A stretch of 64,000 bases of DNA from a virus. Within the stretch, counting starts at the first letter, position 1. Each line of letters starts with the position of its first letter. The stretch lies in the IMG/VR virus record IMGVR_UViG_3300042910_000038; one strand, written 5' to 3'. The notes below the pieces were generated by a model, which was given only the letters and a program-made list of their open reading frames with translations, had not been told where the DNA came from and searched no databases. Position numbers and translations under genes: made by a program. Of this stretch, positions 1-64,000 are shown piece after piece.

Positions 1-342
1 GTAGTCGCCAAACTTTATGTCTGAACCCATGCAGAATCCGTATTTGCCGCGGTAGGCTCTGCCACATGGGTATCCCCATGAACCCTTATAGCCCGGATGA
101 AAAGTCCATCCGGTCATTCCATCCTCAAACCCGCTGTTTACGACAGTATTGTATGCTCCGAAGTGTCGACATGGTATGGCAAGGTCTCTTGCGTCAATTT
201 TCCCATCCATATTTATGTCGCAATTGTCCGGTGCTGGCGGAACGTTTTGCCCAAAAACTTTCGCCACTCTAGCGATGTCAACCACGTCTATCTTACCATC
301 TTCATTAGTGTCTCCAAGCACCCTCCCTATATAGACAGCCAT
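1..342 (-). CDS. N-terminal dockerin-domain protein, runs off window edge; followed by a possible carbohydrate-binding-like segment
   Basis: Not in ORF track; manual translation from ATG 342 is open to base 1: MAVYIGRVLGDTNEDGKIDVVDIARVAKVFG...CDINMDGKIDARDLAIPCRHFG (two DxNxDGxID Ca-loops), then NSGFEDGMTGW. Confidence 0.8.
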   Translation of the reverse strand, partial: MAVYIGRVLGDTNEDGKIDVVDIARVAKVFGQNVPPAPDNCDINMDGKIDARDLAIPCRHFGAYNTVVNSGFEDGMTGWTFHPGYKGSWGYPCGRAYRGKYGFCMGSDIKFGDY

Positions 343-367
343 AACGGATACCTCTAAGAGGTAAAAA

Positions 368-390
368 CGAAACTTTTTTATATAAACATT
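368..390. promoter_or_regulatory. TATA-like element between divergent dockerin and cohesin genes
   Basis: AAACTTTTTTATATAAAC in a 64-bp divergent intergenic gap. Confidence 0.5.
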
Positions 391-406
391 ATGGAAGTTA
401 AGTTTA

Positions 407-922
407 GTGAGGTGTATGGTTAGGGTTACTGTTGAGCCTTCAACTTTGATGGGTAAGGTTGGCGACAGGGTTGGCGCTAAGGTCTGCGTTTATGGCGTTT
501 CAAACCTATGGGCTTTCGACGTGACGCTTTCATGGGACCCGAAGGTTCTTAAGCTTGTAAGCCACGATTTCGGAACTTTCCTTCGCCCGTCAGACCCAAC
601 TAAGGTTGAGATTTACACTAGGGAATGGAATGGAAACTCTGAGCTTGGCGCTAAGCTTGTAGAGCCTGAATCTCCTAAAAGCGGAGACGGCGTATTAACA
701 ATGATAGTGTGGGAAGTTCTATCCACATCCTATACGAAAATCAACATAACAAGCAAGCTGGTTGACCCAGATGCAAACCTTATAGCTCATGACGCTTTTG
801 GAGCCGAGTTTGGACAGAAATTCGACGTGCAAGCGGTTATTGACACAATAGTTCCAATATTTGCAGTAGTATTCATAGTTCCAGTCTTAAAGACGCTGTT
901 TAAGTCAATTAAACCAGCCTAG
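407..922 (+). CDS. Cohesin-domain protein with C-terminal coat-like membrane helix
   Basis: VYGVSNLWAFDVTLSWDPKVLKLVS..GTFL..SGDGVLTMIVWEV..LVDPDANLIAH pattern typical of archaeal cohesins; tail DVQAVIDTIVPIFAVVFIVPVLKTLFK. Confidence 0.75.
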   Translation: MRCMVRVTVEPSTLMGKVGDRVGAKVCVYGVSNLWAFDVTLSWDPKVLKLVSHDFGTFLRPSDPTKVEIYTREWNGNSELGAKLVEPESPKSGDGVLTMIVWEVLSTSYTKINITSKLVDPDANLIAHDAFGAEFGQKFDVQAVIDTIVPIFAVVFIVPVLKTLFKSIKPA

Positions 923-1007
923 AAACACATTTAGTATCGTAAGTATTGCTAAACACGGGTAACCTTTTTATTTAACCAAGCCTATTTTAGGCTATTGGAG
1001 AGCCTAA

Positions 1008-1241
1008 ATGTCGGAAAAAGTTGAACACATTGGAACGAAGACGCTGGCTCTCGTAGTGGGCATAATCCTAGCGGCAATCTACGCCCTGCTAAAGTTCTTC
1101 ACAACGCCAACCTTCGACCTTACAGACCTGTACAACATAGCCTTAGTAGCGGTCTTCTTCGGCTTCGTCTGGACAGCAATAATCTTCCTAGCCCAACTGT
1201 TCTGGAAATGGATGCACGGCATCAGCGAAAAAATAGGATAG
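1008..1241 (+). CDS. Small 2-TM membrane protein
   Basis: Two hydrophobic segments; GGAG RBS and upstream T-rich TATA. Confidence 0.7.
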   Translation: MSEKVEHIGTKTLALVVGIILAAIYALLKFFTTPTFDLTDLYNIALVAVFFGFVWTAIIFLAQLFWKWMHGISEKIG

Positions 1242-1334
1242 CCAGCCCGTAAACACCTTCTTCAAACCCCCAATTTTTCTATTTCCATCCATAAGCCTTT
1301 TATTGTTAATAATTGCTCATTCTTTTAGAGGACA

Positions 1335-1787
1335 ATGAATTCAGAGAAAATGCTTAACTCTGTTTATGGACTTGTTTTAGGAGTTGCCATTTTATCTGTT
1401 GCATTATATTTTTTCCAAAAGTTTGTTGAAGCCTCCAAGGTTACGGCAAGGGCGATGGCGCTTCACCACCTTGGAAATGGAACGATGATGACTGACGGGA
1501 CAGAGCAGAAGGTTTTTGAGTACAGCCGTGTAGAACCTTTTAAGCTTGAAGGCTACATCGACCTCTCCAACATGAAAACAGGCGACGAGATAATTATTAG
1601 ACAGTATGTGAAAATTAAACCTGACGGGGAACTTAAAAAATACTGGGAAGAAAAATATAACGGTATACAAGCTAACCCAATTTGTTATATCACGCCTAAG
1701 CCATCCATCTATGGTATACTGATTACTGTTCAGCAAACGTCTGGTTCATACATAACGTTCGACTGGGAGTTTTACATGGCTGGATGA
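1335..1787 (+). CDS. N-terminal TM plus beta-rich domain (paralogue family A)
   Basis: EPFKLEGYIDLSNMKTGDEIIIRQY shared with 2149, 17666 and 19964. Confidence 0.7.
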   Translation: MNSEKMLNSVYGLVLGVAILSVALYFFQKFVEASKVTARAMALHHLGNGTMMTDGTEQKVFEYSRVEPFKLEGYIDLSNMKTGDEIIIRQYVKIKPDGELKKYWEEKYNGIQANPICYITPKPSIYGILITVQQTSGSYITFDWEFYMAG

Positions 1788-1860
1788 CAAGGCTAAGGCA
1801 GATGAGCAAAATATATAAAAAGTTGTCCAGCCCAATCTTTAAAAGGAAGGGTAAGGATGC

Positions 1861-2136
1861 TTGAGTAGTAGAAAGGCTATACCACCATATATATATTGCC
1901 CTCGATGCGGCTCAAAACTTAACCTAATAGAAGACAACAACCCAGAAACTCTAACCAAAATCAAAGAACAAGGCTACACAGCAATAGCCAGAGGCATATG
2001 CGAATGCGGAGTAGTAGCCGTCATATGCTACCAACCACTACCAGCCTCACCAACATTCAGCCTCTTCTTCGACATATACCCAGCCGAAATAACAAGAAAA
2101 ATTTTAATAACAAGACTCCAGAATTTGCATGCGTAG
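1861..2136 (+). CDS. Zinc-finger protein
   Basis: CPRC...CECG. Confidence 0.6.
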   Translation: MSSRKAIPPYIYCPRCGSKLNLIEDNNPETLTKIKEQGYTAIARGICECGVVAVICYQPLPASPTFSLFFDIYPAEITRKILITRLQNLHA

Positions 2137-2148
2137 TGGTGAAAAATC

Positions 2149-2841
2149 ATGCCGGACTTCCCACGTGTCTCCGCAGTAGTCGACCCCGCAGTAATATGGG
2201 GATATAGCGTAAGGACATTGACGGACTTTACTGGAAAGCCTCGCTCAGACCTTTTAGGCACAGACAGCGACCTAGCCACAATAGGCTACACTTCAGCCAG
2301 AGCCGCCAAACTCGACAACCTAGACGTTGCCGTTTCAACCCGCTCAAGCCACACAGCCGCAGATGTATGGGCAGTGACAACACGCACTTTGACAAGCTTA
2401 ACTGGACAACCCAGAATAGACCTCTTAGGAGAAGACGCTAGCTTCGAGGCTGGAACTGGAACACGCAAAGCCTTAATAGACCGTTTGGCAAGCATGGAAG
2501 CCTTCGACACTCCAATAGAAGGCTCAGTAACAATGGACGGAACAGAAAAGGATGTTGTCCTAGACGAAGTAACGGGCAACCCGCAACGCTTCCTAGAAGG
2601 CTACATAGACCTATCGCCAATGGCTTCAGGCGACACCATAGTGATAAGACAATACATGAAAATAACCGCAACGGGAGCCTACGTCAAATACGCAGAAGAA
2701 ACCTACTCTGGAGCACAAACACTACCACTACTATACATAACAACCAAGTCTGGAAGATACGGCATAAAAGTAACAGCACAACAGACCGCTGGGACGTATC
2801 GTAGCCTGACTTACCAGTTCTTTAGAAGAAAGACAACTTAG
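2149..2841 (+). CDS. Fibre-like repeat protein with family A C-terminal domain
   Basis: Repeat VW..(S/T)(V/T)RTLT..TG.PR.DLLG twice; C-terminal LEGYIDLSPMASGD. Confidence 0.65.
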   Translation: MPDFPRVSAVVDPAVIWGYSVRTLTDFTGKPRSDLLGTDSDLATIGYTSARAAKLDNLDVAVSTRSSHTAADVWAVTTRTLTSLTGQPRIDLLGEDASFEAGTGTRKALIDRLASMEAFDTPIEGSVTMDGTEKDVVLDEVTGNPQRFLEGYIDLSPMASGDTIVIRQYMKITATGAYVKYAEETYSGAQTLPLLYITTKSGRYGIKVTAQQTAGTYRSLTYQFFRRKTT

Positions 2842-2853
2842 GCTTGATGAGTA

Positions 2854-3441
2854 ATGTCTGAAAGCTATATCCAGCTGCCTCCTGATTCTACTGGAAAGAA
2901 AGCTAGAGCCATTTATCAGTCGGATTTAGATAGTTATGAAGAGGTTGAGGCTTCTAAGCCTATTGAATGTGAAAACCCTGTTTATGCTGTTGCTGTTAGT
3001 GCTAGTGCGGTTGCAGCCAGCAAGCATCATTTGAGCATTTGGAACGGTTCATCGAGCTACATTAGGATTTTGAAGGTTATAGTTTCGATGCACGAAACAG
3101 CCACAGTTAGTGGCTATATCATGCAGTATATTATGCAGAGGGCAAGTGCTGTCAGCGGTGGGACAGCCTTAACAATAGTTAAACTTGACAACAGAGACCC
3201 AGCATTGCCAAGCGGAATTTCAGCCGTAACTGGTGCAACAGTAACGTTGAAAGAGGCTCCGATAGCTATATTCGCCATAAACCCAGAGGAAACTGGTTCA
3301 CAATGTTATGTTCAGTTTGACCCGCCTAAACCCATTGTTATAGCTCCAAACGAAGGCATAACCATCCAGCAATATGCTACTGCTGGGGTAGGTTTGTTTA
3401 ATGCGGTGATATACTTCAGCGTTGAGGTGATTAAGCCATGA
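2854..3441 (+). CDS. Putative virion structural beta-sandwich protein
   Basis: N-terminal YIQLPPDSTGKK, beta-rich composition, operon context. Confidence 0.5.
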   Translation: MSESYIQLPPDSTGKKARAIYQSDLDSYEEVEASKPIECENPVYAVAVSASAVAASKHHLSIWNGSSSYIRILKVIVSMHETATVSGYIMQYIMQRASAVSGGTALTIVKLDNRDPALPSGISAVTGATVTLKEAPIAIFAINPEETGSQCYVQFDPPKPIVIAPNEGITIQQYATAGVGLFNAVIYFSVEVIKP

Positions 3442-3602
3442 TAAAGGTGAAGGTAATCAACCTGCCTAAAGAAGGGTTAACAGCCGAAAAGCTTGAGGAC
3501 ATTATAAACAATTTTATCATGGAAGAAAAGCCAGATGAAATAATTCAGTTAGACTTCAACTCCGAGTTTGGCTTCTTAACCATAATCTACAAGAAGGGTT
3601 AA
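3438..3602 (+). CDS. Small hypothetical protein (54 aa)
   Basis: Manual ORF MIKVKVINLPKEGLTAEKLEDIINNF...; overlaps upstream stop, GAGGTG RBS. Confidence 0.6.
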   Translation: MIKVKVINLPKEGLTAEKLEDIINNFIMEEKPDEIIQLDFNSEFGFLTIIYKKG

Positions 3603-3603
3603 A

Positions 3604-3840
3604 ATGTTCATAGCCAAAAAGCACTTTTGGATGTCTGGAGTTTGGGCGCCGCCTGCTATTGTAGAAACAGTAGTAGCTAAAAACTTTCCAATGGACTATC
3701 TGCCGTCTCCAGTTAAAGCCCAACAGTTAACAAGCAAAGTTAGCGGAGCAACAATCACCACAGTAAGCCAAGACTACCCGTTAACTCTAATTAAAAAGGA
3801 TAAAGCCCAAGAACTTATAAGCAAGTTCTCAGCAACCTAA
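3604..3840 (+). CDS. Hypothetical protein
   Basis: Tight operon spacing. Confidence 0.55.
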   Translation: MFIAKKHFWMSGVWAPPAIVETVVAKNFPMDYLPSPVKAQQLTSKVSGATITTVSQDYPLTLIKKDKAQELISKFSAT

Positions 3841-3852
3841 AATGGAGGTGAA

Positions 3853-4017
3853 ATGGGGATGAAAAGGGCGTTCATATTCCTTTCAGGGTTCTTTGGTGGC
3901 TGTTTCCTAGAAGCCCTAATACCCCCTTATACCCCAGATAAAGCCTTACGTCTCCCAGTTACAGCGATATTGGCAATAATCTTCGGATATTTCGGAGCGA
4001 GAAAGAGGTCAAATTAA
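3853..4017 (+). CDS. Small membrane protein (54 aa)
   Basis: Manual ORF MGMKRAFIFLSGFFGGCFLEALIPP...AILAIIFGYFGARKRSN after GGAGGTG RBS. Confidence 0.6.
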   Translation: MGMKRAFIFLSGFFGGCFLEALIPPYTPDKALRLPVTAILAIIFGYFGARKRSN

Positions 4018-4089
4018 GAAGGCTGCGGAGCTTAAAAGCAAGTTCTCATCGTAATTCCATCTCCATAAGCTTTTTATCTTCATCACCAT

Positions 4090-4362
4090 TTGACTATATT
4101 GTGGATTAACATGACAATAACTAAGTTTGAAATAGCGTCTAAAGGCACCCTGTTCGCAATCGCCATCTCATTGATTTCTGGCGGTAGCACGCTGATTAGA
4201 GACAAATTCAATGAAGGCTTAACGTGTATGGTTATTGGAGTTGCGTTAATCGTTATATGGGCTTTCCTTATTGATTGGCAGGCTAGGCGTGAAGCGCGGG
4301 AAGCCGCCAAAAAAGAGTTTGAGAAGCTTAAGCTTGAACTTGAAAAGGGGGAGAAAAAGTGA
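4090..4362 (+). CDS. 2-TM membrane protein with charged coiled tail
   Basis: Two hydrophobic segments then RREAREAAKKEFEKLK. Confidence 0.6.
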   Translation: MTILWINMTITKFEIASKGTLFAIAISLISGGSTLIRDKFNEGLTCMVIGVALIVIWAFLIDWQARREAREAAKKEFEKLKLELEKGEKK

Positions 4363-4604
4363 AGGAACTTGACATAATCATAAAGGCTTTAAAGCTTGAA
4401 GCACAGCAAAAACCCAACGAGCGAATCTATGTAGGCTTCAAAAGCTACACCTATGCGGAGTTTGTAGAAATGCTTAACAACCATAAAAATCTAGCCAAAG
4501 CCGAAAAAGAGTTCATCGAAAACTTCCTAAAAACAAGCCTCAAACTTTTTAAAGAAAACAAAGCATATAGGGAGAAAATCTTAACGTTGGCGGGTGAAAA
4601 GTGA
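4359..4604 (+). CDS. Small protease-partner protein, copy 1
   Basis: YVGFKSYTYAEF resembles VVGNKVYAGPEL (30528) and VLGNKAYTAEEL (36585); always directly upstream of a clan-CD-like peptidase gene. Confidence 0.6.
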   Translation: MKELDIIIKALKLEAQQKPNERIYVGFKSYTYAEFVEMLNNHKNLAKAEKEFIENFLKTSLKLFKENKAYREKILTLAGEK

Positions 4605-5452
4605 CGCTCGCCATATTGGTTGCACCCCGGTTTGATGATGCTTCATCATATAGCTATGACTGGTCCCGTGAAATAAAGAAGGTGCTTGAAGATAAAGGCT
4701 TCCAAGTAATAGACATTGGTGGCAGACCACTGTCGAGGGCGGAGGTTGAGAAGGCTTTAACTGAAAACCCAAACGCCCTTTTCGTATTTTACAATCACGG
4801 AAATGAAGACTGCCTATGGGCTTCACAAACAGAGAAAGCAGTTGATGAAGACAACGTTAAACTTTTAGCTTCAAGAGAATGCTTTACAATGGCATGCCTC
4901 AGCGCTAAACAGCTTGGAGTCGAAGCATATAAGGTTGGATGTTTAGCCTACTGGGGTTACGCTGAAGTCTTCGCGTTTACAACCGAAGATGCCGATGTTT
5001 TCAAAGAGTTTGCAAACTGCGGTTTAAAGTTTAAGCTTGAAGGAAAAACGTGGGAGGAGGCTCTCCAACAAGCAAAAAACCTCGCTAAAGAACTAGCCCA
5101 AAAACTAATAGAAGCTGGAAAATACTTCTCGTCAATACTTCTTCAACAAGATGCAGACGCGCTGAGATGCTACACGCCAAACAACCCGCCAACAGAAACA
5201 AAATGCTTTTTCAGGAAGATTGCACTTAAAATCTTTGGACCAAAACTCGGATGGAGAATAAGCAGAACAACGGGCTTTGGAATACTTTTAACGCTGGTAG
5301 GATGGGGGATTGTAGCCCACGATTTTGCACATCAAGTTTACCAGCTAAAAGGGACACCGTTAAGCTTGGAAGGCGGATACATCGGTTTAGCCCTAAACCT
5401 CATAGGCTTCATACTTTTAACGTCAGAGTTCATCAATTGGCTCAAGTACTAG
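4601..5452 (+). CDS. Clan CD (caspase/gingipain/CHAT-like) cysteine peptidase with C-terminal TM helices, copy 1
   Basis: FYNHGNEDCL (His-Gly) and FTMACLS (Cys) dyad spacing; hydrophobic C-terminus. Confidence 0.6.
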   Translation: MTLAILVAPRFDDASSYSYDWSREIKKVLEDKGFQVIDIGGRPLSRAEVEKALTENPNALFVFYNHGNEDCLWASQTEKAVDEDNVKLLASRECFTMACLSAKQLGVEAYKVGCLAYWGYAEVFAFTTEDADVFKEFANCGLKFKLEGKTWEEALQQAKNLAKELAQKLIEAGKYFSSILLQQDADALRCYTPNNPPTETKCFFRKIALKIFGPKLGWRISRTTGFGILLTLVGWGIVAHDFAHQVYQLKGTPLSLEGGYIGLALNLIGFILLTSEFINWLKY

Positions 5453-5486
5453 AATACTTTAAATATTTATTACGAGCATGTTTTAA

Positions 5487-5810
5487 TTGGTGGCTCAGAT
5501 GTCTGAAAAACCTGAAGAAAAGAAAAGCGAGGTTAAAGTTCATCCCGTTTCTCCGCCAGCAGAAGAAAACGTTGAAGTTTCACCTGTTGTTCCCATGCCT
5601 CAAAGCCCAGACGCTCCAATAATGACTGTAAGCCAGTTCCAGCAGGGCGCCCAAATGATGGCACGCTTCCTAAAAAGCATAGAAATAAAAGTTAAAGGAA
5701 ACAAGGTTCAAACAATATATCATTGGGAGTTTCCAGACGAGGTTGTAGCCAAAACATTCGCGGAATCGATGCGCGCTCAATTTGAAGGCGCCATGGAAGG
5801 AGTAGAGTAA
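5487..5810 (+). CDS. Hypothetical protein
   Basis: Pro/Glu-rich N-terminus, operon context. Confidence 0.55.
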   Translation: MVAQMSEKPEEKKSEVKVHPVSPPAEENVEVSPVVPMPQSPDAPIMTVSQFQQGAQMMARFLKSIEIKVKGNKVQTIYHWEFPDEVVAKTFAESMRAQFEGAMEGVE

Positions 5811-5821
5811 GGTGCATAGGT

Positions 5822-6445
5822 ATGGCTGAGGAAAACGCTGGCGAAGAGCCTTTACCCGGAGAAACCGAGCGTAGAAGACGTAGGATTCCGGCTATGGCTG
5901 TGTGGAACGCTGGCAGGATGCTTGGACAGTTGAAGAGGCGAAACCCGCAAATAGTTGAGGAAATAAATGAGTACGCCAAAGCAACTGGCATGACGCCGAC
6001 TCAAGTCCTTGAAGAAGCCATAAACTACTATATTGTTCGCAGGAGAATAAGCCAGTCAAACCTTACAATAGAGCAAATATACGATGCATGGATGCTTCTA
6101 AGGGAAATGCAGAAAGTAGCTGTCGACATTTGGCGAGAACAGGCAAACTACCTGTTCAGCGAGGAATACGCCCAAATGCTTGAGCTTAGGCAGGAATGGG
6201 TTAGACAGGCAATGGAAACCGCGCCGGAAAAAGCGCCCCTGCCGCCTAAAACCCTTGGAGAAATTGAAAGAAAAGTGTTGGCTAAACTTGACCCATTAAT
6301 CGACTGGATACTCGACTGGACGGTTGAAACACTTTTCAAAACCATGGCACCCATGGGAATGAAACCTCCACCCGGACTAAAAAGAAAAATACCAGTAACA
6401 GTAACATATGAAGAAGAGGAAACTGGAGGTGAAAGTGGACAATGA
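5822..6445 (+). CDS. Helical protein with possible ribbon-helix-helix-like segment
   Basis: IVEEINEYAKATGMTPTQVLEEAINYYI. Confidence 0.45.
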   Translation: MAEENAGEEPLPGETERRRRRIPAMAVWNAGRMLGQLKRRNPQIVEEINEYAKATGMTPTQVLEEAINYYIVRRRISQSNLTIEQIYDAWMLLREMQKVAVDIWREQANYLFSEEYAQMLELRQEWVRQAMETAPEKAPLPPKTLGEIERKVLAKLDPLIDWILDWTVETLFKTMAPMGMKPPPGLKRKIPVTVTYEEEETGGESGQ

Positions 6446-7110
6446 TGCGTCAGCCTGTAACCACGTTTGTCCTACAGCCGCCAAAGTTTCCATTCCCGTT
6501 GCCGGTGTGTTGGGAGTGGAAAGAGGGAGACCCGCTTCCAGAAGGCTTAACCTTCGTCAAGGGGACATTAGCTGAGGACATGTACCTTAAAATCTGCGTG
6601 GTTCAGGTTGCTCCGCCAAAAATAACCATTGAAAAGAAGAACATCGCCGAAATAGATGTTGACATTAAAGGCTCGTTGAAGTGGGTTTTCAAGAAAATCG
6701 CCGGACTTCCAGAATGGAGTGGAAAAATCGGCAAGCCGCCTGAAGACTGGGCTAAAGAAAAATGCGATGAAACCGTGCGTTACGTTAAAAGCACGTGCGA
6801 CCGGTTCGACGTTGAAGTTACAAGCGACCTAACAGAAGAGAAATTCTGTTTCGTACTGCCAACAGAGTGGCGTTTCAGAGGCATACTTAAAAACAACGCT
6901 CCGGTGCCGTTCACGATTACGGACACCAACAAGGTTTGCTTCACAGTTAAACATACAAGTCCAACGTTGATAACAATCCAGTTGATAAGCGACGTAACCC
7001 AGATGACCACAACCACGGCGAACATTGCAACATCAGCCCTAGCAATATTCCTAGTATTCTACCTTCTAATAATGATAATCAGAGCGTTTAGGGGAATGGC
7101 GGCTCGTTAG
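6442..7110 (+). CDS. Protein with C-terminal coat-like membrane helix
   Basis: Tail NIATSALAIFLVFYLLIMIIRAFRG; no signal peptide. Confidence 0.6.
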   Translation: MMRQPVTTFVLQPPKFPFPLPVCWEWKEGDPLPEGLTFVKGTLAEDMYLKICVVQVAPPKITIEKKNIAEIDVDIKGSLKWVFKKIAGLPEWSGKIGKPPEDWAKEKCDETVRYVKSTCDRFDVEVTSDLTEEKFCFVLPTEWRFRGILKNNAPVPFTITDTNKVCFTVKHTSPTLITIQLISDVTQMTTTTANIATSALAIFLVFYLLIMIIRAFRGMAAR

Positions 7111-7703
7111 TGCCAGAAGAAGATGAGGTTAAACGGGAAATAAAGGAAGCCTTAAAATCTTACATAACCGTTTACTTCGACCATCTAGTGGCAGGCTTAA
7201 CCCAGAAAGGCTACAGCGAGGAAACAGTTCGGAAAGCGCTTGCCGAAGAACTTTCAAAACCCACAACCATTGAAGCTAAAAGGCTTGCATTGTTAACTGC
7301 GGAGGACGTGAAAATGCACAGGTCAAACCCAGGCTCACCCCAAATATACATGGACGAACTTAAAACTCCCATAGAGGAGATTATAAGAAAACAGGCTGTA
7401 GAACTTTGGCGGAAAGAAAAGCATGGACCAGTACCAAAGGAAATCCCACAAGAATACTTAGATAAAGCAATGGTTGAAGTTTTAAAAAGATGGCAGAAAA
7501 CCCTAAGGGAAGTTCGGGAAACAGTTCCAAAAATGGCTCCACCGCCGGAAATGCCTCCAGAAATGGTTGAAAAAGCCATTCCAACATGCCCCCAATGCGG
7601 AACACTAATGAAAAAAATAGTTGAAACAGAAACGGGCACGTTATACCAATGCCCGAACCATCCCGGAATAACGCGGCTCATTCCAAAAGTTAAGAAGGGT
7701 TAA
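7110..7703 (+). CDS. Helical domain plus C-terminal zinc ribbon (paralogue of 7706)
   Basis: LKRWQK motif, Pro-rich linker, CPQCG...YQCPNHP. Confidence 0.6.
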   Translation: MPEEDEVKREIKEALKSYITVYFDHLVAGLTQKGYSEETVRKALAEELSKPTTIEAKRLALLTAEDVKMHRSNPGSPQIYMDELKTPIEEIIRKQAVELWRKEKHGPVPKEIPQEYLDKAMVEVLKRWQKTLREVRETVPKMAPPPEMPPEMVEKAIPTCPQCGTLMKKIVETETGTLYQCPNHPGITRLIPKVKKG

Positions 7704-7705
7704 GC

Positions 7706-8215
7706 GTGGCGCAGGCTGAACCGGTAACCGAAGAAGAGCTTACAGAGCCAGTTGAAAAACTGCTGGCTAAAGAGGCTAGACGAATCTACATGGAGGAAAC
7801 AGGCAGAATATGGGAGGAAGAGCCGCCTTCAGACGAGGAAGCCAAAGAGCTTGTCCGGAAAGCTGCAAAATCACTTTTGGAAAGATGGCAGAAAGCAATA
7901 AAAACATACTACGAAATGACAACAACAATCCTTGGAGCGCCAAAACCACCAGAATACACAGTGGTCTACTACCACGAAGGAAAAATAGTTAAACACAGAG
8001 CAAAACCGCTCCTAACACAAAAAACATATATGAAGCTAGTCCCACTAATAGACGATAAACCAGCAAAAATCCCGCCAAAGGCGCTTCTAAAATGCCCTTT
8101 CGACCCTTCTCACGGCTTCACTATGCGTCAAATAATGCCGGGGCTTTGGCAGTGCACCCAAAACCCTTCACATGTCGTTAGCATCGTAAGCTGGTTCCCG
8201 CCTAGACCGCTGTAG
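7706..8215 (+). CDS. Helical domain plus C-terminal zinc-binding motif (paralogue of 7110)
   Basis: LERWQK motif, CPFDPSH...WQCTQNPSH. Confidence 0.6.
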   Translation: MAQAEPVTEEELTEPVEKLLAKEARRIYMEETGRIWEEEPPSDEEAKELVRKAAKSLLERWQKAIKTYYEMTTTILGAPKPPEYTVVYYHEGKIVKHRAKPLLTQKTYMKLVPLIDDKPAKIPPKALLKCPFDPSHGFTMRQIMPGLWQCTQNPSHVVSIVSWFPPRPL

Positions 8216-8396
8216 CTTTAACCTTTCTCTTTGGAATGAGCTTATCGATGTATATTCGTCCGTCTTCGCCTTCAATAAAAACTACTTTGTCTCCGTCTTC
8301 AAGGTTTAATCTTACTCTGATTTCTTTGGGAATTTGCACTCTTCCATTGCTATGCACTCTTGAAATTGCAATTATCGTTTCCCATCCATAAGACAA
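8202..8396 (-). CDS. AbrB/SpoVT/MazE-family transcription regulator
   Basis: ISRVHSNGRVQIPKEIRVRLNLEDGDKVVFIEGEDGRIYI. Confidence 0.85.
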   Translation of the reverse strand: MSYGWETIIAISRVHSNGRVQIPKEIRVRLNLEDGDKVVFIEGEDGRIYIDKLIPKRKVKATAV

Positions 8397-8429
8397 TAAA
8401 ACGTTCTCCGTTTTATCCGTTTTAGCCTA

Positions 8430-8446
8430 GAAACAAATATATTAAG
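8430..8446 (+). promoter_or_regulatory. BRE/TATA promoter of the candidate major structural operon
   Basis: GAAACAAATATATTAAG about 50 bp upstream of AGGAGGT RBS and ATG 8495. Confidence 0.55.
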
Positions 8447-8494
8447 ACTCCTTAAAAGCTTTTCCATGAACAAGAAAAGGAGGTAAAGTGGAAA

Positions 8495-8809
8495 ATGGGA
8501 AGACGTGCTAAATACCCAAGCCCCGAGTTGGCTGTAAGCCACTTCACAGCCGCCGTCAGCGATGCTTCAACACAGGCTAAATGGGGTACAAGGGCTGCTG
8601 AAGGCGCAGGCAAGCTTGGCGACTGGTTCAGAATGGTGCTTCCAGGCTTATACGCTAAGATTGCAACCCTTCCAGTTGAGCCTAAAGACCCATGGGCTGA
8701 GCGCTCAAAGCCTGTTGGTCAATACATAAAGAGCAAGAAGGCTGAATACAGAAAGGCTAAATTGAGGGCTTTGGCGGGCATAGGTGCCTCACCAGCGACA
8801 CCCGCATAG
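8495..8809 (+). CDS. Small basic helical protein, candidate nucleocapsid/DNA-binding major structural protein
   Basis: Lys/Arg/Ala-rich 104 aa, strong RBS and promoter, upstream of coat-like peptides; function is inference. Confidence 0.45.
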   Translation: MGRRAKYPSPELAVSHFTAAVSDASTQAKWGTRAAEGAGKLGDWFRMVLPGLYAKIATLPVEPKDPWAERSKPVGQYIKSKKAEYRKAKLRALAGIGASPATPA

Positions 8810-8828
8810 ACTAGGAGGCTGAGCAACC

Positions 8829-8939
8829 ATGGTCACGCCCATTGACATATCCGCCTTGCTGAACACCTTGATACCGATAATCTTCCTAGTGCTAATCATA
8901 AGTGTTCTAACAAGCCTCCTAAAGGAGTTCAAATTCTAG
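8829..8939 (+). CDS. 36-aa hydrophobic coat-like protein 1
   Basis: Manual ORF MVTPIDISALLNTLIPIIFLVLIISVLTSLLKEFKF after AGGAGG RBS. Confidence 0.8.
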   Translation: MVTPIDISALLNTLIPIIFLVLIISVLTSLLKEFKF

Positions 8940-8950
8940 GGTGATGTAAC

Positions 8951-9079
8951 ATGGTGACACCAATAGATGTAAGCGCCATCATAAACATGATAGTTCCAAT
9001 AATCTTCCTAGTGCTCATCGTCAGCGTCCTAACAAGCCTCATTAAAGAGTTCAAAGGCATCGGGGCTACTGCAACCTAA
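8951..9079 (+). CDS. 42-aa hydrophobic coat-like protein 2 (paralogue of 8829)
   Basis: Manual ORF MVTPIDVSAIINMIVPIIFLVLIVSVLTSLIKEFKGIGATAT after GGGTGA RBS; differences from copy 1 are mostly synonymous or conservative. Confidence 0.8.
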   Translation: MVTPIDVSAIINMIVPIIFLVLIVSVLTSLIKEFKGIGATAT

Positions 9080-9218
9080 ACAGGCAAGCTTAAAACACCG
9101 TTAACAACTGCGGAGGCGACAAGATGAAGGCTTGCCCATTTTCTACTATATATCCTGATTGTCACTCCGCATATTATCCCCCTTCTTTTTCTGAATATAA
9201 CACGTCAGAGGGTGAAGT

Positions 9219-9791
9219 GTGCCCAGCATAGGCGTTAAATATTGGGGTACATATGTTAGGGTTCCGGACAATCATCAGGTTATTCCAGACCAGATTTACG
9301 AGTCCCGGGGTAGTTTTAACCAGCCTATCCCGGAGAACATAGCGTTGGGTTTACTTAAGGACTGGAGGGATAGACTTTACGTTACTCAGGGAATAGTTTC
9401 AAACTATATAGCGGTTGATGGGACAAACTTTGTGATTCAATGGAAAGTCCCTAAAAGCGCATTTAAAACGACAGCAACCGCCTCTGCAACTGAAACCGTG
9501 ACAGCCGTGATAGAATGGGGAGCGGTTATAGCAACAGTTTTGAAGATTGTTTTGGCAGCGGTTATCGCAGCGGGGATAGTTTACGGACTTTCAGCGCTGG
9601 CTGCCGTGATACATGAAACCGGACAAGTTTTAAGCATCCTTGGACCTGAAAACGTTTCAATGATAACAACTGTTTTGTTCATGTTCGCTTTCATGATGAT
9701 GTTTGGTCCATTTATTGAAACGATTGCTGAACTTCCTAAAAGGCTGATGCCTAAAAAGGAGAAGGAGAAGGAGGAGAAGGAGAAGGAATAG
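9219..9791 (+). CDS. Membrane protein with two C-terminal TM segments
   Basis: Hydrophobic segments then an E/K-rich tail. Confidence 0.6.
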   Translation: MPSIGVKYWGTYVRVPDNHQVIPDQIYESRGSFNQPIPENIALGLLKDWRDRLYVTQGIVSNYIAVDGTNFVIQWKVPKSAFKTTATASATETVTAVIEWGAVIATVLKIVLAAVIAAGIVYGLSALAAVIHETGQVLSILGPENVSMITTVLFMFAFMMMFGPFIETIAELPKRLMPKKEKEKEEKEKE

Positions 9792-9792
9792 T

Positions 9793-10359
9793 ATGGCTCA
9801 AGTTTATAAAGAAGAATGGCTTATGGTCGACCACCACGGCACTTTTGTCCTTTTCTTTGGCAGTGGCGTTGTTGCAGAACAGTCGTGGAGCTTCACCCAG
9901 ATAAACATTCAGAAAGCCATATTGAAGCTTAGAATTGAAAACGTTCCGCCTGCTGGTGTGGCAAGTCTTAAAATAGAGTACTTCGACACAAAAGACCTGA
10001 CATGGAAGGAAATGGGGTTTATTGAAAAGTGGCACGGCGGCTCAGCTTACAAAGAAGTCGATGTAACCGAGATTTGTAGGAATAACCCGTCAACCAAATG
10101 GCGTGCCATAGTTGACATTTTTTATCCATGGGTTTTTTTCTACACATGTCTGCATTCAAGGGCATTATTGTACCTAGAATATACCGGCGGGGCACCTCAA
10201 GTACAAGGAGTAACATCCGAAACGCCGTTTGGACCAGCAGAAATGGCTTCAGTCGCCCAAATGATGGATTTTATGATGCAGTTTATGATGATGTTTATGA
10301 TGATGAGCTTAGTGACCTCTATGATTAGCGCTATGGTTGGAGCCTTTGGAGGGAGTTAA
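9793..10359 (+). CDS. Beta-rich domain with Met-rich C-terminal helix
   Basis: Tail QMMDFMMQFMMMFMMMSLVTSMISAM. Confidence 0.65.
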   Translation: MAQVYKEEWLMVDHHGTFVLFFGSGVVAEQSWSFTQINIQKAILKLRIENVPPAGVASLKIEYFDTKDLTWKEMGFIEKWHGGSAYKEVDVTEICRNNPSTKWRAIVDIFYPWVFFYTCLHSRALLYLEYTGGAPQVQGVTSETPFGPAEMASVAQMMDFMMQFMMMFMMMSLVTSMISAMVGAFGGS

Positions 10360-10360
10360 A

Positions 10361-10486
10361 ATGCCCGAAGTTGAGTATGACCCTGTAACCCTAACCTTAA
10401 TAATCATCTACAACTCAATAATAATTGGAATGACTATAAAATGGCTAATTCCAGAAGTAAGAAAGCTAATTAAAGGGGGTGAATAG
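10361..10486 (+). CDS. 41-aa coat-like membrane peptide
   Basis: Manual ORF MPEVEYDPVTLTLIIIYNSIIIGMTIKWLIPEVRKLIKGGE. Confidence 0.65.
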   Translation: MPEVEYDPVTLTLIIIYNSIIIGMTIKWLIPEVRKLIKGGE

Positions 10487-10489
10487 AAA

Positions 10490-10930
10490 ATGGCGAAGGT
10501 TGAGATTAAGATAGTGGCTAAGCCAACTACAGACATCTACACTAGGTACCACGGCAAAGCAATAGACGTCGATTTACCGCTAGACTGGTATAAAGAAGGA
10601 ACTGCAAGCCCATACTACATTAAGACAAGCAAAGAGGCGTTTGAGCACACGCAAACGGTTGACCTAAGCCCAGGCAAGCACACTATACGATATTCAGCCG
10701 CGTCAACGGCTGATGGATACTATTGGGAAGCCGAGGTTTTCGTGAACGGTCAATCGTTAGGCGTTCAATCCGACCTATGGTACAAGAAACAGTATGTGGC
10801 TGAGTTTGAGGTTAAACCAACCCTTGAAGATACAATCTCAAGCTTCACGGGCACTTTTATGAGCATAATGATGCTGGTGCTAATCATAAGTCTGCTAACG
10901 GCAGTAATAAAGGGATTTAAAAAGAAGTGA
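10490..10930 (+). CDS. Beta-sandwich domain with coat-like C-terminal helix
   Basis: Tail MLVLIISLLTAVIKGFKKK matches LVLIISVLTSLLKEFK of 8829. Confidence 0.65.
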   Translation: MAKVEIKIVAKPTTDIYTRYHGKAIDVDLPLDWYKEGTASPYYIKTSKEAFEHTQTVDLSPGKHTIRYSAASTADGYYWEAEVFVNGQSLGVQSDLWYKKQYVAEFEVKPTLEDTISSFTGTFMSIMMLVLIISLLTAVIKGFKKK

Positions 10931-10936
10931 TTTAGA

Positions 10937-12394
10937 ATGACGATAGCCGAGCAGATTAAAAGAAGCCTAGACACCATAACCGACTGGGCAAGTTCATGGG
11001 AAATCGCCAACTTCGGAGTATGCTTCAACAAAGCACCATTAACAGTGTTCAACGATGTAATAACGAAATACGCAGATGCCGGAGACTGGCTTGGAGTAGC
11101 ATGCACAGCGAAAATAGCTGAGCTAAACCACTTTGAAACTCCGGTAATAATTCAGAAAATTCAAGATATGCTGACTAATGTCGGAATGTTCACTTCAGCC
11201 AAACTTCCCAAAAACGTTCCAGCAGATGCTGAAACACCCTTCTACGTCAAACAATACGTTATGCTTGAAGGCTACTACTGGTCTGAAAAATTAGATTTCC
11301 AGAAAGAGAAATGGGATGCAATATCGGCTTTTAACGCGTTACGTAGTCTAAGATGGAGTCAAGGCAAGCCATTTTACGCATGCAACATCGACACCGGAGC
11401 CGTTAAAAGGCTCTACAGCGGCGAGTGGACAGATTATGCTGCCTTGATGAACGTATGGCTGAAGTTCGGGAAGCCCGAGATTAGGAGAAGCGTAGTTGAA
11501 ATGGCTGAGGATGAATGGACAAGCTTTATGAGCAACTGTTGGCAAGCAGACCACTTCATAGATGCGCCGGAAAAGCCAAACTGGGAAATGCACGCTCCAG
11601 TAGTCCTAAGACAGCTCGTAAAGTTCCTACTCAGCGTCCCCTATCCAGCGGGGCAAATTAAAAGCGACGTGCACGTTAGGTACCTTAAAGACTTCTGGGA
11701 CTCACCACAATGGGGAGGCAAAAACGTAGTTGTAGAGCATAATCCAGACTCAATAAAAGAACGGTTAGATGGAACCTTTGGCGCAGTAGGATTGTTACAT
11801 ACCTTTTATAGGGCGCTTGACGACTTCGACAAGAACGCTTTCAGGCAAATGCTGACTGGTGAAAAAGCGCCTAAAATGGCGGATGCACTCCTTGGCTCAG
11901 CATTATTTGACTCAGCATCAAACCGTTTCAGAAACTCTCCAACAGATTCGGCAACAGACTACGCAACGTGCTTGGGCTGTGCAACACTTTTCTTGGAGGC
12001 AATATTGCCAAATACGGGAAGCTTGGCTGTGCCGTTGGCTTGCGAAGGGTTAGATGAATGGGGGATAGACTTCTTCAACTCCCACCACTTCGGCTTCAAC
12101 TATGATGCTAGAACCATTAAAGTGCCAGTTTATGCTGGTAAATTAAAATTCAACTTTGGAACACAAACCGTTGAAGAAAGCTTCCCATATGATGGTATAT
12201 ATACTGTAACGTTCAGTCAAGACTGGAACAGAATTTTAAGTAAAACTAAAGTGGCGGATTTAGATGCCGAATACATCATCCCACCCAAAACGCTAACCAC
12301 TGTTGAAGCGTTAACCTCATCCTTCGCCGTTATGCTTTTAGCTTTCCCATTATGGTTCTTCGGAAAAGAAATAGTAAAGTATGTTAGGAGGTAG
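10937..12394 (+). CDS. Large helical (possibly alpha/alpha-barrel-like) protein with C-terminal membrane helix
   Basis: Trp/Tyr-rich helical composition; tail SFAVMLLAFPLWFFGKEIVKYVRR. Confidence 0.55.
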   Translation: MTIAEQIKRSLDTITDWASSWEIANFGVCFNKAPLTVFNDVITKYADAGDWLGVACTAKIAELNHFETPVIIQKIQDMLTNVGMFTSAKLPKNVPADAETPFYVKQYVMLEGYYWSEKLDFQKEKWDAISAFNALRSLRWSQGKPFYACNIDTGAVKRLYSGEWTDYAALMNVWLKFGKPEIRRSVVEMAEDEWTSFMSNCWQADHFIDAPEKPNWEMHAPVVLRQLVKFLLSVPYPAGQIKSDVHVRYLKDFWDSPQWGGKNVVVEHNPDSIKERLDGTFGAVGLLHTFYRALDDFDKNAFRQMLTGEKAPKMADALLGSALFDSASNRFRNSPTDSATDYATCLGCATLFLEAILPNTGSLAVPLACEGLDEWGIDFFNSHHFGFNYDARTIKVPVYAGKLKFNFGTQTVEESFPYDGIYTVTFSQDWNRILSKTKVADLDAEYIIPPKTLTTVEALTSSFAVMLLAFPLWFFGKEIVKYVRR

Positions 12395-12397
12395 AAT

Positions 12398-14047
12398 ATG
12401 CCAACCCAAGCTGAAGTTAGACGCGCAATCATGTGGGCAGACAAATACCTAGATAGGCTTTTCAGAAAATTCACATGGTACAACCCAGACCTTGGAACAA
12501 CCAGAACCTACGCTGTTCTAGCCAGTCATCCGACTGTGCGAGTGGCAATCAAACTAAACAAACAAATACCCTTCGGTTCTAAAGGAGCTAATATGCGAGA
12601 CTACTGGCAAGCCGGTGACTACTTCATTGGCGGCGGAATCCAATGCGACCCAATTTTGACTCCAGGAATTACGGATGGCTTTTACTGCCAAGTTAAGACA
12701 AGGGAAGGTTCAACACCTGAAAGATGGCTAGGCGAATACGTTTTCCAGCTAAGCGGCGACTATGGACCGCCATGGGACTTCCATTACATTATGGGAGTTA
12801 TGCACGTTGAAGTCACATATGAGCCTGCCCCTGACGACGACACACGAATGCAACTTACTGTTGAAAGAGTGTGGACTGAAAAAAATTGGTATGATACAAC
12901 AGAGGAACCAAAAGTAGAAGTTGCGGTTTGCGTTAACGAAGAGCCAGTTATAACTGGAATTAAAGGGAAACCCAATGAGCCTGTCGAGTGGATTGTGAAC
13001 AAAACCATAAAGGTTCCCGAACCGTACGGCTGTTTCCCATCGGCTGAATACTCGTTCAAGAGTGATGTAAACTTCGCAGCCTACTACTACTGGTACGACC
13101 GCCCATCCCTAAGAACAGACAGAGCCATGCCAATCTTCACATTTCTAGACGACTTCGCCATGAAACCCCTTGCAATTGGAGTGTTATACAGGCTAACTGA
13201 TAACGAGCCTGACGACTGGACATGCAAAATTAAAGACATCTACTGGGACTGTCCATCCTACTGGTGGTACTCTCTCCCAGAGTATGTAGGCGGAGTCCTC
13301 GACAAACTTCCCAGCTTTTTAGGATTTTACCCTCACTTTAGTAGATGTTGCTACTGTAGACCTTTGTGTCAGGGAAACTTCACATGTTATCCGAGCGAAG
13401 GAAACATACATTGGGTTGCAAGCCGGGCAATTCATCTGATGAACAAATATGGCGACCCGACAAGAAAGGAAAATATTGGAGGCGTCGTAGCGGATTACGG
13501 CTGTTTAAACTCCGCTGAAGACTACCTACTAAACGGATACAAAGAATACGTTGACGGAAAATGCCATTGGCATCCAGGATTGCTGACCCGCTGGGAAATG
13601 GGGAAAGGCTTTCCGAGAGGCGAAGTTGACGGAGTAAAGGTTTACTCGCTTTCTCCGTTCCTCTTTGTAGCTGCAACAGAACTTGGCTACGGCTTCGGCT
13701 ACAGCCAAGCCAAAACAGTAGCCGACGATATGGCTGACATCCTAATTAAGGTTCAATGGGGATACCCGTTCACTCAGCCATGGTACGGTAGGATTCACGG
13801 CTATGGACTTGCCAAAAGACCAGACCACACCGGGGGCTTTATGCACACTTGGGCTTGGGAAGACGAATACCCTGCTTTTGCAGGGATTCCGAGAGCGTGG
13901 TACGAGTGGGTTTTCCACCTACTAGAAATGGAAGCACAGCCTCCAGAAGCATTGATGTCAACTCCAACATGGTCTGAATACACAAAACTGATTGCAAGAG
14001 CGTTACGTATTTATGACGCTTACAAGTTTAGGTTAGGAGGGAGCTAA
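12398..14047 (+). CDS. Paralogue family B copy 1 (candidate adhesin/receptor-binding protein)
   Basis: Conserved TQxExRRAIxxxDxYLDxL start, ELGYGFG..AK..AD..AD.L.K.QWGY and RALRIYxxYKxR end shared with 31485 and 43390. Confidence 0.65.
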   Translation: MPTQAEVRRAIMWADKYLDRLFRKFTWYNPDLGTTRTYAVLASHPTVRVAIKLNKQIPFGSKGANMRDYWQAGDYFIGGGIQCDPILTPGITDGFYCQVKTREGSTPERWLGEYVFQLSGDYGPPWDFHYIMGVMHVEVTYEPAPDDDTRMQLTVERVWTEKNWYDTTEEPKVEVAVCVNEEPVITGIKGKPNEPVEWIVNKTIKVPEPYGCFPSAEYSFKSDVNFAAYYYWYDRPSLRTDRAMPIFTFLDDFAMKPLAIGVLYRLTDNEPDDWTCKIKDIYWDCPSYWWYSLPEYVGGVLDKLPSFLGFYPHFSRCCYCRPLCQGNFTCYPSEGNIHWVASRAIHLMNKYGDPTRKENIGGVVADYGCLNSAEDYLLNGYKEYVDGKCHWHPGLLTRWEMGKGFPRGEVDGVKVYSLSPFLFVAATELGYGFGYSQAKTVADDMADILIKVQWGYPFTQPWYGRIHGYGLAKRPDHTGGFMHTWAWEDEYPAFAGIPRAWYEWVFHLLEMEAQPPEALMSTPTWSEYTKLIARALRIYDAYKFRLGGS

Positions 14048-14048
14048 A

Positions 14049-15023
14049 ATGCCGGATGCCGAAATACTTTCAATAAAAGTTAAAGACGAGACAACAGGCG
14101 TTGTATTCGACGTCTACCCGGGTGGGCAGAAGCCTTTCATAACTTGGACTCCGGACTGGTCTGCGAAATGGAAGTTTCAAGAGTTAACCGTTAGAAACAA
14201 CACAAGCAAATATGTAGTCATATACGTTCATATAGAGCGTGATGGCACTACGCTTAGCATTCTCTCCGGTGGTTTTTCTCTAGGAGAAACGAAGGACTTC
14301 GCACCAAGTATGGCGGCAGTTCCCGCTTATTATGCTCCTCCAACGAGCTACAAGGTGTGGACGGAGATTGGCGGGGTTAAATCCCACGAGGTTCCTTTCA
14401 CTCTAGGTGAAGGCAACTTTGTTAAAACCATACCTTTCCATCCTAATGCTTGGATAGAATACACAACAACAGGGCTTCTTTCAGACAAAATCCCCGGCTG
14501 GCTAATATACTCCCACGGGGCAACAGCAACGCTGACAGTTAAGCTTGGCTGGGTTAAACTTGGCGGCGTCGAATATAAAGGATGGGGCGGAGCATGGCTT
14601 ATAGACGGGGCTTTAAAGCCAAACCCGGTAACTCTGACAGTTGACCACAACGTCACAGCACAATCATTGCCAGGAGCATTCTCGCCGTTCCTACCGCTTG
14701 AAGATATAAACCTAGACGGAAAGATAGATGCCAAAGACCTTGCTTTGGTTTGTCGCGCTTGGGGTTCCAAAGTTGGCGACCCGAGGTATGACCCTCTGGT
14801 TGATTTTAATGGAGATGGGCAAATAGACGCGAAGGATTTGGGCTTAGTTTGCAGAGAATTTGGAAAGGTAAATGAGTCACCGCCTCGTGCGACAACGCTT
14901 TACGAGGCTAGGGCTGCGGTTAGCGCTATGACCTCGCAGGCTATGGCTGGAGCCGCTGCCACCGCAGCCGGCATCATTTTAACTGAAACTGCTAGGAAAA
15001 TCATGCGTGAGGTGAAGAAGTGA
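14049..15023 (+). CDS. Dockerin-domain protein with C-terminal helix
   Basis: EDINLDGKIDAKDLALVCRAWG...VDFNGDGQIDAKDLGLVCREFG (duplicated Ca-loop). Confidence 0.85.
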   Translation: MPDAEILSIKVKDETTGVVFDVYPGGQKPFITWTPDWSAKWKFQELTVRNNTSKYVVIYVHIERDGTTLSILSGGFSLGETKDFAPSMAAVPAYYAPPTSYKVWTEIGGVKSHEVPFTLGEGNFVKTIPFHPNAWIEYTTTGLLSDKIPGWLIYSHGATATLTVKLGWVKLGGVEYKGWGGAWLIDGALKPNPVTLTVDHNVTAQSLPGAFSPFLPLEDINLDGKIDAKDLALVCRAWGSKVGDPRYDPLVDFNGDGQIDAKDLGLVCREFGKVNESPPRATTLYEARAAVSAMTSQAMAGAAATAAGIILTETARKIMREVKK

Positions 15024-15577
15024 TGGTTTGGCTTCCGCCTCGAGAAGTAACCGTTGGAGAGGTTCTGCCGTCCGAATATTTGACGGTTCAACCTGCTGAC
15101 GGCGCTAAACCCGCTTCAATAGTTGACTCGATGCCTGACCCGTTAACTGTTGAAATCAAAGCGCAGAACATTATGCTTCTGGAAATGGATATACCTGTGT
15201 ATCTTGAAAACCGTGGCTTCTCAAAGTCTCAAGTTGCGGCGTACGTATCTAACGTCTCAATGAGTGCAAGACAGTTCAAGTTCCATTTAGATGTTCAACC
15301 GCCGTTCTTCTTAACAGCGCATTTGCCTAAACAGTGGAGGGTTAGGAGCGCAACTGTTGACGGGAAAACTCCGGAGCTTTACGCCTACGACCCAGACGCA
15401 AACACAGTTTTTGTGGGGATAACTGAAACTTCTTCTCCGGTTGACGTCGTTCTCCAGCTTGAGCCAACGATGGAGTCGATTACAAACGCTGTTGTAGGAG
15501 TCTTCGCCATAATAATCATTGTACCATTCATTAAAGCCGTAATCAAAGAGGCTATCGAAGCTTTCAGGAAGCGCTAA
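15020..15577 (+). CDS. Beta-rich domain with coat-like C-terminal helix
   Basis: Tail TMESITNAVVGVFAIIIIVPFIKAVIKEAIEAFRKR. Confidence 0.65.
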   Translation: MMVWLPPREVTVGEVLPSEYLTVQPADGAKPASIVDSMPDPLTVEIKAQNIMLLEMDIPVYLENRGFSKSQVAAYVSNVSMSARQFKFHLDVQPPFFLTAHLPKQWRVRSATVDGKTPELYAYDPDANTVFVGITETSSPVDVVLQLEPTMESITNAVVGVFAIIIIVPFIKAVIKEAIEAFRKR

Positions 15578-15583
15578 AATAGA

Positions 15584-16207
15584 ATGCCTGCTGAAACAAG
15601 GTTTCTCAGAGCCGATGCCCACACAGTTAACGGTTTAACAGCATACAAGTTTGGGAAGGAGCCAAGCGTAGCTTCAGACTCTTTAGGAATAAGCGTCTAT
15701 TTGGCTGAAACTTATGCAGACCAGTACTTGGCGGTGGAAGTTTGCAGGAGAAGCAAGGACGGGAAAGAAACGTCGATAAGCGGAGGCTTAATTGGCGAAG
15801 TTAAGGGAAACGACACGGGGCTTTTAACTGCTAAATGGAAGTGTCCAAAGGTTGATTTAGCCCCAGCAGACGCAATTGTTCTACACGTTTACGGCGGAAC
15901 ATCTTCACCGCCAAGCAATCTTTTAGCATCCTTCATAACTGAGCCTTTAGGCGCTAAAAGCCTCGATGAGGCTGAATGGACAATAAACCTCATGCTTGAA
16001 AGGAAATATGAGGTTGTAGACTCCCAGCCAATAACAACATACAGCCTACTAATAGGCTCAACATCCTACATTGAAAACTTCACGTGGACTCCATACGTTT
16101 TAGTAGCCGAATTTATACCACAGGCTGTTCAGTTAATCAGCGCAATGCTTGTCCTCATCTTCATAGTTTCATTATTGAAGCAAGTTGTTAGAAGCTTGAG
16201 GAGATAG
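15584..16207 (+). CDS. Paralogue family C (with 23075) plus coat-like C-terminal helix
   Basis: MPAETRFLRADAHTVNGLTAY vs MPTETRYMRSDQQTINGLTAY; both contain ENFTWTPY. Confidence 0.65.
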   Translation: MPAETRFLRADAHTVNGLTAYKFGKEPSVASDSLGISVYLAETYADQYLAVEVCRRSKDGKETSISGGLIGEVKGNDTGLLTAKWKCPKVDLAPADAIVLHVYGGTSSPPSNLLASFITEPLGAKSLDEAEWTINLMLERKYEVVDSQPITTYSLLIGSTSYIENFTWTPYVLVAEFIPQAVQLISAMLVLIFIVSLLKQVVRSLRR

Positions 16208-16209
16208 AC

Positions 16210-17367
16210 TTGCAGTATGAGTTCACTGTTCCGGCTCACCACGTTTTTCTCGTTAAAACTGGAACTTACACGTATGATGTTTATTATCCTAAACAGTTAA
16301 ACAACGGGATAACCAATTACGTTTGTAGGGAATTCGCAAAACGCACGGTAGACTTCAAAACCGACCCGCCGGAATGGAAAGAAGAAAAAACAATTGATGT
16401 GGCTTCTCCAAGCGGTTTTGCAAACCCCGTTCTGCCATACAAGAACATTCTAGGCTATGACTTTTACAGGAAGCGAATCCTTTTTGTTCTAGGGGAATGG
16501 GATGGAAAATCGTGGCTTTTTCAGGGGACAAGGGCTAAACTTTTAGCCGTAGACCTAGGCTTCTCCAAGGCTGAGGTTCTAAACGACGACCTTTTCACGT
16601 TGGCACAAGAAGCTGTTCCGGAAGCTACACATATTAAGGGGTATGCAAACTTCGGCGGCTACGGTGGTAAACTGGTTGGCATACTTGCCGTATATTCCAA
16701 TGCAGAGGAAAGGTCTGTTGCTCTGGTTTTTGACGGTTCAAGCTGGTATGCTGTTAGAGCCAACACTAGACGGGATACAGTGCAGGAAGGAGTTGTCCCA
16801 ATATGGGATACCAAGGACAATTTTATAGGCTGGCTTACGGAAGGTCACAGCGATAACAGCCACTTCATAAGGATAAGTGACCTACAAGTTATACCCTGCT
16901 ACCCGCCGTTCTCAACAACAAGCGAGCCAGCCTACGACATGATAAACCACAAAATAGTTTGGACGGAGTGGGGGGCAGGCGAGGCAATATCCCAGAGAAT
17001 ATACGTTTCAGACCCAGACCCGACAAACGGATGCATAAACTTCAGAAATGCAACTCCATACGGAACAGTAAAGGATAATGAAGGAAACACCATAAACTTG
17101 ACGATAATGAGCAAGTATGCCCCAAGCATATTCCAAAACGGAGCCAACAAATGGCTTGTTATAGGGGCTTTCAGAGGCGGCATCCCAGAAGGGTTCCACA
17201 GAGTTTTCAAAGTCGATTTGGAAAGCTATTCAGATGCAAGCAAGTGGGACTTAATTAAAGACCCGTCTGGAAACGATAAGCTTGTTAAGGGAATGGTCAC
17301 ATGCATAAGCACCGATGGGAAACCTTTACCGGCTCCAATGTTCCCAGTCACTCCGTCTAGAGGTTGA
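16210..17367 (+). CDS. Hypothetical beta-rich protein
   Basis: 385-aa ORF in operon, no anchor or recognisable motif. Confidence 0.55.
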   Translation: MQYEFTVPAHHVFLVKTGTYTYDVYYPKQLNNGITNYVCREFAKRTVDFKTDPPEWKEEKTIDVASPSGFANPVLPYKNILGYDFYRKRILFVLGEWDGKSWLFQGTRAKLLAVDLGFSKAEVLNDDLFTLAQEAVPEATHIKGYANFGGYGGKLVGILAVYSNAEERSVALVFDGSSWYAVRANTRRDTVQEGVVPIWDTKDNFIGWLTEGHSDNSHFIRISDLQVIPCYPPFSTTSEPAYDMINHKIVWTEWGAGEAISQRIYVSDPDPTNGCINFRNATPYGTVKDNEGNTINLTIMSKYAPSIFQNGANKWLVIGAFRGGIPEGFHRVFKVDLESYSDASKWDLIKDPSGNDKLVKGMVTCISTDGKPLPAPMFPVTPSRG

Positions 17368-17371
17368 GAGT

Positions 17372-17545
17372 ATGTCTGAAAAGCCTATTGAAGCCAAAGT
17401 GCTTTACAACACGTTGAAAACTCCGCTACAAATAGCCATAGAAGAAATCGTAATACTTGCAGGCGGCGTGATTGCCATAATCTCGCTTTCTCCATTGCTG
17501 AAAAGCTTAATTAAAAGCTTGGTTGAAAAGGTTCATGGCGAATAA
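17372..17545 (+). CDS. 57-aa coat-like membrane peptide
   Basis: Start reassigned to ATG 17372; IEEIVILAGGVIAIISLSPLLKSLIKSLVEK. Confidence 0.6.
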   Translation: MSEKPIEAKVLYNTLKTPLQIAIEEIVILAGGVIAIISLSPLLKSLIKSLVEKVHGE

Positions 17546-17547
17546 GC

Positions 17548-17676
17548 ATGGCTGAAACACCATACTATTATCCGATTCCATCCCCATTAATAGAATCGAT
17601 TACAGCTCTAGCCTTGCTTATGATACTTTTAAGTCTAACGTCAAGTATCGTGAGGACACTTAAATATGGAGGCTGA
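17548..17676 (+). CDS. 42-aa coat-like membrane peptide
   Basis: Manual ORF MAETPYYYPIPSPLIESITALALLMILLSLTSSIVRTLKYGG. Confidence 0.65.
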   Translation: MAETPYYYPIPSPLIESITALALLMILLSLTSSIVRTLKYGG

Positions 17677-18145
17677 CAGCCCAGAATTATCGCTTATGCT
17701 TTCAGCAGTTAATCTCATTTTGCTTGCCTACATGATGCAGTGGCTCCAGCAGAACCTATCATCTCTTCACACTAGGGCGACGCAGATAGAAGAGCTTCAG
17801 AAAGACCTTAAGCTTAAGCCTCTAAAAAGTGGGGTCTTAACGGCAACAGGTGGAGAAGACGTCGTTCTAGAATACGCGGACAGCGAGCCTTTCAAAATTC
17901 AGGGCTGGATAAACCTGAAAAACATGGCAACCGGAGATGTTGTAGTAGTTACGCAAAGCTTCACCCTGCAAAGCGACACGGAACCATCAATATTCGCAAG
18001 GAGAACATACAAAGACGCGCAATCCCAACCTCTAATCCACATAACTCCAAGGGAAATCTTGAAAAGTGTAAAAATAACGCTTCAGCAGACAGGCGGAACC
18101 CTTAAACAGTATCCGTTTGAATTTTATATTGGAAGAACAAGTTAA
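17666..18145 (+). CDS. N-terminal helix plus family A domain
   Basis: EPFKIQGWINLKNMATGD...QQTGG. Confidence 0.65.
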   Translation: MEADSPELSLMLSAVNLILLAYMMQWLQQNLSSLHTRATQIEELQKDLKLKPLKSGVLTATGGEDVVLEYADSEPFKIQGWINLKNMATGDVVVVTQSFTLQSDTEPSIFARRTYKDAQSQPLIHITPREILKSVKITLQQTGGTLKQYPFEFYIGRTS

Positions 18146-18160
18146 AGGAGGCTGGTTAAA

Positions 18161-19468
18161 CTGCCCGAATTTCCCGGTATTCCATGGGAGGCACTAGAGG
18201 AGGACATTCACGTTGCAAAAAACAACCCGACAGTAACCATTGAAGAGCTTGCTCCAAACACGTTTTATCCAAGGCTTGACCTGGTAAACCCGGCTAGGAA
18301 ATGGCGTTTTCAACTCTCAGACGTTGGCGAACTGCGATTAACCGATGCTTTAGCTGTTAAGACAAGAGAGCGGGTAATATATAACTTGACATCGGATGCA
18401 AGCCAATATCAGCTTTTCAACTCAGACGGCGCGGTCATCTTCGACATCGACTATGAAGGCTACCTTAAAACAGACCTGAAAGTTAGAAAAACAAACCCGT
18501 CTCTCATTGTAACGGAAACAGCTTCGGCAACATATTATCCGAGAATCGACATTATGAACCCTCAGAGAAGCTGGCGTCTTCAGCTTGACAGCACAGGCAG
18601 ACTAAGGCTTAGAGACTTAACAGCGGCAGCGGACAGGCTAATGATTGACGGAGACGGCAAAGTTTCAAACATAGCCATGTTTGCCCAAGACCTTCTTCCA
18701 GACGGAGACCTAACACGCTCCCTTGGAAGCTCAACTTCAAGATGGCTTCTAAACGGATGGAATCCAGACGCCCACGCGTCTAGACACGAGTATGGCGGGG
18801 CAGACTTAATCCACAACCTAGACTACTTAGCAATTAGAGGCTACACAATAATAGATACGGCTAGACAACTGCAAAACATATCAGCCATAATACAGGACGT
18901 CTTCCAAACAAAAGCGTCTCCAACATTCAGAATAACCGAGACAGCTTCAGCAACAACATATCCACGCCTTGAACTATACAATCCCCAGAGAAACTGGCGA
19001 ATATTCAACTCCTCAGATGGAAGCCTAAACATTTACGACGTTTCAGCGGCAGTTTACAGGCTAAGGTTCTTCTACTCTACAGCAGCCGACTCAGAACAGT
19101 TAAGAGTGGTAAACTCTGCCGGAACAACGATAATGAGCATAGACTACGAAGGAGACGTAACAATACCGGGTAAGCTAACCCAAGGAGCATGCCCAGAATT
19201 CTCAAAAATGAGCCTAAACGAAATCAAAAGCTTCATAAAAAAATGTGTAAGCAAGCCGGAGCCGCGGAAAGATGGAAACGGAAGAGACATATGCGATTTA
19301 TGCAACAAACCCTTCAGCGAAGACGGATGCACAGACCCAGAACACTGGAACAACCATATTGAAATGCACTATCACAGAACACAAGAAGAAGTTATGGCGT
19401 TAATGCATTTGGTTCTCAATCTCATTGAAAGAGTTGAACAACTCGAACATAGGCTAGGAGTTGCTTAG
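18161..19468 (+). CDS. Fibre-like protein with three internal repeats and C-terminal coiled coil; probable CTG start
   Basis: Frame open from 18146; GGAGG 9 nt before CTG 18161; repeats PxxxIxExxxxTxYPRxxxxNPxRxWR three times; HASRHEYGGAD fibre motif. Confidence 0.65.
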   Translation: MPEFPGIPWEALEEDIHVAKNNPTVTIEELAPNTFYPRLDLVNPARKWRFQLSDVGELRLTDALAVKTRERVIYNLTSDASQYQLFNSDGAVIFDIDYEGYLKTDLKVRKTNPSLIVTETASATYYPRIDIMNPQRSWRLQLDSTGRLRLRDLTAAADRLMIDGDGKVSNIAMFAQDLLPDGDLTRSLGSSTSRWLLNGWNPDAHASRHEYGGADLIHNLDYLAIRGYTIIDTARQLQNISAIIQDVFQTKASPTFRITETASATTYPRLELYNPQRNWRIFNSSDGSLNIYDVSAAVYRLRFFYSTAADSEQLRVVNSAGTTIMSIDYEGDVTIPGKLTQGACPEFSKMSLNEIKSFIKKCVSKPEPRKDGNGRDICDLCNKPFSEDGCTDPEHWNNHIEMHYHRTQEEVMALMHLVLNLIERVEQLEHRLGVA

Positions 19469-19538
19469 TCCCGCTCACAAACCTTATAATATTGGCTTCG
19501 CAAAAATAAAATTGGATAAAACATAGAGGTCAACCATC

Positions 19539-19964
19539 GTGCTCAAGACGGAACACTATCATACTGATGAGGTTGAGGTTAGCGTAGCCTCTCGGGAGTG
19601 GAAGCCTGCTAAATATCTTGAGTTTGAGAAGGACGGCTTCAACTGCAACATTATTAAGATGCTGATTTTCGCTGACTTGAAGGTTCCGCCTGAGGAGACT
19701 AAGGGCTACTTGGGAATTTTCGTTAACGATGAGGTTAACCCGCGAGCCGTAATCGAGTCCGACTTAACCTTCAGCAACATTTTCAAACGGGAAATAGACG
19801 TCCTCAACCTGCCTTTTGGAAGGCATAAGCTTATACTGAAAATGAAAAGCGAGCAAGGCTACCCGGTAACAAACACTTTCTGGGAAGTACACATAACAAG
19901 ATTCTACAACCTATATGAAATGGCAGGATTTATCGTTCCACTAACATTACTGGCGGGACCGTAA
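19539..19964 (+). CDS. Beta-rich protein with short hydrophobic tail
   Basis: Own TATA (ACCTTATAATATT) and GAGGT RBS. Confidence 0.55.
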   Translation: MLKTEHYHTDEVEVSVASREWKPAKYLEFEKDGFNCNIIKMLIFADLKVPPEETKGYLGIFVNDEVNPRAVIESDLTFSNIFKREIDVLNLPFGRHKLILKMKSEQGYPVTNTFWEVHITRFYNLYEMAGFIVPLTLLAGP

Positions 19965-20404
19965 TGAGCGAACGCGTTTTGGAAAGAACTATTGCTTTAA
20001 CCTTCGCCGTTGTTTTAGTAGGTGTTTTAATTGCGTTTTTAATATGGTTTCTTGAAAGGCAAAAGTTGACATTAACCCATCTTGGAAGCGGAACCTTCAA
20101 GACAAGCCCAACGGAAGAGCCAATATTCGAATACACTAGAAACGAGCCTTTCACCTTCAGCGGGTATGTGAACCTTAAAAACATGGAGGATGGAGACGAG
20201 ATAATCATTAGAGAGTATGTTAAACTTGCGGTGGATGAAGATTACACGCTATACTTTGAAGAGCCCATCCACAACAAACAAAAGGAACCATTATACCACA
20301 TAGAAAAGCTTCCAGCCTTAAAAGCCATAAAAGTGACAATACAGCAAACCAAAGGAACTCCAAAATACGTTCCATGGGAGTTTTTCGGGAGCGTGGTAGC
20401 CTAA
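19964..20404 (+). CDS. N-terminal TM plus family A domain
   Basis: EPFTFSGYVNLKNMEDGDEIIIREY. Confidence 0.7.
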   Translation: MSERVLERTIALTFAVVLVGVLIAFLIWFLERQKLTLTHLGSGTFKTSPTEEPIFEYTRNEPFTFSGYVNLKNMEDGDEIIIREYVKLAVDEDYTLYFEEPIHNKQKEPLYHIEKLPALKAIKVTIQQTKGTPKYVPWEFFGSVVA

Positions 20405-20533
20405 ATGCCCAAACTGCCAAGACCAAGAATAATACTAAAACAAGTTGAAGAGCTTAAACCAGAAAACCAAAAAGGAGAAATAGTCTATTTAACAACCGAT
20501 AAACACGCCTACCTCTACCAACATGAGGGTTAA
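20405..20533 (+). CDS. 42-aa mini-protein with fibre-like motif
   Basis: Manual ORF ...KGEIVYLTTDKHAYLYQHEG. Confidence 0.5.
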   Translation: MPKLPRPRIILKQVEELKPENQKGEIVYLTTDKHAYLYQHEG

Positions 20534-20536
20534 ATT

Positions 20537-20677
20537 ATGGCTGAAGAGAAGAAGCCTGTTAAGGTGCGTGGCGGGGAAGCCCGCAAGGTTGTAGAGCTAG
20601 ACCCAGACAAGCCTAAAAGCGGGCAGATAAAATACGACCCAGAAACGAAACATATTTATGTCTTCATAGAAGAGTAG
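20537..20677 (+). CDS. 46-aa mini-protein with fibre-like motif
   Basis: Manual ORF ...KSGQIKYDPETKHIYVFIEE. Confidence 0.5.
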   Translation: MAEEKKPVKVRGGEARKVVELDPDKPKSGQIKYDPETKHIYVFIEE

Positions 20678-20690
20678 TAGGTGATGAAAT

Positions 20691-21068
20691 ATGCCGTGGA
20701 AACGCATTTTGCTTGAAGGGGATGCGGCAACTTTAACTTCGACGGTTACTCCGGTTGCTGTTGATTTTGGTGCGGCGGCTATTGGTACAAGCACTGAGGC
20801 TGCGCGTGCTGACCATAAGCATTCGGCGGTGGCTGGTTCGCCAGTTGCGTTGGATGGATTAGCTGCAGATGGGACAAGTACTGCTTTTGTTCGTGCGGAC
20901 CATAAGCATGCGCTTGGTCCTTTAGCTGTCGATTTGAACTTTAACGAGCATGAAGCTGACAAGCTTGCTTTAGACAATTTAAGCGCGGCAGCAGCCTACA
21001 CTACGACAAAGCTTGGCGTAGTATACTTTGACACGGTTGATAGACACCCGTATATTTACATAGGCTAG
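20691..21068 (+). CDS. Fibre-like protein
   Basis: GTSTxxxRADHKH twice (tail-fibre-type repeat); WKRILLEGD N-terminus shared with 21551. Confidence 0.6.
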   Translation: MPWKRILLEGDAATLTSTVTPVAVDFGAAAIGTSTEAARADHKHSAVAGSPVALDGLAADGTSTAFVRADHKHALGPLAVDLNFNEHEADKLALDNLSAAAAYTTTKLGVVYFDTVDRHPYIYIG

Positions 21069-21126
21069 CTTTCAAACTATAAATTTTTAAGTTTATTCGA
21101 ACATTATTCTATGTGGAAGTGTAGAG

Positions 21127-21543
21127 GTGGTTAGTGTGGAGCCTGCTAAGGTTGCCCCGAAACCAGTTGAAGTTGAACCTCCGAAGACTGAGGTTGTAAA
21201 GGAGGAGAAGGAAGCGATGGTTGTTCCGGAGAAGTTTAAGCCTTTGGAGAAGCCTAAAATCCGCTTTGAAGAGCTGAAAGCCAAGTATGAGGAGCTTTTC
21301 AGGGACATTTTCGGCAAGCTTGAAGTCGAGTTTTTGCAGCGTAAAGCCCAGCAGATGGAGGACTTGCACAACGACCTTGTTGAAATGATTGCATGGCACA
21401 TAAACAACGGCGTAAACGTCGACACAGTATGCTTTGTCCTAGACATAATAAAGTATGAGCTTACAACGGAAAAGCTTAAGCAAATATATTCGGGAGTAAG
21501 CATAAGAAAAGCAATGGAGACGCCGATAGAGCTGAAAAGGTAG
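21127..21543 (+). CDS. Charged helical hypothetical protein
   Basis: Own TATA/RBS; E/K-rich. Confidence 0.55.
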   Translation: MVSVEPAKVAPKPVEVEPPKTEVVKEEKEAMVVPEKFKPLEKPKIRFEELKAKYEELFRDIFGKLEVEFLQRKAQQMEDLHNDLVEMIAWHINNGVNVDTVCFVLDIIKYELTTEKLKQIYSGVSIRKAMETPIELKR

Positions 21544-21550
21544 CTGACTC

Positions 21551-21925
21551 GTGGGCTGGAAACGGATACTCCTTGAAGGCGACCCGGTTACTGGAACCGT
21601 TACAGTAGCGGACATCACCAAAACCGTTACGCCGATTTCTGGAGCCACAACCGCAGAAGGAAACACAATAGTGAGAACTCCAGCCTCTGGGATGTCTGTT
21701 AGGCTTAAAGACATTTTCATATGGAACTGTAGCGCTGCAGACCGCTGGGTTGGCTTAAGGTTCGGATGGACAGGCTCGCTTCATTTTCCAGCCCTTTTAG
21801 CCAGCAAGACAGGCTTCGCCAAAAACATTGTTGGAGGAAACATTCAAGGAGCCGTAGACGAAACCTTATACTTGTACGCTAGCGGAGACTTAGTTTACTT
21901 CACAGCTTTAGCCGAGGATGTTTAA
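21551..21925 (+). CDS. Putative structural beta protein
   Basis: MGWKRILLEGD shared with 20691. Confidence 0.55.
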   Translation: MGWKRILLEGDPVTGTVTVADITKTVTPISGATTAEGNTIVRTPASGMSVRLKDIFIWNCSAADRWVGLRFGWTGSLHFPALLASKTGFAKNIVGGNIQGAVDETLYLYASGDLVYFTALAEDV

Positions 21926-21928
21926 AAC

Positions 21929-23020
21929 TTGCGCATTTTATGGGTTAGCGTTTCACCTCTTAGAGGCAGCAGTTTCAGCGTTGTAACAGATAACATTTTG
22001 AAAAGGCTTGGCTTAAAACATAAGGTTTACTGTTTAGGCTTAGACTATTATGGAACACCTTTACAGATGGAAAACTACACGCTAGCCCAGTTCACAGACT
22101 TCAGACAGCTTGAAGACTACGTTCAAACCCTAAAACCAGACGTGACAGTCGTCTACCACGCCCCCCTTTTTCTTTCACGAATAAACCCCCACCTAGACAA
22201 GGTTAAAGCATCATCAAAGCTTGTGCTATACGTGCCAATTGAAGGATACCCGCTAACCGTTGACACGTCTTTCTTTGAAAAGGCAGACCTCATACTTGTC
22301 CCATCAAAATTCTCTCAAGAATGTTTAGCTAAAGAAGGCTTCAAAGGCGAAATTCTTCCACATGGCGTAGATTTGGAAACTTTCAAACCATTAAAGCCTT
22401 TAGAGGAGAAGTATGCTGAGGCTAACCCCTTCAAGTTTGGAACGGTTGCAAGCATGGTTCTAAGGAAAATGATAACATGTATAGTCGACGCATACGCCAC
22501 AGCCCTTTCAAGAGGTATGAAAAACACAGAATACTACCTGACAGCTTCAACATATGACGCAACGCCTTGGGATGCAGACGTAAACGTTTACGCAAGGAAA
22601 ATGGGCGTTCCAATAAAAATTTCGAGGACAGCGTTCCTGAATCTTCCAGTAACCCACCAGACAATAGCATCATTATACAACCAGCTTCACGTCCACGTTT
22701 TAACAGCCTCGGAAAGTTTCGGATTAATACATTTAGAGTCTATGGCATGCGGAACTGTTCCACTAACCATTAAATATGGGGGAGCGTTGGAAACTGTTGG
22801 AGACTGCGGATTATACGTCAACCCAAAAGCCTTCATAGCTACAAGCATGGGAAGGTTCGCCATACCAGACACGGAAGAATTGGCGGAGAAAATGGTTTGG
22901 GCAAGACAAAACCCAGAAGCCCTATTAAGACTGGCTGCTAAAGGAGTCGAAAAAGCTAAACATTTTAGCTGGGAAAACGTTGCTGAAAAATTAGAGAGCA
23001 CTTTAAAAGGCTGGGCTTAA
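21929..23020 (+). CDS. Glycosyltransferase family 4
   Basis: ILPHGVDLETF, ESFGLIHLESMACG, FSWENVA. Confidence 0.9.
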   Translation: MRILWVSVSPLRGSSFSVVTDNILKRLGLKHKVYCLGLDYYGTPLQMENYTLAQFTDFRQLEDYVQTLKPDVTVVYHAPLFLSRINPHLDKVKASSKLVLYVPIEGYPLTVDTSFFEKADLILVPSKFSQECLAKEGFKGEILPHGVDLETFKPLKPLEEKYAEANPFKFGTVASMVLRKMITCIVDAYATALSRGMKNTEYYLTASTYDATPWDADVNVYARKMGVPIKISRTAFLNLPVTHQTIASLYNQLHVHVLTASESFGLIHLESMACGTVPLTIKYGGALETVGDCGLYVNPKAFIATSMGRFAIPDTEELAEKMVWARQNPEALLRLAAKGVEKAKHFSWENVAEKLESTLKGWA

Positions 23021-23074
23021 AAATGTCCGTGAAGCATGGCTGAAGCGGTTGTTTAAAGGGGCGGTGCAGGCTAA

Positions 23075-23626
23075 ATGCCAACTGAAACCCGTTACATGCG
23101 TTCCGACCAGCAAACTATAAACGGTTTAACAGCTTACATTTTAGGTTTAACGCAGACAGCCGCTTACGCATATGTTTCCGCCGCTTATGAAGGTAGAGCG
23201 GCGGCTTATTTTGACATTCAGATTGCTGTCCGCCATGCCGATGGAACAGAAACAATCCTGCTTAACTGGTACACATTTGCAACTAGAGGCGTAAGTGGCT
23301 CTGGCTATCAAACTTACAGTTTTAGCTGTCCAGCTACAACTTTAAGCCCAACAGACGCTATTGTTGTCCGCCTCCGAGCCCGCAACACAGGAGGCTCTGA
23401 AACAGCAACTTTCATAACTGAGCAGCTTGGAGCTTCAGCGCTTCCAGCGGCAACGTGGACGTTCTACGTCTACACCGTTGCAACTGTAACTGCAACTGGA
23501 AGCCTAGCTGAAATCGACTTCGGAGACTCAGCCCATAACACTCGGGTTGAAAACTTCACATGGACACCTTATGGCGTTCCACGTTTCATAGGTGACGGTT
23601 TAAGTGGAGTGGTTGTGATAATTTAA
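23075..23626 (+). CDS. Paralogue family C structural-like protein
   Basis: Shared N-terminus and ENFTWTPY with 15584. Confidence 0.6.
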   Translation: MPTETRYMRSDQQTINGLTAYILGLTQTAAYAYVSAAYEGRAAAYFDIQIAVRHADGTETILLNWYTFATRGVSGSGYQTYSFSCPATTLSPTDAIVVRLRARNTGGSETATFITEQLGASALPAATWTFYVYTVATVTATGSLAEIDFGDSAHNTRVENFTWTPYGVPRFIGDGLSGVVVII

Positions 23627-23628
23627 AG

Positions 23629-24561
23629 GTGGTTAAAAAGTTGCGTTTTATGGTTACTGGGGGGTCGGGATTTATCGGGAGCCATTTAGTTGAAAAGCTT
23701 ACCAGTGACAGGTATGAAATTGTAGTGCTTGTTAGGGATGTTCTGCCTTCTCCGTGGGGAAGCTGGCTGAACGAAGCTTTGAAGAGTGCTGTTCAGGTTC
23801 GCGGTGACGTTTTAGATTTTAACGTTTTAAGGCGAGCCGTTTCAGACTACGAATGTGAAGCAGTCTTTCATTTAGCGGCTCAGGCTGTTGTCCGTAAAGC
23901 GCAGGCTGACCCTTCAACAACAGTTCAAACAAACGTTTTAGGAACGCTTAACGTTCTTGAAGTTGCAAGGCAATTAGATGTCCCGTTCACTTACATAATG
24001 AGCACGGATAAAGTTTACTTTGAAGGAATGAACAAAAAGGAAGAAGACGCTCTACAAGCCGGAGAAATCTATGGCACGTCTAAAGCAATGGCAGACCTGC
24101 TCGCCCAATCCTACGCAAAAACATATGGGCTGAAAATCGCTATCGGTAGAGCCTGCAACTGCTACGGTTACGACCTATCGCCGAGAATAATCCCAAACAC
24201 AATAAGAAGCTGCCTAAAAGGAGAAAGCCCAATAATCTACCGGGGGGAAGAAACCCTCCGCCAATACATATACGTAAACGATTTAGTCACAGCAATCATG
24301 CACCTAGCAGAAAACAGGCTAACAGGCATATACAACATAGCAACAGACGACATCCTAACACAAGAACAAGTAGTCCTAAAAATCCTCGAAAACTTCCCAA
24401 CAATAAAGCCAAAATACGTTGAAAGAGAAAAGCCGATAAAAGAAATCCAAAAACAAAGCATGAACTGGAGCAAGATAAAAAACACGGGGTGGACGCCAAA
24501 ATACACATTTGAAGCGGGAATTAAAGAAACAATTCAGAAATTCAAAAAATACGGGTTCTAG
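23629..24561 (+). CDS. NAD-dependent nucleotide-sugar epimerase/dehydratase (extended SDR)
   Basis: VTGGSGFIG, YGTSK (YxxxK), RACNCYG. Confidence 0.92.
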   Translation: MVKKLRFMVTGGSGFIGSHLVEKLTSDRYEIVVLVRDVLPSPWGSWLNEALKSAVQVRGDVLDFNVLRRAVSDYECEAVFHLAAQAVVRKAQADPSTTVQTNVLGTLNVLEVARQLDVPFTYIMSTDKVYFEGMNKKEEDALQAGEIYGTSKAMADLLAQSYAKTYGLKIAIGRACNCYGYDLSPRIIPNTIRSCLKGESPIIYRGEETLRQYIYVNDLVTAIMHLAENRLTGIYNIATDDILTQEQVVLKILENFPTIKPKYVEREKPIKEIQKQSMNWSKIKNTGWTPKYTFEAGIKETIQKFKKYGF

Positions 24562-24562
24562 T

Positions 24563-24859
24563 ATGAGTATGGCAGTCCTCGCCCTGTACCTAAACGTTGC
24601 AAACGTATTAGACCTTCAAACAACGCTTGACGGGCTTAAACGCGGCTTGAAAGAGGCTAACCCAATAGCAAACTACGTCCTACAAACAAGCGGAACCCAA
24701 GGCTTAGCCGAATTCAAAATAATACCGGTAATGGCGCTCACAACAATCGCATTAATAGCAGGCGACAAACACTTCGCAAAACTTATGACCGCAATGACAA
24801 TAGTTTTTAGTATAGCCGCGATGAACAACATCTTCCTAATAGCTCTGAAAGGAAGGTGA
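24563..24859 (+). CDS. Small membrane protein, DUF5658-like
   Basis: ANVLDLQTTLDGLKRGLKEANP; paralogue of 29949; start reassigned to ATG 24563. Confidence 0.55.
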   Translation: MSMAVLALYLNVANVLDLQTTLDGLKRGLKEANPIANYVLQTSGTQGLAEFKIIPVMALTTIALIAGDKHFAKLMTAMTIVFSIAAMNNIFLIALKGR

Positions 24860-24863
24860 AAAA

Positions 24864-27299
24864 GTGAGCGACTTCCTGCTCTTTCACGGCATGATAGCAT
24901 ATGATGAGCAGTTTGCTGGAGCCAAACAGAACGTTGAAGAGATGTCTCCATACGTCGACTATGTAATATTAGTCGTGGAAAAACAAAGACCATTTACAGA
25001 AGAACAGAAAAAAGAACTTTTAAAATATCCAAACGTGATACTGCTTGAATTGCCTTTTGAAGACAACATCCCAAGCTTTCGTAATAAATATTTAGATAAA
25101 GCTAAAGAAATAATGAAACAGCAAAACAAGCCCGGATGGATGGCAGTCCTAGATACAGACGAGCACTTCTGCAAGGAGCTAAGAGAGAACCTCAGAAAAA
25201 TAATTGCTGAATATGATGCGAAGAATTACACGCAGCTTGGCGTTAGATGCCTTGAAGGTTTCGAAGTTCACGACTGGATGGATGACATTGACAAGCTTAA
25301 AGAGTCCGCTACAAATCTGAGGCAGTCAAGCTATTTCAAAAGTTTGATATTCCGCATCTGTTGCGACCAGTTGCATTACGCTGGAATCGGAAATCCGCCA
25401 AACGCCGTCCACGAGTGGTGGGGGTGTCCTGTCCATCCGTGGAAGCCGATTTATCTGCCGCCTCATCTGACATACTCTCATATAAAAAGCAGTTTAACTA
25501 TATGGCGTAACTCGGCTAGAAACGTATATTTAAACGGAGGGGGCAACAACCTCGGCGACAAGGTGCCCGAATGGGTTGAGCTTCGCAGCATCTGCAATGC
25601 TTTAGGCATATCTTGTTGGCGTGAGTATGAAGCCTATTTAAAGAGGGGCAACGTTGACCCGTTGCTTAAAAAGTTTCTGATTAAGTGTTTGGATATGCCT
25701 AGAACGGATTTTGGCGTCGAGTATAGGCAAATGTGCGTGAGTGGAGATACCTTGGTAGTTACACCTAACGGAGTAAAACCCATTAAGGATTGTAAGGGGG
25801 AAAAGTATGTTTTAGGTTTTGACTTTCATCGAGGAAAAGTTGTATGGGCTTTGATTTTAGATTATTTCTGTACCACGTCTGATGATATTTATACAGTTGA
25901 AACTGCAAATCATCGCTTACGAATAACAGGCGATAACGAAGTTTGGACTGAGAAAGGCTGGGTTCCAACCGAAAAACTTAAGAAGCATAGACTACTAACA
26001 CTAAATTTAGTGACGTTAGACGATGCCACTCAGGTGGACTCCGGAAGAAATACGTATTCTAAAGGAAAATTACCAGCACATGACCATAAAAGAACTGCAA
26101 CAGAAGTTCTTTCCAAATCGAAGCCTTGGCTCTGTTCGTGGGAAGATAGAGAAGTTACACTTAACCAAGGGCAAAATCAAAAGATGGACAACGGAAGAAG
26201 TGGAAATATTAACGAAAGCTTATCGAGCGAAAGTTCCCTTGTCACAGATACCATTAGAGAGGAGTTATCAGGCTATAGCAGTAAAGGCACAAAGGTTGGG
26301 ATTGGCAAGAAAACAGAGTTTTTACATGAAGAACATAGAGAAGATGAAAGATACAGAATGGGCATACCTAGCGGGGTTGATAGATGGGGAGGGAACAATC
26401 ACAATAACAATTTCTCAAAAAGGTTCCAAAATCGAGATGAGACCACGAGTTGTGATTTCAAATTCGTGTCCAAGGCTTGTAGCGTGGTTGAAAGAGAGGT
26501 TGAGTTATGTGCCACGACGCGCAGCTCAGGGTCGAGACGTTCGGAGACGTTATACAATCCCAAATTACATAATCAATGTTACTGGGTTGAGGGAAGTGAA
26601 AGAAATCTTGGAGAAAACGTTGCCTTATTTGATAGTGAAGAAAGAGCAGGCAGAAATAGTATTGGAATATATCCGGGGAAGGAAGAAAGGGATGCCATAC
26701 GTGGAGAGGGACTTCGAACTTTTGTTGAAGGTAAGAAGATTAAACTTGCGTGGGAGCAAGTTAGAAAGATTCGAAAGGAGATTTGCAGAGTTAAAGAGGT
26801 TGTATATGACTTTACGACGTCAACGGGGAACTTTTTCGCGAATGGCATTCTGATTCATAACTGTTTATGGTATTTTGCCATGCATCCGGATGAGCTTACG
26901 CCTGAAATATTGTTTAAGATTAAGAATCCGCCTAAAATGACGCCTGAACAAGAAGTGGAATGGTATGTGATTTCCCAGTATCGTTATGTGCTTGGAAGAG
27001 AACCTGATGATGCTGGTAGGCGGCATTATGTTCAGGCTATTTTGGAGGGTAGGATTAGGCGTGAGGATTTGCCTAAAATACTGATGATGAGCGAGGAGTA
27101 TAGGCAGAAGTTTAACATTGATGAGACTGTTCAATGGGTTATAAACTGTTACCGTCAAGTGTTGAAGCGAGACCCGGATGAGGAGGGCTTACGGGTCTAC
27201 GTTGACCACATTGTTAAGGGAAGAATAAACAAGGAAGACTTGCCTAGGATATTAATGGAAAGCGACGAATACCGCTCAAGGTTTGGGGGAAGGAGTTGA
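24864..27299 (+). CDS. GT2-like glycosyltransferase containing an intein, with two C-terminal DUF4214-like repeats
   Basis: N-terminal GT-A-like region with RN...VLDTDE; intein; YRxVLxRxPDxxG repeats twice; about 435 aa after splicing. Confidence 0.7.
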   Translation: MSDFLLFHGMIAYDEQFAGAKQNVEEMSPYVDYVILVVEKQRPFTEEQKKELLKYPNVILLELPFEDNIPSFRNKYLDKAKEIMKQQNKPGWMAVLDTDEHFCKELRENLRKIIAEYDAKNYTQLGVRCLEGFEVHDWMDDIDKLKESATNLRQSSYFKSLIFRICCDQLHYAGIGNPPNAVHEWWGCPVHPWKPIYLPPHLTYSHIKSSLTIWRNSARNVYLNGGGNNLGDKVPEWVELRSICNALGISCWREYEAYLKRGNVDPLLKKFLIKCLDMPRTDFGVEYRQMCVSGDTLVVTPNGVKPIKDCKGEKYVLGFDFHRGKVVWALILDYFCTTSDDIYTVETANHRLRITGDNEVWTEKGWVPTEKLKKHRLLTLNLVTLDDATQVDSGRNTYSKGKLPAHDHKRTATEVLSKSKPWLCSWEDREVTLNQGQNQKMDNGRSGNINESLSSESSLVTDTIREELSGYSSKGTKVGIGKKTEFLHEEHREDERYRMGIPSGVDRWGGNNHNNNFSKRFQNRDETTSCDFKFVSKACSVVEREVELCATTRSSGSRRSETLYNPKLHNQCYWVEGSERNLGENVALFDSEERAGRNSIGIYPGKEERDAIRGEGLRTFVEGKKIKLAWEQVRKIRKEICRVKEVVYDFTTSTGNFFANGILIHNCLWYFAMHPDELTPEILFKIKNPPKMTPEQEVEWYVISQYRYVLGREPDDAGRRHYVQAILEGRIRREDLPKILMMSEEYRQKFNIDETVQWVINCYRQVLKRDPDEEGLRVYVDHIVKGRINKEDLPRILMESDEYRSRFGGRS
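25734..26861 (+). mobile_element. Intein (376 aa)
   Basis: Block A CVSGDTLVVTPNG, block B-like LRITGDNEVWT, blocks F/G VYDFTTSTGNFFANGILIHN followed by +1 Cys. Confidence 0.9.
26023..26853 (+). CDS. LAGLIDADG homing endonuclease with N-terminal Myb-like repeats, encoded in the +1 frame inside the intein
   Basis: WAYLAGLIDGEG; WTPEEIRILKENY and WTTEEVEILTKAY; 26023 is +1 relative to frame 24864. Confidence 0.88.
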   Translation: MPLRWTPEEIRILKENYQHMTIKELQQKFFPNRSLGSVRGKIEKLHLTKGKIKRWTTEEVEILTKAYRAKVPLSQIPLERSYQAIAVKAQRLGLARKQSFYMKNIEKMKDTEWAYLAGLIDGEGTITITISQKGSKIEMRPRVVISNSCPRLVAWLKERLSYVPRRAAQGRDVRRRYTIPNYIINVTGLREVKEILEKTLPYLIVKKEQAEIVLEYIRGRKKGMPYVERDFELLLKVRRLNLRGSKLERFERRFAELKRLYMTLRRQRGTFSRMAF

Positions 27300-28906
27300 T
27301 GTGGTTTGACTGGGAGGTTCGCTGTGAGGATGTTGATATTGCGGATGTTTCACGCTTCAGGTTTAGTTCTAAAGAGGCTGAGGAGCTTGTCAGAAACCCT
27401 CAGCCGACGGAGCATTTACTCTGGATTGCAGAAAGCATTAGGAAGCATGGGTTCATTCCAAACTATGATGGCTATTTATATCCTGAACACCGCGATGTAA
27501 CCCCTTACGCTCCTCATAGTTTTGTTTTAATGGAGAGGGAAGATGGAACGCTTGACGTTCTTTTAGGCGTTCATAGGATGGCGGCGGCTAGGCTTCTCGG
27601 CTTGAAGACGGTTCCAGCATACGTGGCGAGACCGAAAAATTACTCAGAGTGGCAGCTTAACCGCTTCCGACAAATCGCGGAAAAGCTGGAGAAAATGGAT
27701 ATTTATGAAAGCTGGGAGCTTCCAGGGGGCATTTATGTTTCCAAACGGGACAAGAGCAGGGAGATATTTGAATACTTCACCTCAATTGTTCCAACTCAAG
27801 CTTTTGCGGGGAGAACCGTGTTGGATATAGCTTGTTCAACCGGTTACTTCGCCATTAGGGCAGCTAATCTTGGCGCCAGCTACGTTGAAGGGTTTGATGT
27901 AAGAGGTGACGTTATAGAGATAGCAGAGGAAATTGCAGAAACATTCAACTTTCCATCAGAGGTTAAATTTTTCCAATGCGAGTTTTGGGATTACAAGCCA
28001 AGCAGAAAGTTTGACATAGTTTTCTGCAACCAAGCAATCTACCACTTCACGACAAAACACAGAAGCAAATGCCTCGGAAACCAAGATGAAGTTTTAGACA
28101 GAATCTCCTCATGGACAGATAAACTTCTCCTAATGTACACCTATGTTGACGCTCCATCACCATGGATAAACCCTGAAGAAGGCTACTACCCGACAAGCGA
28201 AAAAATCACAGAAGACCTACAAAAAAGAGGGTTTAAAACCGTTATAATTAAACATTTCATGCCGGGAAGCAAAAAACACGTTGTAGCATCTAAATGGGGG
28301 GTTGAAAAAATGATTAAACCTAAGACTTATGAAAGTGGAATAATTGACGCTTGCGGTTGGGGCGAATACCGTTACCTGTTGTTCACCTTGCCAGTTATTT
28401 TGAAGGCTAAAACTATTGTTGAAACTGGTTTAGGTCAGGGAAACTCGACAGTCATTTTCTTGGAGGCATGCCGTTTTCTGGGAGACTGTAAACTGTACAC
28501 TTTCGAGATAAACATAAACAAGGAAGACACGTTGCCGGCTAGGAAAAGAATAAGCGAGCTTGGGCTTGAACCATGGTGGACCCTAATAGAAAAGGATTCA
28601 GTTCAGGCTGGAAGAGAATGGAATCATGGGAAAATAGACGTCCTCTTCTTGGACAGCCACCACAGCTACGAGCACGTTTTAGCAGAGCTTGAAGCCTTCA
28701 AACCGCACTTGTCAGAAAAAGCTGTAATCCTATGCCACGACACAAACCCTAAAGAAGAACACGAAATGTATAAGACTGGCGGTCCGTTAAAAGCCTTAAA
28801 AGAGTTTCAAACTGAAAACCCAAACTGGAAACTGATAAACCTAAAAGCCAACAATGGTATGGGAGTGCTCATACGACTTGAACGTTCAAATAATAATTCC
28901 TCCTGA
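27296..28906 (+). CDS. ParB/Srx-like domain fused to two SAM-dependent methyltransferase domains
   Basis: LGVHRMAAARLLG; VLDIACSTG; IVETGLGQG...LFLDSHHSYE...LCHD. Confidence 0.7.
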   Translation: MMWFDWEVRCEDVDIADVSRFRFSSKEAEELVRNPQPTEHLLWIAESIRKHGFIPNYDGYLYPEHRDVTPYAPHSFVLMEREDGTLDVLLGVHRMAAARLLGLKTVPAYVARPKNYSEWQLNRFRQIAEKLEKMDIYESWELPGGIYVSKRDKSREIFEYFTSIVPTQAFAGRTVLDIACSTGYFAIRAANLGASYVEGFDVRGDVIEIAEEIAETFNFPSEVKFFQCEFWDYKPSRKFDIVFCNQAIYHFTTKHRSKCLGNQDEVLDRISSWTDKLLLMYTYVDAPSPWINPEEGYYPTSEKITEDLQKRGFKTVIIKHFMPGSKKHVVASKWGVEKMIKPKTYESGIIDACGWGEYRYLLFTLPVILKAKTIVETGLGQGNSTVIFLEACRFLGDCKLYTFEININKEDTLPARKRISELGLEPWWTLIEKDSVQAGREWNHGKIDVLFLDSHHSYEHVLAELEAFKPHLSEKAVILCHDTNPKEEHEMYKTGGPLKALKEFQTENPNWKLINLKANNGMGVLIRLERSNNNSS

Positions 28907-29948
28907 ACGGGAAGGCGTAAGCTTCCGCGAAGTAGGATTCACAATAGCCCAAGCCCTAAAAAAGATTCGCCCAACAATAAACGTTTCAGTTGACCCGTGG
29001 ACAAGGGTTTTCGTTCCAAACGTTAAACTCACAAACCCACTCGAATTCAACACTTGGGACCTATTCATATTCCCAATGACAGTAGCCCCAAACGCAACAA
29101 CACTCTTCGCCACATACGCCAGCCCCCTATACAGCAAGAAGGCATGGTACTATGGAGTCACGGAGGGAAGAATTCTAGGCTTCAACGATTTGATGAAGGC
29201 TTATCTGCGTAGGCGCGTCGTCACTCCTTCAAATTTCTCAAAGCAGATGCTTGAGGAGTGCGGTATAGAAGTTAAAGACGTTATTCCTCACGGTTTCATT
29301 CCTGAACAGTACGGTTTCATAGGTGATTTGGTGCGTTCAATTGTTGAGCGTTTCAAGGGGAGAATACTGCTCTACTACCTTTCAAGCGGGATTAGACGGA
29401 AAGGCATAACGCCCCTGATAGAGGCAATGAGCATAGTTGTCAAAAAACATCCAGAAGCCATCCTATACCTAGACGTGCTACCCCAATTCGTGGAAGAACA
29501 CTGGAGAACAGTCCAAAAACACAAACTGGAAGGAAACGTAGTCATAGAGGGGAACTTTGGAAGCATGCCAAAAGAACTCGTAGTAGCAAAATACCACGCA
29601 GCAGACCTAATAGTCCACGCCGCCTTCTCCGAGGGGTTTGGCTGCCCAATAGTTGAGGGGATGCTATGTGGAAAACCAGTAGTATGCGTCAACGCGCCAC
29701 CTATGAACGAGCATGTGGATGAGAGTTGCGGTTGGCTGGTAGATTTCGACCACATTGAATGGAACAACTACCTAAACTTGGTTAACATCAAAGAACACGT
29801 CTTTAAACCCGAAGCCTTCGCTGAAGCCATAATAGACGCCTTAGACCATCCAGAAGAAATAAAAGAGAAAGGCGTAAAAGCCTACGAAAAAGCAGTACGC
29901 AAATACAATTATCTGGTAACGTATAAGAAGTTCCTAGAACTTGAGTAG
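28854..29948 (+). CDS. Glycosyltransferase family 4 (true start probably TTG a few codons in)
   Basis: VIPHG, SEGFGCPIVEGMLCGKPVV. Confidence 0.9.
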   Translation: MVWECSYDLNVQIIIPPEREGVSFREVGFTIAQALKKIRPTINVSVDPWTRVFVPNVKLTNPLEFNTWDLFIFPMTVAPNATTLFATYASPLYSKKAWYYGVTEGRILGFNDLMKAYLRRRVVTPSNFSKQMLEECGIEVKDVIPHGFIPEQYGFIGDLVRSIVERFKGRILLYYLSSGIRRKGITPLIEAMSIVVKKHPEAILYLDVLPQFVEEHWRTVQKHKLEGNVVIEGNFGSMPKELVVAKYHAADLIVHAAFSEGFGCPIVEGMLCGKPVVCVNAPPMNEHVDESCGWLVDFDHIEWNNYLNLVNIKEHVFKPEAFAEAIIDALDHPEEIKEKGVKAYEKAVRKYNYLVTYKKFLELE

Positions 29949-30443
29949 CTATTCCGTTTTTCTTCCCGCTATCAAAATCAAATTTTGAACAAACGCATAA
30001 GTAAACATCGCCGCCCCTACTGCTAGGCTTGCTGTCCAAATGTAGTTTGGGTCTTCTGATGTTAAGGCTTGATATGCGAATAACGCTGGTCCGATAAGTT
30101 TGACTGCTTGGTACTTTTTCCACCCCCACTTCATAATTGTTCTTGCGAATATGTTTCCTTCTTTCAAGCCAGCTTCCAGCCCCTTCTTTGTCGTGTAGTA
30201 GTCCATGGCGTTTGCAAACAGGAAAACAGCTACAAGTGCAACTTTGAAAATGTTCAATTGCCAGTTGAAAGCGAAGTTTGCAGCCTGAACACCCAAAGCC
30301 TTAGCCTCTTCAACAGTTAAACTGCTTTTAGAAGGATTCGTAGAAGCCATCACATTTGTGGTTGCAACCTGAGACTTTGCAGTTGTAGCTTGAGGCTTCA
30401 AACGAACATGCTTTTTGACCCAGTTGCACCACTCGCAGGGCAT
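29949..30443 (-). CDS. Membrane protein, DUF5658-like
   Basis: ANAMDYYTTKKGLEAGLKEGN; hydrophobic segments. Confidence 0.55.
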   Translation of the reverse strand: MPCEWCNWVKKHVRLKPQATTAKSQVATTNVMASTNPSKSSLTVEEAKALGVQAANFAFNWQLNIFKVALVAVFLFANAMDYYTTKKGLEAGLKEGNIFARTIMKWGWKKYQAVKLIGPALFAYQALTSEDPNYIWTASLAVGAAMFTYAFVQNLILIAGRKTE

Positions 30444-30527
30444 TTGAACACCTGATGAAAATGAGGGAAAATTTGCTATTAAATTTTTGTTCGAAAATGA
30501 TATTAGAAACGATTTTGCTTTTATAAA

Positions 30528-30770
30528 ATGATGGGTATGAGCAGTCTTGAGGAGAGTTATGCTGCTTTAAAGAAGGGTTTGGCTGATTATTATAGGGCAC
30601 GGAAAGACGTGCTCTTTGTTGTTGGAAATAAGGTGTATGCTGGTCCGGAGCTTGCTAAAGAAATAGAGAATGAGACTGACGTTGGAAAACTTATGATTAA
30701 AATAGCGTTAAAAGGGACTGTTCATGATATGGCTATGGGGTGGCGTAGTTGGGCTTATACGACACAGTAA
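30528..30770 (+). CDS. Small protease-partner protein, copy 2
   Basis: GNKVYAGPELAKEIENETDVG; upstream TTTTATAAA. Confidence 0.65.
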   Translation: MMGMSSLEESYAALKKGLADYYRARKDVLFVVGNKVYAGPELAKEIENETDVGKLMIKIALKGTVHDMAMGWRSWAYTTQ

Positions 30771-31483
30771 TTTTCTCCCCGGTTTTCGACTATGCAACTA
30801 CAGTTGGTAATAACTCTTTGCATGCTGTGGTGGTTCCTTACATTAAGGCTCCATGGGTGCTGACTATGCTTGAGAAAGATAGTGCGACGAGGAGCAATTT
30901 GGAAAGTGCTTTGACAAGTAAAAACCCGTCAATTGTTTGGCTGGATAGCCACGGTAATGAAGTCTGCTTGGCTGAAACAGAGACGACTTGCGCTGTAGAC
31001 CTTACATCAGATTTATCTAAGCTTTTTAGTGGGCGTATCGTTTATATCAATGCGTGTTTATGCGGGAAGAAGTTGGCTCCAGCGATGGTTAGTGCGGGCG
31101 CTAGGGCGGTTTTAGCGTACACAGACGATGTTGTTGTTGTAATTGACCCGAGCACTAGACGAATGATAAGACCTTTTGAAGAAACCATTCTACACCCAAA
31201 AAGGCTATATGACTACATTTCCGTGGGACAAGTTTACGATGAAACAATTAAAAAATTCAATGAGTGGATTGATTGCTTAAAAGTTTGGGACCCCTCGGTT
31301 AGAGATGCGCTCTTACATGACCGTGACTGCTTTAAGCTTTTCGGAGACCCAAGTGCTGTTGTCCAATCTTCATCACAGCTAGTTGCGTCAGCCGAACGTG
31401 CTATTGCAACCGTTACAGTGGCTACTTTGCTTGTACAAACTTTTCTCATTGCAACGTTAAGAGCCGTGCTTAGGAGGAAGTAA
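30749..31483 (+). CDS. Clan CD-like cysteine peptidase with C-terminal membrane helix, copy 2
   Basis: WLDSHGNEVCL; YINACLCG. Confidence 0.6.
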   Translation: MGLYDTVIFSPVFDYATTVGNNSLHAVVVPYIKAPWVLTMLEKDSATRSNLESALTSKNPSIVWLDSHGNEVCLAETETTCAVDLTSDLSKLFSGRIVYINACLCGKKLAPAMVSAGARAVLAYTDDVVVVIDPSTRRMIRPFEETILHPKRLYDYISVGQVYDETIKKFNEWIDCLKVWDPSVRDALLHDRDCFKLFGDPSAVVQSSSQLVASAERAIATVTVATLLVQTFLIATLRAVLRRK

Positions 31484-31484
31484 T

Positions 31485-33062
31485 ATGGCAACCCAAAGCG
31501 AAATAAGAAGAGCTATTGCCTATGGCGACCGGTACCTCGATAGGTTAACAGATACGGTGACATGGAAAGGGACAACCATAACGCTTCTCAAATCGTTTCC
31601 ATTTATACCAATTATTGTGTACAACAAGGGTCAGAATTTTTGGACTTTTCCTGGAGGCATGCAGTTCATTGCCTACCGTGACCCTAGTACAGGTGAATAT
31701 ATGGGTTGCATTTTCCCCTCTGTTAGCATTTACACCGAAAAGATGACAGGCGAAGAATGGGAAGGAACCTACGATTTTGGAAACAGGATTAGCTATGACT
31801 ATGAAGACCTTTTCTACTGCATGGGCGGAATAGTTATTACCGACTATGGCGTTCCTACGGTAGATGTTCACTACTGGATTGACGGAAACGATGTAGTAGT
31901 TGATTTGAAATTTTACAGAGGTTTTCCATTTGCAGCTTATATGGGTAACCAACTCATATGTGAAACCTATAAAGTTGACGAAACCCCATCTCCAAGCGAG
32001 TTTACTTTTCGTTTTCCATGGGGTGCTGGCTTAAGAAGTCATAGGTATGTTATTGACTACGACCTATTTATGTACGCTTTGTATGCATGGTATGACCGCC
32101 CAGTCCAGCGGAGCAAGGCTCAATCAATCTTCAAGTTTTTAGACGATAACGGATACCGCATTCCCAGCGTCTATGACCCGTTGTATAGACAAACCGACGG
32201 GCTTCCAGACAACTGGATTACGAACCTAGATGCTCTTCTTAAAGTTAATGACAACTACAAGTATTGTGTCGAGAGGTTCGCCGATGGTTACGGAGACTAC
32301 AAATTCGAGTTTCCGATGGGAGGTCCGCCGTGGGCTGATGAGCATGGTAAGCGTGAGGAGCCAACGCCATACTTTCCTCATCTTTCATACAAAAGCTGGT
32401 GTAGAGAGACGCTTCGAGATGTGAGCCTAGGACGTCGCCCATTTGACTCTTGGCTTGCGATGCGCGCTATGCACGTAATGAACAAGTATGGTAGCCCGTA
32501 CGCCAAAGACGACCTTGGAAACTCAGCCTACGATTACCTGATAAAGGGCTATAAAGATGACCAAGGGAATTCACGCCCTCCAATAAAGGCAAACATTACG
32601 TCAGACGGTTATCAGCCGGCAGGTTCTCCGTATTATTTCAGTCCAGCGTACATTCTTCCAGCCTTTGCTGAGCTTGGCTATGGTTTTGGTGACAGTGATG
32701 CTAAGTCTATAGCTGACTTATTAGCCGACTGCTTGGTGAAAAGTCAATGGGGCTATCAATCCAACTTTGCTGATGGGCGATATGCCACCAACGACTATGG
32801 AGTTATAAACAGACCGGAGCACATAGGCGGATTCATTAAAGCTTGGACTATGAAAAATGGTGTTTACAATGCTGTAGATGTTGGTCGTATTATGCAACAT
32901 GTTGAAAGCATTAGTGAAGTGCAAGCTTTTTCGCTATTTTGGTATTTTGATGGTTACGGTTTTGTCGGCGAAACCCCCATGTTTATGCCAACAACTTCCG
33001 AAACTACATTGGCTGCTGTGCGCGCTCTAAGAATCTATGAATCATACAAATACCGTATGTGA
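31485..33062 (+). CDS. Paralogue family B copy 2
   Basis: MATQSEIRRAIAYGDRYLDRL; AELGYGFG; RALRIYESYKYR. Confidence 0.65.
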   Translation: MATQSEIRRAIAYGDRYLDRLTDTVTWKGTTITLLKSFPFIPIIVYNKGQNFWTFPGGMQFIAYRDPSTGEYMGCIFPSVSIYTEKMTGEEWEGTYDFGNRISYDYEDLFYCMGGIVITDYGVPTVDVHYWIDGNDVVVDLKFYRGFPFAAYMGNQLICETYKVDETPSPSEFTFRFPWGAGLRSHRYVIDYDLFMYALYAWYDRPVQRSKAQSIFKFLDDNGYRIPSVYDPLYRQTDGLPDNWITNLDALLKVNDNYKYCVERFADGYGDYKFEFPMGGPPWADEHGKREEPTPYFPHLSYKSWCRETLRDVSLGRRPFDSWLAMRAMHVMNKYGSPYAKDDLGNSAYDYLIKGYKDDQGNSRPPIKANITSDGYQPAGSPYYFSPAYILPAFAELGYGFGDSDAKSIADLLADCLVKSQWGYQSNFADGRYATNDYGVINRPEHIGGFIKAWTMKNGVYNAVDVGRIMQHVESISEVQAFSLFWYFDGYGFVGETPMFMPTTSETTLAAVRALRIYESYKYRM

Positions 33063-33063
33063 A

Positions 33064-33408
33064 CTAAGAAGGCACGATTAACAATAGAACTTCATAGGTG
33101 TTCACTTCAACGTAAACGACAACAGTTGTGTTTGGGTATTTTGGGCATTCAAAGGACAAAACCCAACAGACTTCTCCTTCGTAGTAACCTTCACGAATGT
33201 TTAAAAGTTTACCGATGAATTCGCTCATGTTACCTTTCTCGAAAAATTCTCTGGTAGCTTTTACAGCAGGATGGTTTGCGTAAACGTCGTTCAAATCTGA
33301 AAGCTTGGGAGTTGTTGTCTGTCTATAAATTGGTTTTTGACTTATGCTGATTACTAGGGACAAGGCAATCATGGACAGCAAACAAATCAAGAATATTTTC
33401 CTTTTCAT
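33064..33408 (-). CDS. Signal-anchored small protein
   Basis: MKRKIFLICLLSMIALSLVIS; start reassigned to ATG after TTTTTGGGTG. Confidence 0.6.
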   Translation of the reverse strand: MKRKIFLICLLSMIALSLVISISQKPIYRQTTTPKLSDLNDVYANHPAVKATREFFEKGNMSEFIGKLLNIREGYYEGEVCWVLSFECPKYPNTTVVVYVEVNTYEVLLLIVPS

Positions 33409-33445
33409 TAAATCACCCAAAAATACGATTGTTTTTTGAAAATAT

Positions 33446-33919
33446 TTAGGTTTTGCATGTTGCCGTTAGCTCGTTCGGTCCAAACAGCCCTATAACCACG
33501 AACGTTTTCGCCCTTGAAAGCAGTTTTAGAAACGGCTTCTTGTATGGGGTGACCCTTACAGACGGGTAGACCTTCACTTCCTTGAAGGCTTGTTTCAGAA
33601 AGGTTTCAAGGGTTTTTTTGTTCCAACTGTATAGGTGTTCATATGCAAAGTCGCATTTGGCGTTTGGAACCTTGATGATGACGGTTCCACGGCAAACTCT
33701 TTCAAATTCCTTTACAGCGTCTAATGGATGCTTTAAATGTTCAATGACGTGGCTTGCGTGAACTAGGCTGAAACATTTGTCCTTAAAAGGTAGATAGTGG
33801 GCATCGCAGACAACCTCAACGTCCTCGGCACGTAAAACGTCAACATGCACAACCTCCCCACCTTTAAACCTAAAAGGCTTACCGCCGCTGCCAACATCTA
33901 AAATCAAGAAACCACCCAA
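33446..33919 (-). CDS. Class I SAM-dependent methyltransferase
   Basis: LDVGSGG, CDAHYLPF, ASHVIEH. Confidence 0.85.
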   Translation of the reverse strand: MGGFLILDVGSGGKPFRFKGGEVVHVDVLRAEDVEVVCDAHYLPFKDKCFSLVHASHVIEHLKHPLDAVKEFERVCRGTVIIKVPNAKCDFAYEHLYSWNKKTLETFLKQAFKEVKVYPSVRVTPYKKPFLKLLSRAKTFVVIGLFGPNELTATCKT

Positions 33920-33926
33920 ATAAAAA

Positions 33927-34088
33927 CTAGCCCTTCTCTTCCTCCTCTTTAATAACGCCCTGCCTTTTCAGAAGCTCATACGTTTCAATTAACCTTCTCT
34001 CAACAGCCTTAGGAAACATTATACTCCAATACTTCTGCCAGTCCTCAGCAGCCTTCTCTGGAGGCGGATAACGGGACTTTTTACCCAA
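33927..34088 (-). CDS. 53-aa protein whose N-terminus resembles 8495
   Basis: TTG start after motif; MGKKSRYPPPEKA vs MGRRAKYPSPELA. Confidence 0.55.
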   Translation of the reverse strand: MGKKSRYPPPEKAAEDWQKYWSIMFPKAVERRLIETYELLKRQGVIKEEEEKG

Positions 34089-34107
34089 CCTTGCACCCAA
34101 AAAACTA

Positions 34108-34509
34108 CTATGCTCTTTTGCTGTTAATAGGTTTTCTCGCCGGAAATTTTGAACACCAAGGCTTCCAGAGCATAGTCCAAAGCCTCGTCCGATACCTTGG
34201 CTTCCCATCCTCAATATGCACTCTCCTACAAAACGTAACCTGCTCAGGTTTGCCGTGAAGTCGTTCGTCAAGCCAAACTCTTATCTCATCGTCTCCCATA
34301 GCTCTGCGAAACTCGTAAAACTCCTCATCCCTAATATCTGGAAAACCGTAGCCGATAACGTGGTAGCCGTTTGTTGTCTCAAAAACCTCCATAGCCTCGC
34401 AAAACTTTGCCATGTTAAAATAAACTTTCAAAAGCAAAAACTGGTTTTTACTATCAATATCAACGTTAATCCTTCTGCTCATTCCCCTTCCTCCTTGTAT
34501 GCTCGCCAT
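34108..34509 (-). CDS. Hypothetical protein with DxD and GYH motifs
   Basis: VDIDS...ETTNGYHV...GDD. Confidence 0.5.
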   Translation of the reverse strand: MASIQGGRGMSRRINVDIDSKNQFLLLKVYFNMAKFCEAMEVFETTNGYHVIGYGFPDIRDEEFYEFRRAMGDDEIRVWLDERLHGKPEQVTFCRRVHIEDGKPRYRTRLWTMLWKPWCSKFPARKPINSKRA

Positions 34510-35315
34510 TCGTCGAGCGTGCGCTGTCTTCCAACTTGCATGAACCTTGACGGCGAAAGAATCTTTCCTCTTCTGTAGGCTTCTGCTACAAGCCGCCTGT
34601 ACTCTCTGAACCAGCTTTCAACCCCCAAGCCCGGAACGGTGGCAACCCTTCTGCCAGCTTCAAGGTCGTATCTGTTCTTGTTGTCATACTCAACAGCTTT
34701 CCTAGGCTCCTCAATCCGCACGTAATACTGCTTAACGTCCAAAGGAGCCTCAACCTCGCTTTTGTCAATGGGTACAGCCTCAAAGTCGGGAATTCTTCCG
34801 GTTGGTCCTGGAATCTCAACAACAGCCCTTAACCACTCGTAGTGGCGTCTTCCAGCCAGAACGCTTGCAATAAACAATAGCTCTCTAAGCTCGGCTTCAA
34901 GTTCTGGCTGGGGGTCTTTAAACATCATCTCCTTCGGGTCCCATTTAGCCCACTGATACGGGTTGCGAGTGTAAACTGTGATGCGGAACTCAGCGTAAAA
35001 GTAGTATGGCGGCTTCGGAACCCGCTCGCGGAACATGTAGGCTATCCCAATCCGCCAGTATGGAGCCACAACCTTTTTTGCTAATGTAGCCCTTTCACTC
35101 CTCTCATCTCTAATGTTAGCCCAAATCTCCCTCATAATTGCTCTAACTCTCTCCAAATCCTCTGGGCGCCTGTACCAACGCCAACGGCTGGCATAGCGTC
35201 CCCACTCAACGTAAAGCCTCTCCCTAGCGCGAACCTTGTCCTCAACTCTGGCAATTTCCAGCCGCCACTCCCTTTCAGGAACCACAAGCTTAGGCTCAGT
35301 TGCCAAAACATGCAC
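34479..35315 (-). CDS. Arg/Trp-rich hypothetical protein
   Basis: 278-aa ORF in operon. Confidence 0.55.
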   Translation of the reverse strand: MHVLATEPKLVVPEREWRLEIARVEDKVRARERLYVEWGRYASRWRWYRRPEDLERVRAIMREIWANIRDERSERATLAKKVVAPYWRIGIAYMFRERVPKPPYYFYAEFRITVYTRNPYQWAKWDPKEMMFKDPQPELEAELRELLFIASVLAGRRHYEWLRAVVEIPGPTGRIPDFEAVPIDKSEVEAPLDVKQYYVRIEEPRKAVEYDNKNRYDLEAGRRVATVPGLGVESWFREYRRLVAEAYRRGKILSPSRFMQVGRQRTLDEWRAYKEEGE

Positions 35316-35319
35316 CCAA

Positions 35320-35592
35320 CTAAGCAGCTAGAAGGGTTAGTAGCTCCCTGAACTTTTTAACGTATTCCTTCCCCTTCTCAGTCGTTACAAATTTCCCATT
35401 CTCAACCTCAAGCAGGTTAAGGCTAGTCGCTATGTCAGTCAACTCTTTAAGAATTCCATAAGTGAAAGCGTTTGGGCGAGACCAGTAAATCTCAGCCAAA
35501 CTCCTAGGCTTCCTACAAAATCTAAGAATGTAGAAAAGCAGAGAATAGCGCGAAAGCTTCTTAGTCCTAAGCAGTCTTCTCTCCCGTTCCAT
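35320..35592 (-). CDS. Winged-helix transcription regulator
   Basis: LLEVENGKFVTTEKGKEYV (archaeal wHTH C-terminal signature). Confidence 0.75.
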   Translation of the reverse strand: MERERRLLRTKKLSRYSLLFYILRFCRKPRSLAEIYWSRPNAFTYGILKELTDIATSLNLLEVENGKFVTTEKGKEYVKKFRELLTLLAA

Positions 35593-35630
35593 AATAGAAA
35601 ATGATTCTATAAAACTTTTTAAACCTTATG

Positions 35631-35840
35631 CTAAAGAATCACGTATCTAGCTTCAAGCTCACCTTTACTGTTTTCTTTGAAAAACGCTTTAACAATACCT
35701 AGTTTTAAAAGTTCGAATATTAGTTCTGCAACTTCATCCCTTTTCATTCCAAGCTTTTCAGCAATCTCCGCCAAGGATAAAGGCTCACTGAAGCCTCTAA
35801 GCTTCTCGGCAAACTTTAAAACGTCAGCTTCAGCCGACAA
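35631..35840 (-). CDS. Winged-helix DNA-binding protein
   Basis: LSLAEIAEKLGMKRDEVAELIFELLKLGIV. Confidence 0.7.
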   Translation of the reverse strand: MSAEADVLKFAEKLRGFSEPLSLAEIAEKLGMKRDEVAELIFELLKLGIVKAFFKENSKGELEARYVIL

Positions 35841-36548
35841 CTAGCCTCTCCTTAAAAGCGGCATTATCGCCTTTACACTTTGAAGGATGCCGTAAAGGAC
35901 GAGGAAAGCTAAAATGAAAATGTCCGTCATACCCATAAATACGTAGGTGCTTAAGGCTATTTTGCTTTCACCCGTTCCAAACATCATAAAAGCGTCCCTG
36001 TCAGCCCTTAAAATGTCCGCTGTTGTCGGGTCCTCCTTATCCCAGAACTCAATCCACTTGTTATATTCGGCTATAGTAGCGTCATAAGCCTCTTTAGCCT
36101 TAACACCATCATACAAAACCTTAGGCTTAGTTAAACACTCCTTAAAGCCCGGCAAAGGCTCATAAGTTTGAGCGTCAACACGCAGAGTCAACAAATCAAT
36201 AAATGCGAAAACAGCTCTAGCACCGCTTTCCACCATGGCGGGAGCAAGCTTACGACCAGTCAGACACGCGTTGATAACCACTATTTTTCCGTTGAACCAC
36301 ACAGTATTCGCCAAATCCGCCACAGTTTGTCCCTCTTCCGGACCTATAACTGCATCTTCAGTCCCGTGTGATGCCAACCAAACAACCAGAGGGTAGCGCC
36401 GTAGAAAGTTGCCTAAAAGCTCAGTCTTATTAGCCCTCTCCTTATACAAATCCTCAACCAAATACATCCGTTTCCTAGCATAATCAATAACGTCAGGCAT
36501 AATCTTAGTGCTCAAAATCATTGATACAATTTCCCATGAAGGACGCAC
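35841..36548 (-). CDS. Clan CD-like cysteine peptidase with C-terminal TM, copy 3 (true start probably slightly upstream)
   Basis: WLASHGTEDAV; VINACLTG; frame open upstream as GDNDTTIVRP, matching YDTVIFSP of copy 2. Confidence 0.6.
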   Translation of the reverse strand: MRPSWEIVSMILSTKIMPDVIDYARKRMYLVEDLYKERANKTELLGNFLRRYPLVVWLASHGTEDAVIGPEEGQTVADLANTVWFNGKIVVINACLTGRKLAPAMVESGARAVFAFIDLLTLRVDAQTYEPLPGFKECLTKPKVLYDGVKAKEAYDATIAEYNKWIEFWDKEDPTTADILRADRDAFMMFGTGESKIALSTYVFMGMTDIFILAFLVLYGILQSVKAIMPLLRRG

Positions 36549-36584
36549 AATGGTCGTATCGTTGTCTCCGATGGCAACCGCCCC

Positions 36585-36776
36585 CTACTTCTTAAGGGAA
36601 TAGCGCTCTAGGGTTCCGCGTATTGCCCACTCGATTATCTTGTTTCCTACTTCTGTTCCAGCTTCAACTTCTTTTGCAAGCTCTTCGGCAGTATAGGCTT
36701 TGTTGCCTAGAACGGTCATGTAGCCTTTTCTGCGGATTGCGTCTGCAACAACTTTTCTAAGCTCCTCTAAGCTCAA
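36585..36776 (-). CDS. Small protease-partner protein, copy 3
   Basis: GNKAYTAEELAKEVEAGTEVG. Confidence 0.65.
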   Translation of the reverse strand: MSLEELRKVVADAIRRKGYMTVLGNKAYTAEELAKEVEAGTEVGNKIIEWAIRGTLERYSLKK

Positions 36777-36813
36777 ATAGTTTCACCCAAAAAAGATGAT
36801 GCTGATGGAAATA

Positions 36814-37074
36814 TTAAAGTTTCTGTATTGACTCGCTTCCTGCCTCAAACTCCTCAGCGAAAGCTTTGCTGTATCTGCATGACTTGTTCTGGCATGCAAC
36901 TTTGCTGCAGCCCCAGCTAATCATCAACGTGTCATTCTTCCACTTCAACCTGATAGGAGCGATGATGGCGCTAACACGATGCTTCTCGCCTTTCTCATCA
37001 ATATAATCATAGCATGGTACGCTGTAGACGCGGGGAATGAACAGCTCCCGCTCAACTGCCTCGTTCATTTTCAC
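36814..37074 (-). CDS. Cys-containing hypothetical protein
   Basis: WGCSKVACQNKSCRYS. Confidence 0.5.
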   Translation of the reverse strand: MKMNEAVERELFIPRVYSVPCYDYIDEKGEKHRVSAIIAPIRLKWKNDTLMISWGCSKVACQNKSCRYSKAFAEEFEAGSESIQKL

Positions 37075-37385
37075 CTTGCCTTCTCAATCACTATCTCTGC
37101 TTTTATGACCACTTTCGCTTTTCCAGCTAAAATCTGGTTTACAGCCCACTCGTGCGCATCGTGCAAGTCCTTAAATTTAGCCTTTAACACGTTGCCAGCC
37201 TCGTCCTCCACTCGGTAGTTGCTTTTCTCTGTTATTTTCTCAACCATTTCCTTCTCACCTCCCTTAATCCACTTTTCCATTCTTTCGTAAGCTTCAACAA
37301 GGAAGTACAGTAGCCAAGGTATGCCTAGAACAATGCAGAAGCCTACAATAATTCCAATCCCGAAGCTAGCCCAGTCCACCTTCAA
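37071..37385 (-). CDS. Small protein with N-terminal TM
   Basis: TTG after AGGTG; the longer track ORF runs into the IS end. Confidence 0.5.
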   Translation of the reverse strand: MKVDWASFGIGIIVGFCIVLGIPWLLYFLVEAYERMEKWIKGGEKEMVEKITEKSNYRVEDEAGNVLKAKFKDLHDAHEWAVNQILAGKAKVVIKAEIVIEKAR

Positions 37386-37433
37386 CACCTGCCTTTCGGC
37401 TTTCACTAACCATTTCCTTCTCACCAAATTGTC

Positions 37434-38734
37434 GCAAGGAAGCCTACGAGCTTTAGCCGTGGGAGGAATTGTGACCATGACATTTTTATGTAGATTCGCT
37501 TATCTCCTTTTCGGGGACGCCTACGAGGAAATGTTTGCCTCTTAACCTTCTTGAGCCGACTAAGGCTAAGAGAAGGATGCTTAAGCAAACTTATGAAAGC
37601 TTCTTCAATATTATGCAAGAAGCTCTCGGCTTCGTCGGCGACGTTAAGTCGAGGGCTGAGCTTCATAACAAGACATATGAGAAGTTCAGAGGCAAATACG
37701 GTGTGGCGTCCCAGCTTATCATAGAGGCTACAAGCTACGCTTGGAGCATAAGGAGAACTGTGGAAGAAGACATCAACAAATGTGTCGTGAGGTTTGACAA
37801 GAGGCTTTTCAGCTTCAGGCAGACTAAGAGGGGAAATCCAATCCTCAGCCTTAGACTTAACCATGAAAGAGTAGGGCTTCCAATAAGTCAAGATGGTGCC
37901 TATAGGAGGCTTCAAAACCACCTCGAAGATGGTTGGAAGATAACAAGCATCATCATGAAACGAAACCTCAGGTTCCTCGTCGTCCTCTCTAAAGACTTTC
38001 CAGAACCCCCTTACAGACCAAACTGGATGGGTGTGGACGTTAACAGTTCCAAAATCGCCATATCCATCGTTAGTAAAGGGAAAGTGCTGAAGCAAACCTA
38101 TTTCGGACAAGATGTCTCCATAAAACAGTTCATGTTTGAAGAGAGGAGAGCAAAACTTCAGAGTTATCGAGACAAGGGCTCCAGCAAAGCTGGTCTCAAG
38201 CTTAGGAAACTTAGTGGAAAACAGAGAAACTACGTTAGAACAAGAATGTGGCAGATAGCTAACGAAATCGTTAAGCTGGCTAAACAATTCAACGCTAACA
38301 TAGCTATCGAAAAACTCAGAAACCTTAGAAAGCATAGAGGTGAGTGGAGCAAGAATAGCCGGAAGAAAGTTAACCGCATACCCTACGCACTTTTTAGGCA
38401 CGCCTTGAAATGTGTAGCTGAAAGAGAGGGAATATTTATGAAAGAGGTTGCCCCCAGTTACACAAGCCAAACCTGCCCACGGTGTGGGCATATCAGTAAG
38501 GAGAACTGGAGAGGTTATGTCTACTTCAAATGCGTCAGATGCTGTTATGAAGCGGATAGAGACCGAGTTGCAAGTCTCAACATCGCCCTCAGGGCGGCTC
38601 CAAAAGTAGGCGTCCCCAAACGCTATTTCTGGAGCCAGTTTCCTGAGGGAGATGCCTCCGTCAGCAGGCACATTTTGAAGGATGAAGGGTGTGGAAGATG
38701 GCATCAAACCACCCTAAGCTTCAAACCCGCTGAC
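37434..38734 (+). mobile_element. IS200/IS605-family (tnpB-only) element
   Basis: Subterminal hairpin AAGCCTACGAGCTTTAGCCGTGGGAG (37440-37465); removing 37434-38734 restores an open frame for the interrupted gene; no tnpA. Confidence 0.7.
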
Positions 38735-38737
38735 TAA
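37535..38737 (+). CDS. tnpB: TnpB RNA-guided endonuclease
   Basis: RuvC GVDVN, IAIEKL, ADRDRVASLNI; zinc finger CPRCG..CVRC. Confidence 0.92.
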   Translation: MPLNLLEPTKAKRRMLKQTYESFFNIMQEALGFVGDVKSRAELHNKTYEKFRGKYGVASQLIIEATSYAWSIRRTVEEDINKCVVRFDKRLFSFRQTKRGNPILSLRLNHERVGLPISQDGAYRRLQNHLEDGWKITSIIMKRNLRFLVVLSKDFPEPPYRPNWMGVDVNSSKIAISIVSKGKVLKQTYFGQDVSIKQFMFEERRAKLQSYRDKGSSKAGLKLRKLSGKQRNYVRTRMWQIANEIVKLAKQFNANIAIEKLRNLRKHRGEWSKNSRKKVNRIPYALFRHALKCVAEREGIFMKEVAPSYTSQTCPRCGHISKENWRGYVYFKCVRCCYEADRDRVASLNIALRAAPKVGVPKRYFWSQFPEGDASVSRHILKDEGCGRWHQTTLSFKPAD

Positions 38738-39449
38738 GCAGTTTCTCTATGAGCCACGAGCTTGACTGAACTTTGCCTCCTCCAACGCCGTAAACAATCT
38801 TTATGCCAAGCCTTTCACACGCATCTTTTTCACATGTTGGTAGGTTTTCTGGAGAGTATTCTCCACCTTTTGCGTAGATAATTCTGTGCTTCGGATACTT
38901 TTTCCTGAGCTTTTCAAGCTCGGCAACCTGTGTTAAATCGCAGTTTTCGCTGCAAACCCAAATCTCGTCAATGTACCGAATGGACTGCAAAACGGCTTTC
39001 CTGTCCTCAAGCGGAACAGCGCAAATCCCCCTTTTCCTTTTAACACATTCGTCTCTATGAATGCAGACAATCAGGTAGTCGCCGAGCCTTTTAGCTTCGC
39101 GGAACAAGTTTATGTGCCCTCTGTGGAGAATGTGGAAGAACCCGCCCGTGAAAACTATTGTCTTATCCACGTTAAACTCCTCCGAGTCAAGTAAATAAAC
39201 AGGGTTAAAATATGACTTTTTCCTCTTACCAAAAGCCTCAGAAACTCTAACGTGCTTCTTTGTCTCCAAACATTTGACGGCAACAGCCTTTCCATCACCG
39301 CTAATCCACACTACAACACCTCTGTGACCGCACGGAGCCTTAACCCTGCTTCCAACCTTAACACGCTTCTTAAACGATGGAAGCACGCTTTCCCTCCTAA
39401 ACTTAAGCCAAGAAAACTGCATCCTAATCCCACCACCACAGGGCTGCAA
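38721..39449 (-). CDS. Cytidylyltransferase-family (HIGH) nucleotidyltransferase with N-terminal extension; 3' end interrupted by IS
   Basis: FTGGFFHILHRGHINLFREAKRLGDYLIV; KVQSSS. Confidence 0.85.
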   Translation of the reverse strand: MQPCGGGIRMQFSWLKFRRESVLPSFKKRVKVGSRVKAPCGHRGVVVWISGDGKAVAVKCLETKKHVRVSEAFGKRKKSYFNPVYLLDSEEFNVDKTIVFTGGFFHILHRGHINLFREAKRLGDYLIVCIHRDECVKRKRGICAVPLEDRKAVLQSIRYIDEIWVCSENCDLTQVAELEKLRKKYPKHRIIYAKGGEYSPENLPTCEKDACERLGIKIVYGVGGGKVQSSSWLIEKLLSQRV

Positions 39450-39714
39450 CCATTAGGATATAGCTTAAAACGATTAGGAAGTAGAAGAAGTCCCGCCAGA
39501 ACCAGTTCCACTGTTCAGGCGGAATATAGGGCTTTAGCAGGTTGCTTATGTAAAACGGTAAGTCGAAAAGCTTGCCTTCAAGGACGCAGATTGTGATTAT
39601 TTCAAGCTGGTAAAGCGAGCTTAACAGCAGGAAAAGCGACACTAGGAAAACTGCGAACTGCTTCTTATGCCTTGAAACCTCACGGCTGAAAACCTTTAAA
39701 GCCTTAAGCTCCAT
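39424..39714 (-). CDS. Small 2-TM membrane protein
   Basis: Two hydrophobic segments. Confidence 0.55.
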   Translation of the reverse strand: MELKALKVFSREVSRHKKQFAVFLVSLFLLLSSLYQLEIITICVLEGKLFDLPFYISNLLKPYIPPEQWNWFWRDFFYFLIVLSYILMVAALWWWD

Positions 39715-40027
39715 CTTCCTTCACTACGGCTACTACGATTTTCCGCGCCGTGCTTTCAGGCAGTATTTTCAAAGCCCAGCCTTCCTTAGCAGTTACATGC
39801 ACCGTCCTGTAGCTTCCACCCACCATGACCTCGAACATTTTCGAGAAGAAAACACGCTTTTCTCCGCCTTCGCCTGCCGGCTCGCCCGGAATATATAACG
39901 CACATTTCTCGGCAAATTGGGGCGACAGCTTATTGGGGTTAAACCTCCTATTCTGGGGACAACTGTAAAAGCTTCCATGCCATTCAAGGCGGGCGCAGCT
40001 CAAACAGCGAGGCAACACCCCGCTCAC
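39704..40027 (-). CDS. Cys-rich hypothetical protein
   Basis: CLSC...C...C. Confidence 0.5.
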   Translation of the reverse strand: MSGVLPRCLSCARLEWHGSFYSCPQNRRFNPNKLSPQFAEKCALYIPGEPAGEGGEKRVFFSKMFEVMVGGSYRTVHVTAKEGWALKILPESTARKIVVAVVKEDGA

Positions 40028-40149
40028 TTTTCATCCCCCTTCAATTCTAAAATCAAATGCACGCAGACTACGCCGTTCTCTATGCACCTGCCATCGCATT
40101 TCGCTTTCCTGCAACCGCCTTCTTCACATTTCACGTTAAACTTGCTCAT
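40024..40149 (-). CDS. 41-aa Cys-rich protein
   Basis: Manual ORF MSKFNVKCEEGGCRKAKCDGRCIENGVVCVHL... Confidence 0.45.
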   Translation of the reverse strand: MSKFNVKCEEGGCRKAKCDGRCIENGVVCVHLILELKGDEK

Positions 40150-40185
40150 TTCCGCTTCCACTTCTCCTTTCAAGCGGCAAATCAC

Positions 40186-40329
40186 TCATTTCCGCCTTCT
40201 CCTTTTTTCAAGCTTTTTTATTCTCGCCTCCAACTCATCAACATGAGAGTAGATATGAGCGATTAAAGCTTCGTAACTGTCAAAGCCTTTACCGCATATC
40301 TTACATTTAACCCATATTTCTTCACTCAA
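40186..40329 (-). CDS. C2H2 zinc-finger protein (47 aa)
   Basis: Manual ORF CKICGKGFDSYEALIAHIYSH. Confidence 0.65.
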   Translation of the reverse strand: MSEEIWVKCKICGKGFDSYEALIAHIYSHVDELEARIKKLEKRRRRK

Positions 40330-40363
40330 TTCCGCTTTCACCTCAGCAGTCTTTTTTAACCTC

Positions 40364-41308
40364 TCATGCTGGAACTAGAACGTTGCCCACAAGTTTAAGC
40401 TTTGAACCACAAACTGGACAAACGTACATCTCTTCCTCTTCAGATTTCGGAGGCGCTGGCGGTGTCGGTGGAGGCGTAACTATCTTTTTAGCTTCCTCAA
40501 CAAGCTTAGGCTTAGGAAGCTCTAGGAGAGTTTCAGCCTCTGGCTTTTTGGCTAGTGCTTCTACAACAACTTTGGCTTCTTTTGGTGCGAGTTTTTCGCG
40601 TTTTACAGTTTTAACAATTTTAACCGTTTTTTCTGGAGGTAAACCCTTCTCGATGGCTGTCTTAGCTATTTCAGCTTCTCTTACGCTTAGTTCTTCTTTG
40701 GCGATTATTTCCGCCATCTGTTTTTGTTTTTCAGGTTCAGGGATGGAGCCGAGGATTTCATAGTGGGTTGGAGAGAGGGTCAACGCTGACCCTTCTGAAA
40801 TCATCTTTCTTACTTCTGGCGAAACCCTAATCCTTGACAGTATGCGGTCAACTTCCTTGTGGCTTATTCCGAACTTTTCTGCTATCTGGTCAACAGTCAT
40901 CTTTTTAACATCGTGTAGGTAGCGGAAGTAGGCTGCTTCACGCATTGGGTCAACTGTTCCCCTTATCTTGTTCTTTTTGTAGTTAAACTCCCTTGCCTCA
41001 TCAAGGGACATGTCTGTGATGACTGCTCTAATCTCGTGCCAGCCAAGCTCCACAGCGGCATTCCAGCGGCGGTGACCGTCAACAATCATGTAGCGGGCGT
41101 TCAGCTTTCCCTTCTTCTTGTATTCCTCAATTTCTTCCGGCGTAAGCCGCCTTAGAAGTATTGGGTCTATCTTGTACATTCCAACGGTTTCAACCCTCGT
41201 CATGTCGGTTCTAAGCATAAGCTCTGTTTCGCTGTCCATTCTACAAACATTATAAGGCAGAGGCACAATCTGGTCTACAGGCACGATTTCAATCTTCTGC
41301 TCACTCAT
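40364..41308 (-). CDS. parB: ParB/Spo0J-family protein
   Basis: IVDGHRRWNAA; HTH MTVDQIAEKFGISHKEVDRIL. Confidence 0.85.
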   Translation of the reverse strand: MSEQKIEIVPVDQIVPLPYNVCRMDSETELMLRTDMTRVETVGMYKIDPILLRRLTPEEIEEYKKKGKLNARYMIVDGHRRWNAAVELGWHEIRAVITDMSLDEAREFNYKKNKIRGTVDPMREAAYFRYLHDVKKMTVDQIAEKFGISHKEVDRILSRIRVSPEVRKMISEGSALTLSPTHYEILGSIPEPEKQKQMAEIIAKEELSVREAEIAKTAIEKGLPPEKTVKIVKTVKREKLAPKEAKVVVEALAKKPEAETLLELPKPKLVEEAKKIVTPPPTPPAPPKSEEEEMYVCPVCGSKLKLVGNVLVPA

Positions 41309-41673
41309 TTCTTCCCCTCTTCCTTCTTCTTCAGTAGCATATAAGTTAATTTAATGTAGAGTTTAGTCATCGCTTCTATGACCGCCTCGCTGACTCCTTT
41401 AAGCCTCTCTTTAACTTTCTCTTTGATTAATGAGATGACGAGTTCAGCGTATCTAGGTGAGACTCCATAGTCTCTGAGGAGTTCTTCAATTTCTCTTTTA
41501 ATGTCAGCCCAGTCTGCCTTCACAGCCTCAAATAAATCGCTAAGTGATATTTCACGAATTATTAATTCTTCAGGGATTTCAGAAAGATAATAGTATGTGA
41601 TGGTTTCAGACGCTGTTGTCCAAGTTTGCGGTGTAACCGTCCAAGTTTGCGGTGTAACAGTCCAAATTTGCAT
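41305..41673 (-). CDS. Hypothetical protein with N-terminal TVTPQTW tandem repeat
   Basis: 21-nt repeat encoding (W)TVTPQT twice. Confidence 0.5.
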   Translation of the reverse strand: MQIWTVTPQTWTVTPQTWTTASETITYYYLSEIPEELIIREISLSDLFEAVKADWADIKREIEELLRDYGVSPRYAELVISLIKEKVKERLKGVSEAVIEAMTKLYIKLTYMLLKKKEEGKK

Positions 41674-41687
41674 TTAGAACCCCTCGC

Positions 41688-42698
41688 TCATTTCTTCCTC
41701 TCTTCCTCCTTGGGGACGTCCTCTATTCCGGCTTTTGTTATTTGGAATTCTACGGTTTCTCTTGGAAGGTAGTTTGAAGCTACAAGGGTTGCTAGGCGTT
41801 TGCTGGTTGCTCCGACAGGCTTCTGAAGGTAAACTCTGTGTCCAACTGCATGAGCTAGTGTGTGCCCTCCGACTGGTGGGTTTAAAACTTCCGGTCGTGT
41901 TTCATATTGTAGCGCTTCTGGTCTCGCCATAACCTGTTCTGTTGTTATAACTGCTAACTTGTAGGCTCGCATGTAGTTAAGAAGTCTCCGGACGCATTTG
42001 GCTATTAATGGCTGTCGAATGTGGAGAAGCTCTCTTCCAGGATACTCTGCTCTGAAAGGCGAAACGAAACTGTCTATAATCAAAATTTTGATGTTCTTTT
42101 CCTTGATGGGTTTGTGGGCGTTTTGAAGTAGGAACAGCAAGTGCTCGGTTCCATAAACTGCGCCGTGATAGATGTGGGGCAGAAGCTTATCTGGGTCTAA
42201 ACCTCTAGCTTTAGCCATTTCAGCAAGCCTAACGCTTGAAAAGCCTCCTTCAGTGTCCAAGTACCAAGTGTTTAACCCTTGTTCAGCAGCTAAAAGCGCT
42301 GTAGTCATACAGATTTCCGATTTACCGCTTTCATATTCTCCAGCGAACTCGGTTAGCTCCTCTTCAGGTATTCCTCCGCCTAGTAAACCGTCAAGGGCTT
42401 TAGAGCCAGTGGTGAAACGTTTACGCTTAATCTCCATTTCGTAAAGCTGTTTAGCGTCAATTATTTCAATTTTGAGGCAGTTTCTGGCTTCGTGAACTAT
42501 TTCCCTAGCTTTTTCAAGCGTGAAGCCCGGTCTAGCGCCGACGGTTTCGTAAAGTAAGTGTGGAGCTTCAACAGCTAAACTCTCTATCGTGTAATAGCCT
42601 TTGTCCTTAAGGATTTTAATGAGGTCAGGCGGCACCGACTTAAGCCTTTTTAAAGGCTCCTCCTCAAACTCTTCCTCAAAAACTTCATCTTCACTCAT
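41688..42698 (-). CDS. radA: Archaeal RadA/Rad51-like recombinase
   Basis: N-terminal HhH-like domain, TTGSKALDGLLGGG, GEYESGKS, LIIDS, PVGGHTLAH. Confidence 0.88.
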   Translation of the reverse strand: MSEDEVFEEEFEEEPLKRLKSVPPDLIKILKDKGYYTIESLAVEAPHLLYETVGARPGFTLEKAREIVHEARNCLKIEIIDAKQLYEMEIKRKRFTTGSKALDGLLGGGIPEEELTEFAGEYESGKSEICMTTALLAAEQGLNTWYLDTEGGFSSVRLAEMAKARGLDPDKLLPHIYHGAVYGTEHLLFLLQNAHKPIKEKNIKILIIDSFVSPFRAEYPGRELLHIRQPLIAKCVRRLLNYMRAYKLAVITTEQVMARPEALQYETRPEVLNPPVGGHTLAHAVGHRVYLQKPVGATSKRLATLVASNYLPRETVEFQITKAGIEDVPKEEERKK

Positions 42699-43017
42699 TT
42701 TCTTCCTCCCACTCTTCCTCTTCTTCGATTTCGTTTAAGTTTCCTATGTAATCTTGTAATCCCAGCTTCCTCAGTTCTTTTTCAGCCTCCTTTAGAGTTA
42801 CGTCTTTAACGAAGTTTATGTCGTAAAGCGTTCCATATGGTTGCCAACCATTCTTAACCAGCTTGTCGAAAACATCAGCCACCTCGTTAAGCCTAGCCTT
42901 CAACTCTTCGCCAAGCTGCCTAAGCTTCCCAGAATAGTCTTTTGGCAAGTCGCCTTCAAGGTCATCCAATTCCCAAGCGGGTTTGCCGAACAAGTGAATC
43001 ATAAGTTCAACAGTCAC
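42691..43017 (-). CDS. Acidic hypothetical protein
   Basis: Overlapping operon spacing. Confidence 0.55.
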   Translation of the reverse strand: MTVELMIHLFGKPAWELDDLEGDLPKDYSGKLRQLGEELKARLNEVADVFDKLVKNGWQPYGTLYDINFVKDVTLKEAEKELRKLGLQDYIGNLNEIEEEEEWEEENE

Positions 43018-43166
43018 TTTATTAACACCTCCATAATTATTGCTTTGCCCTTTATGTACACTTCTAGGATTGAACCTTTCTGTATTCCAAGCTTATCTCT
43101 GATGCTCTTTGGAATGGTAACTCGTCCTTGGTCTAAAACTTCTACACGCTCTCTTAATTCTTCCAT
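43014..43166 (-). CDS. AbrB/SpoVT-family regulator (50 aa)
   Basis: Manual ORF VEVLDQGRVTIPKSIRDKLGIQKGSILEV. Confidence 0.8.
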   Translation of the reverse strand: MEELRERVEVLDQGRVTIPKSIRDKLGIQKGSILEVYIKGKAIIMEVLIK

Positions 43167-43261
43167 TTATGCAGACCTCCAGAAAGAAGAATATCACTTC
43201 TTCAGAATTTAAACTTTTTGGTTAAAACTTCTCTAAACGCTAACTCATGGAGATTAACAAT

Positions 43262-43355
43262 CAAAAAGGGTGAGCCGGGCTTATCTCATCGGGAGAAGGG
43301 AGAAAGGAGAGAAAGGAATGGAAAAATCCATTTCCAGCGCCCAGCCCACCCAAAA
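43262..43355 (-). ncRNA. Candidate structured small RNA
   Basis: 13-bp closing stem GGGUGGGCUGGGC/GCCCGGCUCACCC (two G-U pairs only on - strand), inner hairpin, CU-rich tract, U-run after; TATA-like CCTTTTAAAC upstream. Confidence 0.55.
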
Positions 43356-43389
43356 ATTTCGAGGATTTTATTGTTTAAAAGGTTTACGT

Positions 43390-45042
43390 TTATGAAGTAA
43401 CGCGGTATTTATATGCTTCATAAATTCTAAGCGCCATAAGGGTGGTTATTTGACTTTCCGTCCATCCCGCTGCTGTTTCGTTTCCAATTGCGCCTGGCTG
43501 GTGTGGTATTCCAGACTCTCCTCCTCCCGCTCCAGATGGTCTGCCTGGGTATATTACGCCATCTCTGTAATGCCACTGGTACATAAAGGCTCCAGCAAGG
43601 TCTGGCAAGTTCACCTCATATGCGCTTCCATCTATGATTATTCTTCCCAACCCCGGGTTAGTGAATGGATAACCCCACTGAGTCTTAACGATTAGGTCGG
43701 CAAGTGCATCTGCAATAGCTTTCGCTTCGTCATAGCCGAAACCGTAACCCAAAATTGCAAACGGTATAAGCTTTTCACCTATATGCCAGTAGTAATCGTA
43801 TTTCTTGTCGATTATATTCTTGGCATCTTCAATAAGAGGTGGTTGTAGGGGCTCAGTTACATCCCAACAAGCATCTCTCCAACCATTTAAAAGAAAATCT
43901 TCTGCGGAGTTCGGCGGGACATCCCTTCCTGCATATGGACAAGGCAAAGTGCATGGCAAAACTACCCCTTTACACTGACTTGGACACCATCCGAAAAAGT
44001 ATCCACTAATCCCAGCCACAGGCATAACTTCTTTATATTTTGGGTCGCCGTACTTGTTCAGCAAATGCGTTGCCCTAATGTAAATCGACGTTAACGGCGG
44101 GATTCTCATAGCTTCTTCTGGGTAAGGACCACACTGACATCCAACAATGCACCCCCTACAATAACACCTTGAACTCATATATGGGTAAACTTGTGGGTTG
44201 GCTGGCAAATTATACCACACGTCACAAGAATGGTTCCTCCCCCAATCGCACAACCAATTATCCGGCAGACTGTCACTGGTTCCGAGCAAGCATGTTGCCC
44301 TGTAATCTCCAACCGTATATCCATAATCGTCTAGAAACGTAAACATTTTCCTAGCTCTGTCACGAAGGGCTGGGCGACAGTACCAATAGTAATAAGCTGC
44401 TAAGGCAGTTTCTTCGCCCCAATAGTATCCCCTCTTGAAGCATCCATACGGGCTTGTTGTTCTCTCTACAACGCTTCCAACGTGGTTTTTAGCGTCAACT
44501 ATGTCTGGAGTTTCTTTAGTAACATCTTCAGAGGTAACATATAAATCGCCATTTATATTGGGGTCAAGCCAATCCAAGATTTTGACCTTTAAAAGCATTC
44601 TATCAGAATAGCTGGGATGAGTTTCATACGATACTTGAATTTTAGCCACAGGATTCCACTCATATTCAGACCCTTCCGCTGAATATTTTTCTAGATAAAA
44701 GCCTAACTCGTAAACTGCGTCAAACTTCCATCTGCCATCAATCACCGCCCTAGAACTTGACAAAACCCGCGAAGTTTCAAACCATCTTAACCCCAATAAT
44801 GTAAGAGGGTCACACTCCTTAAACCCTGATGGTATAGCATAGCCTGGACCAAGGCAAACACTTCTCTTATCTACAAGGGCATTACCCGGTAATGGCGATG
44901 TTACTTTTAGACTGAAATGTAAACCTGCACAAGAATCTATAATGCCATAAGTTTTACCCCCGTATCGCACCTCATGGTAGAGCTTGTCCAGATAATGGTC
45001 GCCCCAATATATTGCCCGTCTAATCTCACTCTGAGTCGCCAT
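43390..45042 (-). CDS. Paralogue family B copy 3
   Basis: MATQSEIRRAIYWGDHYLDKL; LGYGFG; ALRIYEAYKYR. Confidence 0.65.
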   Translation of the reverse strand: MATQSEIRRAIYWGDHYLDKLYHEVRYGGKTYGIIDSCAGLHFSLKVTSPLPGNALVDKRSVCLGPGYAIPSGFKECDPLTLLGLRWFETSRVLSSSRAVIDGRWKFDAVYELGFYLEKYSAEGSEYEWNPVAKIQVSYETHPSYSDRMLLKVKILDWLDPNINGDLYVTSEDVTKETPDIVDAKNHVGSVVERTTSPYGCFKRGYYWGEETALAAYYYWYCRPALRDRARKMFTFLDDYGYTVGDYRATCLLGTSDSLPDNWLCDWGRNHSCDVWYNLPANPQVYPYMSSRCYCRGCIVGCQCGPYPEEAMRIPPLTSIYIRATHLLNKYGDPKYKEVMPVAGISGYFFGWCPSQCKGVVLPCTLPCPYAGRDVPPNSAEDFLLNGWRDACWDVTEPLQPPLIEDAKNIIDKKYDYYWHIGEKLIPFAILGYGFGYDEAKAIADALADLIVKTQWGYPFTNPGLGRIIIDGSAYEVNLPDLAGAFMYQWHYRDGVIYPGRPSGAGGGESGIPHQPGAIGNETAAGWTESQITTLMALRIYEAYKYRVTS

Positions 45043-45084
45043 ACTCCATCACCCAAAAATAAGACACTCAACAATAATATAGCT

Positions 45085-45468
45085 TTAGCTTTTTTTTGTT
45101 AATGTATTGTAGATTGTTATCGCCCATATGATGGCTATTGTGGCGACTATGATGTCGAACTCCCAGAAACGGAAGTTGCGGATTCCTCCTGGAAAAATGG
45201 CGAAGAGCACTGTATAAGCGACTGCTGTTATGAGCGTTGACATTAAAACTTGCTTTAACCGTTTAGACTTGACTAAGAGGCAAACTAGGCACACGGCGAT
45301 AACTGCGGAGTCCATTATAATTGTTTGTAGAATCATTTCGGCGATTTCTTCAGGCGTAGGCGGGACTTCCAACATCTGGGAATATGGAATAATGACAGCG
45401 AGCGCCCACCAAATGTGAAAGAAAGCCAATCCTATGATGACCAGCGCAATCCAATCCGTTCTGCTCAT
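45085..45468 (-). CDS. Multi-TM membrane protein
   Basis: Start reassigned to MSRTDW after motif; four hydrophobic segments. Confidence 0.6.
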   Translation of the reverse strand: MSRTDWIALVIIGLAFFHIWWALAVIIPYSQMLEVPPTPEEIAEMILQTIIMDSAVIAVCLVCLLVKSKRLKQVLMSTLITAVAYTVLFAIFPGGIRNFRFWEFDIIVATIAIIWAITIYNTLTKKS

Positions 45469-45490
45469 ATACATCACCCAAAAATCCCAT

Positions 45491-45655
45491 CTACTGTGTT
45501 GTGACCGCTCTAGCACCACATTTTCTACACTTCCATTTGTATACAACTTGTGGTGAGCCAAATATCGGATAAGCTCCAACAAGCTCCAACTTCTCCCCAC
45601 ATTTGCTACACACAGGAACGCCCTCCAACTTTTCAGCCTCTTTACCCTTAGACAT
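45491..45655 (-). CDS. Zinc-ribbon protein (54 aa)
   Basis: Manual ORF CSKCG...WKCRKCG. Confidence 0.55.
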   Translation of the reverse strand: MSKGKEAEKLEGVPVCSKCGEKLELVGAYPIFGSPQVVYKWKCRKCGARAVTTQ

Positions 45656-45807
45656 ATCGCCACCCAAAAAGCTTAAAAGTCTATGGAACTATTTTGCCGA
45701 ACACGTCCATCTTGTGTCCGGTTTCAGCGACGTGCTTCTTGGCTTTTTCTATGTCCTCTGTGGTGAAGCCGCATCCGCAGCTAGCCTTCAAATGGACTCT
45801 CACCACT

Positions 45808-46092
45808 TTAACTCACCCCGGCAACCTTTTTAACGAAGTCAAGTAGTTGCTGGTAGCATTCTGCAAGCTCCGCGCATGCGTCTGCAAACTTCAGTTCAGC
45901 CTGCCTACCCCGCTCAAGCAAATCCTTGGGGAAAACGTTTCCAGCCTTAAGCTTCTCCAAGGTTTCAGACACCTCGCGAAACCCACCCTCTCGGCGGTAG
46001 TCGTCAGCCATCTTACGGAGTCCATCAACGTTTAATTGAAGCTCTTTACACCACTTTTTTAACAAAAGCTTCTCAAACATATTATCACCCAA
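45808..46092 (-). CDS. Helical hypothetical protein
   Basis: Follows motif. Confidence 0.5.
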   Translation of the reverse strand: MGDNMFEKLLLKKWCKELQLNVDGLRKMADDYRREGGFREVSETLEKLKAGNVFPKDLLERGRQAELKFADACAELAECYQQLLDFVKKVAGVS

Positions 46093-46123
46093 AAAGTTTT
46101 ATTGTTGTTGGAGGATATTAGGC

Positions 46124-46441
46124 TTGGTGTCTCCGTTGCCGGTTTACGTTTGTCCAAAATGCGGTAGGCGAGTTGAACTTCCAGAAGGCAACTACTACTG
46201 TAAGGTTTGCGGTCCAAGCGTTATTATGGAAAAATCCCCCTTTACTGAGAAGGACATTAAAGTGGGTAAAATTGTTAAATCTATTGGCAAGGAGTTTGAC
46301 TGGTTTATTGGTAGAACAGAAGTTGACTTTGAAAAGCTTAAGAAGGAAGACCCTGAAACTTACGAAGACTTCATGGAACTAATTGACAAAATGAAAACTT
46401 TAATCTACACAAGAACGTTGGCGGTGAAAGAAAAAACATAA
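46124..46441 (+). CDS. Zinc-leader protein 1
   Basis: PVYVCPKCGRRVELPEGNYYCKVCGP. Confidence 0.7.
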   Translation: MVSPLPVYVCPKCGRRVELPEGNYYCKVCGPSVIMEKSPFTEKDIKVGKIVKSIGKEFDWFIGRTEVDFEKLKKEDPETYEDFMELIDKMKTLIYTRTLAVKEKT

Positions 46442-46443
46442 AG

Positions 46444-46641
46444 GTGAATAAAATGCCAGTTTACAAATGCCCTAAATGCGGTCGAATCGTTGAGCTTCCA
46501 GAAGGCAACTACTGTTGCAAAATTTGCGGTCCCTCGGCTAGGCTGGTTAAAGCTTCAGTCGGCGGCGACCCGAATCATTTAGAGGTTGAGCTTCGCTTTG
46601 CAAGTGAAGAGGAAGCTTTGAGGCAAGGCTACGTTGAATGA
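46444..46641 (+). CDS. Zinc-leader protein 2
   Basis: MPVYKCPKCGRIVELPEGNYCCKICGP. Confidence 0.7.
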   Translation: MNKMPVYKCPKCGRIVELPEGNYCCKICGPSARLVKASVGGDPNHLEVELRFASEEEALRQGYVE

Positions 46642-47041
46642 CCCCCAATCAGTTTACGAGATTTTCACGAAAGCTAGGCTGAAGGCTCTTCCAGTTTTAT
46701 ATGCTGAGGCTAGACGCTTCAACGTTAAAGTTCCACCCATAGTAAGCGTTAAGGAAATTATGATTGGCGATAAAAGGGCTTTTGGACTATACGAGTTCAA
46801 TAAAAGACGGATTCTGATTAACCGGGCAAAGATTAAAGAGGGACTTGAATTAGGCTACGAGCCTGACGCCATTGTGGGCGAAATGATAACAACCATAATT
46901 CACGAGTTCAAACACTACATCGACCACGTAGCATACGGAGTAGGCTTGGAAAAATACCTGCAGAACCAGCTAAAATATGAAAGGGAAGCATATGAATACA
47001 CTCGACAAATAATTTTCAAATATTGGAAAATCAAGCTCTAA
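46634..47041 (+). CDS. Zincin-like HExxH protein
   Basis: TTIIHEFKHYID...EREAYE. Confidence 0.65.
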   Translation: MNDPQSVYEIFTKARLKALPVLYAEARRFNVKVPPIVSVKEIMIGDKRAFGLYEFNKRRILINRAKIKEGLELGYEPDAIVGEMITTIIHEFKHYIDHVAYGVGLEKYLQNQLKYEREAYEYTRQIIFKYWKIKL

Positions 47042-47068
47042 TTAGGACACCCAAAAAAGTTTTGGTGG

Positions 47069-47305
47069 CTATTGCTGTTTTAATGCTTCCCTGCCCTTTT
47101 CTGTAATCTTCCATAATGACAGCTTCGATGTTATCTTCCGCCTTTCAACGTATCCGTCGGCAGCCAACGTTAAAAGCCGATAGCGAACTTTCTCGCGTTC
47201 AACACCTAAATCCTTAACAGCCGCTAAAATCTCGCCTGTCGCCCTTTCACCGTTCTGAGCCAGAAACTCCAGTATTCTTTTAGACAGCTCGTCAAATTCG
47301 CTCAT
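47069..47305 (-). CDS. Winged-helix DNA-binding protein
   Basis: VRYRLLTLAADGYVERR..WKITEKGREAL. Confidence 0.75.
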   Translation of the reverse strand: MSEFDELSKRILEFLAQNGERATGEILAAVKDLGVEREKVRYRLLTLAADGYVERRKITSKLSLWKITEKGREALKQQ

Positions 47306-47310
47306 TTACA

Positions 47311-47586
47311 TCACCTTCTTCTAGCCTCTTCTAATGCACCTTCAAGCTTAAGAAGTTGGTCGTTCATCTGTTCAACCATCGCTACTACGTTGTCAAAGAT
47401 GCTGTGGGCTAAACCTGTAGCTTTGCCAAGCTCTTCAGCCAGCGAATTAATCTCGTCCGCCAATACGGGTTTCCCGCTTTTAAGCCTATGAACAACGCTT
47501 TCAAGATGCCTTAGAGCAGTCTCATGGAAAGCTACATGAAGCTCCCAAACCTCTTTCTTCCAATCCTTCTTCAACATTTTAAACAC
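47311..47586 (-). CDS. Helical hypothetical protein
   Basis: Follows motif. Confidence 0.5.
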   Translation of the reverse strand: MFKMLKKDWKKEVWELHVAFHETALRHLESVVHRLKSGKPVLADEINSLAEELGKATGLAHSIFDNVVAMVEQMNDQLLKLEGALEEARRR

Positions 47587-47612
47587 CCAAAAAACAATAC
47601 AACTTTACAGAA

Positions 47613-47963
47613 TTAGAGTTTTGCGCGTTTATAACATTCTAGATGGTACGTTTTCCCGTTGGTAAAAACCGAGCTATCTTTGACTCTAACCATTTTGCCA
47701 CATACTGGACACTTGCCAGAAAACCATGAAACGCCAAGCAGAACCTTCTTACACTTTGGACAAACAAGGCTCTCCTTTCTATCCTTCAGCAAAGGCTTGA
47801 ACCTCTTACGGTAATAAGACATGCTGTACAGCAAACCCCTTGACGTCTTATATCTGTACCATTCAAACCCGCAAAGGTTACACCTTATCCAGTCAATCCC
47901 CAACTTTAAACCATACTCGTCAACAACCTCAGCTATCTCATACTTCAACTCCATTCTCAACAC
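47613..47963 (-). CDS. Multi-zinc-finger protein
   Basis: CNLC, CPKC, CPVC, HLEC. Confidence 0.6.
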   Translation of the reverse strand: MLRMELKYEIAEVVDEYGLKLGIDWIRCNLCGFEWYRYKTSRGLLYSMSYYRKRFKPLLKDRKESLVCPKCKKVLLGVSWFSGKCPVCGKMVRVKDSSVFTNGKTYHLECYKRAKL

Positions 47964-47975
47964 CCAAAAACGAGT

Positions 47976-48617
47976 CTATGTTAAATGTTTTGCCATTCTT
48001 TTGAACCTCCAGTTTCCAGCAATAGGCTTATACTCGTATCCAAGCCTTTTAAGAAACTCTCTATACTTTTCCTCGTCTGGCGTTCCCTCATACAATGCAT
48101 CATTATCATGGGTGTACAGCGTGTGGACTTTGAATTTTGTTTTTAGGTAGTTTTCAAACCAGAGCCAAAGCTTCTCTAAAGTTTTCCAGTCAAACCCGTT
48201 TCCTCCGAAGCTTGGAACACCATCCTCGCTCAATTTGAAGCCCCTGTACAAGAAGCACTCCCACAAGGCACAGTGTCCGCCTTTCCTAAGCCAAGCCTGA
48301 GCGTTCCCAACCTGCTTAAACTCAACATTCTGCCTAACAACTTGAGAACGAACAACCCTCCCAATCAAGCTAGGCTCTTTCGCCCTTTCCTCAGCAGTCG
48401 CCGGCTTAATACTTATCAAAACAGTCGGCGAAATCCATGGAACAACAGGACGCACATGAACATAAGTGTCAAAGCCATTGTAAACTTCACGCTCAACAAG
48501 GTCATCCATGCCCAAACTTATAGGATGATAGTCTTCAACGTGGACTTTAACGCATAAACCATCACAGATTTCGTAGAATTCAGTAAAGTATTCATTTGAA
48601 ACAGGCAAAGCAAACAC
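47976..48617 (-). CDS. Hypothetical protein
   Basis: 213-aa ORF after motif; no confident family. Confidence 0.55.
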   Translation of the reverse strand: MFALPVSNEYFTEFYEICDGLCVKVHVEDYHPISLGMDDLVEREVYNGFDTYVHVRPVVPWISPTVLISIKPATAEERAKEPSLIGRVVRSQVVRQNVEFKQVGNAQAWLRKGGHCALWECFLYRGFKLSEDGVPSFGGNGFDWKTLEKLWLWFENYLKTKFKVHTLYTHDNDALYEGTPDEEKYREFLKRLGYEYKPIAGNWRFKRMAKHLT

Positions 48618-48626
48618 CCAATAATG

Positions 48627-49070
48627 CTAGGCTGTTGAGAGATATAGTTTTTCCATTTCCTCAGCTTTGTCATGTGCCTCCACATGTTTGTCCATGCATT
48701 TTTTGAATTCCCAAACGTCCTTAAGCCTTAAACACTGAAGGTCATAGTCACGGGGATAAATCCAATAACCAACAACTCTCTTTAGCTCTTCACACTCAAC
48801 AGCCTCATGAATGATGAAAGCTACAGCTTCTCTAAACTTCCCTTTATCCAAGTATCTCTCAACTATCAATATCCAACTGGGAAAGAACTCAGTAAACTTA
48901 TCCTTACTTATAGTGTAACCATGCTTCCTCAGAAAACGCTCAGCCTCTCTCCAAACATTCTCAGCCGGAGCAACAACCATCAATACTGATGGACCGCAAA
49001 ACTTACAATAATAGCTACCTTCAGGCAACTCAACAACCCTACCACACTTCGGACACTTATAGATTGGCAT
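48627..49070 (-). CDS. Zinc-leader protein 3
   Basis: MPIYKCPKCGRVVELPEGSYYCKFCGP; later HEAVE. Confidence 0.7.
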   Translation of the reverse strand: MPIYKCPKCGRVVELPEGSYYCKFCGPSVLMVVAPAENVWREAERFLRKHGYTISKDKFTEFFPSWILIVERYLDKGKFREAVAFIIHEAVECEELKRVVGYWIYPRDYDLQCLRLKDVWEFKKCMDKHVEAHDKAEEMEKLYLSTA

Positions 49071-49090
49071 ATTTACACCCAAAAAGCATC

Positions 49091-49297
49091 TCAGTCTTCC
49101 TTTTTGCAGTAGTCTCGGCAGAAAAGCTTTGGCAATCCGCTTGAAAATAATTCGCAGTCAACTCTTAGAAGAATATCTATTGAACGACAATGCTTACACG
49201 AATAGCACAATGCTGGTGTAGTCATCAATCTCAACAATTCTTCAAATCTTTGACGTACAAATTGAGCCAAATCCGCAAGAGGAATGTCTTTAGACAA
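49091..49297 (-). CDS. Cys-rich hypothetical protein
   Basis: CYSCKHC...C...CRDYC. Confidence 0.5.
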   Translation of the reverse strand: MSKDIPLADLAQFVRQRFEELLRLMTTPALCYSCKHCRSIDILLRVDCELFSSGLPKLFCRDYCKKED

Positions 49298-49300
49298 AGC

Positions 49301-49609
49301 TTAACCCCCTAATAGTGGTTTTAACCATTTTTGGCAGGCATGGCAACCTAAATCTAGGATTTTCTTCGCTCCTTTTGTCTCTGGCGTCCTTGAGTGTTTG
49401 CAGAAGTCGCAGTGGTCCCATAGCATGTTGCAGTCTAAACATTGAATCCAAACAAGATGGTAGCCATCATAGTATATTCTCACCTTATGCCCCAGATGGT
49501 CCGGAAGAACTTTGTCTATGTGCGCCTTGATTTTCTCGCCAATCTGCCTTAACTTAGGATGTCCAACCACTAAATCCTCAAACTTTTCCATCATCATGCT
49601 TTCACCCAA
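49301..49609 (-). CDS. Cys/His-rich hypothetical protein
   Basis: CLDC, CDFCKH, CHAC. Confidence 0.5.
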   Translation of the reverse strand: MGESMMMEKFEDLVVGHPKLRQIGEKIKAHIDKVLPDHLGHKVRIYYDGYHLVWIQCLDCNMLWDHCDFCKHSRTPETKGAKKILDLGCHACQKWLKPLLGG

Positions 49610-49623
49610 AAGCTTAATGCCAG

Positions 49624-50766
49624 TTAGGTTTTCTCTAGGACTTCAAGTATTATCCATGTGTGGCAGTATGGATATTCCCATTCTTCCTCCTCGCATACGA
49701 ATACAACTGTTTTGTCCTTTGCCCATTCTCTGTATATGTCGGCTTTCCTTCTAATCATAACTTCGGGAACTTCCGAGAGAAATCTCCGCTTATACTCTTC
49801 CCATCTTTCCCTCGTCTTCGGACCAGCCTTCCACCATGAAAGCAACTGTGGACTTGGAGCCAAATCCCTATCCCAAACATCAAACACTCCACTCTGCTCC
49901 TTCAAAACCTTCAAGCCTCGCACCCTAACCTCTATAGGAACATAGCGTGTCACCAGAACATAGAACTCATCAGGACGAGGATTCTCAATAACTTCCCTAA
50001 CACTCCTACGCTTAAAACCACTACTCTTAACAGTTTTCTCCCATGCTCTTGCAAGTCTTTTAAGCCGCCTATATCCACTTTCACGCGCCCTAACAAGCTC
50101 ATCAACCTTCTCTGCATGGGCAGGCAACTGCGGCTTATAATATCCTGCTAACTTTTCCTCAACATATTTCTTAGCCTCCTCTATATCCCTTGCCTCGAAA
50201 ACCTCTTCATACTCGGCTGGAGGATAGAGAATTTCCCGTTTCAGCTCCTCAAAATCCTTGATGCTGTGGACATACCAGACGTAAACCTTGTCCTCTTCAT
50301 CATAATATAGTGAATGAATATAATCCGTAGTAGCCGTCCACCAAATACCCGCAGAATCCCTAACCCACTTCAACCTCGAACCATGCACACTTCCACCCAA
50401 ACTTGAACCAGTAACTCCTTTGATGAAACGTTCCCTAACCTCTTCAGGCGTGGGATATTTTGGACTACTGTGATGCTTTGGAATTTTCAGAGCTTCGCCA
50501 TGTCTCAAAGTTTTAATCTTCGGGTAGTACTCTTCAATAATGTCGTCTGGAACACCGTAAAGCCTCAAATAATCAATAACTCCACTATAAGACGCTGTAG
50601 CATACTCACCTACAACAAAAGTCCCATGAACATTCTTAACGGTAACATAATCGCCATACACCCGCTCACGAACCATTAACGTGGCTGGTCCACAAACTTT
50701 ACAGTAATAATTACCCTCTGGAAGCTCAACCGTCCGTTCGCACTTAGGGCATTTATAGACTGGCAT
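49624..50766 (-). CDS. Zinc-leader protein 4, multidomain with C-terminal DUF488-like domain
   Basis: MPVYKCPKCERTVELPEGNYYCKVCGP; WDRDLAPSPQLLSWW..WEEYKRRFLSE..VFVCEE..CH. Confidence 0.65.
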   Translation of the reverse strand: MPVYKCPKCERTVELPEGNYYCKVCGPATLMVRERVYGDYVTVKNVHGTFVVGEYATASYSGVIDYLRLYGVPDDIIEEYYPKIKTLRHGEALKIPKHHSSPKYPTPEEVRERFIKGVTGSSLGGSVHGSRLKWVRDSAGIWWTATTDYIHSLYYDEEDKVYVWYVHSIKDFEELKREILYPPAEYEEVFEARDIEEAKKYVEEKLAGYYKPQLPAHAEKVDELVRARESGYRRLKRLARAWEKTVKSSGFKRRSVREVIENPRPDEFYVLVTRYVPIEVRVRGLKVLKEQSGVFDVWDRDLAPSPQLLSWWKAGPKTRERWEEYKRRFLSEVPEVMIRRKADIYREWAKDKTVVFVCEEEEWEYPYCHTWIILEVLEKT

Positions 50767-50777
50767 TGATTGTCACT

Positions 50778-51125
50778 CTAAATACGGTATCCGAAGCATA
50801 TTAAATCGTAAAACTCAAACAAATACTCGTATTTGCCAGATTCCAGTTCACGCTTCAGAATCTTCTTTAGTATCTCTTCAGCCTCAGCCATAGACACCTT
50901 CATTTCCTTAGCAATCCGCTTGACAACTTCCTTCCTAGGCAAACACGTAGAATCAGAAATACCGTCCCCCTGTTCCCAAATCACATCCTTCGCTATCTCA
51001 AGGGCTTTTTCAACAACATCTTCCTGCTTAACCATCAAGACATCTGGACCACACTTTGAACAGTAATATGTCCCCTCAGGCTTTTCAACCGACCTACCAC
51101 ATTTAGGACAAACATAAACTGGCAT
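50778..51125 (-). CDS. Zinc-leader protein 5
   Basis: MPVYVCPKCGRSVEKPEGTYYCSKCGP. Confidence 0.7.
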   Translation of the reverse strand: MPVYVCPKCGRSVEKPEGTYYCSKCGPDVLMVKQEDVVEKALEIAKDVIWEQGDGISDSTCLPRKEVVKRIAKEMKVSMAEAEEILKKILKRELESGKYEYLFEFYDLICFGYRI

Positions 51126-51131
51126 CCGTTT

Positions 51132-51497
51132 TCACCCAAACCTTGCTTTCATAGCTAATTCTGCCTCTTCGTTTGTCAGTAAGCCTCGCCTGTTCCAAGC
51201 CGCAACGAAATCCTGCCACAAAACATTCTTCTGCGTAGGCGTCAAAGTCCTATCCAATTCCAGAACACTCCAAACAGCATGCATAGCCGGATGACTCCTA
51301 ATAACGTCCATAGGCTCAGCGGGAACACCGCCCGGAACAGCAGCCAACTCCTTAAGCGTTGTCTTCCCAACAAACTTCATAATGTGCGCCGGACCGCAAA
51401 CCTTGCAATAATAAGTTCCCGGCTTCTCCATAGCAACCTCTCTTCCACACTTTGGACACCTGTAAACCCAACGCTCTTCAGCCAATATTCCACCCAA
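51132..51497 (-). CDS. Zinc-leader protein 6
   Basis: WVYRCPKCGREVAMEKPGTYYCKVCGP. Confidence 0.7.
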   Translation of the reverse strand: MGGILAEERWVYRCPKCGREVAMEKPGTYYCKVCGPAHIMKFVGKTTLKELAAVPGGVPAEPMDVIRSHPAMHAVWSVLELDRTLTPTQKNVLWQDFVAAWNRRGLLTNEEAELAMKARFG

Positions 51498-51513
51498 AAA
51501 TATTTTGATGGTT

Positions 51514-52185
51514 TCACCTATATTTGCTTAATGTTTTCACTATGGCGTTCACCTCTCTCCTGCTCTGTTTATGTTTAACCATCCTTGCAAGCTTCTGGCA
51601 GTCTCTGAAATCCTTAGAGCCAAGCTTGTTCCAAACGCAGAAAGCAATATACCTCGCAATCTTCGGGTTAACCTTCTCCCTCCTCACAAGCACGTTCTTG
51701 GCAACTTGAAGAAACTCGTTCCACTTGTAAGGCTTAAACTTCAAAACAACAAAACGGCTCAGCAACTCCTCAGGCAACTCACTGACATCGTTAGCCGCCC
51801 CAACCACAATAGTTTCAAGCCTCTCAACCCTACTCCTCTTATGCAAAGTCTCAACAACAAGACCAGTCTCCATAAGCGACAGCAAAACAGCCAAACACTC
51901 CCTATCAGCCACCTTGTCAATCTCGTCCAGAAGCAAAATCTTGGGCTTCTGCTCAAGCAACAGCCAAGTCAATCCAGCGCGACTTAACCGAGAGCCAAGC
52001 ACATACGCTGAACCCTTAACCCTCTGCAGACACAACAGAAACAAAGACTTCGCGGACGCTGGCGGACCATAAAGCAGAAAATGAACTGGAAGACCATCTC
52101 CATGCATGCGCAGAGCCTTCAGGAAAAGCGCCTTAACATCTTCGTATCCGATAATCGGGTCGAAAATGGACGGATTGACTTTCAC
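51514..52185 (-). CDS. Stand-alone AAA+ ATPase (MCM/RuvB-like)
   Basis: Walker A YGPPASAKS, Walker B LLLDEIDK, GAAN, SRF. Confidence 0.85.
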   Translation of the reverse strand: MKVNPSIFDPIIGYEDVKALFLKALRMHGDGLPVHFLLYGPPASAKSLFLLCLQRVKGSAYVLGSRLSRAGLTWLLLEQKPKILLLDEIDKVADRECLAVLLSLMETGLVVETLHKRSRVERLETIVVGAANDVSELPEELLSRFVVLKFKPYKWNEFLQVAKNVLVRREKVNPKIARYIAFCVWNKLGSKDFRDCQKLARMVKHKQSRREVNAIVKTLSKYR

Positions 52186-52200
52186 ACTTTACACCCAAAA

Positions 52201-52292
52201 TAAGCGATTGATTGTGTGACTGGCTGATGCGCGTATGGCTAGACCAAAGCCTGTCTGGAAGACCGAGCTGTGTTTGGGGGAAAGTTGGTTTG
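52201..52292 (-). ncRNA. CNNN-periodic unit D (candidate guide RNA)
   Basis: caaa ccaa cttt cccc caaa caca gct cggt cttc caga cagg cttt ggtc tagc cata cgcg cat cagc cagt caca caat caat cgct. Confidence 0.6.
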
Positions 52293-52303
52293 CACCCAAA
52301 AAA

Positions 52304-52402
52304 GGATTGGATGAAGGGATGAAGGGACCCTTGCATGAAGGCTGTACGCGTGCATGCTAGGACGGATGACTGATTACATAACGATTAAGACTTGCCCCGT
52401 TG
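52304..52402 (-). ncRNA. CNNN-periodic unit C (candidate guide RNA)
   Basis: taat cagt catc cgtc ctag catg cacg cgta cagc ctt catg caag ggtc cctt catc cctt catc caat. Confidence 0.6.
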
Positions 52403-53074
52403 TTAATCCACTTTTTCGAATTTTACTATTTTTACCTTTCCCCTTTTGGTTGGTCCAAACTTGGCTGTTTCCAGTGCATGTAGTATTTGAGCCATTTCGT
52501 CATCTTCCAATGGTGCCACCCCGTTTGATGTTATCGTGCATGGTATGTTTATGTCTTTTATCACCTCGTACGCTATGTCAGCTCTGACTTTTTCTCCTGA
52601 CCTCTGCTTCGAATGTCTGGTCTCGCTTACAATATCGATGTAAAGCTTGTCTTTAACGTCTTCCAGCGGAACTTCAAACCATTCCGGCTCAATAGTGACC
52701 AGTGCAACTTTTGGCAGTTTATACCCTAAGCTTTTAATCTCTTTGCACACCTGCCTTAGGGTAGTGTCTAAAATTCCGAAATGTCCGCCAAAGGGTATCA
52801 ACAGCTTTTTCCCGTCTTTGCTCCGTGGGAAAGTTCTGAACGGTATTTCTTTCTCTTCAGACTTAACGACGCTTGTCGTCCTTGAACGTTTCTTAGACTT
52901 CTCCTTTGTCACTTCTTTGTTAGTAACTGCAATAATTTGTTTCTCTGGAAGTTGGTACCACATTGTATACTGCGGGTCCTGCCTTGCATAGAGCCTTTCA
53001 ATCTTAAACTCAACGTTCCAAGCAACGTCCTTAGACCTCCAAGCATTAATAAGAGGCGTCAAATCCGTAGCCAT
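52403..53074 (-). CDS. Solitary Cas7/Csf2-like RAMP-fold protein (putative)
   Basis: Strand WNVEFKIERLYAR, FPRSKDGKKLLIPFGGHFGILDTTL, AYEVIKDINIPCTI, helix, Gly-loop FGPTKRG then KVKIVKFE; start reassigned to ATG 53074. Confidence 0.55.
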   Translation of the reverse strand: MATDLTPLINAWRSKDVAWNVEFKIERLYARQDPQYTMWYQLPEKQIIAVTNKEVTKEKSKKRSRTTSVVKSEEKEIPFRTFPRSKDGKKLLIPFGGHFGILDTTLRQVCKEIKSLGYKLPKVALVTIEPEWFEVPLEDVKDKLYIDIVSETRHSKQRSGEKVRADIAYEVIKDINIPCTITSNGVAPLEDDEMAQILHALETAKFGPTKRGKVKIVKFEKVD

Positions 53075-53119
53075 TTTCCCACTTTCCTCCTTTTCCACTT
53101 TAGGCTTACACCCAAAAAA

Positions 53120-53204
53120 GTTGACAGACTGCCTGGAAGGGTGTACGTCTGGTTAAGTGAATGGCTGATTGGTCTCTTCAGGGAGTGCACGCCTGAAAGT
53201 CTGG
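53120..53204 (-). ncRNA. CNNN-periodic unit B (candidate guide RNA)
   Basis: 21 tetramers in unbroken register; 18 start with C, 14 have A second. Confidence 0.65.
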
Positions 53205-53213
53205 CACCCAAAA

Positions 53214-53286
53214 GTTGGGCGACTACATGACTGTCTGTTTGAATGTGGATTGAACGCTGAGTGTCAACTACACGCTGGACTGAGTG
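53214..53286 (-). ncRNA. CNNN-periodic unit A (candidate guide RNA)
   Basis: cact cagt ccag cgtg tagt tga cact cag cgtt caat cca catt caaa caga cagt catg tagt cgcc caac. Confidence 0.6.
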
Positions 53287-53303
53287 CACCCAAAAAGGCT
53301 TGT

Positions 53304-53594
53304 TTACATGAATTCGTGTAGGTATGCGTTTTTTGCTTGTAGCTTGTAGTCCGCCAAGACTTTTGGTATAGGTTCGCCTTTTGCAACTCTGTTTATAGCT
53401 TCTAAAAGCATTTCTCGACCTCTAAACCCTTCACTTTTAGGGTAAATCCGGTCTTCATTCTCAAACATAAACTGCAACAGCCTCAAAACATCTTCAACAG
53501 TAAAAACCTCTTCACCATCCGTTTCTAACAACAGAATCCAATCTCTCTCATGCTTTTTACCCTTAACATAACGCCATCTGACCACAAACAACAC
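53304..53594 (-). CDS. Hypothetical protein
   Basis: Follows motif variant; directly upstream of unit A. Confidence 0.55.
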   Translation of the reverse strand: MLFVVRWRYVKGKKHERDWILLLETDGEEVFTVEDVLRLLQFMFENEDRIYPKSEGFRGREMLLEAINRVAKGEPIPKVLADYKLQAKNAYLHEFM

Positions 53595-53601
53595 CCAACA
53601 T

Positions 53602-53815
53602 TTAACCCTCTTTCAGCTCTATTTTGAAGTTTCCCGTAAGCCGATAGTTTTCCAGCTCCTGCCAACAAACATATCTGTAGGCTGGGCATCCATATTCAGA
53701 GCAGTTTTCTGGAAAGTCTCTGGTGCAGTTTCCCGCAGTTTGGACAATGAATCTCCCAGTCAAAGTTTATGCACTTCCTCTCAAATACACACCAGTAAAT
53801 ATCCTTCTTCTTCAA
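53602..53815 (-). pseudogene. Frameshifted Cys-rich small gene
   Basis: MKKKDIYWCVF..CPNC in one frame, ..CSEYGCPAYRYVCW.. in another; AAACTGC repeated at the switch. Confidence 0.4.
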
Positions 53816-53839
53816 ATTCGACACCCAAAAAAAGCATTT

Positions 53840-54055
53840 TTATTCTTCTAGAATCTCGATTTCCTCAATCTCTTCAATTGGAATCTCAATTGTCCCTCTT
53901 TGTCGCTCTGGATAGACCTCCATCCATGGACTAATTATGACTTTGGGCATCCGCACGTAGTTTCTAATGATAACATGCTTGTCATCTCGCTCTACAAGTT
54001 CACCTTCTATCACTCCATCCCAAAATCCCCTCTTTTTCTTAACTCTAACCTTCAT
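53840..54055 (-). CDS. Small beta protein (Sm/SH3-like pattern)
   Basis: VIEGELVERDDKHVIIRN...IEIPIEEIEEIEI. Confidence 0.5.
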   Translation of the reverse strand: MKVRVKKKRGFWDGVIEGELVERDDKHVIIRNYVRMPKVIISPWMEVYPERQRGTIEIPIEEIEEIEILEE

Positions 54056-54074
54056 AAGTTATCACCCAAAAATT

Positions 54075-54359
54075 CTATTTTGGCTTTAGGTCTATTACGA
54101 TTTTGTCTCCCCTTTCAAGATACTCCTTTAAGTTCGCTAGAAAACACTTTGAACACATGGCAAGACCTCCTCGCATAACATAGCCTCCTACAACTTTCTC
54201 ATCTTTAAAGCGCATCAGGATATAATCGAAAGGCTGGTGGACAACTAATGCTGGAAAATCCATCAAAGGCTTAGAACACAAGTCGCAAACAGGATTAGCC
54301 ACAGCAAACCTTTCACGATTCCAAAGCTCGATTTTAACCTCAGCCAAACCAACACCCAA
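54075..54359 (-). CDS. Zinc-binding hypothetical protein
   Basis: CDLC...CSKC. Confidence 0.5.
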   Translation of the reverse strand: MGVGLAEVKIELWNRERFAVANPVCDLCSKPLMDFPALVVHQPFDYILMRFKDEKVVGGYVMRGGLAMCSKCFLANLKEYLERGDKIVIDLKPK

Positions 54360-54368
54360 AAATGCTTT

Positions 54369-54500
54369 TTAAATTAGCTCGCAGTCCGTTGAACCACATT
54401 CCGTGCATTTAACAGTTACAAACCTTTTAGGCGAAGGCTTCAAGTAGAACTCTTTTCCACAACTTCTACACCTGTACTGGGCTTTTTGACGATTCTTCAT
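54369..54500 (-). CDS. Zinc-ribbon protein (43 aa)
   Basis: Manual ORF YRCRSCGKEF...KCTECGS. Confidence 0.55.
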   Translation of the reverse strand: MKNRQKAQYRCRSCGKEFYLKPSPKRFVTVKCTECGSTDCELI

Positions 54501-54521
54501 CCTATGAACTCACCCAAAATG

Positions 54522-55220
54522 TTAGCGGGTGGGTCGGGCGTACGTTTTAGGTTGCAACATCTTAAACGATATGCTTCTTGAAGCCCATATTAGGTAGAAA
54601 ACCTCGCTTATCACAGCTTTCACATCTCCAATATTTCTTGTGAAGACATTTCTTTCAATGTGGATGTGGACTGCCGGCAAACCATACCACTGATGGAAGT
54701 GAAGCTGGTCAACTCTCACATGGTGTATTCCAAACCAGTCCCGTATGAAGTCATAAGACTTTTCCGAAGTTGCCAACGCTACTGGAATGTCGCCTTCAAC
54801 CCTGAACATTCCAGAATCCGGAAAATATTCAAAGGAAACTGAGCCAACAGTCGCGGTTAAAGCGTAGTCGCTAAACCTTTCAAAAGGAAGAATCCACGGG
54901 TAGATTCCGCACTCTGCAAGGCGAAGCTCAACCCTTCTTCTAAACTCTCTATCCTGATAATCCAGCGTCATTATGGTCGCGCCGTAAGCTTTTGCACGGA
55001 CAGAAAAACCGCGTGCAGTCAAATCCTCAATAAGCTCTCTAATAAGCTTCTTAACCTCTTCTGGAAAACCCTCGGGAATTTCGCGTCTAACAACAGCTTC
55101 TTCCCCGTTTGGGTTTCCAACCTTAACCATCAGGGCTTGTGGACCACACTTGGCACAGAAATACCTGCCCAAGGGCTTTTCAACTGTTCGCCCGCACTTA
55201 ACACACTTGTAAGTCGGCGT
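54522..55220 (-). CDS. Zinc-leader protein 7 (ACG at the start position)
   Basis: Frame extends upstream of track start: ACG-PTYKCVKCGRTVEKPLGRYFCAKCGP. Confidence 0.6.
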   Translation of the reverse strand, partial: TPTYKCVKCGRTVEKPLGRYFCAKCGPQALMVKVGNPNGEEAVVRREIPEGFPEEVKKLIRELIEDLTARGFSVRAKAYGATIMTLDYQDREFRRRVELRLAECGIYPWILPFERFSDYALTATVGSVSFEYFPDSGMFRVEGDIPVALATSEKSYDFIRDWFGIHHVRVDQLHFHQWYGLPAVHIHIERNVFTRNIGDVKAVISEVFYLIWASRSISFKMLQPKTYARPTR

Positions 55221-55254
55221 CCCAACCCACCCAAAAAACTATCAGCTTTAAACG

Positions 55255-55596
55255 TTAAAAGCTTTTGCCCTCCAGCTTTTTCTCCACGCTTTCAAGCCTC
55301 TTCTCCAGCGATTCAACCCTCAAAGAAAGCGTTGCAATCTCCTGCCAAACGTCCTCCGGAACCCTGAACTCAACGGGCTTGCTCGGCTTAACCCTAGCCT
55401 TCCAACCTTCAAGCCACTCGTCGAAAGCCTTCAAAATCTTCCGCCTACAGTCCTCGCACAGATTCTGGTCAACAACCTCCTCAAACTTCTCCCTAGCAAC
55501 CCAAGGCTCCAAACCATAGACCTCAGCGTAGTTAGCCCCCAAAACACTCTCCAAACGCCAAGAAACAAGCTCCCACAACTTACCCATAAGAAACAC
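55255..55596 (-). CDS. Hypothetical protein with CxxC and coiled tail
   Basis: CEDC; LSLRVESLEKRLESVEKKL. Confidence 0.5.
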   Translation of the reverse strand: MFLMGKLWELVSWRLESVLGANYAEVYGLEPWVAREKFEEVVDQNLCEDCRRKILKAFDEWLEGWKARVKPSKPVEFRVPEDVWQEIATLSLRVESLEKRLESVEKKLEGKSF

Positions 55597-55607
55597 CCAA
55601 AAATTGT

Positions 55608-56723
55608 TTAGTCGGTGGTAATTATAGGCGCCAACCAGAACGTTATTTGGCTTCCGTATAGCTGTGTTAGTATTTCAGTTTTTATAGGCATGTCTGAAGC
55701 TAAATGCAACGTTGCTATGTCTCCTATTTTCGGCAGTATCCTTACAAGCTCTTCAGTTTTGAAGCTTGCCTTAACATCCCTGTAACCCTCTAAAGCCAAA
55801 AGTATATCCGAGCCTTTCTTAACGTTCACCTCAGCCTTAACCGTTTCACCCTTACCAGTCAAAGTTAAACCCTCATCCGTAGCCTCAATGGTAACCGTGT
55901 CAGCCTTCTGCTTAATCCTCTCAAGCTTAGCCACAAACTTGTCCAAGTCAACCTTAGCTAAAACTTTAAAGTCAACCTTTGGAACAGGCACATCCTCATA
56001 ATGCTCGTCCAGAAGGCTCAAAGTAAACCTGTCCCTAGAACTTCCAACATCAACGCGCACAATGAACTCGCTTTCCTTGATACTAGGCTCACTTGTCCAA
56101 ACACTTTCCTTACGCTTCCAGACGCGAACTTTGCCCCTCCACTTGCACGTTGAACCGTCAGGCAAACGCCAACCACATTTATACCGCGTCCCTTTCGGAC
56201 CCCTCTGATTTGGCATGAGCATGTTATAAACCGTTGGGTTTCCACATTTTGGACACGTTTCAGGCTTCCGCCTCTCAACCTCAATAACGCTTCTCCGACA
56301 ATTGTAAACCGTCTTAACCTCAAACTCAGCCTTAGAATACTTATCGCATTCAGCCAAAGCATACAATAGCTCGCTTGCCAAAACATGGACGGTTACAGGC
56401 AAATCAACAGTCTTCATTCTGGGCGAGGCTGGCGCAACCTCGTAAGATTCCATATCAGTCTTCGAAACGCTTACGTCAGCCAACTTGTAGCGGTCGCTAT
56501 CCATAAACCTCAAAGACAAACCGTCATAGCTAAAGGTTAAAGGCAAAGCATCCTCACTGTAGCCACCTTTAAGAAAGCTCTGATGCAAAGCCTTCAACAA
56601 ACTCCTAAAAGTCAACAACTGCTCGCCGCCAAAACTGAACCTGACAACAACGCCTCTTTTGAAAACTCTTGGCTGTTTAGACTTTTCCTTCTGAACAACA
56701 ACTTGCTCCGTCATACAAAACAC
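55608..56723 (-). CDS. pcn: PCNA (sliding clamp) homologue with zinc-finger insertion
   Basis: LTFSYDGLSLRFMDSDRYKL, YEDVPVPKVDF, ADTVTIEA, SDMPIK, FWLAP; insert CPKC...C..C. Confidence 0.78.
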   Translation of the reverse strand: MFCMTEQVVVQKEKSKQPRVFKRGVVVRFSFGGEQLLTFRSLLKALHQSFLKGGYSEDALPLTFSYDGLSLRFMDSDRYKLADVSVSKTDMESYEVAPASPRMKTVDLPVTVHVLASELLYALAECDKYSKAEFEVKTVYNCRRSVIEVERRKPETCPKCGNPTVYNMLMPNQRGPKGTRYKCGWRLPDGSTCKWRGKVRVWKRKESVWTSEPSIKESEFIVRVDVGSSRDRFTLSLLDEHYEDVPVPKVDFKVLAKVDLDKFVAKLERIKQKADTVTIEATDEGLTLTGKGETVKAEVNVKKGSDILLALEGYRDVKASFKTEELVRILPKIGDIATLHLASDMPIKTEILTQLYGSQITFWLAPIITTD

Positions 56724-56743
56724 CCAAAAAAATATATGCTATT

Positions 56744-57121
56744 TTGGTGAATTTCTTTTTTGTGAGATGTATGGCAACTGAGTATGAGAGATTGATGACT
56801 GAAGAGGAAAAGAGGCGTGCTGAACGTGAACGGAGATGGGAAAGAATTTCCCATGAAATGGAAAGAGAAGCTAGGGTGAGACTAGATGCTATTGGTAGGG
56901 CAATGTCAATATCAGCGGTTATCGATGAAGTCAAACTGGCGAAGCATAAGTTCAAAGGATACATAGACACTATCCGGAGAGACTTACCTGAATATGTTGA
57001 CGATGCAATAGCATCGGTAACTTTCTACTTAAGCGACATCTGGAGCAAAGGCAGAGAAAGAATAACTGAAATATACGATAAACTTGTAGGTGAAGAGTCG
57101 GTATACACAAAGCCTACGTAA
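56744..57121 (+). CDS. Isolated + strand helical protein
   Basis: Opposite orientation, AT-rich TATA-like upstream. Confidence 0.5.
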   Translation: MVNFFFVRCMATEYERLMTEEEKRRAERERRWERISHEMEREARVRLDAIGRAMSISAVIDEVKLAKHKFKGYIDTIRRDLPEYVDDAIASVTFYLSDIWSKGRERITEIYDKLVGEESVYTKPT

Positions 57122-57147
57122 ATCCAAAAGCAACACCCAAAAACTTG

Positions 57148-57390
57148 CTATTTTTCCTCTTCTTTATGTTTTACTGCAAGAGTGAATTCTCTGCAAACTT
57201 TAGCTAGGCTTTCCGCTTCGAAAGGTCTGTCCTTGTCGTCCCAGTTTCCAAGCAGAGGCTTAACAGCACGGTAAACAGCACAGACGTTTAAATGACTGCA
57301 ATACGTGCACTTCTTATCCACAAACCTACCTATGTCTCCTTCAAACTCCGCCAACCTACCCTTAACAGTAACAGTAGTCAAACGAAACAC
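57148..57390 (-). CDS. Cys-rich hypothetical protein
   Basis: CTYCSHLNVC...C. Confidence 0.5.
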   Translation of the reverse strand: MFRLTTVTVKGRLAEFEGDIGRFVDKKCTYCSHLNVCAVYRAVKPLLGNWDDKDRPFEAESLAKVCREFTLAVKHKEEEK

Positions 57391-57401
57391 CCAAAAATTT
57401 C

Positions 57402-57698
57402 TCAGCCAAAAACCAAGCCAGCAGTTTTCTGTATATACCTTCTGGCTAACGGATACTTCATCATCAGTTTATGATACTCCCTTAATGCTGGAACAACTCT
57501 CTCTTTCATGTCTCTCTCAGCATCGCCAGTCCTCGGCGGAAGCGTAGCAAGAAAACTCATCCACTCATCCATAAACCTAAAATACTCTTCCTTTTCGGGA
57601 GAAAGCCTCTGCAAACGAGTTCCACAAACCTTACAAGTGTAACTTCCCTCTGACAAGTCGACATATCTATTACACTTTGGACATTTATAAATCGGCAT
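57402..57698 (-). CDS. Zinc-leader protein 8
   Basis: MPIYKCPKCNRYVDLSEGSYTCKVCG. Confidence 0.7.
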   Translation of the reverse strand: MPIYKCPKCNRYVDLSEGSYTCKVCGTRLQRLSPEKEEYFRFMDEWMSFLATLPPRTGDAERDMKERVVPALREYHKLMMKYPLARRYIQKTAGLVFG

Positions 57699-57739
57699 TT
57701 AAATACACCCAAAAGCATGTTTCTCTTTTTATCAATAGT

Positions 57740-58195
57740 TTAGGTGTAAGGAGATACTGAACCATAATACTCTAGACAATTAGGCGGTATGTTCTTGAAA
57801 ACCAGAACTTTCTCTGGGCTTCTGATGATTCCCGCTTTTGCTTGACGTTGTAACCTATCCCAAATTCTTCTTCCGTAATACTTTATTATGCGTTCTGCAT
57901 CATCGTAGTATTGGTCATAGTCAACAATTCTTCCAGTCTCATCGAGCGCAAGCGTTATACTTTTGAAATCTGGGATTCCGTTGATAACGTCTTTTACGTC
58001 TAAATATGATAACCCTCTATCCGAAAGCCATCTTTCTAAATCATCGCCACAAAGCCTAGCTCCTCTCTTTAAAGGAAACACTTCATGTGACCCAACAGGT
58101 TCCATAACATAAGTCGGACCACAAACAGCACAGTAGTATGTCCCTTCTGGTTTTTCCACACGCCTGCCGCATTTTGGACACACATAAACCGGCAA
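57740..58195 (-). CDS. Zinc-leader protein 9
   Basis: TTG-PVYVCPKCGRRVEKPEGTYYCAVCGP. Confidence 0.7.
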   Translation of the reverse strand: MPVYVCPKCGRRVEKPEGTYYCAVCGPTYVMEPVGSHEVFPLKRGARLCGDDLERWLSDRGLSYLDVKDVINGIPDFKSITLALDETGRIVDYDQYYDDAERIIKYYGRRIWDRLQRQAKAGIIRSPEKVLVFKNIPPNCLEYYGSVSPYT

Positions 58196-58238
58196 TCTAA
58201 ACACCCAAAAAGATATTCGTTGACCTTTCCATATAAAG

Positions 58239-59119
58239 CTATTTGCCTATTGAAATTGCTAAGACCTTGTGCAGTTCAGCGTTCAAGTTCCGTTTAGTGA
58301 ACATGCTGGCTGTTTCGCTGTGCCAAATTGCACGAGTCACATCATCATAGACCTCCCATAGAGTTGCTGGCTTCAAAATTTCTATTTTGTTTTCAACAGC
58401 TTTAATGTATTCTGGCAGATACTTCTTTGGCAATCTTTCAGCAAGGCGTTCTGCAATTTCTTGGTTCAGCTTCAGCGCAGTCAAAGCCCTATAATTGTCA
58501 AGTATAGCCTTGCCCCTGTCAACAATCTCCAGAATCGTTGTCTTCAGCTTTCCAACGTCAAGCTCCAAATGCTTCGTATGCTTCCAATACGCCTTAATCT
58601 CCAAATCACCAGTCTTCACAACAACTCCATTGGAGCATATCAATCGAAAAGTAAACAGGTCTATGCCAAACCCCATAGAACCATTTCCGAGGAGACGTGC
58701 CTCCACACAGTCTCCTCTTCGGAGTTTCTCACTTGCACGCCTAACTGCACTTTGTCGCCTGTGTCTATCTTGTAGCGTTCTGGGAAAACCATTGTCCAGT
58801 AGGCTCTGAAGCTTTTCTCGTCGAAATCGTACACAGTTCTTCCGCCATGAACAAGCTCATGTCCGCTCCGCTTCATCACTTGTAAGCCAAACATCTCGCT
58901 CAGTTGCTCAACAGCTTGGTTAACCATAGCGTTCGGCAAAAGCCGGTATCCGCGGCTAACAATCGATATTACTCTAGGCTGTTCCTTGATTTCCTTGATT
59001 ATGGCTTTGAACGGAATCCGCTGACCCTTAAACTTCAACGGAGCTTCATAAAGCCCGTAGTCTGCGAACTTGTCGTCTATCCGCTCAAAGTCAAGCCAAA
59101 CACCAGACAGCTTTTCCAT
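58239..59119 (-). CDS. DUF932-like protein, spliced (exons 58717-59119 and 58239-58684; 282 aa)
   Basis: VSRGYRLLPN; after splicing VRNSEDGSMGFGIDLFTFRLICSNG. Confidence 0.75.
58685..58716 (-). other. 32-nt archaeal bulge-helix-bulge intron in a protein-coding gene
   Basis: CCGA-AG^A-GGAGAC-13 nt-GUCUCC-UCGG-AA^A; excision restores frame and NSxDG motif. Confidence 0.8.
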
Positions 59120-59143
59120 TTCAAACCACCCAAAAATGAAGGG

Positions 59144-59341
59144 TTAAGGAATCTCCTTGATGTATGCCATTTCCGAAAGCATTTCGGCAATATCGCTGAT
59201 TACGAGCAGAAGCTTGCGCACATCATTCACGCTTTCGATTTCCTTGTCTTTCAAGACTCTAACAGCTATATCAATCGAGTCGATAATCTCAGTTGAACTC
59301 ATCTCATCCCAAACCTTCGCTTCGATAAACACGTTTATCAT
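59144..59341 (-). CDS. Helical hypothetical protein
   Basis: Motif-delimited. Confidence 0.5.
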   Translation of the reverse strand: MINVFIEAKVWDEMSSTEIIDSIDIAVRVLKDKEIESVNDVRKLLLVISDIAEMLSEMAYIKEIP

Positions 59342-59387
59342 CTCCCATTATTCAAATGATATTTCAACACCCAAAAATGTTGTTTCA

Positions 59388-59615
59388 TTAACTTTCTACT
59401 CCTTCAAAGGTTATGACGATTTCCTCAGGCTTTGAATTCAAATGTTTAGGACACCGTATCCAAAACGGGTCTGGAACTCTCTTACAAATTATGTCTAAGA
59501 TGTCGGGTTCCAGCAGGTAAATTTTACATCCACATTCCAGCGTTGTTATTGTAGCTTTCGGCGTTCTTTCCTGCTTTAAAACTCTTATCGGCTTTTCAAC
59601 CATACAAACACCCAA
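59388..59615 (-). CDS. Small Cys-containing protein
   Basis: LECGC...CPKH. Confidence 0.5.
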   Translation of the reverse strand: MGVCMVEKPIRVLKQERTPKATITTLECGCKIYLLEPDILDIICKRVPDPFWIRCPKHLNSKPEEIVITFEGVES

Positions 59616-60042
59616 AAATGTTTTTTGCTTTAAGAGTGTGAAACTTGACTAAAACGTTGTGTTCAACTTTTTTCTTTTCTTGAATTTTTTCTTCTGTTAG
59701 TTTGCACAGTCTTTTCAGCATTGCCCAGAATCCTTTCTCTGAAGGTTTTTCAAGTCCGCATTTTACGTTTTCCAAGTGTTTTGCTAGGCATTCCCAGTAA
59801 GAGTTGGTGTTTACGTCTAGGAATGCTGTCCGAATTTTTAGGAAGCCATTATTTCTGAGTTCATACAACCATTTGCTGAATTCAAACCAGTCTTCGTCTG
59901 AAACTTCTGGGGCTAGTTGGCGGTATCTGAAAAACAGTCCAACAGCGTCCACGTAGCCAAGAGCAGATGGCATTCCAGTTCTGGCTTCCTTTTTAACCTC
60001 GATTTCGTAGGCTTTTAACAGCAGATTGAAGTCTTTCCTCAA
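59596..60042 (-). CDS. Hypothetical protein
   Basis: Array gene. Confidence 0.5.
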   Translation of the reverse strand: MRKDFNLLLKAYEIEVKKEARTGMPSALGYVDAVGLFFRYRQLAPEVSDEDWFEFSKWLYELRNNGFLKIRTAFLDVNTNSYWECLAKHLENVKCGLEKPSEKGFWAMLKRLCKLTEEKIQEKKKVEHNVLVKFHTLKAKNIFGCLYG

Positions 60043-60217
60043 GTTTATTCATACCTCTTGACTTCAACAACTTTAACTTCATAGTCGTAAGGGTCAAAGT
60101 CGCTGTCCTGCCAAAGAAAGTCCCAAGCCTCCTTTTCCGCTTCCTCTTTGTTTTCCGCTTCAACGTAGATGGTGAAGTTTTGCTTGAACGTAACCTTGTA
60201 GCGTTTTTTAACCATCT

Positions 60218-60484
60218 TTATCCCTCAACCGTTATGGAGTAGTCTGGTGAAACCTTATAGCATAGTTTCCCGTTCTCCTCAACCCATTCGGCTAGGTTCC
60301 GCCATTCCTCTTCCGCTGACGGCGAAAGTTCTTTTAAGGCATTTTTGAAGGCTTCTTCGTCCACTTCATAGATTCTGATTTCGCCATCTCCATTTTCTCT
60401 AACAATGTTTAGTGCAACCTTTAGGACTCTCCGTCCTTCTTCGGCTATGATTTGCCATGTATTTTCGACAACCATTTTAAACAC
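60218..60484 (-). CDS. Hypothetical protein
   Basis: Motif-delimited. Confidence 0.5.
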   Translation of the reverse strand: MFKMVVENTWQIIAEEGRRVLKVALNIVRENGDGEIRIYEVDEEAFKNALKELSPSAEEEWRNLAEWVEENGKLCYKVSPDYSITVEG

Positions 60485-60496
60485 CCAAAAACGTGT

Positions 60497-60943
60497 TTAT
60501 TTGATGTTTTGAAGCAGGTTGTCTAGCTTTTCCTTTGTCTCTTTTAGGAAACTGTCAACTTGTTCATTGAAGTCTTCTGGGCTTTCAGCAAGCTCTCCCC
60601 ATCTGCAGTCGTAAACGTTTACGACTACTTCGTACACGTATTTGCCTATGGTTACATCCTTGACAACCCTTACCTCGTTATTCTTGTAGTCTGAATCCAC
60701 GCGCTCAAAGAACCATAAGCCTTTCACGGCATCCTCACCGAACCGCTTCTTAAACTGCTCTTTAAGAAAGCCAGCGAAGTGCCAAAGCTCATTGACAATG
60801 TTTTCAAAGTCATACTCCCTGTTCAAGTAGACGCCCATATAGGCTTCAGCATCCTCTTCATCCTCGACAACCTTCTCCCTAATCAAATACTCCCTAAACT
60901 CATCCCACAAGCTCATACAAACACCCAAAAACGTTCTTATCAC
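60497..60943 (-). CDS. Acidic hypothetical protein (true start probably MSLWDEF)
   Basis: Motif at 60922. Confidence 0.5.
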   Translation of the reverse strand: MIRTFLGVCMSLWDEFREYLIREKVVEDEEDAEAYMGVYLNREYDFENIVNELWHFAGFLKEQFKKRFGEDAVKGLWFFERVDSDYKNNEVRVVKDVTIGKYVYEVVVNVYDCRWGELAESPEDFNEQVDSFLKETKEKLDNLLQNIK

Positions 60944-61226
60944 TTTCTGTTTCGTTGGCTTTTTGGGAATTCGATTTTTCTAGGAATTCGATGGCTTCTT
61001 CATCTATGATGAACAAGGTTTTTCCACATTCTGGACATTTATACTCGGCGAACAAGGTTTCTCCGCATTTTGGACATTTATAGAGGAATTCATACATGCC
61101 TTCTTCTTCCATTGTGCGAATGTATTCATACTGTGGTATATAGCCGTGGAGGCTTAACATGTATTCATCAATCGTATATTCCAACAGATAGTCTATTTCT
61201 TTTCCGCATTTTGGACATTTCGGCAT
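60900..61226 (-). CDS. Zinc-ribbon protein with duplicated CPxCG
   Basis: CPKCG three-fold pattern. Confidence 0.55.
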   Translation of the reverse strand: MPKCPKCGKEIDYLLEYTIDEYMLSLHGYIPQYEYIRTMEEEGMYEFLYKCPKCGETLFAEYKCPECGKTLFIIDEEAIEFLEKSNSQKANETESDKNVFGCLYELVG

Positions 61227-61244
61227 TTAAACACCCAAAAATGT

Positions 61245-61454
61245 TTAGTCTTCGTATTCTCTTCCATGCTTATCTATTTCAACAGTTCTTTCCGTATGGT
61301 ATGTTTCAGTCCACTCGCATCCGCATTCCTCGCAGATGTAGTAGTGGGTTTCCCATTCTTCACGCCAGTCGTATGCGTTTCCATCGTCCAGATATTCTGG
61401 ATAGCCGTCTGCCTCTCTCACGTTGTGGCTGTGGCATTCTGGACATCTAGGCAT
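61245..61454 (-). CDS. Zinc-ribbon protein
   Basis: CPECH...CEECG. Confidence 0.55.
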   Translation of the reverse strand: MPRCPECHSHNVREADGYPEYLDDGNAYDWREEWETHYYICEECGCEWTETYHTERTVEIDKHGREYED

Positions 61455-61699
61455 TATCCCTTCACCTCATCCAAAAAGCTGTCTATCACATCCCAGTTTA
61501 TGCCAACAGTTGAATCCCGCCTTCTATGGATTTCATCGATAATCTCTTCAGCCTTCTTTCTTGAAATTTTGATTCCACGCTCTTCAGCTCTCTCCAAAAC
61601 GTCTTCAACACACCATATGTCAACGGCAACATGCTCGTCTGGGCTACAATTTCTCAAAAGCCAATCAACAACCTCCTTCACAGTCGGCAATTTAACCAC
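61454..61699 (-). CDS. Hypothetical protein
   Basis: WCVEDV...DSTVGINWDVI. Confidence 0.5.
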   Translation of the reverse strand: MVKLPTVKEVVDWLLRNCSPDEHVAVDIWCVEDVLERAEERGIKISRKKAEEIIDEIHRRRDSTVGINWDVIDSFLDEVKG

Positions 61700-61711
61700 C
61701 CAAAAAGTTGG

Positions 61712-62107
61712 CTAACGAATTTTTATTCTATGCTTTCTTTTCAGGGCTTCTTCCAACCTCTCCCGTATGGTTTCCAGCTCCCTAATCACGAAATATTCAA
61801 GTTTAAAGTCAATTTCTCTAATGAAGTTCTCCCTGCTACTCGTAAGCCACTCAACCTTCTCCCTGAAAGCTCCTAAAACCTGCCAATAAACGTCGTTCAC
61901 AGAAAATATCACGTCATAGTCTAAATCGAAAAACCAGTCCAAAGCATCGCTTTCAAGCTCATACGTAGTCAACTCTGGAACTTCCTCCCTCGTAGCCCTC
62001 ATATACTCCTGCACTTCTGGATGGCTAAGCACTTTTTCAAGCAACTTATCATAATATTCATCAGACACAAAAACCACCCAAAAATAGACGAAAGCGCTTT
62101 TCCTCAA
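61712..62107 (-). CDS. Acidic helical hypothetical protein
   Basis: Motif at 62075. Confidence 0.5.
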   Translation of the reverse strand: MRKSAFVYFWVVFVSDEYYDKLLEKVLSHPEVQEYMRATREEVPELTTYELESDALDWFFDLDYDVIFSVNDVYWQVLGAFREKVEWLTSSRENFIREIDFKLEYFVIRELETIRERLEEALKRKHRIKIR

Positions 62108-62122
62108 AATTTTTTATAACGG

Positions 62123-62314
62123 TTACTTGATTTTCCGTATTCTAGGTTTTCTTGACTCTGTTACTTCGTAGCCTCTTCTTTCAAGCTCTTGGGCTATTGC
62201 TTCCAACTCTATCAAATCTCTCGAACCATAACACTCCAAGACATACACGCTTTCCCAAAGGCTGATGTAACGATTTTTAAGTTCCTCATCAGACATTTCG
62301 CTTAAACCTTTCAT
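62123..62314 (-). CDS. Hypothetical protein
   Basis: Motif-delimited. Confidence 0.5.
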   Translation of the reverse strand: MKGLSEMSDEELKNRYISLWESVYVLECYGSRDLIELEAIAQELERRGYEVTESRKPRIRKIK

Positions 62315-62527
62315 GATTTACACCCAAAAATTTCTTCGAGGAGTTCTCCCAGAACAGCCTCTTGGAACTCGTCGGTCAACTCGTGATATTGGCTTTCCCA
62401 CTCTTCCATAAGCTTCACAAAGCTTGGTGAGCAGGCTGGATGTTGAGCAAGTTTCTCCCTGAGCTTCCTAAGTAAACTGCAAAGTTCTCCTCTGAAATCA
62501 TTAAAACAACTGACAACAGGCTCCCAT
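62311..62527 (-). pseudogene. Small gene with 1-nt frameshift just after ATG (or sequencing error)
   Basis: ATGGGAGCC; removing one G gives MEPVVSCFNDFRGELC..., 71 aa. Confidence 0.4.
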
Positions 62528-62914
62528 CTACAACACCCAAAAACGCATCACTTTTCAACATAGACTATCCTATGTCCCCTTTTACACCTTTTACGAAGCC
62601 CTCTCCCAGTCCTAAGCGTCCAAGTATCACAGCTTAAAAGGTCGGACGGCATCAAACAAACAAAAGGCTCTCTAGAAACAACCCTAACAACATGCTCCAT
62701 TAACAACAACACCCAAAAATTTTCTTTTACTAAATTTTGTAGAATGCGGCAATCTCGTTAAGCAGAATCAACGCTTCCTCAAGCTTCTTCTGTTCATTTG
62801 GAAGGTAGTTCTTCCATCTAAGCTCTTTCTTCACTTCTTCAATAAGCTTCATCGCACGAACCAGTTTTTGAGACATATACTCCACGTTGAACACCCAAAA
62901 CAGAAAATTGTTGG

Positions 62915-63175
62915 TTAATGGTTTTTGAGAACTTCGTCTTGATGGAAAACTGATGGAATATCTTCCCTGTCTAACCCCTTGAACCTATCATTTATCTCGA
63001 CAACCATCCGTCTAGCCATATCAATATTTTCAGCATACAAAACTGCATCTGGCATTCTCCAGTACTTCTTTTCATCCTCCGTTATTGGAATCGGTTTTTC
63101 AATAAAACGTCCCTCATAGTCACTCCACACCACGCCATACATCTTCAAACGCCGTTCGCCAGACAACACCACCAC
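62915..63175 (-). CDS. Hypothetical protein
   Basis: Array gene. Confidence 0.5.
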   Translation of the reverse strand: MVVLSGERRLKMYGVVWSDYEGRFIEKPIPITEDEKKYWRMPDAVLYAENIDMARRMVVEINDRFKGLDREDIPSVFHQDEVLKNH

Positions 63176-63203
63176 CCAACAAACAGAAAAAAGATTGGGA
63201 ATT

Positions 63204-63551
63204 TTAAGCGTTTTTCACTTCAAGTCCCTTGAAGTAGCACAGAGGGTATGGCAGTTTGCCGTTTCTACTTGGAAACTTAAGCAAAAGCCTTTCACCATAA
63301 ACAACAGCATACCAGTATCCGTTATGCCATTCACATCTAATATCAATGCCCTTGAAAATTATTGTTGGAACACCATTCCGCCAGCCCATAAAAGAAATAA
63401 TAGTCCCCTTAGGAATGGTTATGCTCTTCGTCTCGTTGTGCAACGTAGTGTCTTTAGTCAAAATTCCCACAGCCATTTTGAAGCACCCAAAAGGGTGACA
63501 TCTCACCAGCATACCACCAGCCTCACCAAAAACAACATTCGGTATTACCAA
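63204..63551 (-). CDS. Hypothetical protein
   Basis: Array gene. Confidence 0.4.
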   Translation of the reverse strand: MVIPNVVFGEAGGMLVRCHPFGCFKMAVGILTKDTTLHNETKSITIPKGTIISFMGWRNGVPTIIFKGIDIRCEWHNGYWYAVVYGERLLLKFPSRNGKLPYPLCYFKGLEVKNA

Positions 63552-63658
63552 CCAGCATCACCAGAGAGTAAAAAGACTATGTTGATAAGTCAAAAATCTA
63601 CAAACCAAACCTCTACTATAAATGCTTTCAAAACACCCAAACAGAGAAAAAGGGAATT

Positions 63659-63856
63659 TTATATGATGTCTTCTTCACGGCTTCTTGCGAGGATTTCTGC
63701 CAAATTGCTTAAGTTGTAGCATATCAAATACCATGCACACTGTTCCCTTATGCAGTATTGGACGTTTGCATCGCCGTGATGGATTCCGAAAGCAATCAGT
63801 CTAAATGGACAAACCTTTCTTTTTTCAATATACGCCTCCCTCTTCTCTTCCGACAT
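63659..63856 (-). CDS. Cys-containing hypothetical protein
   Basis: KVCPF...CIREQCAWY; start reassigned after motif. Confidence 0.5.
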   Translation of the reverse strand: MSEEKREAYIEKRKVCPFRLIAFGIHHGDANVQYCIREQCAWYLICYNLSNLAEILARSREEDII

Positions 63857-64000
63857 TAAAACACCCAAAAAGTAGAGAAAAGGGGGGTTAGTAGAATCGT
63901 AGTCCTCTTTTCTCAAGTTTTTTCTTGTGCTTCTCAAGTTTCTCGTCTTCTTCTGCTTGGATTCTCTGGGTTATTCTAACGTATGCGTCTAAATCCTTCT

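Follow-up and report, generated by a model that had tools for sequence, protein, structure and literature searches.

A helix module encoded both as a free peptide and at the C-terminus of unrelated proteins in a group of Yellowstone hot-spring elements

Does a small helical peptide encoded by a viral element also form the tails of several of its larger proteins, and what would such a tail be used for? The question arose from a stretch of 64,000 nucleotides, hereafter called the window, in which the original prediction had seen a natural display system. Many unrelated domains were thought to end in one coat-like helix, also encoded alone, that would bring them into the coat or envelope of a virion. 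The window belongs to a double-stranded DNA element of at least 64 kb, and the features discussed below are collected in Table 1.

Table 1. Features of the window considered in this study
Feature	Position	Strand	Remarks
Second dockerin ORF	1-342	-	Pfam Dockerin_1 7.5e-11
Cohesin protein	407-922	+	Pfam Cohesin 4.9e-10, residues 8-125; tail module DNA 818-916
Jelly-roll paralogues (four)	19964-20404 (+), 1335-1787, 2149-2841, 17666-18145		AlphaFold2 model pLDDT 86.8
Generic C-terminal membrane anchors	6442-7110 (+), 4601-5452, 9793-10359, 10937-12394, 30749-31483, 35841-36548 (-)		Scores within own shuffle distributions
Basic protein, 104 aa	8495-8809	+	pI 10.2, net charge +10; directly upstream of both peptide genes
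Free peptide A gene	8829-8939	+	36 aa, single helix
Free peptide B gene	8951-9079	+	42 aa; stands in tandem with its paralogue A; the module family was seeded with it
Small single-helix peptide, separate family	10337-10486	+	Conserved in relatives, not alignable with the module
146-aa protein	10490-10930	+	Beta-rich cargo; tail module DNA 10826-10924
Dockerin-bearing protein	14049-15023	+	Pfam Dockerin_1 1.8e-9, residues 218-269; weakly hydrophobic basic end
185-aa protein	15020-15577	+	Unrelated cargo; tail module DNA 15461-15574
207-aa protein	15584-16207	+	Weaker tail module copy, DNA 16112-16204
76-aa ORF, marginal module likeness	17315-17545	+	E 0.03; start codon uncertain
Another small-peptide family	17548-17676		Conserved in relatives, not alignable with the module

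Free peptides and the tails of larger proteins

The free peptide is the product of a real gene. A GGAGG/GGGTG ribosome-binding site precedes each of the two copies, and both evolve under purifying selection (dN/dS about 0.1-0.17 with dS of at least 1; dN/dS = 0.18/1.06 for 8829 compared with 8951). Orthologues of peptide B were found in the relatives L002 (2579-2698) and L005 (6370-6495) and as protein P0013, and the tandem pair is also kept in the divergent relative L009 (two copies). Each peptide contains one hydrophobic segment only. In peptide A, an acidic N-flank (D6) is followed by a 23-residue apolar core and a KEFK end. The C-terminal end, with residues K32/K35, is weakly basic; the free peptide has a net charge of about 0 and a pI of 5.8. 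Helical periodicity of conservation gave no clear signal in an alignment with one row off by one residue, and the ESM Atlas returned nothing usable for the free peptide. The order in which the gene of the basic protein is followed by the peptide genes is also present in L002 and L005. The three genes are probably carried by one transcript, and the basic protein is a candidate DNA-binding partner.

An ungapped alignment of 33 residues links the free peptides to the C-terminal ends of the cohesin protein and the 146-aa protein. Using an HMM built from the free peptides alone, these two tails were retrieved from the 591 ORFs of the window with E-values of 1.8e-6 and 3.1e-6, respectively, all remaining ORFs having E > 1. 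Their scores were reached by none of 2000 full shuffles and by none of 2000 shuffles in which polar positions were kept fixed. The match first noticed between peptides and tails is thereby confirmed. The relationship is also visible in the DNA: the 10490 tail core agrees with peptide gene 8829 at 22 of 26 bases, 15 of them in one unbroken run.

Widening the profile to the free peptides plus these two tails added the 185-aa protein (23.5 bits) and the 207-aa protein (17.4 bits). Each of these scores was reached by 0/2000 full and 1/2000 fixed-polar shuffles. The 185-aa protein has an IVP-x-x-K tail subtype in common with the cohesin protein, and the 207-aa protein has a paralogue at 23075-23626 (BLAST 2e-24) that is devoid of the tail. 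The score of the 76-aa ORF was reached by 9-29 of 2000 shuffles. Hence, the "many" fusions of the original prediction are reduced to several, namely four, perhaps five, in the window, with the peptidase-like proteins excluded. The module consensus begins with polar/acidic residues, continues with an apolar core of 20-23 residues that contains a conserved P/S/G and an S/P-x-L-T/K turn, and closes with K-x-[FI]-[KR]; a short junction P-[TS]-[LM]-E-[ED] is found before several tails. As had been proposed, every fusion is devoid of an N-terminal hydrophobic segment or signal peptide when read from the first possible start codon. Judging from the alignments, which show conservation position by position, the free peptide is homologous to the tails of several proteins otherwise unrelated to one another.

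In contrast, the tails of 6442, 9793, 10937, 30749, 35841 and 4601, examined as possible members, scored no better than their own shuffles and have only a hydrophobic-then-basic composition in common. All but the last had been listed in the original prediction, so that a likeness restricted to generic transmembrane composition describes this part of the list, whereas the module tails show positional conservation. The additional free peptides of the same helix that had been proposed at 10337-10486 and 17548-17676 were also rejected as module copies at their own-shuffle level. Orthologues of 10337-10486 suggest that its true start is the internal MPEVEYDP, giving a 41-aa product. Single C-terminal membrane segments, whatever their type, are enriched in the left arm (9/39 vs 0/45, Fisher p 5.8e-4).

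Distribution of the module and replacement of its cargos

Among 1.84 billion proteins, the 33-aa module gave nine matches, all in one group of Yellowstone hot-spring elements. The matched proteins comprised 171-, 184-, 235-, 146-, 152- and 197-aa cargos as well as free peptides; the same search yielded P0012, which matches the 185-aa protein of the window. At least six cargo types bear the module, and they are mutually unrelated, with no BLAST similarity between classes. A cohesin homologue, P0020 (55% identical), retains a diverged tail. Upstream of the 10937 orthologue, the slot is filled in L010 by a different cargo (P0019), and the sole DNA similarity between the P0019 gene and the L002 gene is the 89-base tail (77.5%). 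An extra tailed gene, absent from the window, was found in L005. These sequence comparisons indicate that in the relatives one cargo gives way to another precisely at the edge of the tail and that the module moves between cargos. As the relatives of the window are close and mosaic, they provide few independent evolutionary samples.

The cargo of 10490-10930 had no family match. For the 549-aa and 141-aa proteins, no relatives were found in viral and genome collections. The ESM Atlas gave only weak leads, towards a beta-sandwich for 15020 and, with a score of 0.84, towards an (alpha/alpha)6 glycosidase-like protein for the one of 549 aa. A phage collection contained no DNA or protein match to the window, and tblastn of the peptide likewise gave none.

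Possible roles of the module

We favour, with a probability of about one half, the idea of a portable anchor helix through which diverse binding or enzyme domains share their place with the free peptide, this place being the membrane or coat of an intracellularly assembled particle. What we infer are the anchoring function, the topology, the placing together with the free peptide and a virion as carrier; this holds for the virion too, since the window proteins scanned included no recognisable gene for a capsid, a portal or packaging. The module would act as a membrane or hydrophobic-coat anchor. Cohesin and beta-sandwich domains are of kinds usually found outside cells. Since such cargos are here produced without signal peptide, the tailed proteins, once translated, would probably enter with their tails the lipid-containing shell of a particle that forms in the cell. 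The cargo, on the cytoplasm-facing side, would end up on the outside of the particle, with the basic end pointing inwards. The common helix would route the tailed proteins to the membrane patch or lattice of the free peptide, and recombination at the tail boundary would exchange the cargos. Tail-anchored proteins offer a likeness: they too lack a signal peptide and have their single membrane segment in the last 40 or so residues; in the tail-anchored spike and envelope proteins of intracellularly enveloped viruses, the cargo stays cytoplasm-facing. For a filamentous archaeal virus of hot springs, acquisition of the envelope within the cell is documented (Baquero et al. 2021, as cited in PMC10791045). 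Further considerations go against this best reading. Homologous tails could persist by recombination alone, without specific helix-helix contact. Moreover, the acidic N-flank and basic C-flank would favour an N-out/C-in orientation in the cell membrane (positive-inside rule), a route that large cargos without signal peptide could not take.

Would the free peptide rather be the main subunit of a proteinaceous coat lattice, inovirus- or spindle-like, in which tailed proteins co-polymerise as minor subunits to form a natural display library? We regard this as unlikely. The idea draws on inoviruses, whose coat set is the natural basis of phage display. The 44-aa coat protein of Pf3 is leaderless and forms a single helix, as may be compared with the leaderless free peptides of 36-42 aa, and the acidic N-end, apolar core and basic C-end of inovirus coats, which are single helices of about 45-50 aa, also occur in the free peptide. 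In addition, a large virion protein of Pf3 ends hydrophobic then basic, like the tailed proteins, which are known here from their genes; in inoviruses, with Pf3 coat protein or Ff pVIII as the major coat protein, minor proteins of pIII type join the coat via a similar hydrophobic C-terminal helix, their layout being alike over about the last 30 residues, and carry outward-facing domains. A lattice would also fit with peptide genes that are duplicated, conserved, under selection and closing a short operon behind a basic protein, and with a conventional capsid gene not having been found among the scanned proteins. Nevertheless, the proposed likeness to spindle-virus and inovirus coats did not survive profile comparison. 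No coat family was matched by the module in Pfam, PHROGs or NCBIfam at E up to 10 (hmmscan for Pfam and PHROGs, the latter giving only unnamed families at E 0.16-0.42), and hhalign of the module alignment against the Pf3 coat protein gave a probability of 0.3%. With its net charge of about 0, the peptide differs from inovirus coats with their DNA-neutralising C-terminus, and it could not neutralise so large a dsDNA genome; inoviruses have a small ssDNA genome, as opposed to an archaeal element with PCNA, RadA and ParB. Of inovirus-type assembly genes, no Zot-type ATPase, secretin or equivalent was found among the window proteins scanned. A further difference is that the homology of tail and free peptide can be demonstrated in the element, where the tail is also exchanged between cargos. 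The coats of spindle-shaped viruses (SSV1 VP1 / His1 VP21) are small and very hydrophobic, and these viruses are not known to have a canonical capsid fold. They resemble the free peptide as small hydrophobic archaeal-virus proteins from similar habitats, but they form hairpins of two hydrophobic helices, about 70-90 aa long, instead of one helix. Finally, the many other membrane proteins of the block fit better with a lipid membrane.

A second rival, which appears improbable to us, sees in the tails common tail-anchors that take the proteins to the membrane of the host cell and not into a particle, where they would serve remodelling, exit or exclusion; the tails would be alike via duplication and recombination only, and the free peptide would be an unrelated small membrane protein or holin-like pore former. 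Such anchors would account for the architecture of the fusions, for the generic nature of half of the C-terminal tails of the block and for the plasmid-like gene content. However, there would be little use for cohesin, dockerin, jelly-roll knob and fibre-like domains on the side of the cell membrane that faces the cytoplasm. Ordinary tail-anchors, moreover, have only composition in common, whereas the module is a specific helix, encoded alone and behaving like a cassette. Its positions are conserved across unrelated cargos and across diverged cohesins, and it is kept precisely where the cargo is replaced. A last alternative, which we hold to be very improbable, makes the tail a C-terminal sorting signal, cut or transferred by 4601, 30749 and 35841 in the manner of a sortase, archaeosortase or GPI-transamidase. 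Like these tails, the signals of sortase, exosortase and archaeosortase substrates (LPXTG, PEP-CTERM, PGF-CTERM) classically run from a polar motif through a hydrophobic stretch to basic residues, the junction motif before several tails would suit it, and the three candidate enzymes are paralogues with His-Gly...Ala-Cys motifs, H66-G67 and A98-C99 being invariant in four sequences, each after a hydrophobic strand. Yet the putative substrates have no signal peptide, and the existence of stand-alone helix genes speaks for the helix as a functional product in its own right. With E-values up to 10 allowed, the tails matched no NCBIfam sorting-signal model. A scan of about 45 window proteins turned up no sortase or archaeosortase family, and for the multi-pass protein at 45085 there was no family match either (NCBIfam, E up to 10). 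For 4601, 30749 and 35841, proposed as clan CD cysteine peptidases (caspase-like fold), there was no Pfam or NCBIfam match. The AlphaFold2 model of 4601-5452 (pLDDT 48.5) gave only generic flavodoxin-like alpha/beta matches among about 48,000 representative solved chains (VIA-align 2), which do not confirm a peptidase fold.

If it is true that the anchor helix directs co-assembly, archaeal viruses would have a new way to build and vary their surface, one helix being both bulk subunit and universal adaptor for binding domains exchanged as cassettes. Viruses assembled in the cytoplasm would then be seen to expose extracellular-type domains without secretion signals, and the helix would be usable as a heat-stable display scaffold. 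In a bolder version, which we consider doubtful, the peptide would be the main shell block of an undescribed hot-spring archaeal virus; helix-tailed proteins would co-assemble with it, their cargos (cohesin, lectin-like, beta-sandwich) being swapped at a fixed junction, and cohesin docking would extend this heat-stable display. Read minimally, the module is a new protein module without database family and the mark of a group of elements from Yellowstone hot springs not described before.

Neighbouring genes of the element

Besides the tailed proteins, the left arm holds small membrane peptides, N-anchored jelly-roll knobs, two dockerins and glycosyltransferases. From their domain assignments, both dockerin proteins may bind to the anchored cohesin. 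With one anchored cohesin alongside two proteins that bear dockerins, the element recalls a cellulosome scaffoldin, except that the helix module takes the place of an SLH domain or sortase signal as the anchor, and that secretion signals are absent. In a complex prediction combining the cohesin (407-922, residues 1-137) and the dockerin of 14049-15023 (residues 205-285), the dockerin fold was itself uncertain.

Among the plasmid-like genes of the element (ParB, RadA, PCNA), RadA was considered as a host marker and set aside, its match to a Woesearchaeota genome being only 32% and uninformative on the host. The window contains no tRNA genes. Foldseek matches of the jelly-roll model included birnavirus VP2, PirA, Ena and C1q-like knobs. 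Three of the four jelly-roll paralogues possess an N-terminal membrane helix, so that they would be anchored the opposite way round.

The single-helix module and its true homologues

The free peptides A and B are encoded by two tandem genes directly 3′ of the gene for a basic protein (pI 10.2), and a T-rich gap follows the pair. In comparisons of paralogues and orthologues of the peptides, dN was 0.03-0.27 as compared to dS values of 0.4 to >1.5, and the amino-acid replacements were conservative. Two tandem copies are also kept in one more divergent relative. Together, these data indicate that the peptides are real genes.

The original prediction held that many proteins end in this same helix. 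Alignment of the free peptides with the tails showed an ungapped 33-residue match to the C-termini of the cohesin protein (407), of 10490, of 15020 and of orthologues (ORFs are named by their start positions); the match of 15584 was weaker. Conserved positions of the module include S/P-x-L-T/K and K-x-F-K. A free-peptide-only HMM was run on all 591 ORFs of at least 30 aa in the six frames of the window. It found just the 407 tail (E 1.8e-6) and the 10490 tail (E 3.1e-6), the third-ranked ORF having an E value of 1.7. Because HMMER statistics are imperfect for hydrophobic segments, shuffle controls were used (2000 full shuffles and 2000 with charged and polar positions held). The 407 and 10490 tails scored 28.1 and 26.0 bits as compared to shuffle maxima of 17.6 and 13.7, and neither type of shuffle reached the real scores, showing positional homology for these two tails. 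With a profile widened to include them, 15020 and 15584 scored 23.5 and 17.4 bits, each value being reached by 0/2000 full and 1/2000 fixed-polar shuffles, and 17315 was marginal. The tails of 6442, 9793, 10937, 14049, 30749, 35841 and 4601, as well as peptides 10337 and 17548, scored no better than their own shuffles. The predicted list was therefore a mixture of a true homologous module, carried by 407, 10490, 15020 and more weakly by 15584, and of generic hydrophobic-then-basic anchors.

Coordinates and properties of the module genes and of neighbouring genes
Feature	Coordinates	Length (aa)	Remarks
Free peptide A	8829-8939	36	good ribosome-binding site upstream
Free peptide B	8951-9079	42	good ribosome-binding site upstream
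Basic protein	8495-8809	104	
Cohesin protein	407-922		tailed
10490	10490-10930	146	tailed
15020	15020-15577		tailed
15584	15584-16207		tailed
Paralogue of 15584	23075-23626	183	without tail
Jelly-roll paralogues	1335-1787; 2149-2841; 17666-18145; 19964-20404		
Long paralogues	12398-14047; 31485-33062; 43390-45042 (-)	525-550	only 10 homologues in 5.8 billion protein clusters
Peptidase-like paralogues	4601-5452; 30749-31483; 35841-36548 (-)		invariant His-Gly and Ala-Cys, each after a hydrophobic strand; generic C-terminal anchors
Methionine-rich helix protein	9793-10359		
Coiled-coil protein	18386-19468	360	

Probable exchange of tails and cargos

Searched against 1.84 billion representative proteins, the module profile gave only nine matches (E up to 1e-3), all within the element's group. 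These were free peptides and proteins of 146/152, 171, 184, 197 and 235 aa; no similarity was detectable between the cargo classes, that is, the protein parts ahead of the tail. The cargo in the slot that precedes the 10937 orthologue differs between relatives. When contigs L010 (197-aa cargo) and L002 (156-aa cargo) are compared at that slot, an 89-base tail is the sole DNA similarity (77.5%). One extra tailed gene, absent from the window, occurs in contig L005, and a cohesin homologue of 55% identity has kept its tail, which diverged in step. The 10490 tail shares with the peptide gene 8829 a 15-base run of identical codons (22/26 bases identical), which suggests that exchange occurred between the free gene and fused tails.

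The 10490-14047 block, encoding the tailed 146-aa protein and proteins of 485 and 549 aa, acts like a movable cassette: in contigs of two further hot-spring runs 10474 is joined straight to 14046/14049, and in L002 the block lies at a different position (6889-11629). The untailed paralogue of 15584 and a 589-aa protein of L002 (16037-17806), otherwise different, both end in [FY]IGDGL[ST]G and then a few hydrophobic residues; this ending may be another portable C-terminal module.

A possible role of the helix in a particle

Single C-terminal membrane segments were found in 9/39 left-arm proteins versus 0/45 right-arm proteins (p 5.8e-4). As predicted, the fusions lack signal peptides: when ORFs are read from the first start codon, none of the C-terminally anchored proteins has an N-terminal hydrophobic segment. 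Since domains of usually extracellular kinds carry a C-terminal helix and no secretion signal, post-translational insertion fits best. The tailed cargos would enter an intracellularly formed membrane or hydrophobic shell, with the basic end inside the particle and the cargo outside. In PMC10791045, citing Baquero et al. 2021, a hot-spring filamentous archaeal virus is described as acquiring its envelope intracellularly.

The helix is also produced by itself, from genes that are duplicated and under selection. This argues for a structural part and against a signal that is thrown away, and suggests that free peptide and tailed proteins co-locate or co-assemble. A sortase-type signal was rejected: the tailed proteins have no signal peptides, no NCBIfam model matched and no enzyme was found among the proteins scanned. 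The proposed resemblance to the coat helix of spindle-shaped viruses was not borne out, as the free peptide has one helix and gave no profile match. The likeness to filamentous coat proteins holds for layout: the Pf3 coat protein has 44 aa and no leader, and the 483-aa Pf3 virion protein ends hydrophobic-then-basic, as the tailed proteins do here; no homology of the module to the Pf3 coat was found. The free peptide carries almost no net charge, lies among many other membrane proteins and has the basic protein as its neighbour; for these reasons we favour a lipid-embedded peptide over an inovirus-like coat in contact with DNA.

The last residues of both the 104-aa basic protein and peptide B form a Gly/Ala/Thr/Pro stretch of the GIGA[ST] type (LAGIGASPATPA and KGIGATAT), which may be a site of processing or glycosylation common to the two.

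The element and its neighbouring proteins

Structural-looking genes form a + strand block from 407 to ~33,000; replication and zinc-ribbon genes form a - strand block from there to 64,000. Recognised genes include RadA, ParB, PCNA, an AAA/MCM-like ATPase and methyltransferases, along with one cohesin, two dockerins and an intein-carrying DUF4214 protein. Orthologues of 21929-23020 and 23629-24561, scanned among the genes of syntenic relatives, gave glycosyltransferase and NAD-epimerase Pfam matches. Pfam scans of ~45 window proteins, with PHROGs and NCBIfam scans of smaller subsets of them, detected no capsid, portal or terminase family; the scanned proteins take in part of the left-arm ORFs and a minority of those in the right arm. 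The phage collection gave no match to the window, and the mosaic relatives, few and close, are metagenome contigs only (L001-L007, L009-L012). Papers about Yellowstone hot springs name one of the source samples; the element's DNA occurs in many metagenome runs of 2017-2025 from hot springs and sediments. We take the element to be virus-like, archaeal and so far undescribed, and infer that it forms particles.

The four jelly-roll paralogues share a domain (model pLDDT 86.8) that matches capsid- and knob-type jelly rolls, and all end in K[IV]T-x-QQT-x-G. Three of the four have an N-terminal membrane helix; 2149 has instead a repeat-containing, fibre-like N-terminal extension. For the 525-550-aa paralogues, a weak language-model lead pointed to (alpha/alpha)6 glycoside-hydrolase-like folds. 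The 549-aa protein, from a weak Atlas lead, and the 485-aa protein, judged by eye, look like candidate glycan-acting enzymes of the helical-toroid type. The peptidase-like paralogues are plausible clan CD candidates, the fold model being too poor for confirmation.

The C-terminal helix of 9793-10359 is unusually methionine-rich (MMDFMMQFMMMFMMMSL...) and is kept in L002 (3389-3955) and L005 (7100-7720). The coiled-coil protein, conserved across all relatives, has an internal duplicated segment (TETASAT.YPR...NPQR.WR) ahead of its C-terminal coiled coil and looks like a fibre.

Follow-up and report, generated by a model that had tools for sequence, protein, structure and literature searches.

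The host gene and its intein

The window, by which we mean the whole 64,000-nt stretch of DNA analyzed here, comes from a virus-like archaeal hot-spring element, and on its plus strand a single open reading frame of 811 amino acids (24864..27299) begins at a GTG codon with GGTGA 5' of the start. The encoded protein has a GT-A (GT2-like) glycosyltransferase domain followed by C-terminal DUF4214 repeats (Pfam, 1.7e-15), and it is interrupted by an intein. An earlier note on this DNA had called the host glycosyltransferase-like, which is upheld by the profile of its intein-less homologs, with matches to GmaR (2.3e-9) and SunS (1.7e-5), and by the Atlas assignment of Glycos_transf_2 (0.97). The DNA of the host gene had no match in the phage collection, and neither the host protein nor the endonuclease described below found a close relative when used as a query in viral_contigs.

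The N-extein (24864..25733, plus strand) ends in ...TDFGVEYRQM, and the motif before the intein is conserved, with T281, G284, E286, and R288 invariant in an alignment with 8 intein-less homologs (A1). The C-extein (26862..27299, plus strand) starts CLWYFAMHPDE... and carries two DUF4214 repeats. The same 8 homologs align across the predicted junction, and the part they lack is exactly 25734..26861; intein-less alleles at YRQM|CLWY, which the earlier note had proposed to look for, thus occur in homologs as well as in metagenomes.

The intein itself (25734..26861, plus strand) is contiguous, class-1-type, and 376 residues long in the host frame, as delimited by Pfam, TIGR01443, and the empty alleles. 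It opens with a Cys codon at 25734-25736, its terminal HN ends at 26861, and Cys+1 follows at 26862; the coordinates and frames first given for intein and endonuclease proved correct when the reading frames and the sequence were rechecked. The N-terminal splicing (HINT) domain (25734..26009, plus strand, residues 1-92), assigned from the structure model and alignment A3, holds Cys1 and block B and is modeled as all-beta at pLDDT 81-94, while blocks F (VYD...) and G (ILIHN) lie in the C-terminal splicing domain (26739..26861, plus strand, residues 336-376), modeled at pLDDT 87-92. Across seven related inteins (A3), Cys1, Thr65, Y358, D359, H375, N376, and Cys+1 are invariant. Pfam Intein_splicing (PF14890) matches at E 2e-8 with 34.6 bits, slightly below its cut-off of 35.8 (compared with 61.7 bits for the orthologous intein in P0060), and TIGR01443, which describes the intein C-terminal region, scores 18.4, above its cut-off of 15.6. 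The splicing ends that had been read as intact (CVSGDT...IHN/C) are recovered in frame 0 by Pfam and NCBIfam, one residue of block B aside.

That residue is the usual block-B His, which accompanies the invariant Thr65 in L010, L015, L089, and L091, while the window, L005, and L008 have Asn68 in its place (A3). The change from His to Asn in the lineage of the window was a detail absent from the earlier note. This His is normally important in the first splicing step, and inteins without it, such as Tko CDC21-1, are known to splice.

The two HINT domains are joined by a host-frame linker of 243 residues (26010..26738, plus strand, residues 93-335), delimited by the structure model, by comparison with the ortholog L008, and by composition. 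It is modeled at pLDDT ~27 with no secondary structure, and 69% of its residues are polar. Neither Pfam nor NCBIfam places an endonuclease domain in frame 0, and LAGLIDADG matches are confined to the +1 product. The center had been suspected of being shadow-frame sequence, and this view stands, since the orthologous linkers show no similarity (E 1.1) and no structure is predicted. A functional in-frame center is rejected, the linker being unconserved and predicted to be disordered. A split intein or fractured gene is likewise rejected in view of the single 811-amino-acid reading frame with zero host-frame stops.

These features suggest that the precursor would splice out the intein and restore the glycosyltransferase, and the exteins that carry the intein are under purifying selection, with 56/77 differences between the window and L005 at third codon positions. 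A contrary reading, in which nothing is spliced and the glycosyltransferase accommodates the insert as a loop on its surface, could appeal to the Asn in block B, to the Pfam intein score marginally under its cut-off, and to the ShiLan insertion with its hidden HNH endonuclease (see below), for which such a loop has been proposed, but we regard it as highly improbable, given the invariance of Cys1, block-B Thr, block-F YD, HN, and Cys+1 in the seven inteins, HINT ends modeled at pLDDT ~90, the known splicing of inteins lacking the His, and an insertion point inside an invariant host motif, where a loop of 376 residues would probably be harmful.

The overlapping +1 frame

On the same strand, the +1 frame contains an open reading frame of 276 amino acids (26023..26853, plus strand) that starts with ATG and stops with TGA inside block G. 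By its predicted fold, alpha-beta-beta-alpha-beta-beta-alpha, the product is an I-CreI/I-MsoI-like single-motif LAGLIDADG endonuclease; the model has an overall pLDDT of 82.8, and its best Foldseek matches are I-MsoI, I-CvuI, and I-CreI (probability 1.0, TM 0.65-0.74 on target). The single-motif LAGLIDADG core (26350..26757, plus strand, residues 110-245), delimited by Foldseek and alignment A2, has the motif YLAGLIDGEG at 26365-26394, with G118, D121, E123, and G124 invariant among the endonucleases aligned in A2, and is matched marginally by Pfam LAGLIDADG_1 (22.1 bits, cut-off 23.1). Ahead of the core lie two helix-turn-helix (HTH) repeats (26023..26295, plus strand, residues 1-91), which are three-helix, Myb/GcrA-like units with W-T-x-E-E motifs and appear as helices in the model. 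The region gives weak Pfam matches to GcrA and Myb and a tblastn match to GcrA-like regulators of Streptococcus phages (E 9e-7), and the repeats presumably add DNA binding. Motif, fold match, and helices together bear out the original description of a clean single-motif LAGLIDADG protein with Myb-like WTxEE repeats.

The closest full-length relatives, P0001-P0004, are 30-35% identical, align from residue 1, and are stand-alone genes with no surrounding intein, which supports the free-standing origin that had been proposed for the endonuclease. What they and other free-standing relatives lack is the C-terminal tail of ~38 amino acids (26737..26853, plus strand; A2), which lies over the C-terminal splicing domain of the intein and is probably no more than a consequence of where the next +1 stop falls, in block G. 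That stop is 8 nt upstream of the intein end in the window, a distance found in 5/7 elements, and its position inside block G confirms the reported overlap of the endonuclease end with the block F/G codons. A homodimer prediction for residues 100-245 scored 0.66 against 0.60 for the control and speaks neither for nor against a dimer. When the sequence flanking the empty site was examined for a palindromic target, only 6/11 positions were symmetric, an uninformative result. In an endonuclease tree of 57 rows, 31/54 forks are unresolved and the embedded genes all fall within one half; the tree is compatible with one origin or several, of which it neither shows nor excludes either.

Both frames are free of stops across the 831 nt (26023-26853), as first noted, and this is far above chance. 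In 20,000 synonymous re-codings of the endonuclease, the mean number of intein-frame stops was 12.6-18 and 0 stops was never reached, and the equivalent frame of free-standing relatives has 22 stops. The host frame is the -1 frame of the endonuclease, so its stops arise as T|AA, T|AG, and T|GA and can be removed by a synonymous third-position change from T to C. The expected signature is complete: T-ending endonuclease codons before AA/AG/GA codons number 0/86, compared with 50/189 elsewhere and 22/86 in free-standing relatives, the L008 endonuclease has 0/96, and six elements pooled have 0/473 as opposed to 251/1008 elsewhere and 149/565 in free-standing genes. Synonymous codon choice in the endonuclease thus eliminates every host-frame stop and keeps the host frame open, and we infer that the purine-rich second positions of the host frame make the resulting linker polar and harmless.

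The +1 layout is found at L005 and L008 and in at least 20 further loci from ~8 host-gene families, different samples, and different assemblers; these loci include L010, L015, L089, L090 (where the +1 reading frame is truncated), and L091. This recurrence bears directly on the suspicion that two compensating sequencing or assembly indels had shifted an ordinary in-frame LAGLIDADG domain out of frame. Metagenome assemblies can carry indels, but such an artefact would leave ~12-22 stops where 0 are observed, with 0/86 risky T-ending codons, and it would account neither for an identical layout in L005, L008, and at least 20 further loci nor for an endonuclease that can be aligned with free-standing genes starting at its own Met1, with a +1-frame stop just upstream of its ATG. 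Recurrence in independent assemblies, the open frame, and the codon signature effectively refute the paired indels that the earlier note had named as its first danger.

How the endonuclease is translated is suggested by the approach to its start (26010..26022, plus strand). A weak partial Shine-Dalgarno sequence, GTGA (26010-26013), lies 9 nt upstream of ATG 26023, and a +1-frame TAG (26017-26019) precedes that ATG by one codon, ACG (26020-26022). Genes of the window itself use GGTGA or GGAGGTGA-type sites 3-4 nt upstream of their starts; apart from the GTGA, no convincing ribosome-binding site or promoter was found before ATG 26023, and the distances of AT-rich stretches vary from one locus to the next. 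Each of the first seven elements found has its ATG 0-2 codons past a +1-frame stop, which favors separate initiation, and the endonuclease is probably translated by independent, and probably weak, internal initiation at ATG 26023. Both frames do share one mRNA and a strong ribosome-binding site is absent, in line with programmed +1 frameshifting into a fusion of N-extein, N-intein, and endonuclease, an option that the earlier note had raised; yet the same stop leaves hardly any space for a shift site, each reading frame opens at an ATG and can be aligned with free-standing relatives from the N-terminus on, and no conserved slippery motif is seen across loci, making this route very unlikely. 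Double frameshifting to an in-frame fusion is rejected.

Conservation, transfer, and a composite element

The two frames are conserved in different places. At L008, a diverged ortholog with an intein at the same site, the +1 protein is 39% identical to that of the window (E 1e-50), whereas the intein-frame center on the same DNA shows no similarity (E 1.1). What is conserved as protein is only the +1 frame in the center and only the host frame at the ends. The comparison with L005 involves a small count, as there are 11 changes in the overlap, of which 10/11 are non-synonymous in the host frame while the +1 frame has 5 amino-acid changes and 4 silent changes. Together, these substitution classes and the L008 contrast indicate purifying selection on the +1 frame, whose lack the earlier note had thought would tell against the whole idea.

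Compared with L005, the window has a nucleotide identity of 98.3% in the intein and 86.8% in the exteins (p 2e-21), and third codon positions hold 2/19 of the intein differences compared with 56/77 in the exteins. The identity difference points to recent lateral transfer between diverged host alleles. Hot-spring metagenomes contain intein-free and intein-bearing alleles: in run X4, read depth is 63.5 over the intein and 190-600 over the exteins, and one contig joins 25733->26862 with an exact 1128-nt deletion, while in runs X6 and X7 the intein is nearly or entirely absent. Empty alleles with Ser at +1 were also observed. From these sequence comparisons, the element is apparently still spreading, and coexisting filled and empty hot-spring alleles constitute a natural system for the homing cycle.

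The +1 reading frame could instead be a dying relic, the intein having become a de facto mini-intein with a long linker after homing ended. We consider this unlikely: the lack of a recognizable strong translation signal, the truncation in L090, which shows that decay happens in the family, and the mere 11 differences offered by the closest pair are set against an intact reading frame with invariant catalytic-motif residues, a +1 protein still recognizable in L008 where the host-frame center has diverged beyond recognition, recent lateral transfer, and the coexistence of filled and empty alleles.

It is very probable, in our judgment, that the locus is a composite selfish element, in which a contiguous splicing intein and a separate +1-frame homing endonuclease gene share the same DNA. 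Its first part would be the two HINT halves (residues 1-92 and 336-376) in the host frame, joined by the 243-residue polar disordered linker, which protein splicing would remove along with the intein to restore the glycosyltransferase. The second part would be the I-CreI-type endonuclease with its N-terminal HTH repeats, derived from a free-standing gene that invaded a mini-intein out of frame and now initiates internally at ATG 26023. The enzyme, probably a homodimer, would cut intein-free alleles at the YRQM|(S/T/C) junction, and repair of the cut allele would copy the whole element. A homodimeric enzyme would be a poor in-frame intein domain, and this may favor separate translation. The locus supplies clear evidence from an independent lineage for the view of intein evolution in which the splicing element comes first and the endonuclease invades later.

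Invasion as envisaged would require the purging of ~20 host-frame stops, which counts against this best explanation.

Known systems and wider meaning

The layout has already been described, in the dnaX intein, so the element adds a new member, and a surprisingly common one, to a rare known kind. The earlier note was right to caution that out-of-frame endonucleases might have precedent in phages or elsewhere, as the architecture is published for dnaX and related phage cases exist too. An architecture called a rarity in recent preprints nevertheless recurs in many environmental genes, being present in 17/80 nearest metagenome loci of the endonuclease, of which 15 are distinct.

It is about an even question whether the locus belongs to a large and so far unrecognized family shared by environmental archaea and bacteria and the viruses of both, each member being a composite of a contiguous intein and an I-CreI-type, probably homodimeric endonuclease that is always overprinted in +1. 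Such a family would span at least 8 host families, among them GT-A and GT4 glycosyltransferases, DUF2201-like proteins, a MoxR-like AAA ATPase, a RadA/KaiC-like ATPase, a DegT-type aminotransferase, a helicase, and a P-loop ATPase. On this reading, the frame would be fixed at +1 by the genetic code, since no other frame lets synonymous T-to-C changes clear every host-frame stop, and this one also makes the linker polar and disordered. Out-of-frame inteins would then be a design that evolved and remained stable, common in nature but systematically overlooked in gene calling, and not rare accidents or intermediates. Because gene callers miss the endonuclease, such inteins are mislabeled as decaying or as mini-inteins. 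The absence of T-ending codons before AA/AG/GA provides a quantitative signature of functional dual coding, and the genetic code offers a reason for the +1 frame that is testable on all inteins with "degenerate" centers. Protein engineers may be interested in the long disordered linker inside a predicted working intein and in new thermophile-derived I-CreI-like enzymes with extra HTH modules.

The closest precedent is the cyanobacterial dnaX (DNA polymerase III tau/gamma) intein, with its out-of-frame LAGLIDADG endonuclease (Gorbalenya 1998, NAR 26:1741, as cited in later preprints), which is also treated by Phillips, DeSimone & Gogarten 2026 (bioRxiv 10.64898/2026.09.14.751524). Two preprints describing Gorbalenya 1998 disagree over whether the dnaX endonuclease is antisense or on the same strand. 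Like the intein described here, the dnaX intein is contiguous with a disordered in-frame center and has a LAGLIDADG gene in an overlapping same-strand frame under frame-specific purifying selection (the dnaX frame is labeled "+2 ORF"); empty and filled alleles coexist, and secondary invasion of a mini-intein is proposed for both. What sets our case apart from dnaX is a glycosyltransferase host gene from a virus-like archaeal element of hot springs, an endonuclease of another lineage, in which two HTH repeats precede a single-motif I-CreI-like core, and a layout that extends over many host genes. No cyanobacterial relatives of the window endonuclease were found among its 160 nearest loci.

The "non-canonical" inteins of actinobacteriophages (bioRxiv 10.1101/2025.01.02.630785), with an antisense LAGLIDADG, an antisense VSR-like, or a "frame 3" endonuclease VII-like gene, resemble the intein described here in having the endonuclease outside the intein frame, an unstructured in-frame center, evidence of continued transfer, and a proposed origin from free-standing genes. 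They interrupt bacterial phage genes for terminase, polymerase, capsid, and thymidylate synthase, unlike our glycosyltransferase, and the reported "frame 3" case means that the +1 rule is not universal. In fractured genes, a free-standing endonuclease gene lies between the two halves of a split intein (Dassa et al. 2009, PMC2677866); there the host is cut into two reading frames that need trans-splicing, whereas here the host frame is unbroken and the intein one polypeptide. The ShiLan insertion (2025, PMC11855218) leaves the host frame without a stop and conceals an HNH endonuclease in another frame, and its homing-like distribution is also like that of our element, but it has no splicing domains, while the intein described here has all intein blocks and a LAGLIDADG enzyme. 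I-CreI, I-MsoI, and I-CvuI, finally, match residues 110-245 of the window enzyme in predicted fold, single motif, and acidic catalytic residue; these homodimeric enzymes differ in being encoded by group I introns and in having no N-terminal HTH repeats, and sequence identity is only 17-24%.

An intein and an endonuclease gene in overlapping frames

The host ORF (24864-27299, + strand, 811 residues) encodes a GT-A-like protein with profile matches to GmaR (2.3e-9) and SunS (1.7e-5) and an Atlas score of 0.97 for Glycos_transf_2, which bears out the earlier note's description of it as glycosyltransferase-like. The intein within it, on the same strand, begins with Cys at 25734 and ends with His-Asn at 26856-26861, with Cys as the next residue. 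Its host-frame translation matches Pfam Intein_splicing (E 2e-8) and exceeds the cut-off for the NCBIfam intein C-terminal region, and neither Pfam nor NCBIfam gave an endonuclease family match in the host frame across the intein. In a model of the 376-residue intein, residues 1-92 and 336-376 are beta-rich and confident (pLDDT 81-94), and residues 93-335 have no secondary structure (pLDDT ~27). In this linker, G/S/R/E/K/N/D/Q/T/P account for 69% of residues; hydrophobic residues make up 26% of it and 41% of the endonuclease. The host precursor would be expected to splice, given purifying selection on the exteins and the presence of all catalytic positions but the block-B His, replaced by Asn. 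This position, in T-x-x-H at intein residue 68 (25935-25937), is Asn in the window, in a close relative locus (L005) and in a diverged ortholog locus (L008), and His in 4 related inteins; in the Asn68 lineage the first splicing step may rely on a compensatory mechanism, or splicing may be slow.

In the +1 frame, the same DNA holds a 276-codon endonuclease ORF (ATG at 26023 to TGA at 26851-26853, + strand) with YLAGLIDGEG, marginal Pfam matches to LAGLIDADG_1/_3 and weak ones to GcrA and Myb. Since the ORF listing and the Pfam/NCBIfam matches in both frames place the ORFs, splicing blocks and YLAGLIDGEG there, the coordinates, motifs and block G overlap claimed in the earlier note are correct. 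The ORF has 46 database relatives, the 4 best of which (~255 aa, 30-35% identity, E down to 5e-26) align over residues 1 to ~238. Contigs were examined for three of these four, and in all three, which are virus-like, the relatives (P0001, P0002, P0004) are separate genes with intergenic spacers; at the 2 loci with DNA (L001, L002), flanking ORFs contain no intein halves. The +1 ORF is a genuine gene, of the free-standing kind. An AlphaFold model built on the alignment with free-standing relatives (pLDDT 82.8) has two three-helix repeats at the N-terminus and a core that matches I-MsoI, I-CvuI and I-CreI (Foldseek probability 1.0, target TM 0.65-0.74), and GcrA-like regulators of Streptococcus phages match residues 4-98 (E 9e-7).

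Both frames are open, and not by chance. The 831 nt contain 0 stops in the intein frame and 34 in the third forward frame, and free-standing relatives have 22 in the frame equivalent to the intein frame. Under two null models of 20,000 trials each, re-coding with window codon usage and permuting the endonuclease's own synonymous codons, the intein frame had on average 18 and 12.6 stops, respectively, and no trial gave zero. The sole source of such stops is a T-ending endonuclease codon before a codon starting AA, AG or GA, and the intein frame is open because no T-ending codon occupies these positions: 0/86 in the window endonuclease (50/189 in the rest of the ORF), compared with 22/86 in two free-standing relatives and 25% in the window's other genes. 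Six embedded genes together give 0/473 at risk positions versus 251/1008 elsewhere, and seven free-standing relatives give 149/565.

The window also encodes a RadA/Rad51-type recombinase, ParB and several glycosyltransferases and methyltransferases; many of its proteins have no Pfam match, and a DNA search of phage collections with the host gene found nothing similar. Two long ORFs, 37421-38707 (- strand, 428 aa, no Pfam match) and 37535-38737 (+ strand, 400 aa), lie opposite each other and overlap over almost their whole length. Many - strand genes in 33400-58700 have a T-run and then GGGTG directly at or before a GTG/ATG start; the + strand arm differs, with GGAGGTGA-type sites 3-10 nt upstream of starts.

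Frame-specific selection, transfer and alleles

The element combines dual coding under frame-specific constraint with recent transfer and allele polymorphism. L005 (JGI sample 3300035099), whose host protein shows 89% amino-acid identity, has an identical layout, and L008 (NCBI QMUL01000161.1), with a much more diverged host, shares the intein site and carries a 281-codon +1 ORF. The +1 products of the window and L008 are 39% identical (E 1e-50), whereas the host-frame centres translated from the same DNA show no similarity (E 1.1). At both intein ends the constraint switches to the host frame, with splicing blocks conserved and endonuclease tails not. Of 11 differences between the window and L005 in the overlap, 10 are non-synonymous in the host frame; in the +1 frame the same differences make 5 amino-acid changes and 4 silent ones, and 6 lie at +1 third positions against 1 at a host-frame third position. 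The shared layout and this frame-specific conservation therefore contradict both alternatives raised in the earlier note, that paired indels had displaced an in-frame endonuclease and that the +1 ORF was free of purifying selection.

The L008 host ortholog carries two inteins, a canonical one (L008:292-1458) with an in-frame LAGLIDADG_3 domain and 26-30 stops in its other frames, and one of the out-of-frame type (L008:1717-2856) at the window's site, so both architectures coexist in one gene.

The exteins of the window and L005 are 86.8% identical (77/585 positions differ, 56 at third positions) and their inteins 98.3% (19/1128; Fisher p 2e-21), a contrast typical of an intein that has recently moved laterally into diverged alleles. 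Homologs that lack the intein are common (P0048, 71% identity, and others); they align through the junction, and their +1 residue is Thr, Ala or Val. The locus is present in public hot-spring and sediment metagenomes. Run X4 has extein depths of 190-600 and an intein depth of 63.5, one contig with the exact 25733-26862 join, and other contigs representing empty alleles whose +1 residue is Ser; in run X6 the exteins reach ~1000 and the intein <=2.3, and run X7 contains only empty alleles. In several hot-spring metagenomes, intein-free alleles are more abundant than the intein-bearing one. In some of them Ser replaces Cys at +1 and the first 20 nt of the C-extein have diverged, and such junctions could be cleavage-resistant variants.

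A wider family with a fixed frame

Searching with the window's splicing domain found related inteins in other proteins, and all 3 that were checked contain a +1 LAGLIDADG ORF: L089 in a GT1-type gene on a 104-kb contig, L090 in a GT4-type gene, where the ORF is shortened, and L091 inserted in the P-loop of a ResIII helicase. L090:1979-2524 is a near-copy of the L010 element with a premature stop in its +1 ORF (182 codons) and an open host frame, and it illustrates how the endonuclease can decay in this family. In GTDB genomes, 2 more of the 80 closest endonuclease relatives are intein-embedded, both in glycosyltransferases (L010, Ca. Terraquivivens tikiterensis; L015, a Bathyarchaeia MAG). Of the closest 80 in JGI metagenomes, 17 loci are embedded, 15 of them distinct, with GC contents of 0.24 to 0.65. 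Assigned by eye from translated sequences, the JGI hosts include glycosyltransferases, DUF2201-like proteins, a MoxR-like ATPase, a RadA/KaiC-like ATPase with two inteins of this kind, a DegT-type aminotransferase and a P-loop ATPase. A RadA/KaiC-like ATPase ORF (L115:1-2184) has two family inteins, one in the P-loop (G...|SGKTQ) and one further downstream, both with a long polar centre; the +1 ORF check covers the first.

The endonuclease is in the +1 frame relative to the host in every embedded case. Across the first seven elements its start lies 83-104 codons inside the intein, and in 5/7 its stop comes 8 nt before the intein end. The endonuclease tree appears compatible with both one origin and several. 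For the loci studied here, the genetic code suggests why the frame is fixed: in the +1 layout, every host-frame stop should be removable by a synonymous NNT-to-NNC change, while in the alternative frame Met before an A-starting codon, a pair found 1-4 times per endonuclease gene, would force TGA. Purine-rich first positions of the endonuclease are host-frame second positions and would yield polar residues. Roughly 20 stops would have had to be removed before the host gene worked again.

The endonuclease would be translated separately from the host frame. In every first-found copy a +1-frame stop lies 0-2 codons ahead of the ATG, and the N-terminus lines up with those of free-standing relatives, leaving little room for a frameshift fusion. 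Its translation signals appear weak, with only GTGA 9 nt upstream, against GGAGGTGA-type sites 3-4 nt upstream of window genes; low expression would be usual for a homing endonuclease.

Relation to known systems

The window element belongs to an already known architecture, since the dnaX intein and related cases have been published. The dnaX preprint (Phillips, DeSimone & Gogarten 2026, bioRxiv 10.64898/2026.09.14.751524) describes this same architecture: the in-frame centre is disordered, the LAGLIDADG enzyme lies in a '+2 ORF', omega depends on the frame, and empty, mini and full alleles occur side by side. It credits Gorbalenya 1998 with the first proposal. An actinophage survey (bioRxiv 10.1101/2025.01.02.630785) reports inteins with antisense LAGLIDADG, antisense VSR-like and 'frame 3' endonuclease VII-like genes and argues that such elements are under-detected. 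The ShiLan insertion, as described, differs in hiding an HNH gene without splicing domains (PMC11855218), and fractured genes, as reported, in placing an endonuclease gene between split intein halves (Dassa et al. 2009, PMC2677866). The window element extends these cases to another endonuclease lineage, another host gene and a hot-spring setting that is archaeal or viral, and it supplies a codon-level signature and evidence that the layout is common.

Follow-up and report, generated by a model that had tools for sequence, protein, structure and literature searches.

Regulatory cassettes termed PeSL (promoter-early stem-loop) are known from T4-type phages (PMC2839356, PMC4122927). Each is a short composite expression signal in which an early promoter is coupled to a stem-loop terminator. 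The copies share one orientation and separate small, variable genes of non-structural function; where close relatives differ by an insertion, deletion or replacement, the breakpoints lie in these repeats. A similar motif, a TATA element plus an inverted repeat, was described for the haloarchaeal myovirus HGTV-1 (PMC3950731). In cluster K mycobacteriophages the start-associated sequence (SAS), a short asymmetric motif, precedes start codons by 3-7 nt, always with the same orientation and only in the non-structural half of the genome. It joins a Shine-Dalgarno core to conserved positions unable to pair with the 16S rRNA, and a few copies are not linked to genes (PMC3203893). Archaeal U-tract terminators with aCPSF1/FttA have at least 4 U directly after the gene; single tracts terminate partially, with about 43% median termination for single U4-tracts in Methanococcus maripaludis, and double tracts more strongly (PMC8716108).

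Here, a ten-letter word of the form T5GGGTG (TTTTTGGGTG) was analyzed in the window, the whole 64,000-nt stretch of DNA, which derives from an uncultured archaeal tailed virus, probably of a hot spring. We consider it rather likely that in the accessory arm of this head-tail virus the 10-mer works as a compact expression signal between genes, and that as a by-product it provides the preferred microhomology at which single-gene cassettes are lost, gained or exchanged. Like PeSL, it recurs in one orientation throughout a hyperplastic non-structural region, where it separates small variable genes, and close relatives show their indel and replacement breakpoints within the repeat. Unlike PeSL, it is only 10 nt long and lacks a stem-loop, which an archaeal T-tract would replace as terminator; a promoter is present at a subset of the copies only, so that the composite of early promoter and stem-loop terminator is missing, a ribosome-binding site lies within the repeat, and the host archaeon is uncultured and probably thermophilic. 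With SAS it shares its asymmetry, the distance of 3-7 nt to start codons, the single orientation, the restriction to the non-structural half, a Shine-Dalgarno core next to conserved positions unable to pair with the 16S rRNA and the occurrence of a few copies away from genes, but the sequences are unrelated (the 13-bp GGGATAGGAGCCC versus T5GGGTG), the extended inverted-repeat partner ESAS is absent here, and the available text of PMC3203893 and PMC12699233 does not link SAS to recombination breakpoints or terminators. Compared with the U-tract terminators, a distal variant of the motif likewise carries two T-tracts, whereas the tract here abuts the ribosome site of the next gene together with a likely start base. 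The principle of PeSL and SAS in bacteriophages is hence extended to a new archaeal lineage rather than replaced by a new one, and the 10-mer may be its smallest known form, free of hairpins, in which terminator, start base and ribosome site appear to be fused.

The original prediction of about 40 or more copies, essentially all on the - strand, was borne out by exact count and orientation statistics. TTTTTGGGTG occurs 38 times, always on the - strand, over a span of 31193-63871, with 37 of the 38 copies within 33414-63871, compared to a chance expectation of 0.27 (maximum 2) from shuffled sequences. The form TTTTGGGTG was found 47 times on the - strand and never on the + strand, the core TTGGGTG 56 times and never, and TGGGTG 60 and three times, respectively. 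Single-mismatch variants within GGGTG were not detected, the length of the T-run being the sole variable; the conservation of the T-run equals that of GGGTG, and T is favoured over A directly after GGGTG. Neither a hairpin nor dyad symmetry, RNA structure or an accessibility signal was found around the motif.

The motif had been expected to punctuate the entire right arm, which applies to the dense region at 45-64 kb (46 copies in 19 kb) but is overstated for the segment at 35-45 kb, where it is nearly absent, with three copies for 19 ORFs. The motif-dense accessory arm (45050-63871, - strand), which is probably early, contains 33 exact copies of TTTTTGGGTG; together with variants whose T-run is shorter, a copy occurs about every 410 bp, at the head of a small gene or unit. 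A few further copies are located at 33.4-36.8 kb, all exact and on the - strand. The copy at 33414-33423 lies 5 nt before the ATG of gene 33064-33408 and has a BRE/TATA-like element about 30 nt upstream of its first G, that at 34094-34103 precedes ORF 33927-34088, and that at 36784-36793 precedes gene 36585-36776, with a TATA-like element upstream and conservation in contig L139. As predicted, the motif is not a pattern of the left arm. The + strand genes there never use it and have degenerate GGAGGTGA-type sites, five of which are GGGTGA; its use by structural genes is zero.

The predicted position shortly before gene starts was found for most gene-linked copies, of which 37 of 42 show a spacer of 5-7 nt between GGGTG and the ATG, GTG or TTG, i.e., the fixed short distance of a Shine-Dalgarno sequence. 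The GGUG of the transcript matches the near-universal CACC of the anti-Shine-Dalgarno sequence and would thereby act as the ribosome-binding site. As five of the left-arm sites are GGGTGA, GGGTG can be taken as a valid ribosome site in this genome. Ribosome binding is the role of the motif best supported by the sequence, and the proviso that it could be only an extended ribosome-binding site was therefore partly right.

The T-run begins 0-15 nt past the upstream stop codon in 28 of 52 cases, and about five copies lie within the end of the upstream ORF, on its 3′ side. Both arms are depleted of T5 runs on the sense strand, and of the 64 such runs in the right arm, 37 are part of the motif. The motif thus resembles archaeal U-tract terminators in having a run of 4-5 or more T on its sense strand soon after a stop codon, and a terminator function of the T-tract is plausible. 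In archaeal core promoters, the centre of the TATA box lies some 26-27 nt ahead of the purine at which transcription starts, and a TATA-to-start distance of 31-28 nt is usual. In a hexamer scan, TATA-like hexamers show a peak at this distance from the first G, 31-28 nt upstream, with hits at 17 of 105 non-redundant sites or about 5.5 times the background. By eye, a TATA element was recognized at about 25 of 56 sites, so that roughly half or more of the copies are without one.

From this arrangement we infer that the T5 run, 0-15 nt past the previous stop codon, may function as a weak archaeal U-tract terminator and also as the T-rich stretch just upstream of a transcription start. At the subset of copies with a BRE/TATA element about 30 nt upstream, the RNA would start at the first G, which would give a leader of 10-12 nt with the ribosome site at its beginning. 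Some observations speak against this interpretation. Efficient termination at T5 would leave the genes without a TATA element poorly expressed, a terminator within the 3′ end of the upstream ORF, as for the approximately five copies located there, would truncate its message, and the invariance of all five positions of GGGTG together with the preference for a following T exceeds the needs of rRNA pairing. The motif offers a clean test case for the minimal length of an archaeal terminator-initiator-RBS unit.

Relatives carrying the motif comprise ten metagenome contigs (L126-L135), in which it is dense on the coding strand and which are gene-by-gene cassette mosaics of the window. The suggestion that the motif serves as a microhomology for cassette shuffling was supported by comparing the gene order among them: 47 of 89 ends of homology blocks are located at most 3 nt from a motif copy, versus 4% for random positions, and the crossover lies inside the 10-mer in seven of eight junctions inspected base by base, the remaining one (58239) breaking upstream of the motif. 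Of 37 sites in the relatives with a window-matching flank, 26 either correspond to the window on a single side or combine the flanks of two different window sites. The motif also heads cassettes of the relatives that the window lacks. The motif-poor segment is likewise mosaic, and its junctions use other microhomologies of 5-7 nt, which identifies microhomology-mediated indels as a general mode in this virus group. Since identical 10-bp copies, all oriented alike, follow each other at intervals of about 400 bp, annealing of one copy to another or slippage between them could cleanly remove or insert whole genes and so generate the mosaic among the relatives. Breakpoints at the motif are in part to be expected, as it fills the short spacers and only gene-precise indels survive selection. 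The variable genes of the virus can be regarded as exchangeable modules, each placed behind the same minimal signal of 10 nt, with close relatives differing mainly by whole units swapped at it. In related contigs from metagenomes, the 10-mer can serve as a simple marker by which accessory genes and the limits of cassettes are found. The left-arm relatives (L002-L005, L136-L138) are free of the motif but cover structural genes only. A megablast of 20 kb against phage records gave no match, protein-guided IMG/VR scans with the terminase, a 550-aa protein and a 371-aa protein did not yield relatives, and a literature search for the 10-mer returned unrelated primers only.

That the motif is an extended ribosome-binding site only, with the T-run as a neutral or translation-enhancing spacer, seems unlikely, although it is the strongest of the alternatives. 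The tight 5-7 nt spacing, the GGGTG ribosome sites of the left arm and the existence of motif-free mosaic junctions agree with it. The breakpoint match would then arise from selection for gene-precise indels and from BLAST blocks reaching any conserved island, the motif taking up a large part of each short spacer, about 10 of the roughly 25 bases between two genes. Against this stands that the 10-mer itself, and not an adjoining spacer, holds the crossover in seven of the eight junctions, an outcome with a roughly estimated probability of ~0.002 if breaks were even over a 25-nt gap. In addition, the T-run cannot pair with the 16S rRNA and yet is conserved like GGGTG, the TATA-to-G distance is fixed, structural genes never use the motif, and at least nine copies, several conserved in relatives, have no ORF to serve.

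These copies confirm that the motif also stands at non-coding units and at the hairpin at 43.3 kb. Two orphan copies adjoin opposite-strand cassettes. The one at 47048-47057 (- strand) precedes a three-ORF cassette (46124-47041, + strand), which is flanked by direct motif copies at 47048-57 and 46086-95. The other, at 57134-57143 (- strand) and conserved in relatives, precedes the + strand ORF 56744-57121, flanked by direct copies at 57134-43 and 56721-30. The copy at 59368-59377 (- strand) was counted as lacking an ORF because it lies 31 nt ahead of a gene with its own GGGAG site, as is also the case in L129.

Five further copies, all on the - strand, bracket non-coding units around gene 52403-53098. 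An exact copy at 53287-53296 heads unit A and is also the left breakpoint of a 1.1-kb cassette absent from L127; a T4 variant at 53205-53213 heads unit B; the copy at 53109-53118 lies 10 nt before the GTG of gene 52403-53098; that at 52293-52302 heads the unit downstream of this gene. The T4 variant at 52192-52200, located before the AAA-ATPase gene 51514-52185, is the right breakpoint of the cassette absent from L127, L128 and L133. The four non-coding units show no predicted structure (z-scores near zero) and are absent from relatives in which the motif persists everywhere. The proposal that the motif directs the cutting of a long transcript into single-gene units and guide RNAs was consequently not upheld, as no motif-linked nuclease was found either. 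A CRISPR-like repeat or guide array was likewise rejected, as what the repeats separate are genes of 40-550 aa, the non-coding units lack predicted structure and are absent from relatives, and Rfam gave no match in the window or at the 43.3-kb RNA. The RAMP-like gene 52403-53098 was dismissed as the processing enzyme of the motif, since L127, L128 and L133 have the motif but not the cassette of this gene.

The last of the nine copies, an exact one at 43347-43356 (- strand) behind a strong BRE/TATA element, precedes a small structured RNA of about 84 nt (43262-43351, - strand; z = -4.2), which is conserved in L139. Its 13-bp terminal stem reaches from the first G after T5 to just before another T5 run and encloses a CU-rich internal loop. 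Here, GGGTG forms the 5′ arm of the terminal stem and is not a ribosome site.

A more distant possibility is that the whole accessory arm forms one regulon read by a factor dedicated to the 10-mer, with cassette mobility as a side effect. Such a factor could be an arm-specific switch of translation or RNA stability like T4 RegB/RegA, or one of the viral proteins with a TFIIB-type zinc ribbon, selecting transcription starts. Slightly more doubtful still is the general form of this idea, in which the 10-mer is the recognition site of a trans-acting viral or host protein or RNA that would cleave, repress or activate the accessory-arm messages as a class and thus produce a temporal switch between the arms. 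T4 RegB cuts GGAG in early ribosome sites, and T4 RegA represses them. The near-absolute invariance of the core with zero single-mismatch variants, the strict confinement to one arm while the other has ordinary sites, and the copies before non-coding units would fit such a factor; the function of the similar SAS motif of mycobacteriophages is still open (PMC3203893, PMC12699233). Against it, no RNA-binding protein or nuclease was recognized in the arm, relatives that have the motif throughout lack the lone RAMP-like candidate (52403-53098), and the motif has no accompanying RNA structure.

A dedicated integron-like site for cassette capture, as opposed to passive microhomology, is very improbable: crossovers do fall inside the motif, direct copies bound opposite-strand cassettes and one boundary is common to many unrelated cassettes, but a Pfam screen of 52 arm ORFs and 20 more queries found no integrase or site-specific recombinase families, the site lacks the dyad symmetry or hairpin of an attC-like element, indels elsewhere in the virus group use arbitrary 5-7 nt microhomologies, and IMG/VR scans for the motif plus a start codon, among the matches listed, or for two copies 225-255 nt apart gave chance or tandem-coding-repeat matches only.

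Finally, three distal variants were identified on the - strand. In the first (62892-62900), the T5 run is shifted upstream (TTTTCTGTTTTGGGTG). The extended forms TTCCC..T6-CTGTTTG-TTGGGTG and TTCCC-T5-CTCTG-TTTGGGTG are located at 63173-63179 and 63634-63641, respectively, the latter with no ORF directly behind it. At the other end of the span, an isolated exact copy (31193-31202, - strand) lies antisense within the + strand gene 30749-31483 and is followed by a 48-aa ORF. The virus also has many proteins with a TFIIB-type zinc ribbon.

The 10-mer TTTTTGGGTG, in which a T-run and a GGGTG word head small - strand genes, occurs in 38 copies in the window against 0.27 expected, all of them on the - strand, and its core TTGGGTG is found 56 times on the - strand and 0 times on the + strand. 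The repeated - strand motif of the right arm reported in the original prediction is therefore real. Single-mismatch variants within GGGTG do not exist in the window, and the length of the T-run is the sole variable part (29 copies with T5, 9 with T6 or longer, 9 with T4 and 9 with a still shorter run). The octamer TTTGGGTG is the most frequent 8-mer of the right arm, with 48 copies vs 11 for the next unrelated one. The motif was also said to punctuate the entire right arm, which applies to 45-64 kb with 46 cores per 19 kb, but not to the RadA/ParB module at 35-45 kb, where 3 cores are present for 19 ORFs and the genes overlap or have GGAGG-type sites.

Among the 42 gene-linked copies, 37 have a spacer of 5-7 nt between GGGTG and the start codon. 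For 28 of 52 copies, the stop codon of the upstream gene is located 0-15 nt ahead of the T-run, and about five copies overlap the 3′ end of the upstream ORF. The sites of the left-arm genes are degenerate and of the GGAGGTGA type, including five GGGTGA, and never have the T-run. It is highly probable that the motif serves as a ribosome-binding site. A T3 variant at 50394-50401 (-) is located within a 380-aa ORF (49624-50766), 5 nt ahead of an in-frame GTG which would yield a 254-aa protein with a DUF488 domain; it may mark a start within the gene, or two cassettes (single genes or units between motif copies) may have fused recently. An exact copy at 31193-31202 (-) lies antisense within the peptidase-like gene 30749-31483 (+), with a 48-aa ORF behind it. 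This copy may have arisen by chance, be a relic or belong to a genuine antisense gene.

When metagenomes were scanned with the 371-aa protein as query, ten contigs were obtained, whose identity is 66-94% in this protein and 67-100% in the DNA blocks they share. In all ten the motif is dense on the coding strand and absent from the other strand. Relative to the window they are cassette mosaics, and cassettes missing from the window likewise start with the motif. Homology-block ends lie at most 3 nt from a motif copy in 47 of 89 cases vs 4% for random positions, which has to be read with caution, as roughly 10 of the 25 or so intergenic bases belong to the motif and gene-precise indels alone are likely to survive. 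Of the 37 sites of the relatives that had any match to the window in an anchored-flank test, 26 have just one matching flank or have flanks that correspond to two different sites of the window. Eight junctions were inspected base by base. In seven of them the relative matches the upstream flank of one window copy up to the T-run and the downstream flank of another copy after GGGTG; among these seven are losses of the genes 61712-62068, 60900-61226 and 53840-54055, of 54347-53598 and of the whole 1.1-kb block 53287-52200. At the eighth junction (58239) the break is directly 3′ of a stop codon and not in the motif. Seven of seven within the 10-mer would be unlikely under even breakage, with a rough estimate of 0.002. 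These block ends and crossovers bear out the proposed micro-homology for cassette shuffling, and a role as cassette boundary and preferred crossover point can be assumed with good confidence.

The further related contig L139 spans 46-36 kb of the window, with the five window motif copies kept in place. The motif-poor segment is mosaic in comparison with L139 as well, and its junctions show other microhomologies of 5-7 nt (TTAGT, GTGGAT; window 38733/37418, 39301/39170). From this, indels in this virus group are read as generally microhomology-mediated, and the 10-bp exact direct repeat would be the best available substrate and not a dedicated recombination site.

TATA-like hexamers peak 31-28 nt upstream of the first G at 105 non-redundant sites of the window and its relatives, with 17 matches over 4 positions vs about 0.8 per position elsewhere in the hexamer scan. 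An A-rich BRE followed by TATA at the peak distance was seen by eye at about 25 of 56 window sites. Since 31-28 nt is the standard archaeal TATA-to-start distance, RNA should begin at the G in a subset of copies, and where a TATA is present the G is probably the transcription start base. Such copies would have a leader of 10-12 nt with the ribosome site at its very 5′ end.

T5 runs are rare on the sense strand of either arm. They number 35 sense vs 93 antisense in the left arm and, outside the motif, 27 sense vs 78 antisense in the right arm, where 37 of 64 sense runs are part of the motif. The median termination at single U4 tracts of Methanococcus maripaludis is about 43%, and it is higher where two tracts are present (PMC8716108). 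A distal motif variant (window 62892-63871 and 1-3520 of the related contig L128) of about 22 nt has two T-tracts and consists of the stop codon (TAA), TTCCC, T5, CT, a few bases and TTGGGTG, so that T-tract and GGGTG are separable modules. A role in termination is plausible from the sequence, with an even chance that the motif is a partial U-tract terminator.

Several copies do not act as ribosome sites. The copy at 43347-56 (-) has a strong BRE/TATA ahead, and its GGGTG forms the 5′ side of the 13-bp terminal stem of an ~84-nt RNA (43262-43351, -; z = -4.2), whose 3′ limit lies just before another T5 run. The stem begins at the motif G, which agrees with a transcription start at this base. 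The RNA is kept in L139 (2738-2822) from the promoter through CACCC with stem-preserving changes, and no Rfam match to it was found. Its long CU-rich single-stranded loop has CUCC/CUCCC runs and could pair with GGAG-type ribosome sites, not GGGUG. Two orphan copies, 47048-57 (-) and 57134-43 (-), precede the opposite-strand cassettes 46124-47041 (+) and 56744-57121 (+), respectively. These cassettes sit between direct motif copies, the upstream copy of each having no gene to serve; similar units are present in the related contigs L129 (5712-5894) and L128 (5454-5736). Five copies bracket four unstructured non-coding stretches around the gene 52403-53098, and the copy 59368-77 (-) is located 31 nt upstream of a gene with its own site, as in L129. 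The suggested processing or guide-RNA role found no support.

A composite of these functions is overall the favored model, held with some confidence. That the conservation of the motif is tighter than needed probably reflects an overlap of several signals together with motif-to-motif joining that regenerates an exact copy; cassettes moving in this way would rebuild it every time. A plain extended RBS, which the tight spacer would fit, is unlikely in view of the junctions within the 10-mer and the copies without a gene. Recognition of the motif by a dedicated trans-acting factor comparable to T4 RegB/RegA is quite improbable; neither RNA structure nor special accessibility was found at the motif. 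An integron-like site, at which crossovers would likewise cluster, is very unlikely, as the Pfam screen of the right-arm ORFs revealed neither an integrase nor any other family of site-specific recombinases.

The composite motif represents a new, minimal version of an already known type of gene-punctuating signal. It has its logic and breakpoint behavior in common with the promoter-early stem-loop (PeSL) cassettes of T4-type phages, which however are longer units with promoter and stem-loop (PMC2839356, PMC4122927). A PeSL-like motif was reported for the haloarchaeal virus HGTV-1 (PMC3950731). The start-associated sequence of cluster K mycobacteriophages resembles the motif in position, orientation, restriction to the non-structural half and conserved bases unable to pair with rRNA, and its function is still open (PMC3203893, PMC12699233).

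The window is read as an uncultured archaeal head-tail virus or virus-like element, because its known relatives are metagenome contigs only and one distant homologue is present in a Bathyarchaeia MAG. No near match was found among phage records, and no relatives were recovered from IMG/VR by protein-guided scanning. The + strand virion genes of 1-33 kb, none of which has a Pfam match, were assigned by size, order and relatives. They include a 485-aa protein in terminase position (10937-12394, +), followed by a 549-aa protein in portal position (12398-14047, +), and an intein-bearing 811-aa protein (+). The - strand of 33-64 kb encodes a RadA/Rad51 homologue (E = 2e-48), a ParB-like protein, an AAA ATPase and about 60 small ORFs. 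Neither tRNAs nor Rfam matches were found in the window.

A 550-aa right-arm protein (43390-45042, -) is a paralogue of the 549-aa protein (31% identity, E = 5e-56); the element therefore has two copies of a virion-type gene, one per arm. Its distant homologues in other contigs occupy a portal-like position after the terminase-position gene. Many small right-arm proteins share the zinc-ribbon start MP.Y.CPKCG, e.g., 60900-61226, 57740-58195, 57402-57698, 50778-51125, 48627-49070 and 46124-46441 (+). Five small right-arm proteins match the TFIIB zinc-binding ribbon in the Pfam screen, as does 46124-46441 (+), and these small proteins could bind RNA polymerase. Finally, the DUF932-like gene (58239-59119, -) consists of two overlapping ORFs in the window and is a single ORF in the relatives (292 aa, L129 3811-4700; 282 aa, L128 6136-6995), which fits a window-specific insertion, a putative intron.
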